Source of the DNA: Candidatus Bathyarchaeota archaeon
GTDB lineage: Archaea; Thermoproteota; Bathyarchaeia; Bathyarchaeales; Bathycorpusculaceae
Assembly (NCBI GenBank): GCA_963827165.1
Contig: CAWGZR010000003.1
Span: 224,001-288,000, forward strand
Direction of reading: 5' to 3'
Length of the DNA: 64,000 bases
In this document: piece by piece, positions 1 through 64,000 of the stretch
Numbering within the stretch: position 1 is the stretch's first letter
Layout of the letters: every line of letters starts with the position of its first letter
Notes under the pieces: generated by a model
What the model was told of the DNA's origin: nothing
The model's database searches: none
Seen by the model: the letters and a program-made list of their open reading frames with translations, nothing else
Program-made: the position numbers and the translations under genes

Positions 1-1333
1 TGATTACCTGGTTCCCGTTTCTCTGAGCGGAAAGAACAATTTTTCCTGTTTCGTTCTTGCTTGCGTTTATCCTTTTCTCAGGCAATTCTATACCGTGATC
101 AATGCTGTTCCGCAGAAGATGAATCAACGGCTCGCCAATTTCATCCAGCACTGTTCTATCAATTTCGATATCTCGTCCTTCCATTTCCATGTCGATCTTC
201 TTGCCTTTCTTTAAGGATAAGTCTCTCACCAGGCGTGGGAACCGGTCAAAGATTTGGCTTACAGGAACCATGCGAACCTGCATAACCAGATCCTGTAAAT
301 CAGCAGTCAAACGATCGATGTTTTCGGTTATATGCTTTAACGATTCGTTGCTGCTATCTAATGTCATCTGTAGAAGAGCAATTTTATTAATAACTAACTC
401 GCCTACCCAATTCATCAGCTTGTCTAATTGGTCAAACTTCACTCGAACAGTTTGGGTAGATTGCGAATCCACACAAACTTTAGTTATTTTTTTGTCTTCA
501 ATTGTCAATACATAGTTGTTCAAAGGCTGAAGTGATGCAGACGCAGGGGTTAAAAAACTGTCTTTAACCAACGGAACTATGGGTTCGAAAGAAGACACAT
601 CAATCTGTTCTACTTCAAGAACCTGTCTGGCAGAAGCTGCAACCGTTTTCTGATCAAATTTACTAGTTATTGCGATCCTGAAACCTTCACCGAGCTTTTG
701 CTCATCCAAATCTCCCTTTGAGGGATCGGTCTTAATCACTTTTCCCACCTCAGAAATCTTATCCAAAACCATGCTTGCCCGAATGCTCTTGTACTCACAA
801 TCTTTGCTGAACTTCAACTTCATTAGAAAACATTGTTCGCCTAAACTCTGCGCGTTTTCTATTGCCTTTTTCTCCCATTCGTCAAGTTCTAACCTTTTGT
901 TTGCGGGCGGTGATTTTGAGACTTGCTCGTTTTTGGTCTCCGCAGTCTTCTGTAACGATCTCGCGGATTCCAATTTGCGTTTGAGGTCCTCGACTGCAAT
1001 TTCGCCATCGACCTGGTTCTTGATTCGGTCTAGTCTGTCAGTTAAGGCGTCAACACATTCTAGAAGCGCACTGATTAAGTTGCATGACGGAGAATTGCCC
1101 TTTCGCATATCGTCAAATACATCTTCCATTTTATGCGTAAGTTCCTGAAAATCCTTGAACCCCATCATCCCTGATGAACCCTTCAAGGTGTGGGCTGATC
1201 TGAAAAGCATGTTAACAACCTCCTTGTTTTCGGGTTCTTTTTCTAAGATTAGCATTGATTGGGTGATTGTATCTATGTGCTCCTTTGCTTCATCTATGAA
1301 TAGCTGTCTGTATTGATCGGTATCAAGCGCCAA
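1..1333 (-). CDS. cheA: Chemotaxis histidine kinase CheA (3' end runs off the window)
   Basis: Manual translation from TTG at 1333 (SD AAGGAG upstream). Hpt motif LFRSAHTLKGSSGMMGF, dimerization VRVKFDQLDKLMNWVGELVINK, N-box EPLIHLLRNSIDHGIE. Not in the ORF track because there is no stop in the window. Confidence 0.95.
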   Translation of the reverse strand, partial: MALDTDQYRQLFIDEAKEHIDTITQSMLILEKEPENKEVVNMLFRSAHTLKGSSGMMGFKDFQELTHKMEDVFDDMRKGNSPSCNLISALLECVDALTDRLDRIKNQVDGEIAVEDLKRKLESARSLQKTAETKNEQVSKSPPANKRLELDEWEKKAIENAQSLGEQCFLMKLKFSKDCEYKSIRASMVLDKISEVGKVIKTDPSKGDLDEQKLGEGFRIAITSKFDQKTVAASARQVLEVEQIDVSSFEPIVPLVKDSFLTPASASLQPLNNYVLTIEDKKITKVCVDSQSTQTVRVKFDQLDKLMNWVGELVINKIALLQMTLDSSNESLKHITENIDRLTADLQDLVMQVRMVPVSQIFDRFPRLVRDLSLKKGKKIDMEMEGRDIEIDRTVLDEIGEPLIHLLRNSIDHGIELPEKRINASKNETGKIVLSAQRNGNQVI

Positions 1334-1500
1334 TTTAATTTTTTCCGCTCCTTAAGGACAAGTTTTTCCTCAGCCAGATTCAAGACATTCTGCGACAGCA
1401 TAGGCTATTTGCTCGAGTGTGTCTTTTCTGGCACAGCCATAATTCTTACTTAGAGCGATTTGGCAAAACAAAAATCGTTTGCCATGCTTCGCTTTGCCAG

Positions 1501-2337
1501 TTATCTTTGAGGTTTCTGATAAACCCTTGCCAAAAGGTCTATTTGCCGAAACTTCGTGCTTGGTTCGCCCGTTAAGATTTCAGATTTTCCCGTGACGAGG
1601 TATCCGCCGTCTTTAAGTGAATCGTAGAAGTTCATGTGAATTTTCTGTTGGCTTTCTTTTGAAAAGTAAATCATCACATTTCTGCAGAGGACTAGGTCAA
1701 GGCAATGGTGCAAAGATGGCGTATTCAAATCTACATGTTCAAAACGAATGATTCGTTTGACAAAATCATTTACTTTGCAGCTTTCTCCATTCTTAGTGAA
1801 GAACTTTTTAATTGAAAATTCGTCGAGAAAACTCAGTTGTTTCTGAAGGTATACTCCCTCTTCAGCTTTAGCTAAAGCGTCTTTATCAAAATCTGAAGCG
1901 TATATGGTTACGGGATGGCTTTCTATCTTTTGGCCAAGTATTTTATGTACCAAAATGGCTAAGGAATAAGGCTCTTCTCCGGTTGCGCATCCGGCGCTCC
2001 AAATTCGAACATGATTTGAAGATAGCAGTATTTTGGGAAGCAATGTTTTTTGGAGGTAAGTGTAAACGTCTACGTCTCGAAAAAACGTCGTGAAGTTAAT
2101 GGTTAAGTCGTTAAGGAGGTCCTTGTATTCTTCGGGATTCTTCCTTAAGTAAACAACGTATTTACCATATTTATCGGATTCAGTAACCCTAAGCCTAATT
2201 TTAAAACGCCGATGGAGATATTCGTCCCTGTAGCCAGAACAGTCTAAGCCGGAATTTTCATGGATCATTTTTTTGACTCTTTCGAAAGCCATTCTTTCCA
2301 TGAAATCGCCAGTGGATTCGGTCTTAGCCTGCAACAT
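1501..2337 (-). CDS. cheR: Chemotaxis methyltransferase CheR
   Basis: LTINFTTFFRD, RIWSAGCATGEEPYS, CRNVMIYF motifs. Confidence 0.95.
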   Translation of the reverse strand: MLQAKTESTGDFMERMAFERVKKMIHENSGLDCSGYRDEYLHRRFKIRLRVTESDKYGKYVVYLRKNPEEYKDLLNDLTINFTTFFRDVDVYTYLQKTLLPKILLSSNHVRIWSAGCATGEEPYSLAILVHKILGQKIESHPVTIYASDFDKDALAKAEEGVYLQKQLSFLDEFSIKKFFTKNGESCKVNDFVKRIIRFEHVDLNTPSLHHCLDLVLCRNVMIYFSKESQQKIHMNFYDSLKDGGYLVTGKSEILTGEPSTKFRQIDLLARVYQKPQR

Positions 2338-2382
2338 TAATCAACTTCCAATTAGCTCCCTCAATGTTCCTCAATATTTGAC

Positions 2383-3045
2383 TCATTTAAGTAGACTCAT
2401 AGATTTTTGATTAAGAATGTTTTTCATTTCTTGACTTGGAAAAATGATCAATATGCATTTGGCGTTCTCGTTTTGTCTTTTGAACCTTGTATCAAAAATC
2501 AAAGCATTCTGGGAAAGCATTGATTGTTTTATCAGAAAGAAATCGATGACTGTATTGAAAGTATCTACTGTGCTTTGGGGCGTCGTTGGAAAAAGACCAA
2601 CTTGAATGAAATCCGATATTGCTGTCAAGAAAGCGCCTATCAGAATGTTAGCGAGTTCACAGATGGCAGACGTCTCTATTTCTGGAGTTAATTCTTCAAT
2701 TGAAGCAGCAAAAGTCATCATAGCAGCAATTTTCTTCGCTTCACTTAATTCGAAAGCTAAAAGAAGGTCGCATCCGTACTTTTCGGAAAGTTGCATGTAA
2801 ACCGCTTCTATAGGCATATCGTGCATATCGAAAAACTGCGGAATCAAATGCGGCTGAATGTTTCGTATTTTTGGAACCTCGATGGTTATCTGTTGTTGAA
2901 GAATTTCCGACAGCGCAGTTGCTGCATGGCCAGCTCCGATACTTCCAAGCTCCAAGAGAATGCCTAAATCTAATTCAGGTTTATCTGAAGACGCGGAGGT
3001 ATCTGAGTAATCTTTCGTTTGTGTGATTCTGATTTGTTGGTTCAT
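2383..3045 (-). CDS. cheC: CheY-P phosphatase CheC
   Basis: ELGSIGAGHAATALS and AICELANILIG repeats typical of CheC. Confidence 0.9.
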   Translation of the reverse strand: MNQQIRITQTKDYSDTSASSDKPELDLGILLELGSIGAGHAATALSEILQQQITIEVPKIRNIQPHLIPQFFDMHDMPIEAVYMQLSEKYGCDLLLAFELSEAKKIAAMMTFAASIEELTPEIETSAICELANILIGAFLTAISDFIQVGLFPTTPQSTVDTFNTVIDFFLIKQSMLSQNALIFDTRFKRQNENAKCILIIFPSQEMKNILNQKSMSLLK

Positions 3046-3668
3046 AGCTTTCTAGTTTCCCCATTAAAACACTTTATAGTTACTACGCCTGATCTAACGT
3101 CGAAACTTATCCTCCGACCATGTGAGCCGCCAACATCCTCGCCTCTAAGTCGTACATTATATTTTGAAAGCACCGTCTTTACTGCTCTTACATTTTTGCC
3201 GCCTATATCTAAATATTCGGAATTTAGATTAGCAAACATATTTGCCCCGCCGGCTATTTTAGCAAAAAGGCACGATTCTTTCTCGTTCTTTTTCCGTATG
3301 CCATTTACCAGCGCGGGAATCGCTGTATCAGCATATTTTGATGGAAGAGGTTCGTTTGCCATGTCTCCAGAATATGGAAGCATTACGTGAGCTAACCCCC
3401 CACATTTATGCAGCGGATCATGTACACAAATTGCTACGCATGACCCGACGCTTGTTAATAGCTCAACGGATCCGCTTTCCACTTTCATGTCTGCCATGTC
3501 GACTCGAACCTCTTCCACCTTTGGCGCTGTGTTAGCTTCAATCGTTATGCATGATGCTGGTTCCAACTGCTCATAGGCAAATGCGGGTTTATTTCTGTTA
3601 GGAACGTTAATTGTTAATTTATTGTTACAGCAGCCTTCGAGGGATGAAACCATCCGGGGTAGCCTCAA
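3042..3668 (-). CDS. cheD: Chemoreceptor glutamine deamidase CheD (true start may be downstream)
   Basis: GSCVAIC, GGLAHVMLP, KIAGGANMF, IGGKNV, EDVGGSHGR motifs. Confidence 0.93.
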   Translation of the reverse strand: MRLPRMVSSLEGCCNNKLTINVPNRNKPAFAYEQLEPASCITIEANTAPKVEEVRVDMADMKVESGSVELLTSVGSCVAICVHDPLHKCGGLAHVMLPYSGDMANEPLPSKYADTAIPALVNGIRKKNEKESCLFAKIAGGANMFANLNSEYLDIGGKNVRAVKTVLSKYNVRLRGEDVGGSHGRRISFDVRSGVVTIKCFNGETRKL

Positions 3669-4033
3669 CAGTACCTTGAAAGTGCTTCTATTACTTTTTG
3701 AGGTTGAAAGGGTTTTATTACGAAGTCCTTTGCGCCCGACTTAATCGCTTCGACTATTAGGGATTGCTGACCCATTGAACTGCACATAACTACCTTGGCT
3801 GATGGATCCGCAGCGACGATCTGTTTGAGTGCTTCTATACCGTCTTTTGCTTTTGGGCCAGGAGGCATGATAATATCCATTAGAACCAAGTCTGGTTTTG
3901 ACTCTTGATATCGGATTATAGCTTCGTCACCTGATCCGGCTTCGGCGATAACTTCATGACCTGCTTGTAGCACTATTTTTTTGAGAACTGCCCTCATGAA
4001 AGAAGCATCGTCTACTATCATTATTGTGCCCAT
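3665..4033 (-). CDS. cheY: Chemotaxis response regulator CheY
   Basis: Stand-alone receiver (VDD, DIIMP, KPF) heading the cheDCRA operon. Confidence 0.92.
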   Translation of the reverse strand: MGTIMIVDDASFMRAVLKKIVLQAGHEVIAEAGSGDEAIIRYQESKPDLVLMDIIMPPGPKAKDGIEALKQIVAADPSAKVVMCSSMGQQSLIVEAIKSGAKDFVIKPFQPQKVIEALSRYC

Positions 4034-4281
4034 TATGTTCGCCCTTGATGTATCTTAAGACTCAAGACAATTATATAAAAGGATTACGTAGTAAAACACT
4101 TCATTGTCAACCAATATATCACATACTTAGCGTTAATCGCTGTTTTAGCCATACCCGTAAGAGAAAAATGATACACTCTTAAAACATGGAGTCTGAATTC
4201 AGATTTCTAAGTCGTAATTATATTATATATAAATGATCAGTATTGGGGGTAGCAATACGGAAAAGGAGAACCCCCAAACAA

Positions 4282-5166
4282 ATGACACTTGCATTGGAAA
4301 AACAGGTATTAACAAGAGTTTATGATAAAGAAAAGGAAACCTTCAGGCTGATAAAGAAAGACCAAACATACAACGACCATCTGTCAACAATCGAAGAAAC
4401 ACTTTCGCGGTTTGGTCTGTTAAAAAACGAGATCAAAGTTTACATGTATCTTGCTAGAGCCGGTGAAATGAAGGCAGGCGAGATAGCAGAAGCAATTTCA
4501 CTTCATAGGACAGAAACCTACAGGATCCTGAGAGACTTAGAGAAGAGAGGTGTCGTGTTTTCTATTTTTGAGAAACCACTAAAATTCACAGCTGTTCCGC
4601 TTGAAAAAGCTATCGATTTGCTGGTGGATGCGCAAAAAATCAAGATCAAGCTGTTGGAGCAAGAAAAAGAAAGCGTAGTAAAGCTTTGGCAGTCAATGCC
4701 TCAACCGAAAGTCGCGACCGCAAAAAAAGAGCTCTTTCAAATGCTCGAGGGCGAACAACAGGTGCTTATGAAGGCGGATGAATTGCTTGGAAGATGCGAA
4801 AAAGAATTCCAGGTCTTCGCCGCGGGGGATTACCTTGCACAGCTGTATTACAGTGATTTCTCAGATAAGCTGAAGATTTACGCGGATAAAGTTAAAGTTA
4901 CGTTAGTCAGTGACACTTCGATTAAAAGTGCGTATTTCCTAGGTCAATTGAAATGGCTTAGCGATTCAGAGCGGATCGCCGATGACCAAAACCTGCCCTG
5001 CTTCATGATATGTGACAATAAAGAAGTCTTGATCGTATTTCACGAAAAAGAAAGAACCAATGATGAAGAATCAAAGAAAAAAGATAAGACTGCAGCAATA
5101 TGGACAAACTACGGGGCATTCATCAATGTTCTCGGAATGCTATTCTCAAAACTATCAGAAGCATGA
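4282..5166 (+). CDS. TrmB-family transcriptional regulator
   Basis: N-terminal wHTH FGLLKNEIKVYMYL...LHRTETYRILRDLEKRG. ATG at 4282 preferred over TTG at 4243. Divergent from cheY. Confidence 0.85.
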   Translation: MTLALEKQVLTRVYDKEKETFRLIKKDQTYNDHLSTIEETLSRFGLLKNEIKVYMYLARAGEMKAGEIAEAISLHRTETYRILRDLEKRGVVFSIFEKPLKFTAVPLEKAIDLLVDAQKIKIKLLEQEKESVVKLWQSMPQPKVATAKKELFQMLEGEQQVLMKADELLGRCEKEFQVFAAGDYLAQLYYSDFSDKLKIYADKVKVTLVSDTSIKSAYFLGQLKWLSDSERIADDQNLPCFMICDNKEVLIVFHEKERTNDEESKKKDKTAAIWTNYGAFINVLGMLFSKLSEA

Positions 5167-5275
5167 ACGATTCAGTGATATCTGAGACCCTATTTCTTTT
5201 CTTTATCGATTAATTGAACGATGCAGTCAACCATTTGAAGGTTGAACATGATAAAAAATCAGACCTTTCAAAGGC

Positions 5276-6250
5276 TTACGCAGTTATTTCCTGACAGTCA
5301 ACAGTTTCTACCCATCTTTTTCCTGCATCCGTTAACTGTTTGCGGAACTCTGGAGTTGGAATCATAAGCAAGTACCCGTTTGCAGAACTTTCGTTTCTGT
5401 TGAATTGCATTTTGAAAATCAAGGCAGATTTCGCCAGAATCAGTTGTCTAGCCAAAAAAACATCGATTATAGCTTCGAAGTAATCGCTGAAAACGTTAGG
5501 CCTCGAAGGAACAATCGTTAATTCGGCAAAATTTGCAATAGAACTGTAAAAGGCACAAAGCATTATGGAGCCCATTTCCTGAACGGCTGACATGGCGATG
5601 TCCTGACTCACGGGTGTTGATTCACTTGTCATTAGGGACGCAATCTTCTTTACCTCTTCAGAATCAAAGACGATTAAAGTGTCGCAACCGGGTTCCGTCG
5701 CTAAAGCCATGTGAACTGCTGTCACCTGACTGTCGGGTGCGCCGATGAGTCTGGCAATTAGATGTAGCGGCCCAGTTTCAAGTTTTGGAACGCTTATTTG
5801 AATGGGTTGTTTGGTCAACTTTGATAGAACCGTTGCGGCATGCCCAGCGCCTATGTTTCCAATCTCGGTGAGCACTCGCAGATCGGTACAGAGCGCTAGC
5901 GATTCTAAGAGTTTCTCTGGTTCAAAGGGCTTGACTACGAAGGCTTTTGCGCCGGCTTTCATCGCTTCATTGATCAAGCTGTTTTCATCTAACGCGCTGC
6001 AAATGATTACTTTGGCTTGTGGATCCTCTTTCATTATTTTTTTCAAGGCATCAAGGCCAGTTTTTGCGATTTTTCCTTCGTTCATCACGATGTCTAAAAG
6101 CAGAATCTCGGGTTTAAGCTGCAGATACTTTTCAATAGCCTCGTCTCCGTTGGATGCCTCTCCAATTACGTCGTAACCCGATTCTTCAAGAATTCTTTTC
6201 AGAAGAGTTCGCATATACGTATTATCGTCTGCTAAGAGGATGGATGTCAT
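5276..6250 (-). CDS. CheY-like receiver fused to a CheC phosphatase domain
   Basis: Residues 1-120 receiver (ADD, DIVM, KPF), then TEIGNIGAGHAATVLS CheC domain. Confidence 0.9.
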   Translation of the reverse strand: MTSILLADDNTYMRTLLKRILEESGYDVIGEASNGDEAIEKYLQLKPEILLLDIVMNEGKIAKTGLDALKKIMKEDPQAKVIICSALDENSLINEAMKAGAKAFVVKPFEPEKLLESLALCTDLRVLTEIGNIGAGHAATVLSKLTKQPIQISVPKLETGPLHLIARLIGAPDSQVTAVHMALATEPGCDTLIVFDSEEVKKIASLMTSESTPVSQDIAMSAVQEMGSIMLCAFYSSIANFAELTIVPSRPNVFSDYFEAIIDVFLARQLILAKSALIFKMQFNRNESSANGYLLMIPTPEFRKQLTDAGKRWVETVDCQEITA

Positions 6251-6364
6251 CGGTTCGATTCATCTCTAATGAAAACATCAAACTGACTTTACCTATTTAC
6301 TCCTTACGAATCTTGAAACTACATACTAATTATGAATTGAAAATGAATTTTTATTGATAAAAAT

Positions 6365-7774
6365 TCAGCAGATTGATGGTTTTGAAAAGCGCGCCGTTTC
6401 GGATTTTGTTTCGCGCAGTTTCAAGCCGGGGCGAACCAAAAGGAGTATTAGCAAAATTGCAAGCAAAGCATCGCACGCTATGGCACCGTAGAGGAGTAAC
6501 TGCAAACTCGAAGAGTCGCTGCTATCTTTGGGGTAATTGATGTTGACAACGTAGAACATGTATCGCGCCCTACCGATCAAGGAGGGTTGACCAGGAGGAT
6601 CGGTCCATCCTACAATAACGCACTGGTTCTTGCTAGTTGGGATTACGCTGTAGGCTTCCTGATAGCCAGTGTCCCCTTGCGTGCAACTCCAAATAACATT
6701 GCCTGAATCACTAATTTTGAATAGCCAAAAGTCTCGGTTCCCTGCGCCGAAGGAAAAAGTGAAGCCTCCGACTAAATAGCCACCGTCACCCGAAGGAGTA
6801 ATGCATGATGGCGAATCTGCATTCTTGCCGCCAACCGTCTTTGTCCACAGCAAGGTTCCATTGAAATTAACTTTTATCACCCAAGCGTGCATGTTGCCAT
6901 CGGGGGCTTGAGTGTTCCCAACCATCACATATCCATCTGACGCTTCTGTAATGGCTGTCGCTTCTTGGCTTCCTTTCTCGCCATACGTTTGATTCCAAAC
7001 TACATTTCCTTCAGGATCGATTTTCATCAATAAGAAACTGAAGTCACTTGGTCCACGAGGATCCGCATAGCCACATACCACATAATTGCCATCAGATGCT
7101 TGAACCCCTGCTTTCGCGACGGAATCGGATGTAGGGCTGTAGGTTTTATTCCAAAGGATATTGCCGTTAGTATCGATTTTGACTATCCAAGCTTGAGATT
7201 GCGCGCCTCCATTTTGTGAGCTCAATCCTAAAAGTATAAAACCGTCTGAGGAGGCGAAAGCGGAGTAGAACTCGTCTGTTCCGTTACCACCGATTATTTT
7301 ATTCCAGATCAAGTCTCCTTGTTCATCAATTTTTGCTACAAATCCATTCATATCTCCAGAAGACAAAAATTCGTTGCCTACAAGTAAGAAGCCATTGGTT
7401 AAGTTGAGCACGGACCTAATTTCTGTGCCTGACCCTACAAGGAAGGTTTTGTTCCAAACTGCGTTGCCTTCTTGGTCAAGCATTAAGGCCCAGCCTACGG
7501 TTACATCTGTTTGGTTTGATTCTGACGAACCGACAACGAGGTAGCCACCACCGGCTGGCAGGGCGCAGTATGCTCGGTCATCGTCTCCCAATGTGCCGTA
7601 GGTTTTTGTCCAAATCACGTTTGCGGGCAAAACGCTGACTGATGTGCCAGTGATCTTTGGTAAAGAATCACTCTCGGCTGCGGCCGTGGTCACGGTAAGA
7701 ATAATTGAAACGATGAATAGTGCGAGTAAAATTTTAGTTGCACTTGGTCGATGCATGCGACGTTTCCTCTCCAT
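6365..7774 (-). CDS. Secreted, membrane-anchored beta-propeller repeat protein
   Basis: Signal peptide, about 7 repeats of 'K.D..G...W.KT.G', C-terminal TM helix with basic tail. Confidence 0.75.
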   Translation of the reverse strand: MERKRRMHRPSATKILLALFIVSIILTVTTAAAESDSLPKITGTSVSVLPANVIWTKTYGTLGDDDRAYCALPAGGGYLVVGSSESNQTDVTVGWALMLDQEGNAVWNKTFLVGSGTEIRSVLNLTNGFLLVGNEFLSSGDMNGFVAKIDEQGDLIWNKIIGGNGTDEFYSAFASSDGFILLGLSSQNGGAQSQAWIVKIDTNGNILWNKTYSPTSDSVAKAGVQASDGNYVVCGYADPRGPSDFSFLLMKIDPEGNVVWNQTYGEKGSQEATAITEASDGYVMVGNTQAPDGNMHAWVIKVNFNGTLLWTKTVGGKNADSPSCITPSGDGGYLVGGFTFSFGAGNRDFWLFKISDSGNVIWSCTQGDTGYQEAYSVIPTSKNQCVIVGWTDPPGQPSLIGRARYMFYVVNINYPKDSSDSSSLQLLLYGAIACDALLAILLILLLVRPGLKLRETKSETARFSKPSIC

Positions 7775-7831
7775 GAGTTAATCGATACAGAGCATTTTGA
7801 CTCTTTAGATTTAACATTTTTCCATCTACCC

Positions 7832-8590
7832 TCATTCAGTGCATGTTACATTTGCCGCGACAACTATCCCTCGTTGATCCTGACAGACAGCTGACACATG
7901 AAGAGGGAAAAATAATTGATCTGTTTCAGAATTAAATGACACTGAATATGTTCCGCTCCCGAAATCATTGACGATTGGCGAATTCACTTTTGTCCATGTT
8001 TCGGCTGCGTTTTCGTAGTAAAAAGAAAGGTTTTGGGCTAAAGCGGGCGAGCCTTCATTTTGCATTTTGACGGTCAAGTTCACTTGCGTCGAGTTTTCCA
8101 GTTGAAGGGAGCTTCCACTCAGATTCAATTCTGATGTTACGTTAACTACATATTCGGATGTGGACGTTGAGGTAGTCGCAGTTGACTCAATTTCTACAAG
8201 AATACATGCACTCGATATCCCTTCCCCGTTTGCACCCCATGAAATGCACATGCCGTTCTGATATGGAGCATCGGTTGAGAGAATGAAATTTGTTTGAAGT
8301 ATAGACTGGTATGAATTGGAAGCGATTTCGGATTTTAGTTCGTCCAAGTCTGTTGTCAACGCGTTGGGGCTGCCGCCGTTGGTCACGTTTGCTAAAGCAC
8401 TGATCAGGGTGTTTCTTGCGGCTTGCTGGTAGGTTGAGAAAATGCTGGTTGTGTCGGTGGCATCTGTTGGAACATCTTTTTCGGTTTCAATAATAAAGAT
8501 GGCTGTTGAAAGCAGAACCAATGCCACCATTAAGGCGGTTATTACAATAACTTGACCCGAGTTGCTGCGTCTGAAATTGCGGCTTTTCAC
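7832..8590 (-). CDS. Minor pilin-like protein (class III signal peptide)
   Basis: RRSNSG|QVIVITALMVALVLLS, located in the T4P operon. Confidence 0.75.
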   Translation of the reverse strand: MKSRNFRRSNSGQVIVITALMVALVLLSTAIFIIETEKDVPTDATDTTSIFSTYQQAARNTLISALANVTNGGSPNALTTDLDELKSEIASNSYQSILQTNFILSTDAPYQNGMCISWGANGEGISSACILVEIESTATTSTSTSEYVVNVTSELNLSGSSLQLENSTQVNLTVKMQNEGSPALAQNLSFYYENAAETWTKVNSPIVNDFGSGTYSVSFNSETDQLFFPLHVSAVCQDQRGIVVAANVTCTE

Positions 8591-9015
8591 GGAGACCCAA
8601 CCTGTGATAGCTGCAATTGAAGAATGTAGATTGAATAGGTACTACTTTCGCTGGCGCAGACGTAGTCAACTGAGACAATTTTGTCATTGACGTACCCCCC
8701 GTTTGAGATAGGAAATATGTTCAGCGGCTTCATATTTTTGTCAAAGACTGTCAGATTGAACCAGGTCGTTAGAGGAAGGGCGGAACCAATAGAGTTTTCG
8801 AGGGCATTCCAGTCACGGTCATCAATTAAAGTCCCCAGATGCCCGTTGCTGTCTAAACTTTGCAGAACATTTTGGGCGGTTGAAACAAGGTTCTCCTTGG
8901 AATCTTGAAAAGTGGGTTGGGCAGGAATAACTGCGAGGCAGGAAACTAACAATACAGATGCCAAAAAAGCTTCTATTACTCGAACCACTCCTCTTTTATC
9001 GTCCATCAGCCTCAA
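8587..9015 (-). CDS. Minor pilin-like protein (class III signal peptide)
   Basis: DKRG|VVRVIEAFLASVLLVSCL, overlapping start/stop with neighbours. Confidence 0.75.
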   Translation of the reverse strand: MRLMDDKRGVVRVIEAFLASVLLVSCLAVIPAQPTFQDSKENLVSTAQNVLQSLDSNGHLGTLIDDRDWNALENSIGSALPLTTWFNLTVFDKNMKPLNIFPISNGGYVNDKIVSVDYVCASESSTYSIYILQLQLSQVGSP

Positions 9016-10058
9016 GAAGCAGATCCTCCTAAACTTATCTCAAGCTTGTACAGAACGCCGTTTATGGTGACATCGTAGCTGAACACGTTTTGTGCTGAAC
9101 CTGAAAAGTCAGACCCTGAGGTGAATGGAACTTCAGGGTAAGAAACCCACTGTTGAAAATGCGAGCTGTTCTCTACGCCTTCAACAACTATGATTAAAGG
9201 GCTTTTGTCAACTATTTCAGGAATTGCGCAACCCAAGGCACCTGATGTGTATTCTAGTGCTTCCTGATGAGCATAGGAGAAGACATAGCAGTTTTGGATT
9301 ACGGCGCCAGAAGAGTTTGTGGCAATGTTTAGGAAGTAGTTGAGGGGGCTTAAAGTCAAAAAGTCACTTGTGGGCGATGTCTCTTGAGTTGAGTTGGACA
9401 GGTCGTAGACTGCATAAGAAGTAACTCTCTCGTCAAAGAACGCCCTAGCAAAAACGAATACTGTGGCGTTGTTTGACGCTGTATTGGGAATTTGAACTGT
9501 GACTTGATCAACTCCACCGTTTGAAGTGCTACTTGTCACATTGCTAACGGCCGTATCTGATACAACGTAGCAGTTTAGAATGGCGCTTACAGGTTGAGAT
9601 TCAATGCTTGTCGAAATCCCTAGAGTAAAAAATGCACCATAAATTGTAGAGACGTTAGCCGATTCTGTAATATCTATGTCCATGACTTGAGAAATTTTGA
9701 CTCCCAACGCAATATTATCTAGCTTGCTTGAGGTTTCCATATCAAGATACGAAAGGGAACAGTTGTTTAAACTGTTCAGTCTAGAGATTTTGTCAATGTC
9801 CACTGCATATGGAATTGTGGAAGAGCTTGCCGCTAATCCAAAATCAGTTGGGTTGCTGCCGCTTGTTCCCCAGTTGCTTGGGGTTCCAGGGTTTGTTACG
9901 ATGTGGTTTGCTATGGCTTGTAGGTAGTTTTGTTCGTTTATGTTTTGGGTATTGTCTATTCGGACCTGCATTGTTGAGCATAGGTAGCCGGTAGCTATCA
10001 GAGCTGCAGCAACTATGATTGTGCATGCGAAGAAAGTGTCAAAAGAGCTCGTTGGCAA
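9012..10058 (-). CDS. Pilus-associated/minor pilin-like protein
   Basis: N-terminal hydrophobic helix, 'NPGTPSNW' motif, S/T/N-rich body, directly after the platform gene. Confidence 0.65.
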   Translation of the reverse strand: MPTSSFDTFFACTIIVAAALIATGYLCSTMQVRIDNTQNINEQNYLQAIANHIVTNPGTPSNWGTSGSNPTDFGLAASSSTIPYAVDIDKISRLNSLNNCSLSYLDMETSSKLDNIALGVKISQVMDIDITESANVSTIYGAFFTLGISTSIESQPVSAILNCYVVSDTAVSNVTSSTSNGGVDQVTVQIPNTASNNATVFVFARAFFDERVTSYAVYDLSNSTQETSPTSDFLTLSPLNYFLNIATNSSGAVIQNCYVFSYAHQEALEYTSGALGCAIPEIVDKSPLIIVVEGVENSSHFQQWVSYPEVPFTSGSDFSGSAQNVFSYDVTINGVLYKLEISLGGSAS

Positions 10059-10072
10059 TCATTATTTCTCCC

Positions 10073-11617
10073 TTAGCTTGGTCCTACGTTCGGATTCAAT
10101 CCCATTTGGAGTGGGTTGAATGTTTTTGCCAGTAACATTTGGGATAACACTAGGGACACGTACGCAACCGAAGCCAGTATAGCTGCGTGCTTGAATCCTG
10201 CGCCCAAGTTGCCTTCGCTGATTTTGCCTATGAAAAATCCTGAAATCCAACATTGGATGATTATTCCAACGGAAAACGTTCCAAGTTGGCTTTGCATCAC
10301 TGAAGTGGTTGATGCTAAGACACTGCTACTTACCACGCCAGAGATCATGTTTGCTGTAAATGCTACTATTACTGTGGTAACTGCGATTAATACGCTCCAC
10401 ATAAGGGCAAGAAGCACATATGGCTTCAATAGTTCACGGCGGTTAATCTGAAGTTCTCGTTCTTTTTCGCTATATTCCGCAAGTATTTCAAGTGACTGGA
10501 TAGAGTTCCCGCCGACTTCTATGGTTTCAACTACCATGGCGAAGTTAATTATGACAAACCAGCTACGAATTTTAGTGCGCAAGTTATCAAAAGTCTTTCT
10601 TAGAGGAATACCCCACTCTATTTGACTGCGCATTAGATCCAGAAATTTTGAGAATGATCCGTAGTCCTTCCTTTTTGTGGCTTGAATGATACTTTTCTCA
10701 GGGGAAAGACCTGCTTTCTGGGACTCGGATATGTTTCGAATGAACGCTGGAATTGAATCTTCAGCATTATAGTTTATTTTGGAAATTTGACGGTATTGAA
10801 TAGCAATCGGCACTGAAGAAGCGACCAAGCAAATAGTGGTAACTTCAGGTAACCCTATTGGGCCTAACCCTTTCGATAATGAAGGAAGCAACCCAAAAGC
10901 ACCTATCACCGCAAAAGCAGGAATCACAAACATCAACGCTTTTTTATAAAGGTCTTTCAAGTTTGGGAAAGCACTTTTTTGCATGCTGTGAGCCATCAAG
11001 ATGAAGAGAACGGACATGAAGGGGAGCAAGATGAATGCTATTAAGTAAGAAATCGTAGGTGAAATGGAGACGGACATTCCCCCCGTGAGTGCACCAATGT
11101 TTGAAGCTGATAGAACGACAAAGAGAATGTATGTGCATAATACGACTATTAGCATAACCGAGTATGCTTCAACCAGAGTTACAATCCTCTCTATTGAGCG
11201 GTTGAGACCGTTAGTTCTTAGCTCAAAGATTTCTTTTAGCTGGCTTTTCATGTAATCGACTAGTTTTCCGCCGCTTCTAATTGATGAGACAAATCCGCCG
11301 AGGAAATTTCTGTACTGCTTTGACACCGTAGTTTCTGCCCGAAGCTGCATGACTGTAAGGGGATCTTTGCCTAGAACCTCGACTTGGCGAATAATTTCCT
11401 CTGCTTCTTTTTTGAACCACGGAAGGAACGAGAGTTTTCGCATTTTCTTCCAACTGTCATATGGGGAGACTCCGCTTGCAGCTAAAAGAGTAAAAACAAT
11501 CAATGCAAATGGGAGTTCCGATTCAGTTTTTTCTTTTTCTTCGCTTCCAGCTTTTGAGATGGATCCGAAAAGCTTGCCGATAAATCCGCCAGGCACCTTC
11601 ATCTCAGGATTCCTCAT
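10073..11617 (-). CDS. Type IV pilus membrane platform (TadC/PilC/ArlJ family, two T2SSF domains)
   Basis: Multi-pass membrane protein with duplicated T2SSF-like domains, downstream of the ATPase. Confidence 0.9.
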   Translation of the reverse strand: MRNPEMKVPGGFIGKLFGSISKAGSEEKEKTESELPFALIVFTLLAASGVSPYDSWKKMRKLSFLPWFKKEAEEIIRQVEVLGKDPLTVMQLRAETTVSKQYRNFLGGFVSSIRSGGKLVDYMKSQLKEIFELRTNGLNRSIERIVTLVEAYSVMLIVVLCTYILFVVLSASNIGALTGGMSVSISPTISYLIAFILLPFMSVLFILMAHSMQKSAFPNLKDLYKKALMFVIPAFAVIGAFGLLPSLSKGLGPIGLPEVTTICLVASSVPIAIQYRQISKINYNAEDSIPAFIRNISESQKAGLSPEKSIIQATKRKDYGSFSKFLDLMRSQIEWGIPLRKTFDNLRTKIRSWFVIINFAMVVETIEVGGNSIQSLEILAEYSEKERELQINRRELLKPYVLLALMWSVLIAVTTVIVAFTANMISGVVSSSVLASTTSVMQSQLGTFSVGIIIQCWISGFFIGKISEGNLGAGFKHAAILASVAYVSLVLSQMLLAKTFNPLQMGLNPNVGPS

Positions 11618-13196
11618 TTGAAGCTTCTTTAACGGCTAACTCTGCAAGGTTGAGTGAGCTGTTTAACGCTTTGTGCACGCTTCTGAAGTCTCGGAGGTTT
11701 TTACTGACCATGTTTAGAAGGATCTGTTTTCTTCGTTGAAACTCTTCTTCAACTACGCTTAAGGGTGCATCTAGATTCTTTGCGATTTTATTGAACAAGT
11801 AGCTCTTGTCGAGGGTTTCCTGGAATGTGTCTGTTGAAATGTTCCAGCTGAACACTTCAAGGGGAAGGCCGCTGTCGGTAATTTCAGCAATTTTAACGAA
11901 TTTTCGTGAAGAAACCTTTCTTTCTTGAAGGTTGATGCTTTGGGTTTTGACTTGCTTAACGACTATGACACAATTCATCAGCGAGAGAATGTTCTGTGGA
12001 ATGTTCATAGGAGGCTGCGTGAGCCTTTTTATGACCGTATCCACATCGTCAGCATGCATAGTGCACATTCCACCGTGGCCTGTAGCTAAAGCCTGGAAAA
12101 GCACGTATGCTTCTTCGCCTCTAATTTCGCCTACAAGAATCAAAGCTGGCCTATGCCTTACGGCTGACTTTATCAAGTCATAAAGTGTGACTTCTCCCGT
12201 GCTGTCCCCACCGAAACCAGTTCTCGCAATCGTTGAAACCCAGTTTTCTTGCGGCAAGTTGATTTCTTGGACTTCCTCAACGGAAACCATCTTGAAATCT
12301 GGACGTACCAAGCATGCAATGGCGTTCAACGCGGTTGTTTTTCCAGCGCCTGTTGGACCCACGATCATTACTGACATTTTGTTTTCCATCAGCATCCAGA
12401 GATAAGCGGCGATTGACTCGTCGATTGTTTCGTTCATAATTAAGTCGACTATGGTTAGAGGGTCATCTTTGAATTTTCTGATGGTGAAGCTGGTTCCTGC
12501 TGGGGTTGTTTCTTTTCCGAATGAAACTGCGAGCCTGTGCTTTCCGGGAAGAGTCAAATCAACTATGGGATGCGCTATGCTAACATGTTTCCCTTGCCTG
12601 TGCACAATCCGTGTTATGAAGTCGTCAAGTTCTTCCTCTTCTGTAAAAATGATGTTGGTTCGTGCGTTAGCGTATTTTCTATGATAAATGTATACGGCTT
12701 TGTTTATGCCCAAGACACTTATGTCTTCTATTTGCTGGTCACAAATCAGACCATCTATTTTTCCGTAGCCGATCAAATCTTTTTCGAGATAATAAATTAT
12801 TTTTTTTATGCCTACGTGGTTAGCTCCTTCGAAGGCTTTTTGATGTTCTTCAATAATTGTTGGAAGTTGCCTATGGAACGAGTCAACCAGAGTTTCATCA
12901 AATCGTGGCGCTTTGAGTTCATACTCTAATATGTTCTTTAGTTGGTTGTATGACTCCCGCTCTTCTCGAGTAAGCGTCAGTTCGTCGACTGCATAGAAGT
13001 AGCTGCCCTCGGATTCGTCTTGGAAGATCCAGGCATAAGAGAACGGCGGATTAAGAGGGTAACTTTCAACTTCAACGTAACCCTCAGGCACCTTATAGCC
13101 TTGAATACCTAAGTATGCCACAAGTTCCTCATCGGAAGTTTTAACTTTCGCTTCCTCTTCATCCCGTTTCTTTTTTCCCAATTTCATTTTCATCAT
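11604..13196 (-). CDS. Type IV pilus assembly ATPase (VirB11/TadA/ArlI family)
   Basis: Walker A GPTGAGKTT, VSVEEVQEI Asp box, LVGEIRG Walker B, TGHGGMCTMHA His box. Confidence 0.95.
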   Translation of the reverse strand: MMKMKLGKKKRDEEEAKVKTSDEELVAYLGIQGYKVPEGYVEVESYPLNPPFSYAWIFQDESEGSYFYAVDELTLTREERESYNQLKNILEYELKAPRFDETLVDSFHRQLPTIIEEHQKAFEGANHVGIKKIIYYLEKDLIGYGKIDGLICDQQIEDISVLGINKAVYIYHRKYANARTNIIFTEEEELDDFITRIVHRQGKHVSIAHPIVDLTLPGKHRLAVSFGKETTPAGTSFTIRKFKDDPLTIVDLIMNETIDESIAAYLWMLMENKMSVMIVGPTGAGKTTALNAIACLVRPDFKMVSVEEVQEINLPQENWVSTIARTGFGGDSTGEVTLYDLIKSAVRHRPALILVGEIRGEEAYVLFQALATGHGGMCTMHADDVDTVIKRLTQPPMNIPQNILSLMNCVIVVKQVKTQSINLQERKVSSRKFVKIAEITDSGLPLEVFSWNISTDTFQETLDKSYLFNKIAKNLDAPLSVVEEEFQRRKQILLNMVSKNLRDFRSVHKALNSSLNLAELAVKEASNEES

Positions 13197-13636
13197 TCAC
13201 CTGACAAAGTTAAGCTGACGGTTTTGTTTACACAAGAGCATTGCAAAAGAGGCCTGCCGTAAGTACTAATGAAAGCCCCTGAAGCGACTACCTGGGCTGG
13301 TATGCAGACGCCTGACGGATTCAGGTTGACTGTTGATCCAAGTCCTGAGCCAACCCATGCTCCAGAAGAATCGTTTGCAATGCAGATCCAATAAACTTGG
13401 TTTCCCACTTGGGTTGGCAGATCCAAATATTGCGTTACATTTTCGTTGTCTTGAGTTACGTGCGAAAGAATAAGGAGACTTTGTGTGGCAACGTATTGTT
13501 CAATGTTTGTCAATTGCTGGCTTTCCGCTTCGTTTTTTACGTTTGCCGTGGCGAGGCAGCAGCTTGCGACGATAATGACTCCTACTATAAGCGAGGCAAA
13601 CAAAGAATAAACCCATCCTGGAATTATCGACGGCAT
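13193..13636 (-). CDS. Minor pilin-like protein
   Basis: N-terminal hydrophobic helix, 'LDLPTQVGNQVYWICI' pattern of archaeal pilus accessory proteins. Confidence 0.65.
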   Translation of the reverse strand: MPSIIPGWVYSLFASLIVGVIIVASCCLATANVKNEAESQQLTNIEQYVATQSLLILSHVTQDNENVTQYLDLPTQVGNQVYWICIANDSSGAWVGSGLGSTVNLNPSGVCIPAQVVASGAFISTYGRPLLQCSCVNKTVSLTLSGE

Positions 13637-13639
13637 TGT

Positions 13640-14479
13640 TTACGGTGTGTCCTCCTCGACTGATACGTTGGAAATGACAATCTGAACGTGAATAATCGCA
13701 CCAGCGGGAGTGCTCGAAATCGGCACAGAAACCTTTCCAAATATACCATTCAATTGCGAAGTAACTACAAAGTTTTCAGTTTGATGGTTAATTTGGTAAG
13801 TTGCAGTTGTCATCTGGGCACTTAAGCAAGAGATCTTCAGCGGAAGCTCTCCACACAACGAAAGTGGTGTCGACGAATTCAAGTTAACAATGTAAATGCG
13901 AATGTCTGTTACTGCTTGACCGTTTTCTGTTCCAGCAGGTGCATAGGTTAATTCCGGTCGGTATCCTAAATGGATTTGAGGCCCCTGTAAGCTGCCTGCA
14001 ATGAAAAGCTGGCTTGTTGATGAGCCACTTTGGTTCGTAATTGCGCTGCTATCGCCTTCGATGTAGAATCCTAAGTCGGCTGATTGTGAAGGAGGTAGAT
14101 CATATACGATTTGGCCCATATTTGAGTTGAAGATGGTTTCGTTGGTTCCTGCGTTCTCTAAAACACTCAACATCAAATTGTTAGAAGATGGTTGAATGTT
14201 TATCTGTCCGCCTGAATCCCGGAAGTCAAGGACGGATGCTGACCCTGGCTGAGAAATTACAGACAAGATGTTGTTATCTAAAGAAGTCATATCTTGTTGT
14301 GCAGTTAACACTTGCAAAGACTGCTGCCGATCGTTGACCTGCTGAACGGCAAACACGTAAGTTACCGATATCAAAAGCAAAGTCGAAACGAAGAGAATCA
14401 GGTAAGTTACAGGTACAGCTAACGCTTTGCTGGAATGAAGGAAACGGGGATGCGTGTGTTTCCGCGAAGTCACCGTCAA
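13640..14479 (-). CDS. Minor pilin-like protein (class III signal peptide)
   Basis: SSKA|LAVPVTYLILFVSTLLLISVTY followed by an amphipathic helix. Confidence 0.72.
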   Translation of the reverse strand: MTVTSRKHTHPRFLHSSKALAVPVTYLILFVSTLLLISVTYVFAVQQVNDRQQSLQVLTAQQDMTSLDNNILSVISQPGSASVLDFRDSGGQINIQPSSNNLMLSVLENAGTNETIFNSNMGQIVYDLPPSQSADLGFYIEGDSSAITNQSGSSTSQLFIAGSLQGPQIHLGYRPELTYAPAGTENGQAVTDIRIYIVNLNSSTPLSLCGELPLKISCLSAQMTTATYQINHQTENFVVTSQLNGIFGKVSVPISSTPAGAIIHVQIVISNVSVEEDTP

Positions 14480-14917
14480 ATGTCTTTTCAGCCTACCTGT
14501 ACCTTTCGTTAATAGAAGTTCAGGGAAAGTGCATTAAGCCGTTTGTGCGTCACACATAATACATAACTAAAAGAAGACCTGCAAGACACAAACAAACCCG
14601 GCCATGTAATGCTCATCTTCTTCGATTGGTTTGAAAATTAGTGAAGAGTCCAATGAATTCACTCTTTGAATCATTAGGGAAAAAGTGATGTCGTTTTTGT
14701 TTTTATTATGTAGTTTTACAATATTGCGTGTTACTTCATTGTTTTGGTGCATAACTCTTTTATGTTAATTTCTTGAATATTAATACAGCTTAGTTAAGCG
14801 GTGTGAGATAAAGCCTTCCCCCCCAACAAGAAAAGCTAATGGATTCAGGATCGCAGACAACGCTTCCAGCCCAAATAAAGTAAAGGACGAGGAAAACATG
14901 TTTCCGCCCGAATAGCC

Positions 14918-15349
14918 ATGAGAGTTGAAAGCTTTGAAGCAATGACTAAAATCGTAATCGCGCTTTTTGTTTCCGTTCTATTTCTCCACGTCGTAGCAGC
15001 TTTGTTAACCTACATTACTGTCAGCTCAGGCAGGTACGTTGAAGGCAACCCAACCACTGCAATGCTCCAAATTAGATATGGCTTAACTGACGGGTTAATG
15101 TTGACCTTACTCCAGGGAGCGCTATTGTCAATAATTCCTTTAATGACCTACATAGGATCATTAAAATATGCACAATCAAACCTTGTGCCGCCGTTCGAAA
15201 AAGCGGGCCTTTTGCAGATGGTAAAATACTTCTTTTTTCCCTTAGCCATTTCCGTTTTGGTTTATCTTACTTTGATAGCTGGGGCAGACGTTATCCACGA
15301 CTTAGCCATTGTTTTTAGCAACGGACACCTAAACTTGTGGAGTTTTTAG
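14918..15349 (+). CDS. Small integral membrane protein (EGNP motif, DUF5658-like)
   Basis: 3-4 hydrophobic helices, LTY...VEGNP motif. Confidence 0.55.
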   Translation: MRVESFEAMTKIVIALFVSVLFLHVVAALLTYITVSSGRYVEGNPTTAMLQIRYGLTDGLMLTLLQGALLSIIPLMTYIGSLKYAQSNLVPPFEKAGLLQMVKYFFFPLAISVLVYLTLIAGADVIHDLAIVFSNGHLNLWSF

Positions 15350-15638
15350 AAACAAAAAACCGCGGCAAATGAACATCAAAGAAGCCCACTATTGTATTCA
15401 CAGTTTTTGTTCGCCACAATCTGTAGCCGGAAAGTTTGCCAAATAGTTATCGATAACTTGATTTCCCGACATTTAACTCGAGGGATTGAACCTATATGTT
15501 TGATGTCATTGCAGAATAATAATCATAAAATTAATGACCGCGTGCTGTGTAAAAGGAAGTTTTCTATTATTTAAACAAAAAAAGAAAGTGGGGGGATTTT
15601 GTGGGGGTAGATTATATTTATGGATATTTAATCTACGA

Positions 15639-16231
15639 CTACGGATTGTACGCTTGGACGTTGGCTTCTTGGTAGTACATTGCTTGTGAAGTGAACACAG
15701 TGATTCCAACAGTTAAGCCAATGTCGTTAATTGTAATGCTGTCTGGGCAAACGACATAGACGGTCATGGTATCGCCAGATTTCAAAGTGATGTCGCCTGA
15801 GGCTGGGGATTGCCAGTTGCAGCTGCAATATTTGCGGCTGCAGAAACGCCTGTATCTCCAGAAGTGCCAGGCACATATAGAAGGTCGGTGGTTACGGTGA
15901 GCTACCTCGAAATAGATGGTGAGGCCGAAGATCTGCGGTTTGTCCTCTGACTGTGATTTTAGTTATAACAACGTCTCGTCCGCCAGTGTTAATTATCACA
16001 AAAGCCGCCTCAGGGGGTGTAACGCCAGTCTTATCCTCGATAGTTCCTTGTGGAACACCATACGTGGAGGTATTCAAGCGATAGACTTTCCTCTTGAACA
16101 CGTGTGCTAGTAACGTTGATTGCGTAGTAAGTGACGACGCCTGCGAGAAGCACTGAAACCACTAGAATAATCAATGTAGTAACGACTGTACTTAAAGCCA
16201 AACGATTCTTCAGTATATTCTTCATTTTCAT
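15639..16231 (-). pseudogene. Major pilin paralog A1, frameshifted (about 4 indels in variable segments; real or consensus artefact)
   Basis: MKMKNILKNRLA|LSTVVTTLIILVVSVLLAGVVTYYAINVTSTRVQEESL, then ...AAFVIINTGGRDVVITKITVRGQ..., then LKSGDTMTVYVVCPDSITINDIGLTVGITVFTSQAMYYQEANVQAYNP*, read across different frames. Confidence 0.85.
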
Positions 16232-16301
16232 TTTATTTTTCACTTGAAAAAACAAATCCGCAAACTAAAGATAAGTAAACTTGTGCATACAAAAAAAGAC
16301 A
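16232..16301. repeat. 70-bp upstream region duplicated at 17218-17287
   Basis: Identical tttatttttcacttgaaaaaacaaatccgc...gcatacaaaaaaagaca ahead of pilins A1 and A2. Confidence 0.9.
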
Positions 16302-16623
16302 GATAAAAACGAAAGAAAACTTTTTGAAATAATAAACTCTCAGTCTTTATTGATTTATTCAGTTTGTAGTGTTTCCTTGGGTTTAAACTGATATCATCCA
16401 ATGCTCCTGCTAAACTGAATTTCATAAGCCATGCATCGGAGTTTTCTTACAAGATACGATAATAGATCAAGTTGCTGATTCCTAAGCCATGTTACCCTTC
16501 AGATTCACATCCAAAAAACTATTCAGAGTTAGAACTAAGATCATTTATATTTGAAAAATTAAATTTATTATAAAAAGAAAAAGAAGGTGGGGGGTTTTTG
16601 TTGAATTGGAACTTCCTTTTAGC

Positions 16624-17217
16624 TTATGCGGCTTGGACGTTTGCTTCTTGGTAGTACATTGCTTGCGATGTGAACACAGTGATTCCAACTGTTAAGCCAA
16701 TGTCGTTGATGGTGATGCTGTCTGGCATTGGATGTAAGCAATCATGTGTATCGCCAGAATGAAGGGTTAATGTCGCCAGCTCCGGCGGTCAATTAACATG
16801 GTAGAGCTGTTATGACCCTGCTACCGAGACATTCAGCGATAGCATCGGCGGTTCATATTGTAGGTCAGCTGAATGAAGCTGTTAAGGTAGTAACTGGGTG
16901 ATATACCGGTAGTCCACAGCACCAAAGTCAGCGGTTTGTCCTCTGAATTGGATTTTATTTATAACCACGTCTCGTCCGCCAGTGTTAATTATCACAAAAG
17001 CAGCTTGAGCGGGATTACCACTGGTGGGGCCACCCGATGAAGTGACCAACGTGTAGGTATGTCAAGATAGACTTTCCTCTTGGACACGTGTGCTTGTAAC
17101 GTTGATTGCGTAGTATGTGACGACGCCTGCGAGAAGAACTGAAACCACTAGAATAATCAATGTAGTAACGACTGTACTTAAAGCCAAACGATTCTTCAGT
17201 ATATTCTTCATTCTCAT
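16624..17217 (-). pseudogene. Major pilin paralog A2, frameshifted (not in ORF track)
   Basis: MRMKNILKNRLA|LSTVVTTLII...QEESLS, QAAFVIINTGGRDVVINKIQFRGQTADFG, PDSITINDIGLTVGITVFTSQAMYYQEANVQAA*. Several indels in and next to the variable segments. Confidence 0.85.
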
Positions 17218-17300
17218 TTTATTTTTCACTTGAAAAAACAAATCCGCAAACTAAAGATAAGTAAACTTGTGCATACAAAAAAAGACAAATAAAAAAGAAA

Positions 17301-17324
17301 CAAAAAAGGGGTTTTTCAAACCCC
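17301..17324 (-). terminator. Putative terminator after pilin B1
   Basis: GGGGTTT-N3-AAACCCC hairpin followed by an oligo-T tract on the minus strand. Confidence 0.55.
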
Positions 17325-17340
17325 ATCCGCTATTTTAGTC

Positions 17341-18006
17341 TTAGTCAGCTTGTACGTTGCATTCTTGGTAGTACATTGCTTGTGCCGTGTAGATAGTTAT
17401 GCTGACTGTTAAGCCAATGTCGTTAATAGTAATGCTATCAGGATTAACGATGTAGAGCAGCATTGTATCACCCGATTTCAGAACCAAATCAGTTGAGGCG
17501 TAGCTAAATACGAATCCACCAGTGGTCACTGTGCCGCCAAGTAGACTAAATTGCTGTCCTGCAGGTGTTGTTGTGAGAGGGTCGGTTCCCGGTTGTACCA
17601 TAGTAGGCTGGAAGTACATGTCAGTTTGTATAGGCGAACTGGTTACTGAGTCCACTACAAATTGAGCGTCGTGAGTCGCGTCTACGAAGGATGACCATGC
17701 TGCGTCTTGTCCTCGGATCTCGATCTTCGTGATGACGACGTCTCTACCGCCAGTATTAATAACCTTAACAGAAGCCTGAGAATAAATTGCACTTCCTGCT
17801 GCTTGTCCTGGGTTGAGCCAAATGTGCGCGTCACTCAATGAAAGGCTTTCTTCTTGAACCCGTGTGCTAACGACGTTGATTGCATAGTAGGTGACGACTC
17901 CTGCCAAAAGCACGGAAATAACGAGAATAATTAGTGTTGCAACGACCTCGCTAAGAGCGTACTTGTTTTTCATGAATCTTTGGAAAGAATTGTAGTTGAG
18001 CTTCAA
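17341..18006 (-). CDS. Major type IV pilin paralog B1 (intact)
   Basis: Class III signal KNKYA|LSEVVATLIILVISVLLAGVV, INTGG motif, GGAGGTGA SD. Confidence 0.9.
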   Translation of the reverse strand: MKLNYNSFQRFMKNKYALSEVVATLIILVISVLLAGVVTYYAINVVSTRVQEESLSLSDAHIWLNPGQAAGSAIYSQASVKVINTGGRDVVITKIEIRGQDAAWSSFVDATHDAQFVVDSVTSSPIQTDMYFQPTMVQPGTDPLTTTPAGQQFSLLGGTVTTGGFVFSYASTDLVLKSGDTMLLYIVNPDSITINDIGLTVSITIYTAQAMYYQECNVQAD

Positions 18007-18201
18007 TTGTATTTTTCACCTCCCGCTATAGTGAAAAGCGATGAGTTTCTGATACCTGTGAATTTTTGATGTTTAACGTATGAACCCACCTTTAGTCATG
18101 CAGTTAGGCGGTTTCATTATAAATCTCTTCTGTAGCACGATTTAAGATACGGCGTACATGTCGAAAATAAGGTAGCACAAGCCAACTTCACAATATGAAT
18201 T
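18007..18201 (-). promoter_or_regulatory. About 195-bp upstream/promoter region duplicated at 19365-19555
   Basis: Near-identical sequences with SD GGAGGTGA, BRE/TATA GAAGAGATTTATAAT and two GTAGCAC direct repeats 40 bp apart. Confidence 0.8.
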
Positions 18202-18673
18202 CCAAATCACACGGCTTAAGGAAAATTGTGGACTATTGTCTTATATGAGTAGACTTCTCACGTTCATATTTTACTTACCCCAGATGATTTTTAGCTGTTA
18301 TCAATGTTTGTACGTCTTTTTTCCTTCAATCACAACAGCTTTAAAAAATCATTGAACTTTTTTTTAACGCCGGTGTTTCATCTGTTGCGTCAAACAGACG
18401 GGACTTTAGAAATCTTTGAAAAAGGCCCTGCCCTCTAAGCTGCTTCCGTAAACTCAAAATATCTTTGCAACGGAACCTTTCAATCTCTTTTTCAATCGAC
18501 CGCACTTCCTAAACGAGTTTTCGTTTCATCTGCAGACTAACAAGTGTCGAACGAAAACTAAGTTGTCTTTTAAATTTTGTTTCGATTAAGTTAAAAAAAA
18601 CAGATAAGGTAAAAATGGGGTTCTAATGCCCCCATACTCTGGACCATTTTGCGTTATGCGGTTTTTATTTTGC

Positions 18674-19364
18674 TTAGTTGGCTTGGACGTTGCATTCTTG
18701 GTAGTACATTGCCTGCGCAGTGTAGATGGTTATACTGACGGTTAAGCCAATGTCGTTGATGGTGATGCTGTCAGGATTGATTATGTAGAGCAGCATTGTG
18801 TCACCTGATTTGAGAACCAAGTCAGTGGTGGCGTAGTTGAAGATGATATTCCTCCGGCGGTTAGATGCTGGTGCAGTCGTTGCTAGCTAAGACCTGTTAA
18901 GGCCTGCATAGATTGGTTCTGTCTGGCTGCTGGGTCAGCTGTTGGGATTGCCATAGACTAGCCTTGGAAGTACATGTCAGTTTGTATAGGTGAATTAGTT
19001 ACTGAATAGATAACGAATTGACTGTCTAATGGGCACTGTCTGCCCAGGATGACCATGCGGCGTCTTGTCCTCGGATCTCAATCTTAGTGATGACGACGTC
19101 TCTACCGCCAGTATTAATGACCTTAAAAGAAGCCTGAGAATAGGTTGAACTTCCTGCTGCTTGACCTGGGTTGAGCCATATGTGCGCGTCACTCAAGGAA
19201 AGGCTTTCTTCTTGAACTCGTGTGCTAACGACGTTAATTGCGTAGTAGGTGACGACACCTGCCAAAAGCACTGAAATAACCAGGATAATTAGTGTTGCAA
19301 CGACCTCGCTAAGAGCGTACTTGTTTTTCATGAATCTTTGGAAAGAATTGTAGTTGAGCTTCAA
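18674..19364 (-). pseudogene. Major pilin paralog B2, disrupted in the variable segment
   Basis: First ~105 aa almost identical to B1. C-terminus FNYATTDLVLKSGDTMLLYIINPDSITINDIGLTVSITIYTAQAMYYQECNVQAN* intact. Stops and indels only between about 18850 and 19030. Confidence 0.85.
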
Positions 19365-19712
19365 TTGTATTTTTCACCTCCCACTATAGTGAAAAGCGAT
19401 GAGTTTCTGTACCTTGAATTTTTTGTTTAACGTATGAACCCACCTTTAGTATAGCAGTTAGGAGGTTTCATTATAAATCTCTTCTGTAGCACGATTTAAG
19501 ATACGGCGTACATGTCGAAAATAAGGTAGCACAAGTCAACTTCACAATATGAATTGTGAATTAGGCAGATAAGACGGATGGAATGGTTCTTGTTTGCGCC
19601 ATGAGCACAGAGGTTTGGCTAGGCTTAGAGTACTGCTTTTTGCTGAAGGAAAATGTAGTTTGAAATATTGATTTAGCCTTCATAAATGATATGGTCAGCA
19701 TATGCGTAACTT

Positions 19713-21381
19713 GTGGTTGCAGCTGTTAGAAGTATGCCTCCCACAAAGAAACTTCGCAGAAAGAATCTATCACTGATCATGATCTTAGCGCTAATTCTTA
19801 CGCCCATTGCGTTGGCGGCAACATCCAGCACCCAATCGGGCCCAGTCCAGTTGACGACAACAACTGAGTATACTAATTACGTGCATAACTTCGTCGGTCC
19901 TTTGGGAAACTGCACTTATATTGAAAAACCAATGTTCCCCGTGTTGATCAAGAACAATCAAATCGCGATTGGCGGAAACTGGACAATAATCTGTCCGCTG
20001 GAAGAGGGCCACAACTACCATATCTATTTCTACGGTTCCTACATAAACATGACCTCGGTTGCAAAAACCGACTATAATCTTTATGTCTACGATCCGCAGG
20101 GAAAACTGGAAAGTTGCCATACCCAATCAGCGGGTCTCCCTGAACACTTGGGTACAAATGTCAGCACCCCTCTCTTTACGCCTTTGTTTACGGGCAACTA
20201 TACGTTTGTCATAAACAATAACCTGGTTGATAGTGAAAGCGCTCAGGAAGCCACATTCATGATTATGGAAAACCTGCAGACAAACCAATGGTATTCCACT
20301 TACATGGTGGGTGCAAACTGCAACAGTCCTACATTCCTAACGAATTGGGCTTACGAATTTGAAACCAATGCGTCAACAGTTGATTTGTATGTAAAAGTTC
20401 CAAACACACTGGACATGTACGAGGCCAGACTTTATTTGATGAACAATGCGCAAAGCCCAACTTTAGATGATTTTCCGCTGCCTTGGGAAGCCGGCTTGTA
20501 TGGCAATTTGAGCAGCCCGGTCGGCGGCTACAACTTTGAACCCAACAGCTATAGAGGCGTGGCCTATGCAAGCTGCGAGTACATGGGACAGCCAATGTTC
20601 CTCAATTACACTTCGCCCAATAAAGGAGCCAACCTCTACCAGCTAGTGCTCATGGCCGAGGTAGGTTCAGGAAGCATATCCTTTATGATTAAAACCGACT
20701 TTGAAAATGCCACTTTGAGTCCGGTTATAATTCCAAGTAAGGTAGTCCCTAACAACGCAACCCAAGTTGCCTTCACATCACCTAACGATACTTTGGCGTC
20801 GGCTCAGCTGTCCTATTCCTTGGACAACTGGAACAGCAGCAACACAGTTGACATGCAGGTTAGCAACCAAACATGCAGCGGCATCATTCCAGGCCAAAAA
20901 CTTGGGGCATTTGTGCAATACAGAGTTAATGCAACCGACATACTGATGAACAGCTTGGAAGCTTCGGGCAGCTACATTGTGAAGGAAACTCCAGCGTTTA
21001 ACATCACGATCGCCAAAGATAAAATAATGCTTGGGCAAAATGTGGAAGTGCAAGGAGCCATAACGCCATCGCCACTTTCAAACGACTCAATGGTTTTTGT
21101 TAGGTTCGCGTCTACCGATACCGTCAGAACTCTAAATTGCACACTCAAAGCCGACGGCACCTTCGATGCCAACTGGAAGCCAAACTCGTCGGGGGTATGG
21201 GTTGTATCGGCGAGTTCAAGCGAGACCCAGGTGACCTTTGCGGCTGACAGCCAATCTTTAACCTTAACGGTTGACCCGGCAGCCCCTCTACGTCAGGTAC
21301 TCTCTTTACCTAATAATCGGGTTCGTGGCCCTTTGCGCAATTGGGGGAGTCTCTTACTTCATAAGTTCAAGACGAAGCTAA
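19713..21381 (+). CDS. Secreted surface protein with Ig-like C-terminal domain and TM anchor (+1 frameshift near 21278)
   Basis: Signal peptide. The alternative frame gives QPLYVRYSLYLIIGFVALCAIGGVSYFISSRRS*, a TM anchor. The ORF-track tail beyond this point is likely spurious. Confidence 0.7.
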
Positions 21382-21528
21382 CCTCAAAAATAGCTTTTTT
21401 GATTTCTGGATTCACTTCGATTTTTGAAAATGGAATAAAAGGAATAGGCATTAAGCGCAACCAGCCCGTTAGATCAATAAAAAGCCTTATCTGATATTGA
21501 ACATTATTTTTTGGAGGGATGAAAACCT

Positions 21529-21849
21529 GTGAACGAGATGGAAGATTTCTTTCCTGCTTTGGATGAAAAAGAACTCAAAGAGGGCACAATGAAGCTTGTT
21601 TCAGTTGAAGGCACGCCGATCTTGTTCATTAAGCGATTCGGCGAGATTTTCGCAATTGATAACCGATGCCCACATCAAGGCTGCGGTTTCTCTGGAGGAG
21701 CGTTGGATGGCGGGGTAATTGTTTGTCCTTGTCACGATTGGCGTTTTGACCTAAAAACAGGCAAATACGAAGAAGAGCCAGCATTCAATCTGACGAAGTA
21801 CGAATGGAAGATCAAAGACGGCAAAATCTGGGTAAAGCTCGAAGATTGA
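21529..21849 (+). CDS. Rieske [2Fe-2S] ferredoxin
   Basis: CPHQG...CPCHDWRF motifs. Confidence 0.92.
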   Translation: MNEMEDFFPALDEKELKEGTMKLVSVEGTPILFIKRFGEIFAIDNRCPHQGCGFSGGALDGGVIVCPCHDWRFDLKTGKYEEEPAFNLTKYEWKIKDGKIWVKLED

Positions 21850-21878
21850 AAAAATTCCGAGTTAATAGCGGCTGACCT

Positions 21879-22811
21879 TCAATCTGCGGGGCATGAAATA
21901 ACTTCATTTTTAAATTTGAAGCCTTTGCAAAAGTCCCAGAAGGCTTCGGCTATTTTGAGAAGAGGCTTTTTCGACTTAACCATGTAGAGTTTTCGTGGGT
22001 TTTTTGCTTCTTTGATTTTGACTATTTTTATTAGCCCTGCGGCTCGAGCCTTTTTGGCGGCGATCGCGCTGACTATGCTTACGCCGCGTCCTTCCGAAAC
22101 AGCAGTAATCACGGATTCTGTGCTTCCAAGCTCTAACCCCACCTTCAACCGCTCAACTGGGAATCCGCTGGTTTGAAGCAGGCGCTCGACTTCTTTTCTT
22201 GTTCCTGAGGTCTCTTCTCGACTGATAAAGGGAAACTTGATTAATTCAGAGAGTTTTGCGGTTTCTTGCTTTGCTAATTCGTGATTGCACGGAACAATTA
22301 GGACTAGTTCTTCTTCGCCGACTGGGAGGAAATCAAATTTCTCTTCGAAGCCTTGGATTGTGCCGACGGCTGCAAAATCGACGCTGTCAGTTTCAAGGCT
22401 TTTTAGACTGTTGAGGCTGTCCTCCGCTTTTATTTTGAATTTTATTTCGGGATGTAGCTTTTGAAATTCAGCGGTGAAGCTGGGAATGAGGTGCTCTTCA
22501 GGTATGGTACTTGCGGCAATTCTTATTGTGCCCGACAGGTTTTGTTTGGCTGAGGAAATTTTAGCCTTCACTTCGTGGGCTTGTTGAAGCATTCTTTCCG
22601 CAGTTTCCTTTAGCGTTATTCCAGCAGCAGTGAGTTCCACTCCGTTGGCCGCTCGCTTGAATAATTCAGCGTCAAAATATTCCTCTAACACCGCCACGTG
22701 GTGGCTTATTGTGCCTTGGCTTGTTCCAAGTTCCTTAGCGGCTGCTGAGAAGCTACGGGTTCTTGCCACAGTGAGGAATGTTCGGAGGTAATCGAGCCTG
22801 ATTGTTTCCAT
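21879..22811 (-). CDS. LysR-family regulator (CysL-like/selenium-metabolism-associated type)
   Basis: HTH SFSAAAKELGTSQGTIS, IRIAASTIPEE, FISREETSGTR, ELGSTESVITAV. Divergent from dsrE. Confidence 0.9.
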   Translation of the reverse strand: METIRLDYLRTFLTVARTRSFSAAAKELGTSQGTISHHVAVLEEYFDAELFKRAANGVELTAAGITLKETAERMLQQAHEVKAKISSAKQNLSGTIRIAASTIPEEHLIPSFTAEFQKLHPEIKFKIKAEDSLNSLKSLETDSVDFAAVGTIQGFEEKFDFLPVGEEELVLIVPCNHELAKQETAKLSELIKFPFISREETSGTRKEVERLLQTSGFPVERLKVGLELGSTESVITAVSEGRGVSIVSAIAAKKARAAGLIKIVKIKEAKNPRKLYMVKSKKPLLKIAEAFWDFCKGFKFKNEVISCPAD

Positions 22812-22881
22812 TGATGAAGTGTGCCTTCTGTTAGTTGTTTAACTGATGTTGGCTATTTGTTTTTTGTTTAGAAAAACCTTA

Positions 22882-22900
22882 TATCAGTTTTTTTAATAAT
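22882..22900. promoter_or_regulatory. Candidate LysR operator TATCAG-N6-TAATAAT (second copy at 23540-23558)
   Basis: Same 13 flanking bases upstream of dsrE and of the double-cubane gene. Contains T-N11-A. Confidence 0.55.
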
Positions 22901-22928
22901 CAATATTAGGTTATTTGAGGCTGAAAAC

Positions 22929-23279
22929 ATGGCAACATTCACCCTGATAATATATGAGGCACCTTACGCAAAGGAACGAGCTCTATCCGCACTTCGATTC
23001 GCATGGACATGCGACATTGAAGGGCACAAAGTAAGAATCTGGCTCTTCGAAAACGGCGTTTACCTGGCAAAAAAAGGCCAAAAACCTGCCCAAGGATTAA
23101 CCAACTACGGCCAAATGCTGGAGGATTTAATGAAGGGCGGTGCCGAAGTGAAAGCCTGTGTAGTTTGCGTTGATGCTCGCGGCTTAACCCAAGCTGACCT
23201 TATTGACGGGGTCAAAATTGCGACTGTTCATGAGCTTGTTGAATGGACTGTTAACAGTGACAAAGTAATAACGTTCTAG
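22929..23279 (+). CDS. DsrE/TusD-family sulfur (or selenium) relay protein
   Basis: APY..ER..SALRFA, LFENGVYLA, ACVVCVDARG. Confidence 0.88.
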   Translation: MATFTLIIYEAPYAKERALSALRFAWTCDIEGHKVRIWLFENGVYLAKKGQKPAQGLTNYGQMLEDLMKGGAEVKACVVCVDARGLTQADLIDGVKIATVHELVEWTVNSDKVITF

Positions 23280-23288
23280 TGGCAGCGT

Positions 23289-23516
23289 TTGGTAACCGAA
23301 AAGTTAGATGTAAAAGGAAAAATGTGTCCCATGCCAGTGGCGTTTACTAAGCGCAAGCTGGAAACCATGTTTTCTGGACAGCTACTTGAGGTTGTTGGGG
23401 AAGGAGAGTTAGAGTTTGATAATGTTCAGCGTTGGGTTAGGAATAACGGGCATGAGGTTGTTGAAGCCTCCAAGTCTGGGGCTGAGTTTAGGGTTTTAAT
23501 CAAGAAACACGGATAG
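23289..23516 (+). CDS. TusA/SirA-family sulfur carrier
   Basis: LDVKGKMCPMP motif, 75 aa. Confidence 0.9.
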   Translation: MVTEKLDVKGKMCPMPVAFTKRKLETMFSGQLLEVVGEGELEFDNVQRWVRNNGHEVVEASKSGAEFRVLIKKHG

Positions 23517-23587
23517 CCATCAATTTTTTTAATATTTGTTATCAGAAAAATTAATAATGCTGCTCGAATAACATTCCACATCGGTGT

Positions 23588-24883
23588 GTGAAAACAATGG
23601 CAGAAAAATACGTCGAAATGTGGAAAAGTTTAGGAATGGATCTTGAAAGACACGACCAACTTCTAAAAGGTTTAGGACAGTACTACACCAGCGCAGTCAT
23701 GTCCCAAAAAAACAGGCCTAAAAAAATGGATTACTTCGATTTTGTGGTCTCCGAAGTCCACGGCCTGAGAATCAAAGAACTCAATGACCTCAGAGCAAAG
23801 GGAAAAAAAGTAGTCGGTGCTTTTTGCATTTATGCCCCTGAAGAAATAGCTTATGCGGCAGATGCCACAATGGTCGGTTTGTGCGCGGGTGCAGACTTCT
23901 CAGTCCCAGACGCAGAAGCGGTTCTACCCAGAAACCTATGTCCTCTAATCAAGTCATTTTACGGATTCAAATTAAACCGGACCTGTCCCTACTTTCAATC
24001 CAGTGACCTAGTAGTCGGAGAGACAACATGCGACGGCAAAAAGAAAGTCTACGAGTTACTTAACGAGCTTGTACCAACCTACGTGCTGGAAGTCCCCCAC
24101 AAACCCGACACCAAACAAGGAAAAGAGGTCTGGTTTAAAGAATTAGAAGCCTTCAAAACCGAGATTGAAAAGCTCACAGGCAACAGGATAACAGCTCAGA
24201 AACTAAAAGAAGCTATTGAACTAATAAACGGCAAACGCAGAGCCCTAAAGCGCCTGTCGGACTTGCGCGCAAATTCACCCTCACCAATCAGCGGTTTAGA
24301 CGGCTTACTTATTGACCAGATAGGCTTCATGGACGACGTCAAACGGTTCACCGCAAAAGTAAACGAGCTTTGTGACGAACTGGACCGACGCGTAAAAGAA
24401 GGCAAAGGCGTCGCAAGCAAGGATGCCCCGAGAATAATGATTTCGGGTTCTCCAATGGCGGTTCCTAACTGGAAAGTTCACAGTATCGCCGAGTCACTTG
24501 GAGCTACAGTGGTTACTGAAGAAAGCTGCGTCGGAACAAGATACTTCACTGACCTGGTAGAACCGAAGGGTGAAAGCTTGAATGATTTGCTTTGGGCCAT
24601 AGACGAAAAATACGCGATGATACCGTGCGCCTGCTTCACACCAAACAATAGACGCGTAGAAAGCATTACCCAACTTGCCAAGCAATTCAACGTAGAAGGC
24701 GTCATCTACTATACATTGCAAAACTGCCACGACTACAACGTCGAAGGCGTAAAAATAGACCGAGTACTAAAAGCAAAAGGTTTGCCTATGCTAAAAATTG
24801 AAACCGACTACACAATGGGCGATTCAGAGCAAATCAAAACCAGAATAGAAGCTTTCATGGAAATAATAGCGGCGAAAAGGTAA
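23588..24883 (+). CDS. Double-cubane-cluster protein (2-hydroxyacyl-CoA dehydratase D family)
   Basis: GAFCIYAPEE, GLCAG, RNLCPLIK, TCPY, GETTCDGKKK, ESCVG, PCAC, NCHDY, KIETDY...TRIEAF. Confidence 0.85.
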   Translation: MKTMAEKYVEMWKSLGMDLERHDQLLKGLGQYYTSAVMSQKNRPKKMDYFDFVVSEVHGLRIKELNDLRAKGKKVVGAFCIYAPEEIAYAADATMVGLCAGADFSVPDAEAVLPRNLCPLIKSFYGFKLNRTCPYFQSSDLVVGETTCDGKKKVYELLNELVPTYVLEVPHKPDTKQGKEVWFKELEAFKTEIEKLTGNRITAQKLKEAIELINGKRRALKRLSDLRANSPSPISGLDGLLIDQIGFMDDVKRFTAKVNELCDELDRRVKEGKGVASKDAPRIMISGSPMAVPNWKVHSIAESLGATVVTEESCVGTRYFTDLVEPKGESLNDLLWAIDEKYAMIPCACFTPNNRRVESITQLAKQFNVEGVIYYTLQNCHDYNVEGVKIDRVLKAKGLPMLKIETDYTMGDSEQIKTRIEAFMEIIAAKR

Positions 24884-24982
24884 AACGCCTTTTCATTTTT
24901 TTCCTTTTTAAATATTTTTTAATTACCGAATCTAAAATATCAATGGCGCATAAAATTAAATCAAGGGCAGGAGAAAACACAC

Positions 24983-26002
24983 ATGTCTTACAGGTTAACT
25001 AAAGTTGTTCCAGTTCACGGTTGCAGCTGCAAGCTTCCGCAGTATCAACTGGGCAGATTGCTCGATGAGGCGGGGTTGTCAGGTGACCTAGGCGAGGCTG
25101 TACTGGCGGGTCCATGGGAAAACTCCAGCGTCGTGAAAATTGCCGAGGGCATCGCGGTTCTAAACACTTTGGATTTTTTCACACCTATGGTTGATGAACC
25201 CGAAATTCAAGGCAGAATCGCAGGCAGCAACGTGACTAGCGACATTTACGCTTTAGCAGTAACAGACATTGTTAGTGTTTTGTCAATTATGGCGTTTCCT
25301 GAAAACATGCCTGACGAACTCGCAGTTGGCATGCTGAAAGGGTTTGGCGACTTCTGCCGTGAAATGGGCGCCCCAGTTGTTGGCGGACACACGATTCGGA
25401 ACCCTTGGCCAATCATCGGCGGAGCAGCAACGGGTGTGGGTGACCCAGATAAGATTGTTTACACCAAGGGCGCAAGAGATGGTGACCTTTTGTTCTTGAC
25501 AAAGCCTCTTGGGATTGCTCCTGCAATGGCTGCGTATAGGCTAAGAAAAGAAGACGAAGGAAAAGAATTACTCCAAGAAATCCCCAATGAGCTGGTTGAA
25601 GCGGCAGTTGATGAAGCAATCGAGGGAATGATCAGTTCCAATAAGCCTGTTGCCGAAGCCATGCAGAAAGTTCCAGTTCACGCGGCAACTGACGTAACGG
25701 GTTTCGGACTTGTAGGTCACGCGGGAAACATGGCTGTGCTGGGCAAAGTTGACATCGTGATTAACCAGATAGCAGTGATCCGTGGGACACCTGTTCTTGC
25801 GGACCTTTTCGGATATCCGTTGTTGACTGGTGAAGCGAAGGAAACTGCAGGCGGAATGCTGATTGCCTTGGCCAAAGAAGACGCAGATGACCTGCTAAAC
25901 GAGTTGGATAAGCGTGGCGTTCGGCATTTTGAGGTTGGCTACGTGACTAAGGGAAACGGCAACGTGAACGTTCTGAAAAGCGCGAAAGTGACCGAGGCAT
26001 AG
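24983..26002 (+). CDS. selD: Selenophosphate synthetase SelD, Cys form
   Basis: HGCSCKLP, DFFTPMVD, SNVTSDIYA, GGHTIRNPWP, LTKPLG, ATDVTGFGL, ETAGGML. Confidence 0.88.
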   Translation: MSYRLTKVVPVHGCSCKLPQYQLGRLLDEAGLSGDLGEAVLAGPWENSSVVKIAEGIAVLNTLDFFTPMVDEPEIQGRIAGSNVTSDIYALAVTDIVSVLSIMAFPENMPDELAVGMLKGFGDFCREMGAPVVGGHTIRNPWPIIGGAATGVGDPDKIVYTKGARDGDLLFLTKPLGIAPAMAAYRLRKEDEGKELLQEIPNELVEAAVDEAIEGMISSNKPVAEAMQKVPVHAATDVTGFGLVGHAGNMAVLGKVDIVINQIAVIRGTPVLADLFGYPLLTGEAKETAGGMLIALAKEDADDLLNELDKRGVRHFEVGYVTKGNGNVNVLKSAKVTEA

Positions 26003-26133
26003 AGTAGGCGAAGCGTTCAGCAAGCAGAAGCAGGTATGCACGCGGGTAGTGGCGGGCAAGTATTGCAATTTTTTTTTGCAGGTGACCTTCGCGCAATATA
26101 TATTGGTTAAGAAGCGTACTAAATCTAATCATC

Positions 26134-27189
26134 TTGCGTTTATGTGAGGGAAAACACTTGGAACGGGAAAGAAAAATCATGTCTGCCGGCAAATCGTCAC
26201 TCGTAGTCTCACTTCCCAAAGAATGGATGCAGCTAAACGAACTGAAAAAAGGCGACACAGTCTCATTCAACATTCAGCGGGACCGCTCGTTGGTGGTCTA
26301 CCCAAGCACCAGCAGAAAAGCCGTTCCCAAAGAGATAACGCTAAGCGTAGGTCACGGCGACGAGGAAATCCTGATTTCCCAAAAAATTTTGGGGGCTTTT
26401 CTGAACGGATACACGGAAATTATGCTGACATCGGAGAGCATTTTCACTGTTCCCCAAACCAAAGCGATCCGCGCTATGGCTGGAAGGCTTTACATGAGAG
26501 TCATGGAGGCTGACCCGAAATGCGTGTATATCCAAAACTTGATTGACGAGTCGAAGGCGTCGTTGGATCAGGCGACGCAACGCATGCACATGATTTCGCG
26601 TTCAATGTGTGAGGGAGCCATAAATGCGTTGAAAAACGGTGACGTAGCATTAGCAAGGTCGGTTTTTTCGCTCGACGATGACGTTGACCACTTCGCCTTC
26701 TTTATACTTAGGATTTTGCGCAACGCCGCGCAGGACCCCGTGCTTGCCAACGAGATACATGTTGACCCATTAGACTGCATGGATCATCAAACGCTTGTTT
26801 ACCGGATGGAATACGCCGCAGACTATGCCGCAGATATCGCTAGGCATCTTGTCATGCTTAGCGGGACGCATCAAAAGATACCTGACGACGTTTTGGCGCT
26901 AATGATCGATGGCGGAACAGAAGCTGCAGACCTCTACGTTAAAGCAGTAGAAGCGTATTTCGCGAAAGACGTGTCTGCCGCAGTCGAAATAATGAAGCAT
27001 GAGTCAAGAATGGACAGGCTTGAAGTTGAAATAGCCTCCAAAGCATTCACTGGAACACAAAAAAGCGCAGAGCTCGTTTGCGCCATCTGCTCTATACGCG
27101 ACAACATAAAGAGGATTTCACATTGCGCCTTCAGCATCGCTGAAATCGCAGTTAACCGAGCATTTAAGATGGTTAATCCCGACGCGTAA
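26134..27189 (+). CDS. AbrB-PhoU phosphate uptake regulator family protein
   Basis: RKIMSAGKSSLVVSLPKEW AbrB domain plus PhoU repeats (DDDVD). Confidence 0.88.
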   Translation: MRLCEGKHLERERKIMSAGKSSLVVSLPKEWMQLNELKKGDTVSFNIQRDRSLVVYPSTSRKAVPKEITLSVGHGDEEILISQKILGAFLNGYTEIMLTSESIFTVPQTKAIRAMAGRLYMRVMEADPKCVYIQNLIDESKASLDQATQRMHMISRSMCEGAINALKNGDVALARSVFSLDDDVDHFAFFILRILRNAAQDPVLANEIHVDPLDCMDHQTLVYRMEYAADYAADIARHLVMLSGTHQKIPDDVLALMIDGGTEAADLYVKAVEAYFAKDVSAAVEIMKHESRMDRLEVEIASKAFTGTQKSAELVCAICSIRDNIKRISHCAFSIAEIAVNRAFKMVNPDA

Positions 27190-28669
27190 GCGACGGCTTG
27201 GACGTTGCTTTGGCACCTAAAGCACCAATCAGCATATCCGTCTTGTCTATGCCTGTTCCGCTGAGGTAGCTGTGTATGCCCCTGGCAGCTATTTTCCCTG
27301 AACTCATGGCGCTTATGACCGTGGCTTCTCCCGTTGCTATGTCTCCGCCAGCGTAAACCGCTTCCACACTGGTTTTTCCCGTCTGAGGGTCAATCGCTAT
27401 AATGCCGCCGGCTAAGGTTTTGAGACCTTTTGTAGTTCCCTGAATTATCGGGTTTGGCGTGCGTCCAATGGCAACAATCACCGTATCCGCATCCATCATT
27501 GCCGTGGACCCCTTGATTGGGACGACTTTGCGTCTGCCTGCCGCATCAGGATCGCCAAGCTCCATCGAAACGTACTCCATACCCTTAACTTTGCCCTGCT
27601 CGTCGCCAACAAATCGTGTGGGCGCAACCAGAAACTTAAATGCGATTCCTTCTTCTTGCGCGTTTGAAATCTCCTCTCTGCGCGCAGGCATTTCGTCTCT
27701 TGACCGTCTATATGCAATAGTGACGGTTTTGACGCCAAGCCGCAGTGCACACCGTGCGGAATCTAAAGCGACGTTACCGCCGCCGATTACCAGCACGTTC
27801 TTGCCTATGTGTATGGGAGTCTTGAACTCGGGGAAGTTATACGATTTCATCAGGTTAACCCGAATCAGAAACTCGTTTGCAGAGTAAATACCGCTCAAGT
27901 TTTCACCTTCAACGCAGAGAAACTTGGGTAGTCCCGCACCCGTGGCCACAAAAACCGCGTCGAACCCAATCGTAAGCAGCTCCTCAACCGTATGCAATCT
28001 ACCTATCAAGGCATCCGCGTGTAATTCTACGCCAAGTTTTTCGACATAATCCACCTCCGCCTGAACGATTTGCTTTGGCAACCGAAACTCGGGAATCCCG
28101 TAAACCAACACTCCACCTGCAACATGAAGCGCTTCGTAAACTACTACCTTGTAGCCCAGCTTAGCTAAGTCAGCGGCAGTGGTTAAGCCGGAGGGTCCAG
28201 CACCCACTACGGCTACGCGTTTGCCGTTCAAAGATTCCACGACATGAACATCGACGCCTTTTGCCAACTCGAAGTCAGCGGCAAACCGCTCCAAACGACC
28301 GACAGAAACAGGTTCACCCTTCTTGCCCAACACGCAGTGCTTTTGACATTGCTCTTCCTGAGGGCAAACCCTGCCGCAGATAGCGGGCAAGCTGTTTCTC
28401 TCTTTAATCTTGAAAATTGCTTCCTGATACTTACGTTGTTTAATTAGCGAAATGAAGCCTGGAATGTCGACGCCTACCGGGCAGCCCTTTTTGCATTGGG
28501 GTTGTGGGCAGGTAAGGCATCTGGATGCTTCCGCTAAAGCCTCTTTCTCCGAATACCCTAATTCGACTTCTAAGAAGTTATTTGTTCGAGCTGATGCATC
28601 CTGTTTCGCAATCGGAACTGCTTTCAATCGACCCGGAAAATTGTTCATGCCAGCTACTTGTTGTGACAT
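27173..28669 (-). CDS. nfnB: NfnB/SudA (GltD-like) NADPH-dependent large subunit
   Basis: RCLTCPQPQCKKGCP, ICGRVCPQEEQC, VGAGPSG, IGGGNVALD, GGDIATG. Confidence 0.88.
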   Translation of the reverse strand: MSQQVAGMNNFPGRLKAVPIAKQDASARTNNFLEVELGYSEKEALAEASRCLTCPQPQCKKGCPVGVDIPGFISLIKQRKYQEAIFKIKERNSLPAICGRVCPQEEQCQKHCVLGKKGEPVSVGRLERFAADFELAKGVDVHVVESLNGKRVAVVGAGPSGLTTAADLAKLGYKVVVYEALHVAGGVLVYGIPEFRLPKQIVQAEVDYVEKLGVELHADALIGRLHTVEELLTIGFDAVFVATGAGLPKFLCVEGENLSGIYSANEFLIRVNLMKSYNFPEFKTPIHIGKNVLVIGGGNVALDSARCALRLGVKTVTIAYRRSRDEMPARREEISNAQEEGIAFKFLVAPTRFVGDEQGKVKGMEYVSMELGDPDAAGRRKVVPIKGSTAMMDADTVIVAIGRTPNPIIQGTTKGLKTLAGGIIAIDPQTGKTSVEAVYAGGDIATGEATVISAMSSGKIAARGIHSYLSGTGIDKTDMLIGALGAKATSKPSLTRRD

Positions 28670-29529
28670 GTGCAGTCTCTCCCAAAATTCTCTGTGATCT
28701 GACTGGTCAGTTTCTCTTCGTTTGAGTAGCTTCTAAGCCGCATCACCAATTCTTTGAAGTTGACTTGGTGAGCATCGAATTCGGGTCCTTCAACGCATGC
28801 AAACCGAACTTTGTCGGCGACTGAAACTCGGCATGCGCCGCACATCCCCATGCCATCCACCATAATCGGGTTCAAACTGACAATAGTTTTTATTTTATGG
28901 GGGCGTGTGGCTTCGGATACCGCATTCATCATCATTGGAGGCCCTACTGCATAAACAACATTGAAAGGTGATGTTCCTTGAGTTATCTGCGTCTTAAGTA
29001 CTTCCGTGACTAAGCCCGTCTGTCCTTTTGAACCGTCGTCAGTGGCGATGTAAAACTCGTCAGAGACCTGTTTCATTTCATTTTCCAAGATGAGCAGGTC
29101 TTTGTTTCTCGCACCCATAATGGTTACAACGATGTTGTTTGCTTCTTTCAAGGCTCTGGCTATTGGGTACGCAGCTGCTGTTCCGACCCCGCCACATACT
29201 ACAGCAATTTTGCCGTAGTTTTTTATGTCGCTTGGGTTCCCTAAGGGTCCCGCTAAATTTTGTATTTCTTCGCCTTCCAGTAGTTTGCCTAGCTCGATTG
29301 TTGAGAATCCTACCTCTTGGAATACAAGCGTGATTGTGCCAGCGCCTTTGTCCCACGCGGCTATCGTTAAGGGTATTCTTTCACTGTTAGGGCGCGTTTT
29401 TAGAATTACAAATTGGCCTGCTTTGGCTTTTTGGGCGATGTCTGGTGCATATATTTTAAGCAGTTTTACTTGTGAGTTTAATTGTTGTTTTTGGGTTATT
29501 TTGTATTGTTGACTCGAGGTTTTTTGCAT
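28654..29529 (-). CDS. nfnA: NfnA/SudB FAD/NAD-binding small subunit
   Basis: ERIPLTI, GPLGNP, MVDGMGMCGACRV, CVEGPEFD. Confidence 0.9.
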   Translation of the reverse strand: MQKTSSQQYKITQKQQLNSQVKLLKIYAPDIAQKAKAGQFVILKTRPNSERIPLTIAAWDKGAGTITLVFQEVGFSTIELGKLLEGEEIQNLAGPLGNPSDIKNYGKIAVVCGGVGTAAAYPIARALKEANNIVVTIMGARNKDLLILENEMKQVSDEFYIATDDGSKGQTGLVTEVLKTQITQGTSPFNVVYAVGPPMMMNAVSEATRPHKIKTIVSLNPIMVDGMGMCGACRVSVADKVRFACVEGPEFDAHQVNFKELVMRLRSYSNEEKLTSQITENFGRDCTCHNK

Positions 29530-29696
29530 GCTCTTTCACCATTCCAACTATAAGTATTACACTTACACGTAATTACGATAAGTACAAGTAATTAAGCGTT
29601 ATGCACATGCAAGCACGTCGCAACGAACAAAAATTGCAAAAAAGGAACATTAAAGTTTAAGTGGACTCAACAAGTAAATAAAACCAGTGACAAATC

Positions 29697-30026
29697 TTGT
29701 GTGCCCTCAAATACGCAGTGAAACTTTGGATGGTCAACGAGAAGAATGAATCAGTTTTCGGCGACGGCTTAGCTGAGCTTCTTGAAGAGATAACTAAATG
29801 TCATTCAATCTTGAAGGCTGCCGAAAATTTAGGGATGTCTTACCGATATGCATTGCACCGGATCACTCTGGCTGAGGGGCGCCTTGGGCAATTACTTGTA
29901 ATTCGTGTTCGGGGCGGCGCGATGGGCGGCGGGTCTTCAGAGGTTACCGATTTAGGATTAGACTTGGTTGAGCGTTATAGGAATGCTCAAGCGAAGCTTG
30001 ACGTGGAACTGAAAGAGATGCCCTAA
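29697..30026 (+). CDS. ModE-like winged-helix regulator (DNA-binding domain only)
   Basis: VFGDGLAELLEEI...SILKAAENLGMSYR...RGGAMGGGSSEVT, upstream of modABC. Confidence 0.85.
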   Translation: MCALKYAVKLWMVNEKNESVFGDGLAELLEEITKCHSILKAAENLGMSYRYALHRITLAEGRLGQLLVIRVRGGAMGGGSSEVTDLGLDLVERYRNAQAKLDVELKEMP

Positions 30027-30162
30027 GTTAGTCGGGGCGCAGGCGAAACTTTCTAAAACATCTTGAGAATTTTTCGCTATTTTTATTCGTAGTTGTGTGC
30101 TGTTTGCAAGAAACCTTTATAAAAGCCGACTTTACTGACTGATAACATCGAGTACGATAAAA

Positions 30163-31191
30163 ATGAATACGAAATATCTCGCAATAGCATTAGTAATCAT
30201 AATAATCGTAGGTTCAGCACTTGGATATTTGGCATACAACGGAACATTCTCACCTAGCTCCAAAGTCTCCCCAACGCCATCACCCGCACCAACAACATCG
30301 CCAACCCCTTCGATAGCGCCAACAGCCACGCCGACACACTCGCCCACAGCAAAACCCAGCGCAACGCCGACAGCTTCCCCTATAATTACGGCGTCTCCTT
30401 CACCAACACCGTCGCCATCCCCGTCACCCACTTACGCGCCTTCAAGCTTGACAGTTTTCGCAGCCTCAAGCTTAACTAATGTCATCGCAAACATGACCGC
30501 TGCATTCCAAAACGAGTACAACGCCAAAATCACAGTCAACTCTGGTTCATCAAGCACCCTCGAACAACAAATCGTTGCAGGATCACCATGCGACGTTTTC
30601 ATGTCAGCAGACACTAAATGGACTAACGCTCTAAACAGCTCAGGTTTATTATTAAACAACAACGCAACAGCATTTACCTCAAACAGCCTCTGCGTAATCC
30701 TTCCACCAGGCAACCCCGCGGGAATTACATCACTGGCGGATCTTGCTAAACCAGGCATAACGACTAGTTGTAGCAGCAACCAGCGTACCAGTAGGCTCAT
30801 ACACAAACACAACCGTATGGAAAATTGACTCAACATGGGGCAACTCAAGTAGCCCTCTCTACCAAGGCACTGCTTACCAAAATTACAACGCCAGCTTCTA
30901 CGCTAACGTTAAATCCTATGAAACTTCCGATTCAAACATCGTAGGAGACGTCGGTCTAAACGTAGGCCAATTTGACGCTGGAATAGTGTTTGTCTCCGAC
31001 TGGTCATACGCCAACTTGACAGGCTCAGGAGTTCAATTCATGGCAATACCTTCAGCTGTGAACACTTAGGCAACTACGGCATAGCTGTAGTCAGCGAAAC
31101 AAACAACGCGAACATAGCTCAGATATTCATGAATTACTGGAGCACAACTGACGGACAAAACCTGTTAAAGGAATTCGGGTTCGGACAATAA
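30163..31191 (+). CDS. modA: Molybdate/tungstate ABC substrate-binding protein with S/T/P linker (two compensating frameshifts near 30760 and 31067)
   Basis: VFAASSLT, GSSSTLEQQI, DVFMSAD. Continues in a shifted frame as SVPVGSYT...DAGIVFVSD, then returns to the original frame as YGIAVV...GQNLLKEFGFGQ*. Confidence 0.88.
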
Positions 31192-31251
31192 AAGTGCGTA
31201 TATTAAGCGCTTGCCCAACCTTTTTTTATATAGTCAATCGGTGCGAAAATA

Positions 31252-32070
31252 TTGAAACACACATTTGCTAAATCGTTACCGGACAAGATTATAATTGCAA
31301 TTTTGATTCTCATAGTGATAACATACTTTCTTTTTGTAGTTTTACCAATAGTAGCGATTTTCTTAAGAATCGAGCCCAGCCAAGTAAATGCACAGTTGCA
31401 CAACGGCGCAATCATAGAAGCCATAGAACTTAGCCTTTATACGTCGGGAATATCCGCTTTAATTGCGTTGGTCTTAGGGGTGCCGACTGCTTATGTCATG
31501 GCAACACGAAATTTCCCTGGAAAAGCAATCATTGACACTCTGATAGATTTGCCCATAGTTTTGCCGCCTGCAGTCGCAGGTGTAGCATTGTTATACGCTT
31601 TCGCACCAAAAGGTCTCTTAGGCCCAATATTCAAGCACTTTGGATACATTCTGCCTGGGAGCACAGTAGCTGTAATCATCGCGGAAACTTTTGTGGCGTC
31701 CCCGTTTCTTTTGCGCTCTGCCAAAACGGGTTTTGAAGCCATGGATAAAGACGTTATTAACAGCGCTAAAATGTTAAGTGGTTCGCGTCTTAGAGTATTC
31801 TTCACTGTCACATTGCCCTTGTCCATGCGAGCGATAATTTCGGGGGCTATGATGACTTGGGCGAGAGCATTAGGCGAATTTGGAGCAACACTAATGTTCG
31901 CAGGAAACTTACCAGGCATTACCCAAACAATGCCGTTGGCAATCTATGTGTTCTTATATTCAGACCCTTTGGCAGGTGTCATGCTATCCATAATCCTAAT
32001 AATTATCGCGTTTGCAGTCCTTATCACGATCAAGCTTCTTGAGCAAAAGAAGTTCGGAGCCAAAAAATGA
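31252..32070 (+). CDS. modB: Molybdate ABC permease
   Basis: DLPIVLPPAVAG, WARALGEFGATLMFAGN. Confidence 0.92.
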   Translation: MKHTFAKSLPDKIIIAILILIVITYFLFVVLPIVAIFLRIEPSQVNAQLHNGAIIEAIELSLYTSGISALIALVLGVPTAYVMATRNFPGKAIIDTLIDLPIVLPPAVAGVALLYAFAPKGLLGPIFKHFGYILPGSTVAVIIAETFVASPFLLRSAKTGFEAMDKDVINSAKMLSGSRLRVFFTVTLPLSMRAIISGAMMTWARALGEFGATLMFAGNLPGITQTMPLAIYVFLYSDPLAGVMLSIILIIIAFAVLITIKLLEQKKFGAKK

Positions 32071-33174
32071 TAAAGATCAATTCAATTTCAAAATCATTTA
32101 AAAAGAAAAATGTTTTGGAAAACCTCAGTCTCGAAGTTAAAGACAAGGAAATCTTGTCACTTCTTGGCCCGAACGGATGTGGAAAAACAACGCTGCTAAA
32201 CATACTCTCTGGCTTAACCAGACAAGACGAAGGCGACGTTTTCATTAACAATGTCTTAGTTAGCGGGAAAACGGGCGCAAAAAAAGTCCAGCTTAAACCG
32301 TCGGAGCGAAAAGTCGGCTATGTCTTTCAAACAGTATCCCTTTTTCCGCACATGCGCGTTCAAGACAACGTGGCATACGGGTTAAAGGCGCTGCATCTAC
32401 CCAGACGGGAAGTTAGAAAAAGAACCGAATACCTACTGGATTTTGTAGGGCTTCGCGAATATGCAAAGTTTTATCCCAGCCAACTAAGCGGAGGCCAAAA
32501 ACAGCGGATTGCTTTGGCGCGGTCTTTGGCAACTGAACCCCAAGTTCTACTTTTGGATGAACCTGTATCCGCTGTGGATCCTCAACTGAGGGAATCTTTT
32601 AGGTTGGAACTCAAGAACTATTTGCAGGCATTAAAAATCACCGCAGTTTATGTAACGCACAATCTGACCGAAGCATTCGTTATGTCGGACAGGATAGCTG
32701 TAATGGGGAACGGGCATATTGAGCAAATTGGCAACCGAACAGAGATTTTTGATAAGCCAAGTTCATCGTATGTTGCCAAGTTTCTCGGTATCAACACTTT
32801 CGAAGGGAAAGCTGTCAGAACCCGAGGCGGCTTCTTAGAAATTGAGGCGAACGGCACCTTAATGTTGGCATCTCAAGTGTCTAACATGGTCGGAAAAAAT
32901 GTGATTGCCACCATTAAGCCCGAAGACATTATGCTTTCAAAATCCGCTGACTGCAATTCCGCTCTGACTCCAAGCAACACTGTTGAAGGAGTGATATCTG
33001 AGATGGTTCAAATGAGATCAAACGCCCAAGTCACAGTGGATGCAGGCTTCTTGATTAAAACAAGAGTTTCTTTAAGTTCCATCAAGAAGTCTAGGGCTCA
33101 ACATAGGCGACAAAGTATACGTGGTTTTCAGCCCTGATGCGTTGAACGTCTTTGAAGACAACAGCCGCGAATAA
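32067..33174 (+). CDS. modC: Molybdate ABC ATPase with TOBE domain (frameshift near 33088)
   Basis: GPNGCGKTT, LSGGQKQR, LLLDEP. The alternative frame completes TOBE as LGLNIGDKVYVVFSPDALNVF. Confidence 0.88.
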
Positions 33175-33443
33175 TGACTTCCGCGCGATGGTAAATTTCA
33201 GAAAAGAATATTATTTGGGTCTAAGGAGCAAGCAGAAACAACGCACTTCACTGAACTTTGAAGTTAAGGGTTACCGTCGCAGTGACAATGGTAATGCTCG
33301 TCTATATCTTCAGGTTCAGCGAATAAACCGAAGAAACTGAAAAGTTTGTACTTATTTTTCTTTCTGGCCATTATAGTTCCCTAATTTAAATGTAATGCAA
33401 TGAATAATTTAAACATAGTTTCATTTTCTGCCCGAAATAAAGT

Positions 33444-33995
33444 TTAGGCGTCTTTGCAGCTTACGGCTTTTTTCTGAACTAAATCGGCGAGATCTTTGGC
33501 TTGGGTCAAGCTACTAAGCATAGCAAGCCGAAATTCTTTTGCCTCATTTTTTTCAGCTTCGAATTCCATTATTAGCCCTGAAATCGCAAAGGCTGAGCTG
33601 TCCAGAAATTCCTTAACTTCCGCGCAGGTTTTTGCAGCAATTATCTTAGAGTGAATTGGCTCGTGTTCGAACCCCTCTAAAATAGCGAAATCAACTCCTT
33701 TCAGATATGGTAGAATCTCGTTTGTTGAGAGCCGTTTTTTTATGAATATCACGGTTTCCTCTTTGGGAACTGCCACCACAACTTCTGCGCCGGCTTTTGT
33801 GTACCGGTCGGTTTCGGTTGCTGGGGTATCTAACGTTGGAATCCTCACCATCTCCTTAATGGCGGCTACCCTGTACCCTCGGCTTTTTAACTCAGCGATT
33901 AAATGCTCAACAACGGTGGTTTTTCCCGAATGTTTCCCGCCGACTACTGCGACAAGTTTTGTCAAGATTGCGCCTTCCCAGCTTTTTACCGTCAA
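33444..33995 (-). CDS. mobB: MobB-family protein
   Basis: VVGGKHSGKTT, DTPATETDRY, AILEGFE. Confidence 0.85.
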   Translation of the reverse strand: MTVKSWEGAILTKLVAVVGGKHSGKTTVVEHLIAELKSRGYRVAAIKEMVRIPTLDTPATETDRYTKAGAEVVVAVPKEETVIFIKKRLSTNEILPYLKGVDFAILEGFEHEPIHSKIIAAKTCAEVKEFLDSSAFAISGLIMEFEAEKNEAKEFRLAMLSSLTQAKDLADLVQKKAVSCKDA

Positions 33996-34064
33996 TGAGC
34001 CATATAACGTTTAACGGAAACCAATGTGTGCTCTGCGCGAAATTATTAGCACGCCAAAGCGATC

Positions 34065-35447
34065 CTATTGATCGTTTTGTGTGGCGTAAATTGCTGCGTC
34101 TAAAATTAAACTGTTTGTGTTGCACCCTGTGCCAATGGTGCATTTCCCGCCGTTGTTTGCACCGTCAGCATACCCATTGGCGGATGGATTAGGGATAATA
34201 TTTTGCAGGTAAACGACCAAGTTTTGAGCAAACGTCGAATTATACAGCGCAAGAAAGCTGAAGGCGACTTTGCTGTAGATGATGGGGTTCATGTTGATGT
34301 ATGAGTTTGGTGTGATGCCAGTTATTTTCCATGCCTCGCCGTTTGGAGCGACTACCCACTCGTAAATATATTGGCTTGTGAAAGAGTCTCCTTCGCTGAA
34401 AGCAACGTACTTGCCTGTTGTGTCGTAGTAGGCTTGGTGAGCAAGGTAAACCTGCTTCATTAGATTGCTCAGTTCCGCGTTGCTGTTGTTAAGTTCGAAT
34501 ATTGCGCATAGCATGGGTTCGGTGGTGATGATAGCTTTTGGCAGTGAGACGCCGTAGGTTGTTATTGTTTGTGTGTTCGCTATGTTACTCATGATTTCGT
34601 TTGGGATATTACCGACTTGCTGGGGCCAGAAGCTTGCGAAGCCGCTGTCAATGCAATATCCGTATATGCTGTTTGACGTGGCGTCTTTTTCGACGCTGGG
34701 CAGAAGCGCGGCGTAGTCGCTTTGGTTGTAAACGATGTTATCTATCACAGGCGCTAGGCTGCTGTTGTACATTCTCAGGTTGTTTAGGGCATCAAAAAGT
34801 CTTCCCGTGTCAGCTCCGTCAACGATGCCAACTTCTTTATCCGACAATGAATGAAGATCTTGCCCATTTGTCGCGTCATAGTACCAGTATGGGTAACCTG
34901 TGGTAGCATTCAAAGGTCGATTTTCAAGAAAATCCATAACTTTCTCCAACCTTGCACTTGAACCCCAAGAGCCCTCCGCACTTATCAATCCGAGTTTCTG
35001 CGCATCAAGAACAGCTTGAATGTAACCACCTAAATCCCAAGAGGTAAAACCCACGAAATTTGTACCCGAAGCATATGGAAGCCCAGTTTTAGGGTCTACG
35101 CCTACGCCGGGTTGGAAATAAGCCCATGCGTTAGCGGCAATAGCGTGCCAGATGGAGCTGTTAACAGGTTGCCCAGCAACAACAAGACCTGAGCCACCGC
35201 TTTGGTGATTTGACGGGACAAAGTCTATTCCTAGCCAACGTGACATTTGTGAGTCTGACGAGGATACGGTAGCAAAAAATGAAATAAGCAAAATAGCTGC
35301 AACCACAATTGCAAATGCATACTTTGTTTTCCTTCCAAAACGCCTAAGACTTGGCCCTGAAGACCCACTTTTGTCCCCAATTGATAAACTCGTCATCTTT
35401 GCGCTTTTCAGTGGAGCGGTTTTTTTGCGAAGTAAAGTTTGGGGCAT
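34065..35447 (-). CDS. Membrane-anchored DUF3131-like (alpha/alpha)6 glycan-acting protein
   Basis: AWAYF...DPKTGLP, TSWDLGGYIQAVLDAQKLGLI, DTGRL, AFSEG. N-terminal TM helix. Confidence 0.65.
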   Translation of the reverse strand: MPQTLLRKKTAPLKSAKMTSLSIGDKSGSSGPSLRRFGRKTKYAFAIVVAAILLISFFATVSSSDSQMSRWLGIDFVPSNHQSGGSGLVVAGQPVNSSIWHAIAANAWAYFQPGVGVDPKTGLPYASGTNFVGFTSWDLGGYIQAVLDAQKLGLISAEGSWGSSARLEKVMDFLENRPLNATTGYPYWYYDATNGQDLHSLSDKEVGIVDGADTGRLFDALNNLRMYNSSLAPVIDNIVYNQSDYAALLPSVEKDATSNSIYGYCIDSGFASFWPQQVGNIPNEIMSNIANTQTITTYGVSLPKAIITTEPMLCAIFELNNSNAELSNLMKQVYLAHQAYYDTTGKYVAFSEGDSFTSQYIYEWVVAPNGEAWKITGITPNSYINMNPIIYSKVAFSFLALYNSTFAQNLVVYLQNIIPNPSANGYADGANNGGKCTIGTGCNTNSLILDAAIYATQNDQ

Positions 35448-35601
35448 TATATCCAGCTTGGTTTAATTGTAATTGGACATGGTTAAGATTTGGTTCGATT
35501 TAAAACTATGGCAAAATCAGAGTTTCCACAAACTGCGGGGCGCTCAAGCAAAATTTATAAAGCTAAGGCGGCGGTTTTTTCAGTCAGGAGCGTGAGGTTG
35601 C

Positions 35602-36168
35602 ACGGTTTTAGTTGTTGCCGCCGTCGGGGTAAGCGGTTCAGGAAAGACGGTTACGTTAGAATACTTGATTTCTCGCTTGTCAGCTGAGGGACTCCAGATT
35701 GGGTCAATTAAGCATGTTCACCATACAGGCTTCACAATGGATAAGGAAGGCTCCAACACTTGGCGGTACGCTCAAGCAGGCTCAAAAGTCATCGTTGCAA
35801 TCTCCCCAGAAGAAGTAGACATCATAAAGAAGACCCAGATGGCACTAAACGACCTTGACAACATAATCGCTTTGCTTGAAAATGAAAAGTTAGATCTGGT
35901 TTTCATCGAAGGCTTCCACAGCTTAATCGCGAAAAGGGAAGATGTACCCAAAATTGTCACTGCAAAAGATGAAGAAGGGCTCAAAGAGACTTTGAAAGGC
36001 ACTATGGATCCCATTATCGCAGTTGCAGGCATAATGGCTAAAAATTCAGCGGACACCCAATACCGCGGCATACCTTTAATCAAGATTCCAGAAGACGGAC
36101 AAAAACTCGTTGACCTAGTCAAAAAACATCTAGACAAAACCAAACTCAATATGAAATCCGCCGATTGA
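35602..36168 (+). CDS. mobB: MobB-family protein (second copy; start uncertain)
   Basis: P-loop VLVVAAVGVSGSGKT lies in frame upstream of the ORF-track start. IKHVHH, DKEGSNTWRY, FIEGF. Start codon probably hidden by an indel near 35600. Confidence 0.85.
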   Translation, partial: TVLVVAAVGVSGSGKTVTLEYLISRLSAEGLQIGSIKHVHHTGFTMDKEGSNTWRYAQAGSKVIVAISPEEVDIIKKTQMALNDLDNIIALLENEKLDLVFIEGFHSLIAKREDVPKIVTAKDEEGLKETLKGTMDPIIAVAGIMAKNSADTQYRGIPLIKIPEDGQKLVDLVKKHLDKTKLNMKSAD

Positions 36169-36180
36169 GGGAAAAGCTGC

Positions 36181-37269
36181 TTGAATAAACGCGCTGCGCT
36201 AATATTGGCAGGTGGAAAAGCCCGACGTTTCCAAGCCAAAGACAGCGGAGAATGGCAAGACAAGGCTCTCGCCGTTTTTTCGGGAAAACCTCTGCTGGTC
36301 AACGCAGTTGAGAACGTTAGGAGCGTTGTTGATGAGGTGGCGGTAAGCGTGAACAACGCGGACCGCGGGTTGAAGTACGCTGAAATTCTAAAGGATCATG
36401 GGTTGAATGCCGTCCGCATTGTGGTTGACGAAAAAACCGATATCAGCGGTCCCACGGTCGCGATTATGTCTGGATTAAAAGCCGTTGAGGCGGAGTATTG
36501 TCTTACGCTGCCCTGCGACATGCCGTTCCTAAGGCCTAAAGTCGCCGATTATATGTTTCGGCAAGCGGAGGGGGTTGACGTCGCCACGCCAATGTGGCCT
36601 AACGGCAGGATAGAAACGTTACTCACGGTTCTGAAGCGCCAAATCGGGTTAGAAATCACGGAGACTCTATGCCAACTTAACCGTCCCCGTTCAGACGACA
36701 TCCAAAGAGGCGCAGGCAAAACTCTCCTGATCTCAACCGTAAACGAAATTAAAACGTTTGATCCGGAACTCAAAAGCTTCATCAACATTAACTCCAAAGA
36801 AGACCTCAAATCGCTGCAGACCCGACGAGCCCAAGGTCCCATCAAACAAAACGTGGAATTAAACTGGGGACCCTTACCTGTTTCGGATTTGAAACTCCTC
36901 AGAGAAGGCGCCCAAAAAATTCATCAGGGCAAACTTTCGGAGGCACAAAGCGCTTTTTCTTTATCTGTCGAAAGTTTTGAGGTTAAGAAGTTGTTTTTTT
37001 GGGCGGCTGTTAGCGGGGAAAACTTGGGTGAAACCTTGCTGAAGCTTTCTGAAAAGCTGCACGATAAAAAAGTGGCGGCGGAGCGGGATTTTGAGGGCAA
37101 AGAAGCTTTTTTGAGTGCTGCGAACAATTACAGACTTGAAGCAGAGGCGTACGAGGAGAAGGATTGCCAATTGCTAGCTGAACGCGGGTTGGCAGATAAG
37201 GCTTGGTGTGAATCATGGGCCATGGGGAAGCACAGTCACGCACACCGTTACCCATCAAAAGTCACTTAA
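36181..37269 (+). CDS. mobA: Molybdenum cofactor guanylyltransferase with C-terminal helical extension
   Basis: LILAGGKARRF, DKAL, PCDMPFL, FININSKEDL. Confidence 0.85.
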   Translation: MNKRAALILAGGKARRFQAKDSGEWQDKALAVFSGKPLLVNAVENVRSVVDEVAVSVNNADRGLKYAEILKDHGLNAVRIVVDEKTDISGPTVAIMSGLKAVEAEYCLTLPCDMPFLRPKVADYMFRQAEGVDVATPMWPNGRIETLLTVLKRQIGLEITETLCQLNRPRSDDIQRGAGKTLLISTVNEIKTFDPELKSFININSKEDLKSLQTRRAQGPIKQNVELNWGPLPVSDLKLLREGAQKIHQGKLSEAQSAFSLSVESFEVKKLFFWAAVSGENLGETLLKLSEKLHDKKVAAERDFEGKEAFLSAANNYRLEAEAYEEKDCQLLAERGLADKAWCESWAMGKHSHAHRYPSKVT

Positions 37270-38545
37270 AACCGATTGAAGATAATTCTAGTTTGCCGAA
37301 AAGACTGACTTCCACTTTGTTGCCCTTTGCTAGCGACGTATGCGGGGGAACAATCGCGTACCCGTTTGATTTCGCTATGGTTGATAGTGCGCTTGAGCCG
37401 CCTTCAACCGGCGCCGCCAAGAATTTGCCTTCGTCACAGCTTAAGTGGAGGAGCAGAAACCTAAATTGTGGACCGGAATCAAATTCTTCAGTTAACTGCG
37501 CGCTCAAACGCGGCTGCATTCCTACTCCTTCTAGGCCAGTGTACAAGCGGATTAATGGTGCGACGAGATGGTAGAAGCCCGCTATGCACGACCCAATGTG
37601 CCCGGGCAGCATCACAACGGGTTTGCCATCCACAAGGCCAAATCCGGAAACTGCGCCAGGTCGCAATAAAATTCCCTGAACAACAACGCCTGGTTTCCCA
37701 AGCTCGTTCACCGCATCTGGTACAAAATCTTTCACCCCGACCGAAGAGCCGCCGATAGTAATGACAATGTCCGCGCACTCCAATGCTTCATCTATTCGCT
37801 CTTTCACCTTCTCCATGGAATCAGGCATGATTCCCAAGATTTGGGCTGATGCTCCAAGTTCAGAAACTAATCCCGAAACAACCAGAGCGTAGTTATTAGC
37901 GATTTTCTCTGGGTTTTTTTGTGTTTGCCTAATTAGTTCGTCTCCGCCTGAAAGAATGGCGACCATTGGCTTCTTGAATACTTCAGCCTTAACCACACCG
38001 ACGGAAGCAAGTAACCCTAGGTCTTGTGGTCGCAAAAGCTGGCCTTTCCTAAGAATTAAATCACCCGTCTTCACGTCATCACCGCGGGGTATTATGCCTT
38101 CGCCAGAATCGATCCGTCTGAGAACCAGGATTTGGTCGCCGCTTAGGCGGGTCTCCTCAACTTTCACGGTTGCGTTAGCGCCTTTCGGAATCGGGGCACC
38201 GCAAGCGACGTAAACTGCTTCCCCGCTCGCCACGCTGATCTCCGACAGGTAGTCGGCTGGGAAAAGTTTTCCAACAACCGTGAACATTGCGGGTGCGTTA
38301 AGTGCAGCGTCTTTGGTTTCCCTAGAGTTAATTGCGTAACCATCGATGAAGGTTTTGTCGTAGTCAGGAATATTGACGTTTGAAAAAACGTCTTTCGCAA
38401 GTATTCTTCCTAAAGCCCCCGTCAACGAAATGGCTTCGATCTGCAATTTGGTGGGGCGCGCGCCTTCAAGCAGCAACTTTTGCGCTTCGAAGGGATCGCC
38501 GCGTTTAGGCAACCTCTTTATGTCAGGTCTGTTCACTTTGGGCAC
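37262..38545 (-). CDS. moeA: Molybdopterin molybdotransferase MoeA
   Basis: IDGYAI, ACGAPIPKGA, GGDEL, IGGSSVGVKDF, MLPGH. Confidence 0.92.
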   Translation of the reverse strand: MPKVNRPDIKRLPKRGDPFEAQKLLLEGARPTKLQIEAISLTGALGRILAKDVFSNVNIPDYDKTFIDGYAINSRETKDAALNAPAMFTVVGKLFPADYLSEISVASGEAVYVACGAPIPKGANATVKVEETRLSGDQILVLRRIDSGEGIIPRGDDVKTGDLILRKGQLLRPQDLGLLASVGVVKAEVFKKPMVAILSGGDELIRQTQKNPEKIANNYALVVSGLVSELGASAQILGIMPDSMEKVKERIDEALECADIVITIGGSSVGVKDFVPDAVNELGKPGVVVQGILLRPGAVSGFGLVDGKPVVMLPGHIGSCIAGFYHLVAPLIRLYTGLEGVGMQPRLSAQLTEEFDSGPQFRFLLLHLSCDEGKFLAAPVEGGSSALSTIAKSNGYAIVPPHTSLAKGNKVEVSLFGKLELSSIGFK

Positions 38546-39331
38546 CTACAGGATTATTCTTTCTGCTCCAGTGTAAACGTTCATTCTGGTTCCGCGGACG
38601 AATCCGACGAGGGCGATGTTGGCTTTTTCAGCCGATGAAATTCCCGAGTTCAGAACCGCTGCTACTGAAGCCACAATGGGCAAGCCCACTTTGGCCGCCT
38701 TGTAAATCATGTCGCCGGGCACCCGACCCGTAATAATCATGAAACACTCGTTAAAGTCTTCGCGGTTCAGGGACGCTTCGCCGATGACTTTGTCAACCGT
38801 GTTGTGTCTGCCGACGTCTTCGGAGAAAGCAACCATTGTACCGTCGAATTTGAAAATGCCTGAGTCATGCAGGCCTCCTGTTTCTTTGAAACCTTTGGCG
38901 CGGCTATTCATCTGGGCGATGCAGTCAAGGATTACTTGCGCTTTCACCTTAAGCTGCGACTTCACAACGGGGATTTTTTCGTCATGCTGGTAAGCGGATG
39001 TGCTGGCTTTTAGCAATGGAATGATTCGTGTGCTTCTGCGGGAATGCTTCATGCGCTCGTCCAAATCGACGGTTGTTTTCAGCTTAACGTGGCAACTGTT
39101 TTCTTTCTCATTGCTACTCAAAGATTCGATTTCGTCAATACCTCGTAAAATGTCTTCGGCAAGCAGGTAGCCGACCGCGAGTTCCTTAAACTGGTTGGGA
39201 GAGCACCAAATCACAAACGTGTAAGAGTTGTTGAGTGAGATTTGGAGAGGGACTTCTTCGGCGACGCAATCCGTGGTTTTTTCTGCCTGCCCCGTTGATA
39301 AGTCAAGCCTTACCATCTTAACCTGACGCAT
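38546..39331 (-). CDS. fdhD: Formate dehydrogenase accessory sulfurtransferase FdhD
   Basis: AEEVPL, TGGLH, EDVGRHNTVDKVIG, LVGFVRG. Confidence 0.9.
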   Translation of the reverse strand: MRQVKMVRLDLSTGQAEKTTDCVAEEVPLQISLNNSYTFVIWCSPNQFKELAVGYLLAEDILRGIDEIESLSSNEKENSCHVKLKTTVDLDERMKHSRRSTRIIPLLKASTSAYQHDEKIPVVKSQLKVKAQVILDCIAQMNSRAKGFKETGGLHDSGIFKFDGTMVAFSEDVGRHNTVDKVIGEASLNREDFNECFMIITGRVPGDMIYKAAKVGLPIVASVAAVLNSGISSAEKANIALVGFVRGTRMNVYTGAERIIL

Positions 39332-39493
39332 AACTTGTCCTCTTGAGTCTTGGTTTTGAACTCAGCCATCTTGATAAGGCGTTCGGCTAAAACAGTATTC
39401 AAAAAAGATTTTGATGTTAGTTTTATTCGGGTAAGTTAATTAGCAAAAGAAATACCGTTTGTCTTATCAGTTAAGAAAGCGAAAAAAGAAAAG

Positions 39494-40315
39494 TTATAGG
39501 TATTTTTCGTAGCTTTTTAGTTGTGGGTTGTTGGCTTTGTTAACGAATAGCTTGCCTGTGCCATGTTCTGCTAGGTCGCCAAGGAATACGTAGAAGGGTC
39601 CTGCGACGCTTTGTGTGTCGTCTATTTTGACTTTGGGTTTAACGCTGTCAACTGTGAATCCGGGCATTACTTCTTGAATTGTGCCAGCTATGACGATTTT
39701 TCCGCCTGTCATCAATGCACCCGCGCGGTTGTCACATTCCTTTTCAACAAGGATTGTTCCTTCGCTCATGTGGTACCCAAGGAACCTGCCTGCGCCGCCC
39801 TTAATTTTCAGCACTCCACCGTGCAGGTAACATCCTACGTCGCTGCCGACTTTGCCATCAACAACTATCAAGCCGCCTTTCATGCCTGTGGCTGTTCCGC
39901 GGTATGGGGAAGCCAAATAGTCGCCCGCGTCTCCATGCACCTCAATTAAGCCGCCTTTCATGTCGTCACCCGACCATCCACCTATGTTGCCGTTTACTGT
40001 AATTTTGCCGCCAACCATTTTTTCGCCTGTGTGCATACCGCAATCGCCGTTGACAACTATTTCGCCTGTTTTCATGGCTTGGCCGATTCGTTTGACTTTG
40101 GCTGCGTCTCCGTTTATCGTGATGTAGGGTGTTTCAAGGTGGTCTTCTTGGATTTCGAAGAGGTCGCCGAGTTTTAAGTTGCGGTTTCCTTCGGTTAGGG
40201 GTAAGTTTGATATTTCAGTAGTGTCTTTGCCTTTGAAGACATCGGGGGTTATGCATGCCGCTTGGACAGGCACCTCGAATTTTCTTTTCGGAGTTAAGAT
40301 GATCATTTTAGACAC
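39494..40315 (-). CDS. fwdC: Formylmethanofuran dehydrogenase subunit C
   Basis: GXGXXM repeats, ITPD, LGDLAEHGTGKL. Confidence 0.93.
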   Translation of the reverse strand: MSKMIILTPKRKFEVPVQAACITPDVFKGKDTTEISNLPLTEGNRNLKLGDLFEIQEDHLETPYITINGDAAKVKRIGQAMKTGEIVVNGDCGMHTGEKMVGGKITVNGNIGGWSGDDMKGGLIEVHGDAGDYLASPYRGTATGMKGGLIVVDGKVGSDVGCYLHGGVLKIKGGAGRFLGYHMSEGTILVEKECDNRAGALMTGGKIVIAGTIQEVMPGFTVDSVKPKVKIDDTQSVAGPFYVFLGDLAEHGTGKLFVNKANNPQLKSYEKYL

Positions 40316-42005
40316 TTGCCTTTATGGTTAATTTTTCTGGAACCCTAAGGTAATGCTCGAACACTGGATAATTGTCATATTCAATAGTCCAGTACTTTCT
40401 GAATTTGCTTCTCATTTCATCGTCAATGATACATGGTTCTTTTGTTTGGACATCAAGCCACATGGTTCTGCCGGGTGTTGTGTTGTCTACTACTTCACCG
40501 TCTTTAACAACGATTTTGCCGTCTTTGACAGTGTACGCTGCGTGTTTGAAGGCTTTACGTGCGATTTTGAATTGTTGGGCTATGTCGAGTTTTTCAGGGT
40601 TAATATTGAAAATTGCGACGTCGGCATCTGCGCCAACACCAAGTTGACCTTTGTTTTTAAGTCCCAAGGCTTTTGCTTGTCCAGCACGAGTCATAATGGC
40701 TATTTCGTAGAGGGACATTTCTCGGTCGATTGTGGGAAGCAGACTCTTTTTCTGGGCTTTCTTATTGCAGTGCTTAAGCGTTATTTCTCGTGCTTTCTTG
40801 CTGTATAGCCAAGCGAGAACTCGTGGGTAAGAAAAGAATGGCCCGGCGTTGGGGTGATCGGTTGTCATCATCATTTTCCAAGGATCTTTTATTAGCAGAG
40901 CTAACTCCAACCCAATGGACCATTGAAGCGCGTTCACCGGACTGTTTTTCTTGTAGTGTATAGGTATGATTCCGCCGCTGGTTTCAGTTTCGATGTCGCT
41001 ATTGACCCATTTGTTGTGGCCGCCAAGCGCGTAGAGTGAAAATTCGAAGGGCCCATCAGCGGTCATGGTTGTGGTTTCTGAGAATATAATTTGTCCCATA
41101 TCAAAGGTCATGTGATTGTGTGCGTTGATGTAGTTTGAGATTTCCTCTGATGCTGATTGGAAGTGTACCCAGCTGTCACCTGCAAAGCTTGAGAATTGCA
41201 AGTGGGTAATGTGGGCAACTGGTCTGCCATTGTATGGCACGCTTTCAAGCGCTCTCATAGTGTCCAGTGTAGTTGTGTAGTTACCGGGTATTCCCAGATT
41301 ATTTGTGTGAAGGTGAATAGAATGAGGCAAATTTAGCATCGCGTTAACTTTTGCTAAGCCGCACATGATTTCCCGCGGGGTAATGCAGAAGTTCGGCACT
41401 TGGTCATCAATACTATGGACGTTATGCCCAAAACCCCAAGACTCTAAGCCGCCTGGATTAACGATTTTAATGGCGTAACCTTTGGTTATGTCAAGCATCC
41501 AAGCGACATGTTTGGCGCATTCTTCGATATTGCCTTTTGCTAAGTTCTCCAAAACAAACCACCAGTCGCCAACTAGCGGGTAAGTGGCTTTGTCAAGCAA
41601 GGGGATGTCGTTTAATTCTTCATGGGTATGTTTAGCTTCCAAAGGCGCCATAGATGGATTCATGACAGTTGTGTAACCCATGCGGGAATATCTATAACCA
41701 GTAGTGAAAGTTGAAGGAATGGAATAACCAGTTCCGCTACGGGTCATGGCTGTTTTGCGTTCCACATCTTTAACATGGTCATCGGGACGGATTATTCTGC
41801 CAGTGTTAACTTCTCCACCAGCAATGTGGGTATGGATGTCAACGCCGCCGGGCATAACTGTTAAACCTGAAGCGTCAATCACTTGGGCTTTGGCACTGAC
41901 TTTTTGGACAATTTTGCCATTTTTGATTGCTATGTCCATTTTTTCGCCGTTGATCCCGTTTATTGGGTCAAAGACGAAGCCATTTTTTATGAGTAGTTCA
42001 GTCAT
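40308..42005 (-). CDS. fwdA: Formylmethanofuran dehydrogenase subunit A
   Basis: GGVDIHTHIAG, KIVNPGG, HLHTNNLG, TTDHPNAGP. Confidence 0.95.
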   Translation of the reverse strand: MTELLIKNGFVFDPINGINGEKMDIAIKNGKIVQKVSAKAQVIDASGLTVMPGGVDIHTHIAGGEVNTGRIIRPDDHVKDVERKTAMTRSGTGYSIPSTFTTGYRYSRMGYTTVMNPSMAPLEAKHTHEELNDIPLLDKATYPLVGDWWFVLENLAKGNIEECAKHVAWMLDITKGYAIKIVNPGGLESWGFGHNVHSIDDQVPNFCITPREIMCGLAKVNAMLNLPHSIHLHTNNLGIPGNYTTTLDTMRALESVPYNGRPVAHITHLQFSSFAGDSWVHFQSASEEISNYINAHNHMTFDMGQIIFSETTTMTADGPFEFSLYALGGHNKWVNSDIETETSGGIIPIHYKKNSPVNALQWSIGLELALLIKDPWKMMMTTDHPNAGPFFSYPRVLAWLYSKKAREITLKHCNKKAQKKSLLPTIDREMSLYEIAIMTRAGQAKALGLKNKGQLGVGADADVAIFNINPEKLDIAQQFKIARKAFKHAAYTVKDGKIVVKDGEVVDNTTPGRTMWLDVQTKEPCIIDDEMRSKFRKYWTIEYDNYPVFEHYLRVPEKLTIKASV

Positions 42006-43559
42006 TTAGGCTACCTTCGCTTTTTTTGTTTTCTTTCTTTGCTTAATTTCGATCTTAGGCGCCAGATTGTTACGTGCTTTGAGTTCAGCTTTGGTTTCGG
42101 TTTCGGGGTTTTCGGCCTTGATTGCTCGAACTTCATCAAGGATTTTCTTGAGTAACTCCTCGTCATTAAGGATTCCCGGCGGCGGTTCCACGACTTTCCG
42201 CAACATTATTGGGACGTGATCCATGCGGTAAGCTGTCCCCTCATATTCTATGCCGCACCATTGTGTTGGAAACACTACGTCGCCGAGTCGTGATATAGCG
42301 TTCATGTCGGGGTTAATCGTGATTAGGGGGTGTTTCATCAGGTTCTGAACGGCGACCTTTGGAAAGTGAGCACCTGGGTCTGCCGAGATAACTAACGTGG
42401 CGTCGTTGTCTCCGCGTCTCAGCAAATCAATGGTCGTGAATTCTCCTGGGTTATATTGTGGGTATCCTTGTGAGAAGTCTATAGCATATGGGTAACCTGT
42501 TGTCCAAGCGAAAACCACGTTTGCGCCCGTAACGTTGAAGTGTCCACGCATAGGCGATATTACGAATTTGGTTCTTCGGTTAAGATCCCTTGTTAGGGCG
42601 ATTGCTATTTCGATGTTTCTGAATCTGCCCAAGCTTTGCGTTAAGCCAAGGCCGAAGAAGATGACGCCGAAGTCGCAGTTCACCATCGCGTCTGTTACGT
42701 CTTTGAGGTATTCAACTGGGACTCCGCCGACTTTGTCAACGTCTAGTTCTTGGTCATTAACCAAGCATCTCATGGCGTCAAATACCTCGTAGTCCTTGTT
42801 TGGTTCAACTTGAATAAAGTAGTCAGCTGCCTCAGCAGTCATGGTTTTTCTCACGTCGACAACAATCAGTTTGCGCCCTGCCTTCTGCATCGTTTGCGGA
42901 GGTGCACCAACAATGCATGCCTGAGGCGCAACAGGAGGCTTATACTCATCAATCATTCGTCGGGAAGCCGCCTCCACTTTTTTGCGGCTCTGAGTGCCTT
43001 TCATTTTTTCAAGGTAACTTTTCCATTCGCTGCCCTCAAAGCGGCCGTCTGTGAAGCTGGTGTATCGTTCGAGATGCCTTGGGTGAGAAGTCCAGGGGTT
43101 GCATGCCCAGTAAACTATCAGGTCTGCACGGTGCCTGATTTGCCCAAGGGTCGCCGCGGGGATGCCGATTTCCTGAGTAGCCATAACGGATGGTCCGTGG
43201 CAAACGCTGCAACAGTTGTCTAGTGCTGAGCCTAATTCTTCTGCTAACATGACTCCGATGCGTTGTGCCTCGCTTGTTGAGCTGCTCCAGCCGAATAGCA
43301 AGGGGTACTTTGCGTCTGTGAGAATTTTGGCGGCTTTGTGTACTGCTTCATCCATTGACACGGGGACGAGTTTGCCTTCTTTGCGTATCATGGGTTTTAG
43401 AATTCGCTCTTCGCTTTTATAGCCGTGAACCATTTTTGCTTCGCATACGGAGCAGCCGTTTTTCATTTTGACGATTTCATTATTTTCGACGGTTACTTCA
43501 ATGTCGTCACATAAGCAGCCGCATATTGGACAAACAACGGATTTTATTGTTTCAGCCAT
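42006..43559 (-). CDS. fwdB: Formylmethanofuran dehydrogenase subunit B (Cys form)
   Basis: CPICGCLCDD, SVCHGPS, HPRH, PMRGHFNV, GTAYRMD. Confidence 0.95.
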   Translation of the reverse strand: MAETIKSVVCPICGCLCDDIEVTVENNEIVKMKNGCSVCEAKMVHGYKSEERILKPMIRKEGKLVPVSMDEAVHKAAKILTDAKYPLLFGWSSSTSEAQRIGVMLAEELGSALDNCCSVCHGPSVMATQEIGIPAATLGQIRHRADLIVYWACNPWTSHPRHLERYTSFTDGRFEGSEWKSYLEKMKGTQSRKKVEAASRRMIDEYKPPVAPQACIVGAPPQTMQKAGRKLIVVDVRKTMTAEAADYFIQVEPNKDYEVFDAMRCLVNDQELDVDKVGGVPVEYLKDVTDAMVNCDFGVIFFGLGLTQSLGRFRNIEIAIALTRDLNRRTKFVISPMRGHFNVTGANVVFAWTTGYPYAIDFSQGYPQYNPGEFTTIDLLRRGDNDATLVISADPGAHFPKVAVQNLMKHPLITINPDMNAISRLGDVVFPTQWCGIEYEGTAYRMDHVPIMLRKVVEPPPGILNDEELLKKILDEVRAIKAENPETETKAELKARNNLAPKIEIKQRKKTKKAKVA

Positions 43560-43565
43560 TTTAAA

Positions 43566-43967
43566 TTACCGACCATACTCCTCTTTCAAAAGTTCATCAA
43601 GCGTCAAAACAACTTGGTCTGGGGCAAGTTCCACTTCAACTGAGAAACCCTTGAACAAGGGCATGCCCATGCCGAAGGTTTCATCGCCGCAGATGGCGTT
43701 TGCCCATAAGCCACATGGGATGAAAACTATGCCGGGGTTGGAGCCGTAGGGGTTCTTTACTGCTTTGACGATGACTGAACCGTATTTTGAAGTTACTTTA
43801 ACGTTTGTTCGGCTTTTTATACCGAGTGTTTTCATGTCTGCTGCATCTATGATGCAGATTGATGAGCTGTCAAAGTACTCTTTGGAGCCTTTCCCCATCT
43901 CTTTTCCTACGCCTTGATCGATTGTTCTACCTGTAATTAAAATTGCACGTAGCTTTTGCTCTACCAT
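43566..43967 (-). CDS. fwdD: Formylmethanofuran dehydrogenase subunit D
   Basis: LITGRTIDQG, FIPCGLWAN, GMPLFKG. Confidence 0.93.
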   Translation of the reverse strand: MVEQKLRAILITGRTIDQGVGKEMGKGSKEYFDSSSICIIDAADMKTLGIKSRTNVKVTSKYGSVIVKAVKNPYGSNPGIVFIPCGLWANAICGDETFGMGMPLFKGFSVEVELAPDQVVLTLDELLKEEYGR

Positions 43968-44354
43968 GGTCTACGACCTACCCAATAGGAGTTTATAGAG
44001 TTATATTTAAAATTAAGTTAAATAAAAGTTTAAAATCCACCTGAAATATGGCAAATTGCAATGCTCAAACGAGTCATGTAAGCCACAGGCAACTTGGTTG
44101 CACTCGTGTTTAGTTTTCTCTTATGTTGTTCATGCCCCAAAAACGAACCCTAAATACCCGGAATAAAAACACCTACCAAAAAGCAATAATCGAAATTAAT
44201 AAACGAAAAACATCGCAAAATGGTCCAATAGAGAGACATTGGACGATTGACACATTCTTTCTAAGATTGAGGTCAAGCGTTAAAGATATTTATCCTTAAA
44301 CGCTTATTAATTCAACAGGTAAAATAGCACTTAACGCTAAGGTGATATGGGAAA

Positions 44355-45722
44355 ATGAGAAATTTTAAAGATGCATCTTGGAAAGAAAGCGTAACCAAAG
44401 TTGTTCAGCAGATTCAAGAGCAAGACATCAAGTATGTCCGGCTTCAATTCACCGACATTAACGGCATGCTCAAGAACCTAGCCGTAAGCTCAAAAAACCT
44501 GGAAACGATTTTTGAAAACGGGCAATCCTTCGACGGCTCCTCCATCACGGGTTACCGGCCAATAGAAGAGTCAGACATGGTCCTCTACCCTGACCCCACA
44601 ACTTTTGCCGTTGTACCATGGAGACCTAAAGAGAAATCCAGCGCCAGATTGATCTGCGACATTTACACTCCTCAAAACAAACGCTTTGACGGCGACCCAC
44701 GCTTCGTACTGGAACGTGTCACGGACAAAGCAACGCATGCAGGCTTCACGTTTTTCTGTGCGCCTGAACTCGAGTTTTTCATCGTGAAAGAAAGCGAGGA
44801 GAAAGGAGTGTCGCCGACGCCGATTGACATGGCAGGCTATTTTGATTTTCACCCTGGCGACTTAACTGATGATTTACGCAGGGAAATAGCTGACACAGCG
44901 GAAGCGTTCGGCATAGAAATTGAAATTTCTCACCATGAAGTAGCGTTGGGACAGAACGAGATTGATTTCAAGTATGACGAAGCATTAAAAACGGCTGACC
45001 GAACAATAACGATGAAGATGTGCGGCAAAGTCGTCGGCGCAAGGAACGGCTACGTCACAACCTATATGCCTAAACCATTCAGCGGCATAAATGGGTCAGG
45101 AATGCACACTCACCAAAGCCTCTGGAACAAAGAGGCAACACAAAACCTCTTCTATGCCAACGACGAAAAAAACGGATTCCTGTCAGACCTAGCGCGCAAC
45201 TTCATCGGCGGACAGCTGGCCCACGGACGAAAAATGTGCGCGGTCCTTGATTCATGGCCAAACAGCTTCAAACGTCTGGTTCCAGGTTACGAAGCACCCG
45301 TCTACCTTGCTTGGGCACACAAAAACCGCTCGCCACTCATCCGCGTACCCAATTTCGGCGGACGCAAGAACGCTGCACGATGCGAAATCCGAAATCCAGA
45401 CGGCGCAGGAAACCCATATCTCCAGTTTGCAGTGCTTCTAGCAACAGGTTTAGACGGCATCAAAAACAGAATTGACCCAGGCGATCCGGTGGAGCTCAAT
45501 GTTTACCAGATGACATATGAGGAACGCAAGGAACGAAACATCGTTTCACTGCCCGAGTCACTACAAGAAGCCTTAGACGAGTTTGAGACCAGCGACCTGA
45601 TGAAGGAAACACTCGGTGAAACTGCCTTTGAGAATTTTCTACGGGAAAAACGTCGGGAATGGGATCTCTACCGCACACAAGTAACCGACTGGGAAGTAAA
45701 CCGCTACATCAAACGGCTCTAG
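44355..45722 (+). CDS. glnA: Glutamine synthetase type I (alpha-like)
   Basis: FDGSSITG..IEESDM, HHEVALGQNEID, NGSGMHTHQS, KRLVPGYEAP. Confidence 0.93.
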   Translation: MRNFKDASWKESVTKVVQQIQEQDIKYVRLQFTDINGMLKNLAVSSKNLETIFENGQSFDGSSITGYRPIEESDMVLYPDPTTFAVVPWRPKEKSSARLICDIYTPQNKRFDGDPRFVLERVTDKATHAGFTFFCAPELEFFIVKESEEKGVSPTPIDMAGYFDFHPGDLTDDLRREIADTAEAFGIEIEISHHEVALGQNEIDFKYDEALKTADRTITMKMCGKVVGARNGYVTTYMPKPFSGINGSGMHTHQSLWNKEATQNLFYANDEKNGFLSDLARNFIGGQLAHGRKMCAVLDSWPNSFKRLVPGYEAPVYLAWAHKNRSPLIRVPNFGGRKNAARCEIRNPDGAGNPYLQFAVLLATGLDGIKNRIDPGDPVELNVYQMTYEERKERNIVSLPESLQEALDEFETSDLMKETLGETAFENFLREKRREWDLYRTQVTDWEVNRYIKRL

Positions 45723-45953
45723 ATCAAAAAACTTCCCGCGTTTGCTCTATTTTCCTAAATTTTGTAAGCGAAAATTTCAAAGCACTTCTGATCTTTGCTG
45801 TTTAGAAAATTTTCGTTGACTAAGGGGGATTGTTCGTTGACGTGCTTTGTTTCATAGCCTATTCATACGTTTTATTGAATACCCTAAAAAGATCACAAAG
45901 AAGAAACAATAACCAATAGGGCAATTGTCAGAAGGAGAAAGTTGGGTAAAGCC

Positions 45954-46070
45954 TTAAAACTTTACTTCGTTGAGTACATTCCTGTGGTTTCTCATTCTGT
46001 GCTCTTGCAGTTGTTTCGGGTTAATGCATTCAGTTTTGCATATTGGGCACGGGTAGGTTATCGGAAGCAT
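45954..46070 (-). CDS. 38-aa C2H2 zinc-finger microprotein (not in ORF track)
   Basis: MLPITYPCPICKTECINPKQLQEHRMRNHRNVLNEVKF*, which is C-x2-C-x12-H-x4-H. GAGGAG SD upstream. Confidence 0.75.
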   Translation of the reverse strand: MLPITYPCPICKTECINPKQLQEHRMRNHRNVLNEVKF

Positions 46071-46179
46071 TAAATCATACTCCTCATTTTGAGCTTAGAA
46101 ATCTACAATGGCTAATAAGGCTTACATGCGTAAGATATATAGACTCTAAAAAACAAAAATCCATCCTTCAAAAAAGTTT

Positions 46180-46344
46180 TCATCTATTTCTGAAGGACGC
46201 TTCGAAAACGAAAACGTTAATTATGGCACACCCAGTTATCCAAAGTGAAATCGCGCAGACCATAAAGTCGAAAAAAGCTGGTACAAAACCAAAAATCAGG
46301 AATAGGAGAGCACAGAAAATTAAGGTTGTTCGATTTAAGTTCAA
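46180..46344 (-). CDS. Possible 54-aa two-helix membrane protein
   Basis: TTG start, (M)NLNRTTLIFCALLFLIFGFVPAFFDFMVCAISLWITGCAIINVFVFEASFRNR*. Confidence 0.35.
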   Translation of the reverse strand: MNLNRTTLIFCALLFLIFGFVPAFFDFMVCAISLWITGCAIINVFVFEASFRNR

Positions 46345-46687
46345 GTTTTTTGGCAGATTTGACCCAACTTTGAAAGCTTTTCAATAATTTGTTGGGAGAT
46401 CAGCAGAAATAAGGCTTATGAATTGAAAATATACTTACTATATAGAAAGAAGATTTCCTATTCAAAAATTAGAAGTCGAGAACTTTTATTATTCAAATAA
46501 ATTCAGGTTGGATCTCTACAAAAATATTCCAGCTAAATCAACCAAGGTATGGACCGGCAAAGGTTAGAACTATGCTCAAAAGCAAAGTTTTTAGGGTTAC
46601 TATCAGGTTAGCGCTTCTTTATCTATCGTTCCAAATGATTTTACAAGATTTCTTCAAACGGTCTAACAATTTTTCTCAGATGCCTGC

Positions 46688-49600
46688 TTAACATTTTTCG
46701 ACATAAGAAACAGAGTTCTTTGGCATCGATATTACGAATTTTGCCCCTTCGTTTTGTTTGCCCTCTTCAGTTATTGTCCATCCATAGATATCCATCATTT
46801 TCCTTATGAAGAATAGACCAAAGCCTGTGCTGCCACCTGTACTGAATCCCTCCGTAAAGAGCCTTCCTTTGTTCTCAGCCGAAATGCCAACGCCGTCATC
46901 CTCATAAATCAACCGTAGCCTATTCGATTCTGTGTCTTCAACACATATTTTTGCAGTAGTTGCTTTAACACTGTACTTTCTTGTATTATCTATGAAATTA
47001 TAGAACATTTGCCTAAGGAACGAATCCGCAAACACTTTGATTTCATGAACGTCGTTATAATCTTAAATTTTAAACCTTTGAAAAGAGATGTAGCCTCATC
47101 AACAGCTTTTCCCACTTCGATGTAAGTTAGCTTTTCAACGCCAAGTTTCTCGTACATTTTAGAGAACTCAAATATTTTCGTCGAATCCGTTACTGCCTGC
47201 TCAATTTTTTCCAAGCTCTCCAGAATATCCGGTTGATCCTTATGCTTTTTCTTAAGCAAATAAGCATAGCCGTTCACAGCTGACAACTTATTACAAACAT
47301 CATGCCTAGTTAAGCTACCTACAACACGCAACTTTTCATTCATAGCTTCAACACTCTTTTGTTCTCCTCTCAGTTTTTGCTCGGCTTTTTTGCGCTCAGT
47401 TATATCGCTAAACATTGAGATGTTGGCCAAATGATTTCCAGCTTCGTCAATTAATGGTGAAGCATTACAGGCAGCCCATAAAACAGAACCGTCTTTACGA
47501 CAGAACTCAAATTCACGATACTGAGTCCGATTGTTATCCAAGTTATTTCTCATATGCAGAGTCTGTCTTTGCTGTTCTTCTTTTGACATTAGCTCAAAGC
47601 TTGATTTACTTAGAAGTTCGTCAATCGTGTAGCCAAACATTTGAGCCAGCCTATTGTTGACAAATATATGGGTACCTTCAGGTTTGGCGATGACTATACC
47701 TTCCGCTGAAGTTTCAACAAGTGTACGATACAATCGCTCACTTTCAGCCAACGTTTCCTCAGCTTTCTTGCGCTCCGAAATATTTCTGACGACGTCTACA
47801 AATCCTACGGCTTGACCCTTTTCGTCGGTTACGAGTGATGTTGATACTTCTATCTGAAATTCCGAGCGATCATTTCTTAATCCAGTAAATTCACCCAGAT
47901 AGCTTTGACCGGTTTTCAAACATTCCAAAGAGCTTTGAATCACTCGCGGGTGGTCACGTTCAGCTATAAACTCAAGAACATGTTTTCCAACTATGTCTTT
48001 TACGTTGGCATAGCCAGACATTTCTAAGAGTGCGTCATTGACATAAGTAATATTGCCACTTGGGTCACCTATAACAATGCCATCATTTGTTTTTTGGATT
48101 GCAAGAGAATACATCTTCAATTCTTTTTCAGCTTTCTTGCGTTCAGAAATGTCTCTTGCAATTGCTAAATGTGCCGCCTTTCCATGATAGGTGATAAGGC
48201 TTGTGCTGATCTCGACTGAGATTTTTTCTTTATCTTTGGTTGTGTGTTCTGTTTCAAAAATTTGTGTCCTAGCAGAAGACTCATTATCCATAAGATTCTT
48301 GACCTGTTGTAGGCTCAGAAAATTATCAATGTCCTTAATTCCTAAAGATAGCACTTCTTCTTTGGAATAGCCTAAAGATTTGACAGCGGCATCGTTTACG
48401 TCGACAAAGTTTCCTTTAAAATCAATAACCCAAACTGATTCGCCCATGCCGTTGATCAAGTTTTTGTAATTCGCCTCGCTCTCAATTAAGGCGGCTTCAG
48501 CGCTTTTCCTTTCAGTAATATCTTCGCAGAAAGCAAATAATCTTCCATCAGGTAATCTGCGGGAAAATAAACTTACATAAATTATTGTGCCGTCTTTTTT
48601 TCTAAGTTTCATATCTTCCGAAAAATGGCCGTTTTTCTTGAGTTCATTAAATCTAATACTATGCGTGTTATCTTTGGGAACAATTTGATTGACGGTCATG
48701 CTTAACAATTCTTCTTTTGAGTAACCGAGCATTTTTACGGCGGCGTCATTCACGTAAAGATATTTGCCGTCAGGATCGGCAGTGAAAACCGAGATTGGAC
48801 AACCCTCCAAATAAGCTTCAAAAGTGGCCTTCGAAAGTGCCAGAGCTTCCTCAGCTTTTTTTCTTTCAGAAATATCTCTTATTATTGTGCTATGGCTTAA
48901 AGTACCATCTGAATCTATAAACGTTCCAAAAGAGGTTTCAGCAACGAAGGTTGATCCATCTTTACGTTTATAATTGACTTCGACCAATGCGCGACCTATT
49001 TTTTCTCGGTCTATCAAGGCCGAAGCAAGCTTCTCGTCCATAATAGCAATTCCATCGCGTCTAGTCTGCTTTATTTCAGTTTCATTCATTCCAAACATTC
49101 TGCAAGTAGCGGGGTTTGCTGAAAGAATAGTGCCGTCGGGCTTAGTCAACAAAACAGCATCAAAACTGTTCTCATAAAAAGAACGAAAACGAAACTCACT
49201 GCTCTTAATCAACTCTTCAGCTTTCTTGCAATCGGTAATATCTCTAATTATAAGTAAAATAGCGTAAGGCTGATGTTTTGAATTGTAGATTACAGTGGAT
49301 TTGGCAGAGCGGCATCTCCATGACTCGTCACGATGTTTAACGCGATACTCAGAAGATCCACTTCCAGTTTTCAAAAGCTCGCGCAGTTTCTCTTTGAGAA
49401 TTGGGACATCGTCAGGGTGAACTCTGGCAAACCCGTCTATGCCTAATAGTTCGCTTTCCTCAAAGCCCAAGCTTTTGTAATATGCAGGGTTCCTGTAAAT
49501 CTGCTTTCCTGTTAGATCAGTAAGCATGATAGCGTCTTCCGCGTTTTCAACCAACGCACGATATTTAGCCACAGAGTCCGCAAGATCCGCCTCCGCCTTT

Positions 49601-50391
49601 TTACGTTCTGTAATATCCGTGATTGATCCTTCGATGTTTCCTTGTTCGGGGTAAAGTTTTGCGGAAGTTAGACATGTCCTAACCCCTTGTTGTTTGTTCA
49701 GCATTTTGCATTCAAAATCTTTAACATACCCTTTGGCCAGAAGGAGGCTCACCAATTCCTGACGCTGATGCGGGTCAGCCCAAAAATTGACAGGCGGTTT
49801 TCCTTTCAGCTCTTCAGGGGTAAGACCAAGAATGCTTAGGTATTTCTCGTTGAAGTCAAGAAATTCAGACCCATCCAACCTTATCCTGAACATTCCAACT
49901 TCAGAATTGTTGAAAAATATTTGATATTTCAACTCTCGCTCAATTAACTCTTGTTTGGCTTTCCAGTGTTCCACGCCCAGTTTTATGCCGTGTGCAAGTT
50001 CGCCATAGACGGTCTCGGGATTACCCTGCTTATTGAAATATCCGGTGGCACCAAGGTTTAGAGCTTTTATCGCTACTTCTTCTCTGCCTTTGCCAGTAAA
50101 CAGTACAAAAGGAATTTCGTTTTTAGCTTCACGTAGCTCTCTCAAGAACTGTAAGCCATCTTTCTGGGGCATCTCATAATCAGAAACAACAATATCATAT
50201 TTGCCAGCTGACAATTTCTTGAAGGCTTCATCCACGCAAAATGCTTGGTCAATTTCAAAACTGGTGTCCATGTCAAGCAGAATCTGCTTTGAAATCTCCA
50301 AGATTGAAGCGTCATCGTCAACGTGCAAAATGCTGATTAGATTTTTGAGGTTGCCAAATCCGTTTGAAGCCCCGCTTGAAGACTCAGACAA
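46688..50391 (-). CDS. Hybrid sensor kinase REC-7xPAS-HisKA-HATPase (frameshift near 47050)
   Basis: HVDDD/SDYEMP receiver, seven PAS/PAC units ending DI(S/T)ERKK, RHDVCNKL H-box. HATPase (NFIDNT, DDGVGI, GFGLF) is in the adjacent frame. Confidence 0.9.
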
Positions 50392-50772
50392 ATCTCTTAC
50401 CAGCCTCTAAACAAAGGTTTTATGAATGTTAATATGATTTGTGCGCAGCCCACTAACACACACAAGATTTTCCTATTCCCAACAATAACCCATAGATTTC
50501 TTGCCTGAAGCTCATTTTACGTTTAGCTCGAAATAGAAGCTAATTCAACTTGAATTTTTCCTTAATGTTCTTCACAATTTTTGGTTGGAGGTTCTTCATT
50601 TTCCAGAGTATTGTCAGAATCTACGTGCTTATCATCGCTCTTAAACAGAATAAGAAAACTAAAAAACTCTAACAACAGACGAAGCATGAATTATGAATTT
50701 TTATGGATTAGAAGCGTTAGCGGTAAAAAGAGAGCAAAAAAGAAAGAAAAAATATTGTTGATATTTCCCGAC

Positions 50773-52242
50773 TTAGTAGTCGAGGTACTTCATTATTTCC
50801 CAAGGTGATACGTACAGGCAGTACTGGTTCCAATCGTTTGTTTTGAGCTCTATGAATGCTTCGAAAACGTGGTCTCCTAGAGCTTCTTTGATGACTGTGT
50901 CGCTTTCCATTTCGTCCAGTGCGTCTTTAAGTGTAGTTGGTAGTTCTTTTATGCCGAGTTCTTTGCGTTTCGATTTAGTCAGTTTGTAAACGTCTTCGTC
51001 AACTGGGTCGCCTGGCTCAATCTTTTTCTGTATACCGTCTAAGCCTGCCATCATTATGCAGCTGAAAGCCAGGTACGGGTTGCATGACGGGTCGACACCT
51101 CGGTATTCAACGCGTTTTTGGGCTGAATGCGATGGCCCTTTGTAGTACATGGGTATTCGGGCGAGCGCGGATCTGTTGGCTTTTGACCACATGACGTATA
51201 TTGGCGCTTCGAAGCCTGGAACGAGGCGTTTGTAGCTGCTTACGGTTGGACAGCAAACTGCGGTTAATGCTTTGGCGTGGGCAAGTATGCCTCCTACGTA
51301 GTATCTGCCTGTTTGGCTGAGTTCGCAGTACTCGTCTTTTGCATCATACATGGCGTTTTTGCCGTCTTTCCAAAGGCTCGAGTGAACGTGCATACCGCTT
51401 GCATTGTCTAGGTAAATTGGCTTTGGCATGAAGGTGGCAATTAAGCCTCGTTTCTTCGCGATGTTTTTGGCGACAAATTTGAAGAAGAGCGCGCGGTCAG
51501 CTGTTTCGAGTAGTTCGCCATATTTGTAGTCGATTTCCACCTGGCCGACAGTTGCGACTTCATGGTGATGTTTCTCAATTGTTAAGCCAAAGTTGTCTTC
51601 CAATACTTGTGAAACTTCGTTTCGGTACTCAACGGTTGTGTCTTCTGGTGGTGTTCGGTAGTACGCTTCTTTGGGTCTGAGGATGAAGCCGCCGGGTGTT
51701 ACTTCTGGAGAGTTTGGCACAACTCTTGGTGCACCCCATGCGTCTCCTTCGCCGCTCTTTGGAGCAGCCCAAAGGTCCCAGGTTAGTTTGGTAGGGTCGA
51801 TTGAGGTGAATACGAAGTGTTCAAGTTCGGGAGCGAAAATTCCAGTGTACCCCATGTCCTTAGCTGCTTTTATTGCCCTTTTTGCAACATGGCCTCTTGG
51901 GCAAGTAACGGAAGGCTCTTTTGCTCCTGAAGCTTCCAATGCATCGCCGAGCACGATTGCACTTTTCATCGTTTCATCGGTAACCCAGGGCATTATCGAT
52001 AAGGTTTTGGCGTCTGGCATGAAGATCATGTCGGATTCTTCGATTGATTTGAAGCCGCGTACGGAAGATCCATCGAAGCCAATGCCGTCGGTGAATGCTG
52101 AGCCGCTTATGTATTCTCTGGCGGGTAGAACCATGTCTTGGAGTATTCCTCTTACATCGACGAATGCGGAGTGCACCCATCGGATGTTGTTTGATTTGAG
52201 GGTTTCAATAGCTTTCTTTACTTCACTCATGACTTTCACCAT
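50773..52242 (-). CDS. glnA: Glutamine synthetase type I (beta-like, with insertion)
   Basis: FDGSSVRGF, HHHEVATVGQVEID, DNASGMHVHSS, KRLVPGFEAP, DPSCNPYLA. Confidence 0.93.
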   Translation of the reverse strand: MVKVMSEVKKAIETLKSNNIRWVHSAFVDVRGILQDMVLPAREYISGSAFTDGIGFDGSSVRGFKSIEESDMIFMPDAKTLSIMPWVTDETMKSAIVLGDALEASGAKEPSVTCPRGHVAKRAIKAAKDMGYTGIFAPELEHFVFTSIDPTKLTWDLWAAPKSGEGDAWGAPRVVPNSPEVTPGGFILRPKEAYYRTPPEDTTVEYRNEVSQVLEDNFGLTIEKHHHEVATVGQVEIDYKYGELLETADRALFFKFVAKNIAKKRGLIATFMPKPIYLDNASGMHVHSSLWKDGKNAMYDAKDEYCELSQTGRYYVGGILAHAKALTAVCCPTVSSYKRLVPGFEAPIYVMWSKANRSALARIPMYYKGPSHSAQKRVEYRGVDPSCNPYLAFSCIMMAGLDGIQKKIEPGDPVDEDVYKLTKSKRKELGIKELPTTLKDALDEMESDTVIKEALGDHVFEAFIELKTNDWNQYCLYVSPWEIMKYLDY

Positions 52243-52410
52243 ACTAAATCATATGTTTTAGATTCCCTTTGAAACATAAACATATATAAGCTTATCTCTT
52301 GAAAGTTTGAATAAACGTTCACCATGGGAAAAATAAAATGAGAGCGTATGGACTTTCATAACACTTATGGCAGGTCATAAGAACGTTTAACGAAAAACCT
52401 CACTTTTTGC

Positions 52411-52869
52411 TTACTTTTCTCTTCTCAGGAAGTCTCCGACGTCCAACACGTTTTTGATCGCAACGCTCTCCGCAGTCCCGCCTAAATCACCCGTTACTCT
52501 TCCGAATCCAAGGCACTCGCCGAACTCGTTGAGCACCAAAGTCGCGTCGCCTTTATGTTTGGAACCCATCACCTTCACGATGCCTGAACCGAAGATGTCT
52601 CTTCCACAGATGTATAGCCAAGCAGCCTTGCGGTCAACAACAACCTTGTTTGCAGCTACGGGCAAAAGCATGTCGAGAAGGTTGAAGCTCGGGAAGAAAA
52701 CGCCGTTCTTAACCTTGCCCAAATATAAGCCGGCATAGTAAAAGTTGCCTTGGATCTTTTTGAGACGTGGGCTCAGCATGTAGAAGCGTTGATTCTTCTC
52801 AACAGTGAATTCTGAATTAAACTGGATTTTGGCGCCGAAAAGCGATGCAAAAACTTCTAGTTGCTTCAT
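52411..52869 (-). CDS. Nip7-like PUA-domain ribosome biogenesis protein
   Basis: AGLYLGK, AWLYICGRDIF, LDVGDFLRRE, coupled to Nop2. Confidence 0.85.
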   Translation of the reverse strand: MKQLEVFASLFGAKIQFNSEFTVEKNQRFYMLSPRLKKIQGNFYYAGLYLGKVKNGVFFPSFNLLDMLLPVAANKVVVDRKAAWLYICGRDIFGSGIVKVMGSKHKGDATLVLNEFGECLGFGRVTGDLGGTAESVAIKNVLDVGDFLRREK

Positions 52870-53753
52870 TGTTTACGCTCCTTTTTGAGTTTACACACAA
52901 AGAAGCCCTGTGTTTCTCCCGGCCAAATCCTTTTGCTTAGAGCCACTGTTGGATCAAGTTTCATACCAAACACATTTGTCAATCCGCTTTCGCCCACACA
53001 ATCAACCTGCAGCGTATGAAGGTCCAAGTTTTTGATTGCCCAATCTATATTTAACTCGTCTTCTTCAGGCTCTAAAGAGCAGGTGGAATAAACAATTTCT
53101 CCGCCTCCAGACAAGCACGCCGCCGATTCCTTTAAAATTGCCTTCTGCACGAGCGCGTTCCGTTCAACGTCATCAAAGGTTCTCCTGTAAAACCAATGGG
53201 TATCACCAGCAAAATTGCCCGAACAGGGAACGTCGAGCAGTATGCGGTCGAATTTTCGATTAAGCATACCGGACTGACGTGCATCAACGTTGTAAACAAT
53301 AATATTGCTGACGTGGCAACGTTCAAGATGGTTAGCCATCGCGCTCAGCCGCTGCTTGCTAATGTCCAACGCTGTGATGATGCCGCTATTTCCCATGAGA
53401 TCTGAGAGCTGAACCGTTTTCCCGCCGGGAGCTGCACAAGCGTCAAGCACCGTTTTTCCTCCTAAGGCAGCGAAAAGTGACGCGGGGATTTGAGCGGCAG
53501 CTTCCTGAATTGAGTACATGCCGAGCAGATACTCTGCTGTAGCGCCGACGGAAACTTTGGTTTTGTTGACCCAGTATCCCGAAGCCAAGAAGGGGATTTT
53601 CTCAAGTTCGACGCCAAGACCGCGGAGCCTCTCGGGAAGTTTTTTTCCTTTAGCGTTGAGTTGGTTTATCCGTATCGATTGCTTAAGCTCGGGTTCCTGA
53701 TATGTCCAGCCAAGTCGTGCGTAGCGATCAAGGAAAAACTGTTTTGTTGACAT
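52866..53753 (-). CDS. RsmB/Nop2-family RNA m5C methyltransferase
   Basis: IQEAAA, DACAAPGGKT, LLDVPCSG, YSTCSLEPEEDE. ATG at 53753 preferred. Confidence 0.92.
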   Translation of the reverse strand: MSTKQFFLDRYARLGWTYQEPELKQSIRINQLNAKGKKLPERLRGLGVELEKIPFLASGYWVNKTKVSVGATAEYLLGMYSIQEAAAQIPASLFAALGGKTVLDACAAPGGKTVQLSDLMGNSGIITALDISKQRLSAMANHLERCHVSNIIVYNVDARQSGMLNRKFDRILLDVPCSGNFAGDTHWFYRRTFDDVERNALVQKAILKESAACLSGGGEIVYSTCSLEPEEDELNIDWAIKNLDLHTLQVDCVGESGLTNVFGMKLDPTVALSKRIWPGETQGFFVCKLKKERKQ

Positions 53754-53936
53754 CGACCTTACATTGCAGGGCAGTGAATAAAAACTTTGCAGCAGCACCT
53801 GGCCGGCGCGTTCCAGCATGGTGCGCAAATGTAAACGAAAAACGTGTCCACGCACATTTTTTTTGATTAGTCTGAGTATGGTTTATAATCCAACTTTCAA
53901 GATTCACAAAACTTATAGTTAGTTCAAGGCTCAATT

Positions 53937-55988
53937 TTGCTTATGCACAGAGAAAAAACTCGCCAAGAACTGAAAGCTAATTCAACTCAGAGGACTTCTC
54001 CAGCATTTATTGGCGCGTCAACCTTTGATAAGAGTAATTCTCTGCGTATCTCACACAACGAATTATTGAAATCCAAGAAAACACAAAGCAAGCTCGACGA
54101 ATCGGATTCAAAATATCGTATACTTGTTGAAAAATCACTCCAAGGAATAATGATTGCTAAGTATAATCCGCTTCGTTTGGTTTTTGCCAATGAATCAATG
54201 GGGAAAATGGTGGGCTATTCACCTGAAGAGCTGATTGCTCTCTCATCCTCGGAAATAGCTGCATTAATCTTTCAAGAAGATCGAAAAGTTTTCTTTGATC
54301 GTTTTGTATGTCGGCTAGAGGGAAAACAGGGCGACAGCAACCACGAATTTAGAGCAGTTAGAAAGGACGGCTCAATAATCTGGATGGAATCTTTTTCCAC
54401 TCTCATCGAGTACGACGGGCAGCCTGCTTTGCAAGCCATGTTTTTGGACATAAACGAGCGCAAAAAGGCTGAGGATAGAGTTAGAAAAAGTGAGATGCGG
54501 TTTCGAGAACTTGCAAACTTTTTGCCAGAGATTGTTTTTGAATCTGACCTATCTGGAAAGATCACCTTCTTCAATCAGCGAGCATTTGAAATAACAGGCT
54601 ACATGCGAGAAGAGCTTGAGAAAGGCCTGAATATCATGCAGTTTGTAGTTTCAGAGCAGCGAGAAAAAGCTAAAGAAAACATAGAGAAGTCGATAGCTGG
54701 AATCAACAATACATCCGAATATACGCTCTTAAAAAAGAATGGCACGACTTTTGCGGCGCTTGTTAGAACTGCGTCTATTATTTCTGAAGGCGAAGTTAAA
54801 GGGCTCAGGGGGATAGTGATGGATATATCTGAGCGCAGGAAAGACGAGGAGCGAGTCAGGCTTTCAGAAGAAAAGTATAGAAACCTATTTGAAAATGCGT
54901 CAGACGTCATCGTCACTTTTGATCTATCTGGGAAAATAACGTCTGCAAATAAGGCCATCATGCAATATGGGTTTAAGGAAAATGAAGCGATAGGAAACAG
55001 CATTTTCACGCTTGTGCCAAAAGAATACAGCGAAACGATGATCTCGGGACTAAAGAACATCGCCGCAGGCAACGTAGCTCATAATGAAATCGAAATATTA
55101 ACCCCCATTGGGAAAAAAAGTATTGAATATAATAGTAGCCCCACATGGCTAAACGGCAAAGTTATTGGTTATCAAACAATAATTAGAGACGTCACTGAAC
55201 GCAAGCAAATGGAAAAGAAGCTAGAAGCCTACTCGAAACATTTAGAAGAACTAATTGAGACACGAACTAAAGAGTTAAGAGAAACCCAGCAGCAACTTGT
55301 TAAATCTGAAAGATTAGCGGCGATCGGCGAGTTAGCTGGCTTGGTTGGGCATGATTTACGGAATCCCTTAGCGAGCATCAAGAATGCCACTTATTACTTG
55401 AAAAAGAAGGGAATTGCGATCCCTGAAGCTCAAGAAAAAGAAATGTTAGGCATCATCGAAAAATCGATTGATCACTCAGACAAAATCATTAACGAATTGT
55501 TGGAGTACGCAAGTGAATTAAGGTTAGAACTTGGCGAAGCTTCAACCCGAAGCCTGCTAATCACGGCTCTAAAAACCATACAAGTTCCAGATAAAATACA
55601 TATTGTTGACAATACATGCGACAAGCCTACTTTTAGCGTTGATTTGAAAAAAATCGAACACGTTTTCATTAACATCATCAATAATTCGTTGGATGCGATG
55701 CCGAACGGGGGCACCCTTGAAATTCGAAGCAGCCAAACAGGAGCTAATGTCGAAATATGTTTTAGCGATACCGGAACCGGAATTCCAGAAGAAGTTCTGC
55801 CAAAAATATTTTTGCCCTTATTCACAACTAAAGCGCAGGGAATGGGTTTTGGTTTGGCGATTTGCAAAAGAGTGGTCACGGCCCATGGCGGTAAAATACT
55901 TGTGGAAACCATTATGGGCAAAGGCACGACTTTCACCGTTATTCTACCAGTCGAACCTAAAATAGAAAGCGCCACGGAAAAATTCTAG
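53937..55988 (+). CDS. PAS (x3) sensor histidine kinase
   Basis: Three PAS/PAC domains, GHDLRNPL, DTGTGI, FTTKAQGMGFGL. Confidence 0.92.
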   Translation: MLMHREKTRQELKANSTQRTSPAFIGASTFDKSNSLRISHNELLKSKKTQSKLDESDSKYRILVEKSLQGIMIAKYNPLRLVFANESMGKMVGYSPEELIALSSSEIAALIFQEDRKVFFDRFVCRLEGKQGDSNHEFRAVRKDGSIIWMESFSTLIEYDGQPALQAMFLDINERKKAEDRVRKSEMRFRELANFLPEIVFESDLSGKITFFNQRAFEITGYMREELEKGLNIMQFVVSEQREKAKENIEKSIAGINNTSEYTLLKKNGTTFAALVRTASIISEGEVKGLRGIVMDISERRKDEERVRLSEEKYRNLFENASDVIVTFDLSGKITSANKAIMQYGFKENEAIGNSIFTLVPKEYSETMISGLKNIAAGNVAHNEIEILTPIGKKSIEYNSSPTWLNGKVIGYQTIIRDVTERKQMEKKLEAYSKHLEELIETRTKELRETQQQLVKSERLAAIGELAGLVGHDLRNPLASIKNATYYLKKKGIAIPEAQEKEMLGIIEKSIDHSDKIINELLEYASELRLELGEASTRSLLITALKTIQVPDKIHIVDNTCDKPTFSVDLKKIEHVFINIINNSLDAMPNGGTLEIRSSQTGANVEICFSDTGTGIPEEVLPKIFLPLFTTKAQGMGFGLAICKRVVTAHGGKILVETIMGKGTTFTVILPVEPKIESATEKF

Positions 55989-56364
55989 ACAAATTATTGC
56001 ATCTATTCAGATTAACGCTGAAACAAATCTTTGAAAGCATCAAAACAGTGCAAAAGCCCAAACTTCACAAATTGCGGATGGAAAAGGACTTGAACTCTCG
56101 ACCCTCAACAAAAAGGAGACTGTACAAAAAATGCAGTTATCTCGTCCTAACTAAGAATGCAAAGCCACCAACGTCTCCCCATGTGCTATATGCCGGATTC
56201 CAGCAATAGCACGCAAAATCTAGCTATGCGATAGCAAAGTCCTTTATATAAGGTTCAAGTACAGGGTAGTAGAATGCGAGAATCGCATCATCACTTTTCT
56301 AACCTTTAAAGTGGCATTTAAGTGATTTAGTGACGATTCTGGGCAAATAAATGGAGATAAGAAT

Positions 56365-57309
56365 ATGAGTGTAATCTTAGAAGCCCCAAAAGTTCGTAAT
56401 CACTTAGCCGAAAAATGCCCTGAATGCACAAGCAATAATCTTGTCCATGACGGCGGCACTGGCGAAACCATCTGTGGTGACTGCGGTCTTGTTTTGTACG
56501 AGCAGATGTTAGATAAAGGCCCCGAATGGCGCGCGTTTACACAAGAAGAAAAAGCATCAAGAAGCCGCGTCGGCATGCCCACATCCTACTCCATTAATGA
56601 TAAAGGATTATCCACAACCATAAGCCAAATTGACAGAGACGCTTTCGGAAGAAAACTACCCATGTCCACTAGGTTGCAGATGTGGCGTCTTAGGAAATGG
56701 CAAATACGCAGTCGAGTACACTCGTCCATCGACCGAAATCTTTCCCAAGCCATGTCTGAATTGGAACGTTTATCCAGCAAAGTTTCTGTCCCACGATCGA
56801 CTAAAGAAAAATCGGCTATTATTTACCGCAAAGCGTTAGACAAAGGTCTAATCAGAGGAAGATCAATTAATTCTATCATGGCAGCTTCATTGTACGCAGC
56901 TTGCCGCAACAACGGAGCATCCAGAAGTCTTCACGAAATCGCCGAAGCAAGCCTCGTCGATGAGAAAGATGTTGCAAGATGCTATAGACTCCTGCTAAAA
57001 GAACTTGATTTTCACATGCCGGTTGCTGATCCGCTGACATACGTCTCAAAAATTGCAGAGAAAAACGGAATCTCAGGTAAAACTCAGGGTGCAGCCATAA
57101 CAATACTCGCGGATGCTAAACGGAAACGATTTTCGGCAGGCAAAGACCCAATGGGTATGGCTGCAGCGGCACTCTATATAGCTTGTCTTCAGAGTAATGA
57201 AAAGATAACACAAAAAGATATGGCGGATGCTGCGGGAGTCACAGAAGTTACCGTTAGAAATAGATACAAGCTCCTAAAAATGCAGTTAAATATTGAATTG
57301 CCAGATTAA
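56365..57309 (+). CDS. tfb: Transcription initiation factor IIB
   Basis: Zn ribbon CPEC...CGDCG, GPEWRAF, cyclin repeats, GVTEVTVRNRY. Confidence 0.97.
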   Translation: MSVILEAPKVRNHLAEKCPECTSNNLVHDGGTGETICGDCGLVLYEQMLDKGPEWRAFTQEEKASRSRVGMPTSYSINDKGLSTTISQIDRDAFGRKLPMSTRLQMWRLRKWQIRSRVHSSIDRNLSQAMSELERLSSKVSVPRSTKEKSAIIYRKALDKGLIRGRSINSIMAASLYAACRNNGASRSLHEIAEASLVDEKDVARCYRLLLKELDFHMPVADPLTYVSKIAEKNGISGKTQGAAITILADAKRKRFSAGKDPMGMAAAALYIACLQSNEKITQKDMADAAGVTEVTVRNRYKLLKMQLNIELPD

Positions 57310-57483
57310 GGAATTTGTTTTTAGCACTCTTAGTTTTGTGCGGTCTCCTTTGGTTCTCAGAGCTCTTTAGGGATTCTTTTTGCCCACAATCCATAAAAAA
57401 CTGTATTCACCTTATTGCAAAGGAAAAGAAACGGCATCGCTAAGCTTACAGCCGTTTTCTTTACCAGAAGGGAGATTATCAAG

Positions 57484-57618
57484 ATGAGTAAGAAAGGAGA
57501 AACAGGCGAACAGGACAGGGGGAAACCTCAGCCTCGAAAAAAGAAAGAGCGGGAAGATTCCCGCAAGAAGAAGAAACTTGACCGAGCTGAAAGACAAAAA
57601 TCAAGGTCAGTTAGATAG
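57484..57618 (+). CDS. 44-aa highly basic small protein
   Basis: MSKKGETGEQDRGKPQPRKKKEREDSRKKKKLDRAERQKSRSVR*, GGGAG SD upstream. Confidence 0.5.
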   Translation: MSKKGETGEQDRGKPQPRKKKEREDSRKKKKLDRAERQKSRSVR

Positions 57619-57903
57619 CTTAATTTTAGCCTGAAAAGAATTCGATTGATTTAGACCAAGAACCACCTGTCTTTTTCGATTTGTTCTTTGATAATCATAA
57701 ATTTCTTGATTTGTTTAAATTTTTTCCAAAGGTTATCCGTCATCAGAGCAGTGTCACAAAAAAAGAATACAGACACAGATTGAACAAATTCTGCCAATGA
57801 TGGGAAAACTGCCGATCAAATTCTGGAATTAAATTATCACAAAACCGATCGACATTCGGGGTACAACCCTAAATACCTTATAGTTGAAGGCTAACTTGTT
57901 TTA

Positions 57904-59010
57904 ATGGGGAAGCAATTGCAGAATCACGCCGCTAACACACCCGAGGCAGTTTTGGAAAAGGAGAAGAAGGCTCGAGAAGTCATAGAGGCATGCAGAACAG
58001 AGAACGGCTTCAACGCCAGTACTCAACTCTATCATCAACTATGGTTAAGAGACCTAGTCTACTCGGAAGATGTGCTCCTTAGGCTTGGATTCTATAAAGA
58101 TGTTGAAAATCACCTGACCGAATTCGTAAGGTTGCAGCGCAGCAGTGGACAAATGCCAACTGTAATTGATTTCAGTGTGAGCAAATTGATCCGCCAAAGG
58201 TATCAACGCTGCTCATCCGATGCAGAAATTTTGTTCGTTATAGGGATACAAAAGTACGCTGCCGTTGTAGGCAACAAGTTTTTGGTCGACAATAAGGAAG
58301 CTGTGAAAAGGTGCGTTACATTCCTCGAGAGCAAACTGGACGAGAACGGGCTTATTCCCGGAATGGATTGGAGGGATGCAATGCCTGTCTACATAGGCAA
58401 ATGCCTTCTTGCAAACCAGATGCTTCTAGCCGACATGTACGAATTGCTCGGAAACACCTCAGCAGCGAACTCGATTAAAGGAAATGTGAACAAGCTCTTT
58501 TATTTAGGAGATTTGGGCTGGTATGCAGACGCCATTCACTTGGAGGGCGGCGAACTTAAGCAGGATCGCCATTTTGATAGCTTCGGAAATGCTTTAGCCG
58601 TACTTAATGAAACTGCTCCGGAAAAGACTTCGGAGGGCTTATTCAGGGGTTTTGATGTTGCAAAAACGCCCTTCGGATACAGAAACATAGTGCCATATTA
58701 CGAATTCGATAGGGAAAAAGCGCTGGCAACATGGTATAGAACGTGCCGGGTGCCGTTTGGTGTATTTCTCAGGAACAGGCCGAACAAATATCAGAACTCT
58801 GCGATCTGGCCGTTTGTCGAGGTTAGAGTGATTGCCGCACTTAAAAAACTGCAGGCCTCAAGCGTAGCTCAAGCAGCAAGCAGTCGGGTGATTGAGCGTA
58901 AGGGCTTCAACGAGTTTTACGATCCATCAACTGGGGCACCAGAGGGAAGTGATGGACAGCTTTGGACAGCAACCGCAACCCTTTCGGCAATTAAACATTA
59001 TAGCTCTTGA
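57904..59010 (+). CDS. Six-hairpin glycosidase (amylo-alpha-1,6-glucosidase/GH100-like)
   Basis: YHQLWLRD, DWRD, YQNSAIWP, FNEFYD...QLWTA. Confidence 0.75.
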   Translation: MGKQLQNHAANTPEAVLEKEKKAREVIEACRTENGFNASTQLYHQLWLRDLVYSEDVLLRLGFYKDVENHLTEFVRLQRSSGQMPTVIDFSVSKLIRQRYQRCSSDAEILFVIGIQKYAAVVGNKFLVDNKEAVKRCVTFLESKLDENGLIPGMDWRDAMPVYIGKCLLANQMLLADMYELLGNTSAANSIKGNVNKLFYLGDLGWYADAIHLEGGELKQDRHFDSFGNALAVLNETAPEKTSEGLFRGFDVAKTPFGYRNIVPYYEFDREKALATWYRTCRVPFGVFLRNRPNKYQNSAIWPFVEVRVIAALKKLQASSVAQAASSRVIERKGFNEFYDPSTGAPEGSDGQLWTATATLSAIKHYSS

Positions 59011-59066
59011 AAAACCAGCTCGTCAGGTAGTTTCTAAAGTATCTTCTAGACTTACTGATTTTATTG

Positions 59067-59375
59067 CTAATGTCTCAGAGTCTTATTCAGTGAAGAATCG
59101 GGTCGTTTGTGAACTTTGAGAACGACTGAAACTATCGTGCTTTTAACACCTTTAATCTTCATGATTTTCTTTCGCAGAACATTACGGAACTCTTCCACGC
59201 TCTTGGCCGAAACAATAGAGACTATGTCATATTCGCCTGCCACGTCATAAATCTCTTCGATGTTTTCGACTTTTGAGAGAGAATCTATGATTTGTGCCTT
59301 TTGAGATGGGTCGATAAAGAGGTTAACCGAAGCCTCGAATGAACCGTGATTAGTTGGGCAATAGTCGTTCTCCAT
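59067..59375 (-). CDS. Stand-alone Lrp/AsnC ligand-binding domain protein
   Basis: EIYDVAGEYDIV...IKGVKST, no HTH. Confidence 0.85.
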   Translation of the reverse strand: MENDYCPTNHGSFEASVNLFIDPSQKAQIIDSLSKVENIEEIYDVAGEYDIVSIVSAKSVEEFRNVLRKKIMKIKGVKSTIVSVVLKVHKRPDSSLNKTLRH

Positions 59376-59620
59376 TCTGCATCATCAAACAGCTTACCGG
59401 TCGGGTAGCTTTTGAGCCTTCTTGCGAACTTAAATCCGCTAGTTTGTGAAGCGCAGTAAACAAGAGCGGAGCGGAAAGCCTGTCGCCGATTGAAGGGTAT
59501 AAGCTAAGGCACCCAAGAGGTTATTTGTTGTGTTTTGGATACAGATGATAACTAAGTCCGGGCAGACTTTTATCTGTAAAGGCAAATTTTTGGAAGCTCT
59601 TTAGCAGATTGTTCACAAAA

Positions 59621-60004
59621 CTAGTTTAGATTTGGCAAATCTATTTCGCTTGCCACCATTAGAACTCTTTCTGTCAAAAATCCCGTCAACGACTCGAGCC
59701 TATCTGAACCATCGCGTGCTTGCTTATGTTCAGCCACATGATTCTTTATAGCACAGTTCATAGCTTTCAAATCGGGCACCACCAAAATTTCGGATCCGCA
59801 TATGCATCTAACAAGTGGCATTCTTTTTTTGTGAACAGCGGACTTGCTTTCGCTGTCTTGGCCAGAAGAAAAGCGAATTTCTTGGATACTTTTTCGTTTC
59901 ATATTTATATCCATGTCCTTGGTCACTTTTTGGTGTGCAACGGAACAAGGGATTCCTATTTTCTCATGCATCGAATATAATACCTTGTTGTAGGCTCGAC
60001 TCAA
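59621..60004 (-). CDS. Putative zinc-binding protein
   Basis: RCICGSEILVVPDLKAMNCAIKNHVAEH (CxC...HxxxH). Start uncertain. Confidence 0.6.
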   Translation of the reverse strand: MSRAYNKVLYSMHEKIGIPCSVAHQKVTKDMDINMKRKSIQEIRFSSGQDSESKSAVHKKRMPLVRCICGSEILVVPDLKAMNCAIKNHVAEHKQARDGSDRLESLTGFLTERVLMVASEIDLPNLN

Positions 60005-60180
60005 TCACAGAAACATTATGCCAATAAGTCTGCCATTAATCAACTAAAGATTAATTTTTCGTTTCCAAATACACGTTTTCCATGAATTAAGCGATTGAAA
60101 ATGGCAAAAGCTTATAAAAATACAGTTAGTTTTATTCAGTGGAAAGACCACTAGTGAAACTGGAGAATGAGGTATTACGG

Positions 60181-60456
60181 ATGAGGCGATCAAAACTGGA
60201 AATGAACATTGACATCCTCAACACGTTGGCTCACTCAGGTCCTTTGAAGATGACGCACATCATGCACAAAGCTAATGTTAACGGCAGCGTGCTCAAAGAA
60301 TACCTGGACTTCCTAATCAAACAGGGACTAGTCGAAGAACGGACAATCAGGAAAAGTCGTGCGGTTTTTGCTGTCACGCAACGAGGAATTAATGTACTGA
60401 AACATTTCCGAGAACTTACTCACGTGGCATCCATCGTAGAAGAAGCCCAAAATTAG
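60181..60456 (+). CDS. Winged-helix transcriptional regulator
   Basis: MRRSKLEMNIDIL...THIMHKANVN...TQRG. Confidence 0.85.
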   Translation: MRRSKLEMNIDILNTLAHSGPLKMTHIMHKANVNGSVLKEYLDFLIKQGLVEERTIRKSRAVFAVTQRGINVLKHFRELTHVASIVEEAQN

Positions 60457-60660
60457 AAACCCTAATTTACTCCAGATCTCCTTATCTTTTTTAATTCTCG
60501 CTGGCTTGATTGACCTAAGAGGGGTTGCCAATAGGGGGCGTTAGTTAAGGCTCGCGATCCAGTTAGTGACATTTTGTTTTTGGCCGATTCCGAAAACGGA
60601 TGATAGTGAGATAAAATCTGGCAAAACTTTCCGAGTGGACCCTAGATTTTTGTGGGCGTG

Positions 60661-60755
60661 TAGAATTTCAAGGGGAAGGTTAGAGTTTGCGGAAATGCGT
60701 GAAGATGGCGAACCATCCAGCAGTTCCCTCTAAACCTACCCAATCAAGGATTCTA
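60661..60755. other. Long imperfect hairpin between convergent wHTH genes
   Basis: TAGAAT/ATTCTA, GGGAAGGTTAGAG/CTCTAAACCTACCC, GGAA/TTCC, TGC/GCA, GATGG-CGAA-CCATC. Confidence 0.55.
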
Positions 60756-60908
60756 ATTAGTTTTCTTAAACCTTATGTATCCAGAATTCATAAAAATGGC
60801 AGCGATGTCAACTTGCGCGGACAGAGGTCAAACTGAAACAGTTCCCACTGTTTACGTCGAATAAATCGGTTATTGGGTTATTGATTAATCTACCAAGCGG
60901 TTTTATTT

Positions 60909-61199
60909 TCAATAAGGAGCCGGCAGGATTCTCTCGTCTTCTTCGATGGGAATCGCTTTGTTTAGCTCTCTAAAGAATTTGAGGACTTCTGTTCCGCGAG
61001 CGGTATTTGCGTAAACTACCTTGCCTTTTCCGACGATTCGTTCTTCAATTAATTCTTGCTTGAGCAGGAAGGACAAACATTGCTTCAGAACTTCACAGTT
61101 CACATTCGACTTGTACATAATATGCGTGACTTTAAGTGGTCCTCTTTGAGATAAAACCTTAAGAATATCAACGTACATTTCCAGTTTGGAACGCCTCAT
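60909..61199 (-). CDS. Winged-helix transcriptional regulator (paralog of 60181-60456)
   Basis: MRRSKLEMYVDIL...THIMYKSNVN...TARG. Confidence 0.87.
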   Translation of the reverse strand: MRRSKLEMYVDILKVLSQRGPLKVTHIMYKSNVNCEVLKQCLSFLLKQELIEERIVGKGKVVYANTARGTEVLKFFRELNKAIPIEEDERILPAPY

Positions 61200-61330
61200 A
61201 CTTAACCCGTTCTAAAGTGAACAAAAGCCTGCATTAAGCATTTGTGCGTTAGAAAAAACATAACATTTTGAAGCTATCGATAGTCAAGAGATAAGCCCTC
61301 TTTTGAAGACAGGTTATACAAGCTTTCGCT

Positions 61331-61591
61331 GTGTATTTTCGATTTAGATTGCACGTTCATAAGGGTTATACTCCAATAGATAAAATCTGTTTCTTAGGAA
61401 AAAGCAACTTGATGAAAAATAACTTGAAAAATTCCGTAGAATTCGCAGAGCCTATTCAACTTCAGCTTCTTTGCGTAGATTGCGGACAATTCAAAGATTC
61501 TAAGTGCAAATTAGGCTACAAAACAAACCCCCGAAATCGAGCGTGCACTCAAGGGTCAAAGAGTTACCAAAAAAAGCGTGGAAAAAACTGA
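61331..61591 (+). CDS. Small Cys-containing hypothetical protein
   Basis: CVDC...C...C pattern with basic tail. Start probably at ATG near 61412. Confidence 0.4.
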   Translation: MYFRFRLHVHKGYTPIDKICFLGKSNLMKNNLKNSVEFAEPIQLQLLCVDCGQFKDSKCKLGYKTNPRNRACTQGSKSYQKKRGKN

Positions 61592-61756
61592 TTTATGTTT
61601 TTCCGCTTACCGTTCTATCAGGGGTTTATAGTTGTCATTTCTTTCAGCGGTAATTTAGCATAATCTACAAGGTTTTGCGCCTTCGAGTGTCCCGAAATCT
61701 GTTGTTTGTTTCCATCATTGTTTCGTCTAGAGTCGGAATGAAAAAGCACCATTTTA

Positions 61757-63688
61757 CTATATTATCAGAAGCCAGCCGACAAAGATAACTAGCGATGTGA
61801 CAAAGAGTGCAGCCCAAAGACGTTTGCTGTGGTCGAAGATGTCTTTCCCGCTCATGGGAGACACTGGGAGCGTGCCAAAGAACGAGCCGATCACACACAT
61901 TGACAAGCCTGCATCCCCGATAGCCGCGTAACCGCCCTTCAACAATACAAAGAATAAACCTGCAAAAGCAAGGCTGATGAGGATTTCAGATGCGGCAGTT
62001 ACAGCACCCAAATGTTCCGTGAATTTTTTGGACTGCACGCTTCGCGTCGGAGAAGAGAAAGGAACCCTAAAGGCGAAGGTAGTGAAGAGAAAAAGCACAA
62101 GACCTAAGGGCCAAATCGAGTGCTCACTCCACACACCCTTGCTTCTAAGGTAAACTATAGAAGAGAACTTTTGTACAAATCCCACGAGCACACTGGTTAT
62201 AAAGAAAATAGGAAGCAGAGCCCAAATCTGGCTGAGAGTTATAACTTTAACGTATGAGAACGAAATAGCGAGAACGATAATTGCAACCGAATACGCTAAG
62301 ACTTCCGTTTTTGTGGGTTTAAAAAGGGAACCTTTTTTCTCCATCGCGTCAATCTTGCGCCTGGAGGCAACTACCTCTTCAAGCCACTGTTTTATGTTGT
62401 CGGGAATCATTCCTTTTGTTTTTTCGCCTGCTTTTCCGCCTAAGTTGCCTAAGGGGTTGCTTATCGCGGCAAAAAGGAGGGAAACTGCAGTTACCACCGC
62501 TGCGGATACCCCGACAGCTACTACTGCGTTGGCTGGTTTAGGAACCCAAATTTGCTGTGCAAGGCTTGGCGAAGACGAAGGTGCCGTGCTTTGCGTGGGA
62601 CTGGATGTTGGGCTATTGGCTGGGGTTGGCGTTGTTGATGAGGCGGGAGTTGTTGAAGTGGACGGAGAGGTTGTGGCTGATGTTGATGAGGTTGGAGTTG
62701 GCGAAGCTGATGTTCCGGCGGCGTCGGATACAACGGAGACGGTGCCAGAGCCATAGTTGGCTACGAAAACCTCGCCTTTGCCCGAGTTGTAGTCGGCGCC
62801 GTATGGACTTGTTCCTACGGGTACTGTTGCGATTACGTTGTTTGTGGTGTCGGATATGACTGAGACGGAGGCGGAGTCTCTGTTTAGAACGTATATTTCG
62901 CCTTTGCCGGAGTCATATATTGTGGCCGCTGGATTGGATCCGACTGTCGTTGTTGCGACGACATTGTTGGTCGTATCTGAGATGATTGAGACTGTTCCCG
63001 AAACAGAGTTGGCTACATACACTTCTCCTTGAACTGGATCGTAAGCCACGCCTAAGGGACCGCTCCCGACGCCGATCGTTGCGGTGACTTGGTTCGTGCT
63101 GTCTGATATTACCGAGACTGAGCGTGAGTAAGCGTTGGCTACAAATACTTCGCTTTTTGCCGAATCATAACCTAAATCGTACGGTCCGGTTCCGACTGTC
63201 ACTGTTGCAACAACCTTGTTAGTGCTGTCCGATATAACCGAAACAGTAGTTCCTGAGCCACCTCCTGAGTTGGCGACGAAAATTTCGCCTTTTCCCGCAT
63301 CATATGTAAAGGATGAGGGCTCTGTTCCTACAGTTACTGTTGCCACGACTTTGTTGGTGCTGTCCGATATAACTGAGACTGAGTTAGCGCCATAGTTGGC
63401 GACAAAGATTTCCCCTTTGCTGGAATCGTAAATGTCTCTGTAAGGTGATTGCCCCACTGTTATTTTTGTGAGCGAGGCATAGTTGCTGCCGGATAGCACT
63501 GAGACGCTTCCCGCGGAGGAATCAACCACGAATAACTCGTTTTTGGCTGAATCATAGGCTACACCCCAAGGTGCACCGCCAACCGTTATTGTGGAGGCTA
63601 CTCCGATAGCGTGTACCGAGACGGCTAGTGAGCAAGCAAAAATCATTATGAATAATAAAACCAGAAGCCTGAAAACCTTTGCTCTCAT
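61757..63688 (-). CDS. YVTN beta-propeller surface protein fused to a degenerate M50-like membrane domain
   Basis: Signal peptide, 7 repeats of YD..KGE.FVAN....VSVISD.TN.VVAT..VG, S/T/P linker, multi-pass C-terminus. Confidence 0.85.
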   Translation of the reverse strand: MRAKVFRLLVLLFIMIFACSLAVSVHAIGVASTITVGGAPWGVAYDSAKNELFVVDSSAGSVSVLSGSNYASLTKITVGQSPYRDIYDSSKGEIFVANYGANSVSVISDSTNKVVATVTVGTEPSSFTYDAGKGEIFVANSGGGSGTTVSVISDSTNKVVATVTVGTGPYDLGYDSAKSEVFVANAYSRSVSVISDSTNQVTATIGVGSGPLGVAYDPVQGEVYVANSVSGTVSIISDTTNNVVATTTVGSNPAATIYDSGKGEIYVLNRDSASVSVISDTTNNVIATVPVGTSPYGADYNSGKGEVFVANYGSGTVSVVSDAAGTSASPTPTSSTSATTSPSTSTTPASSTTPTPANSPTSSPTQSTAPSSSPSLAQQIWVPKPANAVVAVGVSAAVVTAVSLLFAAISNPLGNLGGKAGEKTKGMIPDNIKQWLEEVVASRRKIDAMEKKGSLFKPTKTEVLAYSVAIIVLAISFSYVKVITLSQIWALLPIFFITSVLVGFVQKFSSIVYLRSKGVWSEHSIWPLGLVLFLFTTFAFRVPFSSPTRSVQSKKFTEHLGAVTAASEILISLAFAGLFFVLLKGGYAAIGDAGLSMCVIGSFFGTLPVSPMSGKDIFDHSKRLWAALFVTSLVIFVGWLLII

Positions 63689-63825
63689 GTCTAAATCTCG
63701 CCCTTCCTCAAGAGTAATAATCTAGTTTTCATTTAAAACTTGCGCTTGCCTGGTTTGACATGATTCATTTTGGCGGTCATAAGCTTATATATGAAAAGAA
63801 CTGATGTGGATACGAGGAATTTAAA

Positions 63826-64000
63826 ATGGGAGAAGAGGCAAAACCAAAAAGCACTAAAAGTAACATGCACGCAATCATTTTAGGAATATTAGGACTTGTC
63901 CTTTTATTCGCGGGAATCTACGTAATAACTGTTCATGGTGCGCCACTGCGCGGCTCAGGATTTGGTACAATTGCAACACTACTCGGTTTAGTACTGCTTA
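63826..64000 (+). CDS. Membrane protein, 5' part (runs off the window)
   Basis: MGEEAKPKSTKSNMHAIILGILGLVLLFAGIYVITV..., with TATA and GAGG upstream. Confidence 0.6.
   Translation, partial: MGEEAKPKSTKSNMHAIILGILGLVLLFAGIYVITVHGAPLRGSGFGTIATLLGLVLL

Follow-up and report, generated by a model that had tools for sequence, protein, structure and literature searches.

The locus described here raises the question of whether an archaeal chemotaxis (Che) pathway can act on a type IV pilus rather than on an archaellum. It occupies the first 19,364 positions of our window, a stretch of 64,000 nucleotides from a Bathyarchaeon contig. The first-pass annotation had described a single co-oriented run of pilus and che genes on the minus strand, and gene calls and profile searches agree with it: the run leads from the pilins through a pilus operon, the surface protein gene p469 and a REC-CheC fusion to cheY-D-C-R-A, with a TrmB gene on the opposite strand. 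The che set follows the 3' end of an adhesive type IV pilus operon, which is of the TACK kind and widely conserved. Two readings had been offered, Che control of the pilus and a highly reduced rotary filament.

Pilus and chemotaxis genes of the locus

Coordinates are window positions, and the pilin, pilus and che genes lie on the minus strand. The pilin block (15651-19364) holds four copies in two paralogue pairs, pil1 (18677..19364) with pil2 (17341..18006) and pil3 (16630..17241) with pil4 (15651..16255). Four major pilins had been annotated; the four copies are there, but pil2 (221 aa) is the only intact major pilin ORF in this assembly. The copy pil1, recovered by tblastn with pil2 and DNA alignment, falls into three pieces (94%, 66% and 88% identity; frames -1, -3 and -2), pil4 is spread over three frames and pil3 carries 4 in-frame stops. 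Three of the four copies therefore look broken as assembled, and because the assembly has indels elsewhere that are contradicted by reads, these breaks may be artefacts.

The probable start of pil2 is Met12 at position 17973. Its N-terminus resembles a class III signal peptide, and the pilin-type N-terminus reported earlier (KNKYA|LSEVVATLIILV...) is nearly invariant across 17 orthologues. Matches of pil2 to the Pilin_N (E 1.4e-3) and UpsA (E 3e-6) models are below cut-off. The AF2 model (pLDDT 87) predicts a beta-sandwich behind a long N-terminal helix, and its structure matches include archaeal pilins and archaellins.

Seven genes, p279 through p252, overlap or are separated by gaps of 3-14 bp. 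They are p279 (13640..14479), p147 (13193..13636), a type IV filament assembly ATPase of 530 aa (11604..13196; T2SSE, E 6e-33), a platform protein of 514 aa in one polypeptide (10073..11617; T2SSF), p348 (9012..10058), p142 (8587..9015) and p252 (7832..8590). Among 80 related pilus loci compared, orthologues of the ATPase (61-87% identical) and of the platform protein occur in 80/80, p279 and p147 in 79 each, p348 in 77, and p142 and p252 in 76 each. The two plus three minor pilins of the first-pass annotation fit these genes. The minor pilin candidate p279 has an N-terminal hydrophobic helix and a DUF7289 match below cut-off (E 2.6e-3); p147 is a small, membrane-anchored, pilin-like protein without a family match in Pfam or NCBIfam profile searches. 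The pilin-like p142 (small) and p252 carry N-terminal hydrophobic anchors, as does p348, a membrane-anchored, pilus-associated protein outside known families. The surface protein p469 (6365..7774; 60/80 loci) combines a signal anchor, beta-propeller repeats and a C-terminal membrane anchor; its proposed propeller is backed by an SBBP match (E 2.3e-9) that scores under the model's cut-off. A gene between pilins and operon (14918-15349), previously labelled DUF5658-like, matched nothing in Pfam or NCBIfam at E <= 0.01, and we drop the label.

The ATPase is not of the archaellum type. It scores 339.7 bits on the ArlI model (cut-off 550), on which true Bathyarchaeial ArlI proteins reach 510-658, and the ATPase tree places it on the non-ArlI side of the split (SH-aLRT 100). 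The genome's four T2SSE ATPases all fall under that cut-off (430, 399, 377 and 340 bits), this operon's being the least ArlI-like; three further type IV filament loci are present in the genome. The best solved relative of the operon's ATPase is 2oap. The platform protein lies far below the cut-offs of the BasF, UpsF and ArlJ models.

The REC-CheC fusion gene (CheY-CheC; 5276..6250; REC plus CheC phosphatase domain) follows the last pilus gene after 114 bp, a placement found in two species. Full-length orthologues occur in 5 of the 81 genomes of our genus sample (this one counted) and in G187; in G535 and G556 the gene lies inside the che operon. A TrmB-family regulator (4243..5166, plus strand), is present at the end of 64/80 related pilus loci; a spacer of 209 bp separates its gene from the divergent cheY, and it converges with the pilus operon. 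The remaining genes, all identified by profile matches, are cheY (3665..4033; 72-91% identical across 14 orthologues), cheD (3042..3668), cheC (2383..3045), cheR (1501..2337) and the first 444 codons of cheA (2..1333), which continues past the left edge of the window. The whole CheA has 685 aa with the order Hpt-P2-dimerisation-HATPase-CheW and a single Hpt. Beyond cheA, to the left of the window, the cluster goes on with p134, cheW, cheB and an MCP gene (G000:C3:219480-223129, G000 being this genome). The full set thus comprises MCP, CheW, CheA, CheY, CheY-CheC, CheC, CheD, CheR, CheB and p134, and is without CheF. All che genes are full length; the frameshift in the MCP gene is probably an assembly error, the gene being intact in sequencing runs from two studies. 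This only MCP is soluble and without a sensor domain. The lineage-specific orphan p134 (116 aa) is also found in archaellate congeners and so fails to single out the pilus. A search for a promoter motif common to che and pilus genes found none.

Absence of an archaellum and of CheF

The first-pass annotation had seen no ArlH, ArlF/G or ArlC/D/E in the sequence, and this holds genome-wide. Profile searches of the 94.5%-complete genome gave no match to CheF, archaellin (Arch_flagellin), FlaC or FlaD/E, and the genome also lacks ArlH, ArlCDE and ArlI; tblastn with a congener's ArlB, ArlJ, ArlH, ArlF and ArlG returned nothing. The two genes that flank that congener's archaellum operon are neighbours here, with 183 bp between them and no break in the contig (C5:431432/431615): the archaellum site is contiguous and empty. 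A KaiC-like gene on contig C1, beside another pilus ATPase, was rejected as ArlH (26% identity to the congener's ArlH, without a match to the ArlH model). This genome therefore holds a CheF-less Che pathway without any other known Che target.

Linkage of che and pilus genes among related genomes

Conservation of the che-pilus linkage is partial: it recurs in three families but is not universal. Within 10-kb flanks, che genes were found in only 7 of the 80 related pilus loci, an undercount because the flanks end before che in some linked genomes. As the pilus operon is present in 80/80 loci and che near few of them, the pilus plainly does not need Che to work. Fourteen congeners have CheA and the pilus ATPase on the same contig, and in 10 of them <=21 kb separate the two; distances are large in G193 (109 kb), G347 (225 kb) and G546 (42 kb), and che lies on other contigs than the pilus in 8 congeners. 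G187 has the fusion gene and an MCP gene beside the pilus, 187 kb from its main che operon.

Three arrangements place che next to type IV pilus loci. The first, pilus-TrmB-(VWA, v275, MoxR)-che, occurs in G395, G368, G326, G253, G535, G556, G528 and G538, with rearranged forms in G000, G214, G511 and L032, and may represent one inherited event. In a second family (G090 and G386) the che operon lies immediately upstream of the pilins and is transcribed away from them, with about 500 bp between cheA and the first pilin. In a third, the che genes are of another type, include a REC-CheC fusion of their own and diverge from an Ups-like pilus locus, which differs from the one described here (ATPase 373 on the ArlI model). 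In three genomes that possess both organelles (G395, G214 and G538), che lies beside the pilus and not the archaellum.

Proposed function and alternative explanations

Our best reading, a tentative one that we put somewhat short of even, is CheF-independent control of the pilus by Che. The missing archaellum and CheF, the non-ArlI ATPase, the recurrent linkage and purifying selection on che in archaellum-less species argue for it; the tendency of CheA to track the archaellum and the frequency of this pilus without che argue against it. Three findings had been named that would overturn such a reading, namely a complete arl operon plus cheF elsewhere in the genome, an ATPase grouping inside ArlI and a lack of che-pilus linkage in relatives; each was looked for and none overturns it outright, so that its support is partial. 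We infer every protein contact and the behavioural output of the following scheme. The single in-cluster receptor would drive CheA, and CheY-P, directly or via p134, would act on the pilus motor (ATPase or platform), biasing extension and retraction and thereby surface movement or attachment. The CheY-CheC fusion may end the signal or drain phosphate, adaptation would proceed via CheC, CheD, CheR and CheB, and TrmB may co-regulate both gene sets.

It is unlikely, though to be taken seriously, that the pathway is functional but has another output, namely one of the three other filament loci, a MoxR-VWA module or a non-motility response, with the adjacency reflecting a variable 'surface-structure' region of the chromosome. 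The sensor-less soluble MCP and a TrmB junction that is often rearranged among relatives would fit such an output. MoxR-v275-VWA adjoins cheY in 9/9 genomes that were inspected on that side and have the module (G154, G371, G395, G368, G326, G535, G556, G528 and G538), also in genomes with che far away from the pilus. The module is missing here, however, and che is still beside the pilus. Three independent juxtapositions in three families are moreover hard to obtain by chance, 20 kb being <1% of a 2-3 Mb genome, and the close placement of the fusion gene behind the pilus operon in two species also speaks for the pilus.

We consider it more doubtful still that Che is an orphaned archaellum pathway, in which a CheF-independent link would serve the archaellum in the genus, the archaellum operon would have been lost as a cassette with che undecayed, and the pilus adjacency would be functionless inherited order. 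A standard archaellum operon (arlB, B, J, I, H, F, G) occurs in 10 of the 81 genomes, and CheA in 8 of these 10 compared with 13 of the other 71, an association that is no independent test because the genomes are kin. The empty archaellum site fits such a loss, as do che genes within or adjoining the archaellum operons of G017 and G044, members of two other families, and an archaellum, pilus and che within 40 kb in G395. On the other side, 13 of the 21 CheA-positive congeners have no archaellin, among them two single-contig assemblies and assemblies of 99-100% completeness, and in family f5 CheA was found in 3 genomes, archaellin in no genome. Across the class, 23 of 37 CheA-positive genomes have no archaellin over the cut-off (including the single-contig G347, G368 and G090), and CheF was found in 0 of the 37. 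Of the archaellum loci, 5 were inspected, and no che gene lies within about 6 kb of any of them. Nor has the pathway decayed: between two archaellum-less species (dS about 1), dN/dS is 0.013-0.113 for che genes, 0.033 for p134, 0.046 for the pilus ATPase and 0.055 for the platform, values that indicate strong purifying selection on che.

A stripped-down, archaellum-like swimming organelle rotating without ArlH, ArlF/G and ArlX is highly improbable: ArlI is the ATPase's best NCBIfam match (as for all archaeal pilus ATPases) and the pilin model matches archaellins at Z 6.0-7.7, within about 1 of the best full-length pilins (Z 8.3-8.7), but the ATPase lies outside the ArlI clade, ArlH, ArlF and ArlG were not found in the genome, the archaellin family model has no match, congeners carry this operon alongside a full archaellum, and five pilin-like accessory proteins with a surface beta-propeller are typical of adhesive pili.

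Comparison with known systems

Chemosensory control of type IV pili is known in bacteria, with Pil-Chp in Pseudomonas, Frz in Myxococcus and Tax/Pix in Synechocystis, where CheY-like regulators bind PilB1. Like these, the candidate system described here has a Che-type pathway whose genes adjoin a type IV pilus or serve it alone, one dedicated receptor and two CheY-type receivers. It differs in its archaeal machinery without a PilT-type retraction ATPase, in a CheA with a single Hpt (unlike ChpA) and in che genes of the archaeal/Firmicute CheC/CheD type.

Retraction without PilT has an archaeal precedent. Aap, the adhesive pilus of Sulfolobus acidocaldarius (PMC11178785, PMC11178815), is reported to retract and give twitching without PilT (PMC11178785), and Aap-like systems have been noted in Bathyarchaeota (PMC13705601). 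The locus shares with Aap a TACK-type pilus with ATPase, single platform protein and pilins, and the pilin model aligns with the Aap filament subunit 8q30 (Z 8.6, 135 residues aligned, rmsd 5.6; Foldseek TM 0.54 on target). Five extra pilin-like genes, the beta-propeller surface protein and TrmB set it apart, and an AapX-type Fe-S protein was not identified here. S. acidocaldarius is not known to have a Che system.

The pathway described for Halobacterium and Haloferax runs from Che via CheF and ArlCDE to the archaellum (PMC2666748, PMC7534055, PMC9126983, PMC7289035). Both have CheA, CheW, CheY, CheB, CheR, CheC, CheD and MCP, but this genome lacks CheF, ArlCDE and the archaellum, its neighbouring filament is a pilus, and p134 and the REC-CheC fusion are additional.

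The locus resembles clade 4 of archaeal type IV pili in Makarova's survey (PMC4858521), with a non-archaellum VirB11/FlaI-family ATPase, a TadC-like platform, local pilins and associated regulators; vWA/MoxR partners are seen in relatives of this genome. That survey reports no evidence of chemotaxis systems regulating non-archaellum pili, whereas che clusters repeatedly adjoin such pili here. With its Che set next to a pilus in a soil Bathyarchaeon that lacks a swimming organelle, the locus is a good candidate for what would be the first archaeal pilus steered by chemotaxis.

Gene content of the locus

The genome under study (GCA_963827165.1, here G000; 3.13 Mb in 14 contigs, 94.5% complete and 3.9% contaminated) carries, in the window (C3:224001-288000) and on its minus strand, four major-pilin copies (pil1-pil4, 15651-19364), p279, p147, an assembly ATPase (T2SSE, E 6e-33), a platform (one 514-aa T2SSF polypeptide, E 7.8e-21), p348, p142, p252, p469, a CheY-CheC (REC-CheC) fusion (5276-6250), and then cheY, cheD, cheC, cheR and cheA. 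While p279 and p147 are pilin-like, p348, p142 and p252 each bear a hydrophobic anchor at the N-terminus and matched no family, and p469 is a beta-propeller protein with a signal anchor. Between p279 and p252, adjacent genes overlap or are separated by 3-14 bp, and 114 bp lie between p469 and the start of the fusion gene. A TrmB gene on the plus strand stands between the fusion and cheY, diverging from the latter across a spacer of 209 bp. The cheA gene is complete in the DNA to the left of the window (685 aa, Hpt-P2-dimerisation-HATPase-CheW) and is followed there by p134, cheW, cheB and the only MCP gene of the genome, in whose sequence neither a membrane segment nor a sensor domain was found. 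CheA, CheW, CheY, CheB, CheR and MCP all exceed their Pfam cut-offs. The gene run described in the first-pass annotation stands, with corrections.

As assembled, the MCP gene is frameshifted after GEMTGKVN, and in a congener it is a single ORF. The region was compared with contigs of four public sequencing runs. In contigs of two of these runs, which come from separate studies (X1, depth 11.6; X4, depth 3.2), one base is missing at each of two sites 10 bp apart and one is substituted, which places the discrepancy (two extra bases and one substitution) at G000:C3 ~219928-219938 (L005:13928-13938); with these differences applied, the MCP is one 496-aa ORF matching that of the congener. The frameshift is thus either a mistake of the assembly or a rare variant, and the notion of a decaying che system, raised by the frameshift, was rejected. 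Further indel differences between the assembly and the run contigs occur at L005 13316 and 13450, so other genes of the assembly may also be broken by local indel errors. Four major pilins had been claimed; there are four gene copies, but three are broken as assembled, possibly by such errors (frame changes in pil1 and pil4, 4 stops in pil3). Relatives show 2-3 tandem pilin matches.

Several further genes of the window were recorded. Divergent from the pilins, a gene for a 593-aa secreted protein (19713-21494, plus strand), which matched no family, is kept in this place in 36 of 80 related loci and may be part of the pilus system. Farther along are a 1133-aa receiver protein with at least five PAS domains and no output domain (46990-50391, minus strand) and a PAS histidine kinase (53937-55988, plus strand), with glutamine synthetase genes nearby at 44355-45722 and 50773-52242.

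Class of the filament

The minimal core of an archaeal type IV filament, as described in the accessible text of PMC13705601, consists of an assembly ATPase, a platform, a filament protein bearing a class III signal peptide, together with a class III signal peptidase. All of these features are present in G000, the peptidase (Peptidase_A24, 35.6 bits against a cut-off of 26.5) being encoded at C9:173744-174106. The pilin N-terminus, KNKYA|LS.VV.TLIILV, is of the class III signal peptide type and is conserved; family models match the pilin only below their cut-offs.

Four T2SSE ATPases were found in the genome, scoring 430, 399, 377 and 340 bits on the NCBIfam ArlI model, the last being the che-linked ATPase (339.7 bits); the cut-off of the model is 550 bits, and Bathyarchaeial ArlI score 510-658. 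An ATPase tree of 61 rows (IQ-TREE, LG+G4, quick search) was computed from ArlI of a 121-genome phylum sample (22 above the cut-off, plus 6 from Bathyarchaeia with 510-549 bits), 25 paralogues that are not ArlI, and 8 orthologues of the che-linked ATPase. Its rows divide into two sides with SH-aLRT 100 each: ArlI with 29 rows, among them one 473-bit row pre-labelled as non-ArlI, and non-ArlI with 32. The che-linked ATPase falls outside ArlI, as sister to the G000 paralogue on contig C9 (support 94). Its best solved relative is the GspE2-type 2oap of A. fulgidus (333 bits), S. acidocaldarius FlaI reaching 232 bits. A PilT/PilU retraction ATPase was not found among the four T2SSE-family matches, which are all FlaI/GspE2-like, and the PilT family model gives the che-linked ATPase 45 bits versus 319.

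The AF2 model of the pilin (pLDDT 87) combines a helix with a beta-sandwich. Pilins (Iho670, 6nav, 8q30, 6w8u) were present and archaellins absent among the top 50 Foldseek matches. VIA-align gave Z 8.3-8.7 to the pilins of P. arsenaticum, S. acidocaldarius Aap and P. calidifontis, 6.0-7.7 to archaellins and 9.2 to FlaF/FlaG stator domains, ranges that do not separate the classes, and the fold was therefore rejected as a discriminator between pilus and archaellum. The predicted structure is the fold shared by archaeal type IV filaments and leaves the class undecided. The comparison with the Aap pilus, whose markers are the pilins AapA/AapB (arCOG03871/2) and AapX, was one of structure (pilin model to 8q30, Z 8.6).

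Absence of archaellum and CheF genes

Genome-wide searches of G000 gave 0 matches to CheF (positive control in 3 archaea), to the Pfam archaellin model Arch_flagellin (ArlB; positive control in 4 archaea) and to FlaC_arch and Arch_fla_DE (ArlCDE; positive controls run for each). A congener, G395, has a 9-kb archaellum operon with two arlB, arlJ, arlI (510 bits), arlH (above the FlaH cut-off), arlF, arlG and two unassigned genes. When its proteins were searched against G000 with tblastn, the matches were paralogous pilus ATPases only, with no ArlB, ArlH, ArlF or ArlG. The genes bordering this operon adjoin each other in G000 (C5:430173-431432 and 431615-432010). The archaellum thus behaves as a presence/absence cassette, gained or lost within the genus, and G000 has the empty site at C5:431432-431615. 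An arl operon and cheF elsewhere in the genome, sought because they would speak against the first-pass reading, were not found.

Contig C1 holds a further pilus locus (L006:7977-13809) with a KaiC-like ATPase, two pilins, an ATPase and a platform split in two genes. This ATPase (430 bits) is the most ArlI-like of the four in G000. The KaiC-like gene was rejected as ArlH, the ArlH model giving no match.

Conservation of the pilus operon and its linkage to che

Orthologues of the che-linked ATPase (61-87% identity) mark 80 loci in different Bathyarchaeial records, which overlap with the sampled genomes, so that the two sets of counts are not additive. According to tblastn of the window proteins, the platform is matched in 80/80 loci, p279 and p147 in 79 each, p348 in 77, p142 and p252 in 76 each, the pilin in 73, TrmB in 64 and p469 in 60. 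Credible che genes occur in the 10-kb flanks of 7/80 loci (L032, L048, L050, L055, L069, L082 and, as a CheR fragment, L024), leaving out weak receiver/kinase cross-matches in L046, L047 and L086; this is an undercount, because cheY starts just beyond the flank in several linked genomes. The pilus with TrmB is an old and widespread unit, and Che is an accessory of a minority. All relatives of the ATPase are labelled Bathyarchaeia or Bathyarchaeota except two records, L027 (Limnocylindrales bacterium) and L040 (Nanoarchaeia archaeon), which carry the Bathyarchaeial pilus operon (ATPase identity 81-85%) and are probably mis-binned contigs.

Positions of CheA and the pilus ATPase were compared in 24 CheA-positive genus members from both genome samples. 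The two are at most 21 kb apart in ten (G000, G214, G326, G368, G395, G528, G535, G538, G556 and G511), farther apart on one contig in four (G546, 42 kb; G193, 109 kb; G187, 187 kb; G347, 225 kb) and on separate contigs in eight (G151, G157, G312, G320, G353, G510, G516 and G519); in G377, which has a CheA fragment only, and G525 the ATPase orthologue was not matched. The proposed che-pilus linkage hence recurs in relatives, but many cases are unlinked and the share of pilus loci with che in their flanks is small.

In the most frequent arrangement the pilus is followed by TrmB, VWA, a 275-aa gene and MoxR, and then by cheY-D-C-(C)-R-A-p134-W-B-MCP. From G000 the MoxR-VWA module is missing, and the fusion gene stands between p469 and TrmB. 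G187 carries this fusion (82% identity) at the corresponding position, along with an MCP, its main che operon being 187 kb off; in G535 and G556 the fusion lies between cheA and p134. In two other families the arrangement differs. In G090 and G386 (genus g42, family f5) the che operon lies on the other side, divergent from the pilins, and ~500 bp separate the end of cheA from the first pilin. G124 (family f4, no archaellin) has another kind of che cluster, in which CheA lacks P2, the REC-CheC fusion (344 aa) is the cluster's own and the MCP contains HAMP arrays. This cluster is divergent from another kind of pilus locus, where the pilins are UpsA/UpsB-like, the platform is split and the ATPase scores 373 on ArlI (L175, G124:C21:50000-66065). 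Words common to the upstream regions of che and pilus were single 10-mers only, equalled in 24-57 of 200 shuffles.

Where archaellum loci were inspected (G214, G193, G320, G142 and G336), che genes were found within ~6 kb in 0/5 and a TrmB paralogue in 2/5; in G395 the archaellum is followed by ~12 kb of purine genes, then by the pilus and by che. TrmB paralogues 37-40% identical to that of the window end the archaellum operons of three relatives (L167:4943-5782, L168:14620-15435 and L112:8927-9763), so that loci of both filament types are flanked by related regulators.

Two other observations concern the parts of these loci. The module of a MoxR-type AAA ATPase, the 275-aa protein and a VWA protein (L101:13119-15864; also L098/L099, L103, L172, L174, L178, L179, L183 and L184) is divergent from cheY in 9/9 relatives where it was seen, including those in which a long distance separates che from the pilus. 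In two congeners (G393:C2:4997-5944, L177; G512:C82, L180), the first of which is CheA-negative and 94% complete, the CheY-CheC fusion has neither che nor pilus genes in its neighbourhood.

Distribution of Che and selection on its genes

The CheA dimerisation domain was detected in 44 genomes of a 401-genome class sample, and 37 were analysed after setting aside six weak matches (E > 1e-4) and G000 itself. CheF was found in 0/37, an archaellin above the cut-off in 14 (plus 2 weak) and an orthologue of the che-linked ATPase (at least 54% identity) in 28. Archaellate Bathyarchaeia must therefore couple CheY to the motor otherwise than via CheF. In G017 and G044, of other families, che genes lie within or adjoin the archaellum operon, which in G017 also includes one ArlD/E-like gene.

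Within a genus sample of 81 genomes, CheA is present in 8 and absent from 2 of those with an archaellin above the cut-off, and present in 13 and absent from 58 of those with none; Che goes with the archaellum by these counts, which come from kin and are not independent trials. Most CheA-positive genomes of the genus have no archaellin, including the single-contig G347 and G368 and the 99-100% complete G157, G326 and G528. The same applies to all three CheA-positive genomes of family f5 (archaellin 0/3), of which G090 is a single contig.

Two archaellin-less genomes, G368 and G326, were compared by the Nei-Gojobori method (dS ~1). The dN/dS ratio was 0.066 for CheA, 0.013 for CheY, 0.052 for CheW and CheR, 0.055 for CheB, 0.113 for CheD, 0.094 for CheC, 0.033 for p134 and 0.057 for MCP, and 0.046 and 0.055 for the pilus ATPase and platform. 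The che genes are kept by selection between these genomes, the absence of archaellin referring to the genomes themselves and not to their ancestor.

An orphan protein beside cheA

The p134 gene (G000:C3:222779-223129, L005:16779-17129, minus strand) belongs to an orphan family; its protein, of ~116 aa, begins at Met19 of the ORF. Ten orthologues are 40-68% identical; the gene is beside cheA wherever its position was compared, and just downstream of it except in G090 and G386. It is present in 24/40 genomes, namely 21/26 of family f1, 3/3 of f5 and 0/11 CheA-positive genomes of six other families, and in 0/3 CheA-negative controls. p134 marks the che operons of exactly the two families in which che adjoins a pilus of the window type, archaellate members carrying it too. 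A profile search of 1.84 billion representatives returned 27 clusters only, all of 55-159 aa and free of domain fusions.

The AF2 model of p134 is beta-rich (pLDDT 76.8). Foldseek gave no match at E <= 0.001, and the best match of an exhaustive VIA search was EF-P domain I (Z 4.5), with a PilZ-type entry at Z 3.4, neither convincing as a fold match. A PH-like or CheF-like fold had been suspected and was absent from the structure matches; phage tail-tube look-alikes from a protein atlas were discarded for low recognition.

What the Che pathway may act on

Archaeal chemotaxis is, to our knowledge, known to act on the archaellum only, via CheF. In bacteria, chemosensory control of pili has precedents in Pil-Chp, Frz and Synechocystis PixG/PilB1. 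The G000 system shares the core CheA, CheW, CheY, CheB, CheR and MCP with the canonical archaeal pathway but differs in that the adaptor CheF was not found, and it differs from Pil-Chp, a bacterial TFP-class system, in that PilT/PilU were not found. In gene content, the basis of this comparison, its che genes (CheC, CheD) resemble the archaeal F1 type, which PMC13747009, in its accessible portion, treats as archaellum-coupled. The available text of the standard survey (Makarova et al., PMC4858521) reports no evidence for Che control of non-archaellum type IV pili, and that of the 2026 census (PMC13705601) mentions chemotaxis only with CheF and the archaellum/ArlCDE, while noting Aap-like and 4A systems in Bathyarchaeota. 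Many kinds of pilus in Bathyarchaeota are noted in PMC7554672, in whose available text, as in that of PMC7484942, Bathyarchaeial che genes do not appear. Aap pili have been reported, in the excerpts available, to retract and to drive twitching in archaea (PMC11178785, PMC11178815). Full-text searches combining chemotaxis with pili, archaella or flagella yielded no link between Bathyarchaeial che genes and pili; subscription journals and supplements, outside their scope, may list such loci.

We tentatively favour control of the pilus by Che, at somewhat under even chances. It is supported by the lack of another known Che target in G000, by the long retention of che under selection in archaellum-less lineages, by three independent juxtapositions of che with pilus loci, and by the location of che beside the pilus, not the archaellum, where both organelles exist. 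Against it count the association of Che with the archaellum in the genus, the placement of che genes within archaellum operons in other members of the class, the many unlinked cases, and the independence of the pilus from Che. The searches for arl and cheF, the placement of the ATPase and the linkage survey do not refute this first-pass proposal outright; the tracking of the archaellum by Che weakens it.

That Che acts on some other output is somewhat unlikely. A little less likely still is an orphaned archaellum pathway, which would agree with the genus counts and the empty archaellum site and would sit uneasily with the selection seen between two archaellin-less genomes. A highly reduced rotary filament, the other suggestion of the first-pass annotation, is very improbable with an ATPase outside ArlI and no ArlB, ArlH, ArlF or ArlG matches, even though the pilin fold would accommodate it.

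Returning to control of the pilus by Che, we posit, as an unlikely but specific version of it, that f1 and f5 possess a CheF-independent chemotaxis with an Aap-like type IV pilus as its output, in which p134 would be the coupling factor and REC-CheC a motor-proximal phosphate sink. Archaea would then be capable of chemotactic twitching or regulated attachment, which would be the domain's first case of sensory control over a filament other than the archaellum. Should the pilus idea be wrong, the absence of CheF from 37/37 genomes and the non-CheF coupling of CheY to the motor in archaellate members stand.

In soils and sediments, Bathyarchaeia rank with the most abundant archaea, and hardly any have been cultured. 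If Che does control the pilus, this would extend the pilus taxis of bacteria to the other prokaryotic domain, would make CheY, CheY-CheC, p134 and the ATPase named candidates in a coupling mechanism that is new, and would account for how sediment archaea that have no archaellum find and hold surfaces.

Follow-up and report, generated by a model that had tools for sequence, protein, structure and literature searches.

A four-gene pilin array in an uncultured soil Bathyarchaeia archaeon probably evolves as an ordinary multigene family through gene conversion and unequal crossing-over

In Neisseria, variation of the type IV pilin is based on one expression locus, pilE, and on silent pilS cassettes that are promoterless and truncated at the 5' end, with a G4 motif located beside the locus. 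Another related system is the lpl cluster of Staphylococcus aureus, for which the parts of the study by Tsuru & Kobayashi considered here (2008, PMC2568036) describe tandem paralogs in the same orientation with conserved tracts in each ORF, conflicting phylogenies for different segments of one ORF, and rearrangements and copy-number differences among strains. In archaea, major pilins were described as prone to tandem duplications (Makarova, Koonin & Albers 2016, PMC4858521), and a PLoS Genet 2026 survey (PMC13705601) reported multiple pilin genes per system, with subsystem 4A and Aap-like systems occurring in Bathyarchaeota. The consulted portions of these two papers describe no segmental gene conversion, cross-species sharing of loop types or strain-level copy-number change, and the terms "gene conversion" and "tandem" both have 0 occurrences in the consulted text of the 2026 survey. 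Multigene-family evolution by gene conversion and unequal crossing-over was not found described for archaeal pilins.

The locus reported here belongs to an uncultured soil archaeon of the Bathyarchaeia and lies in a window of 64,000 nucleotides, the whole stretch of DNA that was analysed. A first-pass annotation had proposed a tandem array of four pilin copies forming two pairs, and four adjacent pilin-like genes were indeed found on the minus strand, ordered B2, B1, A1, A2 along transcription, with two B-type genes followed by two A-type genes (Table 1). Pair alignments returned a mean column identity of 89% for B2/B1 (959 columns) and 85% for A1/A2 (779 columns), thus confirming the two pairs and, together with the aligned upstream regions, the near-identical upstream DNA claimed for each of them. 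The TATA-like boxes of B1 and B2 both precede a conserved leader followed by a GGGAGGTGA ribosome-binding site; this box was kept in eight of nine aligned B-type genes (from the window, L019, L020, L021 and L027), the version in L027 being ATTAATAA. The promoter-like box of the A-type genes was kept in 9/9 aligned genes with at most one change. On the basis of these conserved promoter-like boxes and of T-runs, the four array genes are predicted to be independently transcribed paralogues.

Table 1. Coordinates of the pilin array, its upstream boxes and the neighbouring pilus genes in the window.
Feature	Position	Strand	Description
B2	18674-19364	-	B-type pilin gene; first transcribed of the array; middle broken in the assembly
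B1	17341-18006	-	B-type pilin gene; sole intact copy; full-length ORF
A1	16624-17241	-	A-type pilin gene; middle broken in the assembly
A2	15639-16255	-	A-type pilin gene; last of the array; middle broken in the assembly
TATA-like box ATTTATAA	18117-18124	-	upstream of B1
TATA-like box ATTTATAA, second occurrence	19471-19478	-	upstream of B2
Promoter-like box AAGTTTACTTATC	17256-17268	-	upstream of A1
Promoter-like box AAGTTTACTTATC, second occurrence	16270-16282	-	upstream of A2
Two more pilin-like genes (13193-13636 and 13640-14479)	13193-14479	-	between array and ATPase
Type IV filament assembly ATPase	11604-13196	-	Pfam T2SSE, E 6e-33; operon downstream of the array
Platform membrane protein (TadC/FlaJ type)	10073-11617	-	Pfam T2SSF, E 7.8e-21, two stretches

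The array is followed on the same strand by genes for an ATPase (T2SSE) and a platform protein (T2SSF), and would stand at the head of a type IV pilus operon of the Bathyarchaeia. The ATPase aligned in a single piece with its L021 and L019 homologues at 90-97% identity. The two pilin-like genes preceding it are intact when compared with L021 and L019, and both translations display hydrophobic N-terminal helices; the one encoded at 13640-14479 gave a weak DUF7289 match (E 0.0026).

The pilin identity of the array genes was evaluated on B1, whose product has 221 residues when counted from a TTG codon, while gene callers choose an ATG that returns 210 residues. A class III signal peptide was predicted in the translation ...FMKNKY-ALSEVVATLIILVISVLLAGVVTYYAINV, which shows a charged N-terminus, a predicted cleavage site and a hydrophobic helix, and this stretch was almost invariant among 31 aligned homologues. 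The AlphaFold model of B1 (pLDDT 86.2, pTM 0.77) consisted of a helix spanning residues 2-41 plus a beta sandwich. Foldseek searches of the PDB with this model returned archaeal pilins as best matches, namely 5kyh (1.2e-4), 6w8u and 6nav, with 8q30 also among the top; archaeal pilins held ranks 1, 2, 3, 5, 11 and 12, with E values from 1.2e-4 to 1.4e-3. These pilin matches had low TM-scores on the query (0.32-0.38), which is to be expected if the long helix sits differently in the model and in the solved pilins. The match to Pfam Pilin_N (PF07790) had an E value of 0.0014 and 19.9 bits, the curated cut-off being 25.2.

The model suggests that B1 has the fold of an archaeal type IV pilin, in which a hydrophobic helix at the N-terminus precedes a beta sandwich, as in the Aap pilin of Sulfolobus acidocaldarius (8q30) and in the pilins of S. 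islandicus (6nav), Pyrobaculum arsenaticum (6w8u) and Ignicoccus (Iho670, 5kyh); like theirs, its gene is located close to those of the ATPase and the platform protein. Sequence identity to these proteins is limited to 13-16%, with a weak similarity to the Aap filament 8q30_A in a profile search of PDB sequences (1.4e-4). Moreover, the Bathyarchaeia pilin has about 200 residues and two long loops, whereas the solved archaeal pilins have 131-141 residues, and the latter are known as filaments while the pilin of this lineage is known from genes and predicted fold.

The three constant blocks quoted in the first-pass annotation were all present in the window copies. Pilin homologues were numerous, 2774 of 3438 candidates at E<=0.001, and the invariant columns of the family were located in the helix, in the INTGGRD block and in the strands at the C-terminal end. 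According to the model, the constant blocks would correspond to the helix and the strands of the beta core and the variable segments to surface loops. These blocks, comprising the class III signal peptide and the N-terminal helix that follows it together with the core strands of the sandwich, would then be the parts that each subunit needs for processing and filament building. The strong differences claimed for the middle segments proved real in intact relatives, where within the close clade the first variable segment (V1) spans 18-21 codons and the second (V2), rich in Thr and Ser, 36-50 codons; in the window copies part of the apparent difference is out-of-frame text, since only B1 is open as assembled.

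The same organisation was found beyond the window. A match was present in 26 of 40 searched relatives, 16 of which had at least two adjacent copies by our own count of coordinates, and metagenome loci contained 2-5 intact copies, with three B and two A genes in L021, one B and three A genes in L036, and at least two B and two A genes in L019. The number of B copies per related locus ranged from 1 to 3, and the B genes lay upstream of the A genes in all 13 loci containing both types. Both the constant/variable layout and the B-then-A arrays were found across the order. Differences between B1 and B2 in the 5' block had been described as almost all synonymous, and over codons 1-72 all ten differing codons were synonymous. 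Extending the comparison to codons 1-111 returned 14 synonymous and 7 non-synonymous differing codons, and the last 58 codons showed 18 and 7 respectively.

Frame disruptions were called by aligning each copy, with frameshifts allowed, to its closest intact relatives. As assembled, A1, A2 and B2, about 1.9 kb in total, carry no fewer than 12 frameshifts as well as stops, confined to the variable parts; such a confinement would also fit a true decay of the middles plus conversion of the ends. A2 showed four frameshifts (16054, 15930, 15899 and 15808) against L033_+918, with 142/180 aligned codons identical, and its reading frame switches three to four times. A1 showed six frameshifts against both L038_+397 (142/188) and P0121 (151/195), together with four in-frame stops (two TGA and two TAA). 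A near-identical intact A1 was not found in a search with its open 59-codon stretch, P0121 being the closest intact relative. In B2 the open frame stops at a TAG after 112 codons and its two terminal blocks are read in separate frames; at least two frameshifts (19034 and 18924) and two in-frame TAG codons were called against the intact orthologue P0015, which shares 198/216 aligned codons with B2 and is 99% identical to it across residues 1-97. No frameshift occurred in B1 against L021_+5001, and seven flanking genes compared with relatives had one frameshift altogether. Even in the broken copies, the conserved blocks still bore the mark of purifying selection.

Wherever contigs gave cover, these lesions were compared with short-read assemblies from other soil samples (runs X1, X3 and X4, out of eight public runs, none of them RNA). 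The X1 contig, 1180 nt long and covering 18172-19353, differed from the window by 25 substitutions and 12 gaps, and the X3 and X4 contigs had five substitutions and six gaps each over 18672-18948. Over B1 (17348-18049), the X4 contig showed 34 substitutions and no gap. The net length offsets of these contigs match, modulo 3, the restoration of the frame and, in A1, the X4 contig differs by three indels (16726, 16730 and 16745) that restore the family consensus ahead of PDSITINDIG. Since short-read contigs from other samples and intact orthologues are free of such lesions, we consider it likely that the lesions of A1, A2 and B2 are errors of the assembly consensus, in DNA that is paralogous and varies between strains, although the contigs and orthologues might come from other strains.

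A different explanation is that A1, A2 and B2 are real pseudogenes, in an array decaying to a single functional B-type pilin with no variation mechanism. Besides the multiple frameshifts and stops of the three copies as assembled, stops within the copies of some relatives (two TGA in G010, one TGA each in G011, G038 and G040) and the existence of strains with fewer copies, i.e. the single B gene of X3 and X4, would fit such a decay. However, the proportion of gaps to substitutions against near-identical contigs (6:5 and 12:25, versus 0:34 in B1) is unlike natural decay, A1 contains three indels within 20 nt that net zero, and the terminal blocks and promoters are untouched, with mainly synonymous differences. 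Furthermore, a real decay would leave the array without an intact A-type gene, yet B and A genes co-occur in all 13 informative loci. Decay to pseudogenes is therefore an unlikely explanation.

Sporadic frameshifts were also observed elsewhere in the assembly. Together with the local errors located exactly at the array, they might suggest that the four copies are themselves an artefact, produced by expansion or collapse of a repeat or by a chimera of strains. This appears very unlikely, as the independent X1 contig runs across the spacer, linking the region upstream of B1 to B2, and relatives from other data carry the same B-then-A arrays with up to five copies. The four copies also differ from each other along their whole length, which is not expected of an expanded repeat.

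The first-pass annotation had further suggested that recombination between the constant blocks shuffles the surface loops, and phylogenetic data supported this suggestion on an evolutionary scale. In the tree built on 5'-block DNA the copies clustered by genome (three L021 copies at 98/99 and two L020 copies at 97/99) and clades defined by loop type were rejected by the AU test (p-AU 1.4e-9 and 1e-56). The loop tree, in turn, grouped the loops by type and rejected by-genome clades (p-AU 0.018 and 6.6e-8, AU test). Within the L021 array, dS was 0.05-0.08 in the constant blocks versus 1.3-1.6 in the loops, while constant-block dS between genomes reached 0.9-2.1. The p-distances of the 5' block were 0-1.3% within L021, about 17% between genomes and 5.3% between B1 and B2 of the window. 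Conversion within L021 left the loops untouched, and the loop types appear to predate the species now carrying them. The loop dN/dS values of 0.1-0.6 neither show nor exclude positive selection because dS is saturated.

Re-pairing of loops and changes in copy number were also detected. L030 and L021 share 94% nucleotide identity in V1 and have unrelated V2 segments (51%). In the X3 and X4 contigs, position 18051/18049 was joined to 19424/19420, resulting in one B copy instead of two; the junctions map within the upstream DNA that the copies share, and about 1370 nt, corresponding to one B unit, are skipped. In the mechanism we propose, gene conversion would repeatedly homogenise the conserved blocks inside a genome, unequal crossing-over would change the copy number, and recombination in the conserved blocks would generate new pairings of loop types. 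On balance, the window array is probably an ordinary, non-programmed multigene family shaped by gene conversion and unequal crossing-over, with its lesions being probable assembly errors. The array would thus represent a diversification of the pilus surface on an evolutionary scale, which may serve adhesion range or virus escape. As far as the cited parts of the lpl study go, the S. aureus cluster shares the tandem arrangement, the conflicting segment phylogenies and the strain-level copy-number differences, but its conserved tract sits centrally between variable ends, whereas the Bathyarchaeia pilins are conserved at the ends and in two internal blocks, with variation in the loops; the two systems also differ in organism and protein family.

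Shuffling by a programmed system of the Neisseria kind was not supported. In both cases a genome carries several copies of a type IV pilin gene whose variable surface segments are bordered by conserved sequence, and recombination occurs in the conserved sequence. By analogy, B1 might be the expression locus, and A1, A2 and B2 non-coding, promoter-bearing donors of loop segments; as assembled, one intact copy does adjoin three non-coding copies with clean conserved flanks around the variable segments, and constant-block recombination and re-pairing of loops occur across genomes. If the frame disruptions were real and loops moved into B1, the pilus surface would vary within a population, providing an archaeal counterpart of pilE/pilS. 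However, the supposed donors are unlike silent cassettes, since promoter-like box, ribosome-binding site, start codon and signal peptide are retained in all four copies; judged from these signals, the Bathyarchaeia genes would be complete transcription units, in contrast to the truncated, promoterless cassettes of Neisseria. Whole-genome tblastn and blastn searches found no silent or orphan cassettes, the only complete paralogue being on contig C11. A regular-expression scan of both strands over 15001-20000 (four runs of at least three G, loops of 1-7 nt) found no G4 motif, and no known RNA family was matched at E<=1 in 15000-20000 (Rfam).

Moreover, orthologues of the supposed donors are intact genes in other assemblies, and their lesions are better explained as errors. 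As donors for B1 the A copies would be ill suited, since the conserved blocks of the A and B types differ from each other. In L021 conversion acted on the conserved blocks and spared the loops rather than transferring them, contrary to the Neisseria system, and the constant/variable layout is family-wide and matches the core and the loops of the fold. Nothing points to a programmed system of expression site and silent cassettes, and a pilE/pilS-like function of this array is very unlikely.

The multigene-family reading bears on the biology of the Bathyarchaeia, which are abundant, uncultured and little known in their cell surfaces, as the locus informs on their pilus subunits. Across a large pilin family, a rigid assembly core would be combined with old, exchangeable loop types, and arrays would gain, lose and homogenise copies through recombination, suggesting that the pilus surface is a likely target of selection, for instance by viruses or adhesion. 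The loop types form a defined set that can be traced in metagenomes. A caution also emerges, as paralogue arrays may look like pseudogenes or "silent cassettes" in assemblies although they are probably intact.

Finally, further readings of the locus were considered and rejected. A diversity-generating retroelement (DGR) was discarded, as the sole RVT_1 match in the genome lies about 91 kb away (C3:147878-148521), the C11 paralogue is the only array-like DNA elsewhere in the genome, and the loops differ in length, unlike those of DGR targets. For the conserved B-type leader, a regulatory hairpin was dismissed, RNAalifold having predicted stems with a compensatory change in 0/20 pairs. Phase variation by homopolymer slippage was rejected because each gene has many lesions and the runs involved, of just 2-4 nt, are too short. 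An alternative genetic code (pyrrolysine) was considered, as all three stops of B2 are TAG; no codon reassignment opens the genes, since the end blocks of B2 and of A2 are not in one common frame, and the stops of A1 are of two kinds, TGA and TAA. As regards stop codons in relatives, L016 also carries them within its copies, in addition to the four genomes named above.

Pairwise alignments bore out the four-gene array of two pairs with shared upstream DNA described in the first-pass annotation of the window, which belongs to a source assembly of 3.13 Mb in 14 contigs. The B2 and B1 genes showed a mean column identity of 89% across 959 columns, about 190 nt of upstream DNA included, while A1 and A2 showed 85% across 779 columns and shared an identical upstream stretch of about 85 nt. 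The three constant blocks quoted earlier were also recovered, namely the helix to QEESL, INTGGRDVVI..K...RGQ and PDSITINDIGLTV...QAMYYQE.NVQA. Chemotaxis genes recognized from their translations (CheR-, CheC-, CheD- and CheY-like and a CheY-CheC fusion) adjoin the pilus operon at 1501-6250.

Pilin array and downstream pilus genes in the window
Feature	Position	Strand	Remark
B2 pilin-like gene	18674-19364	minus	first in transcription order
B1 pilin-like gene	17341-18006	minus	second; open frame
A1 pilin-like gene	16624-17241	minus	third
A2 pilin-like gene	15639-16255	minus	fourth, last
two further pilin-like genes	13193-14479	minus	downstream of array
T2SSE ATPase	11604-13196	minus	Pfam, E 6e-33
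T2SSF platform protein	10073-11617	minus	E 7.8e-21
three further genes	7832-10058	minus	downstream; hydrophobic N-termini in the translated products

The B1 protein was modelled with good confidence by AlphaFold from a 31-sequence alignment (pLDDT 86.2, pTM 0.77); in the model, eleven strands come after a helix spanning residues 2-41. Foldseek matched it best to archaeal type IV pilins of the PDB, with Iho670 (5kyh, 1.2e-4) listed first, together with the pili of Pyrobaculum (6w8u), S. islandicus (6nav) and S. solfataricus (6w8x) and the Aap filament (8q30). The Aap entry 8q30_A was also returned, at 1.4e-4, when PDB sequences were searched with a profile, and Pfam Pilin_N scored 19.9 bits, under its 25.2-bit cut-off. 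The constant blocks were predicted to form the helix, the strands at 65-86 (INTGGRD...RGQ) and the C-terminal strands at 170-209. The variable segments V1 and V2, at about residues 95-104 and 112-153, were modelled as loop regions with lower confidence.

A homologue search retrieved 2774 proteins at E<=0.001 among 3438 candidates, called 'hypothetical' where named. Matches occurred in 26 of the 40 relatives searched, 16 of which carried two or more adjacent copies as counted from coordinates, and B-type preceded A-type genes in all 13 loci with both types among 39 relatives' loci. Many matches consisted of separate N-terminal and C-terminal pieces within one open frame, that is, conserved ends around a divergent middle, and 35 aligned B-type proteins were near-invariant at both ends but varied in the segments V0, V1 and V2. 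The constant and variable blocks of the proposed cassette architecture thus exist, but as the layout is family-wide they represent the contrast of core and loops that is ordinary for filament subunits, rather than anything peculiar to this array. One relative's locus (L035:3979-5145) encodes, in one open frame of 389 aa, a B-type pilin with a C-terminal fusion partner, a further pilin-like head domain without N-terminal helix.

The first-pass annotation, largely right in its observation, had missed an apparent pattern of one live and three dead genes, since only B1 has an open frame. B2 meets a TAG after 112 codons and has its C-terminal block in a different frame, A2 contains several frame changes, and the frame connecting the ends of A1 includes two TGA and two TAA codons. 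A frameshift-tolerant protein-to-DNA alignment was written and each copy compared with its three best intact relatives. B2 matched the database homologue P0015 in 198/216 codons with 2 frameshifts (19034, 18924) and two in-frame TAGs; A2 matched L033_+918 in 142/180 with 4 frameshifts (16054, 15930, 15899, 15808); and A1 showed six frameshifts plus stops against both L038_+397 (142/188 identical) and P0121 (151/195). B1 aligned with L021_+5001, from a relative's locus, at 181/209 identical codons and zero frameshifts. The lesions were confined to the variable parts. An altered genetic code was ruled out, as no recoding opens the genes: the ends of B2 and A2 differ in frame and the A1 stops are mixed.

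Taken literally, these lesions would make A1, A2 and B2 real pseudogenes, which we regard as unlikely; they are mostly not real, in our fairly confident judgement, and the pattern is probably an assembly artefact. All ten codons differing between B1 and B2 in codons 1-72 were synonymous, the first-pass annotation having noted almost only synonymous differences in the 5' block, and so were 18 of the 25 that differ among the final 58 codons; in the broken copies the conserved blocks are still under purifying selection. P0015, an intact orthologue, was 99% identical to B2 residues 1-97 and matched the B2 middle in hopping frames. In close-relative metagenome contigs all copies were open (five in L021, four each in L019 and L036, two each in L020 and L022).

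Four public soil runs were compared over the region as assembled contigs, not reads. In the broken parts their contigs differed from the window chiefly by indels. X3 and X4 each had 6 gaps beside 5 substitutions over 18672-18948, and the X1 contig had 12 gaps beside 25 substitutions over 18172-19353; over intact B1 the X4 contig had 34 substitutions and no gap. Net length differences matched frame restoration modulo 3, at +4 for the 3' half of B2 and at -2 for the X1 contig, including -1 in an intergenic T-run. With the X4 differences in A1 (-1, +2 and -1 at 16726, 16730 and 16745) applied, the residues preceding PDSITINDIG, out of frame as assembled, read as the family consensus. The frameshift density, at least 12 in about 1.9 kb vs one in seven flanking genes compared, suggests a breakdown of the consensus at sites that vary between paralogues or between strains present together. 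Several array variants co-occur in the soil runs, and in X4 the single-B form reached a depth of 32.6 vs 2.3-4.4 for B2-bearing pieces.

Sporadic frameshifts were found elsewhere in the assembly. The gene at 19713-21494 (plus strand, 593 codons, secreted protein) aligns with its L021 homologue over residues 30-553 in frame 3 and 546-576 in frame 1, the frame changing near 21283-21308 (region 21283-21375), probably through another assembly indel. The only RVT_1 match of the genome (G000:C3:147878-148521), outside the window and unlinked to the pilin array, falls into two parts that lie in different open frames, owing to a frameshift or else to an indel of the assembly. Among the relatives, two other highly contiguous MAGs likewise showed truncated or frame-shifted array copies (L016:3947-7230) or a split flanking gene (L015:5656-6482).

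Recombination was examined in a close clade comprising B1, the clean parts of B2, L019, two copies from L020, three from L021, L027 and L030. Over the first 50 codons the DNA p-distance was 0-1.3% among the L021 copies vs about 17% to other genomes; for B1/B2 it was 5.3% there and 13.3% in the C-terminal block, where the two were no nearer each other than to other genomes. In a maximum-likelihood tree built from the 5' 285 nt (10 rows), copies clustered by genome for L021 (98/99) and L020 (97/99), and V2 loop-type clades fixed in advance were rejected (p-AU 1.4e-9 and 1e-56). A V1-to-V2 protein tree of 15 rows, with garbled B2 excluded and six database proteins added as loop-type representatives, clustered by loop type and rejected by-genome clades (p-AU 0.018 for L021, 6.6e-8 for L020), with modest inner support (1/12 branches starred).

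By Nei-Gojobori estimates, L021 paralogue pairs had a dS of 0.05-0.08 in constant blocks vs 1.3-1.6 in variable parts of the same genes. In the per-segment dN/dS check proposed earlier, constant blocks between genomes gave 0.02-0.05 (dS 0.9-2.1), and loops 0.1-0.6 at saturated dS, so that positive selection there is neither demonstrated nor excluded.

Each of three V2 types (QQF...GGFVF, TQTLSLLGTG.TNQF and PFG..LTGG...NG.GG.F.F) was present in both N-terminal lineages, ALSEVVAT and ALSTVVTT. The genes L030_+241 and L021_+3002 have V1 in common (94% nucleotide identity, 19/21 residues) and unrelated V2 (51%, 16/40 aligned residues); V1 and V2 are also uncoupled from each other. Array copy number varies among strains, with X3/X4 contigs connecting 18051/18049 to 19424/19420 within the shared upstream region and omitting one B unit, and the A-type gene on an X1/X3 contig has a different V0 segment, as in P0121. 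Together, the conflicting AU-tested trees, the dS contrast, the uncoupling and the copy-number differences show that the conserved blocks have undergone gene conversion, that crossing-over has been unequal and that old loop types have been paired anew. The first-pass annotation was right to propose recombination, and we rate the array as a surface-filament multigene family with concerted evolution and exchangeable loops.

Its likening to a programmed pilE/pilS system was wrong, or at least unsupported. Unlike in pilE/pilS, all four copies, the three broken ones included, keep a start codon and a promoter-like box of their own type. This is ATTTATAA about 125 nt upstream of the ATG in B-type genes, followed by a conserved leader and GGGAGGTGA, and AAGTTTACTTATC about 45 nt upstream in A-type genes; the boxes were kept in 8/9 B-type and 9/9 A-type genes aligned, and T-runs trail each array gene. 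The genome contained no orphan pilin fragments, only a complete stand-alone paralogue, no G4 motif occurred within 15001-20000, and the array region had no Rfam match. There was no template-like repeat for a reverse transcriptase, the sole one lying 91 kb away, and in L021, the clearest case of conversion, the loops were spared. The stand-alone paralogue (G000:C11:118745-119320) is intact and about 46% identical to B1; its helix is A-like, and its loops are distinct. The B-type leader of about 95-125 nt (18007-18130 and 19365-19485, minus) is conserved in L019, L020 and L021 with the elements AAGGTGGGTTCA and TTTTCAC...GGGAGGTGAAAA; its predicted hairpin spans the ribosome-binding site, with covariation in 0/20 pairs and no Rfam match.

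A full-text search, with most subscription journals and supplements outside its scope and absence thus unproven, found no paper reporting that pilin arrays of archaea undergo gene conversion or exchange loops. Makarova et al. 2016 (PMC4858521) note that major pilins of archaea duplicate in tandem, and a 2026 survey (PMC13705601) mentions multiple pilin genes and assigns both Aap-like and subsystem 4A systems to Bathyarchaeota. The nearest described evolutionary pattern found was the S. aureus lpl tandem cluster (PMC2568036).
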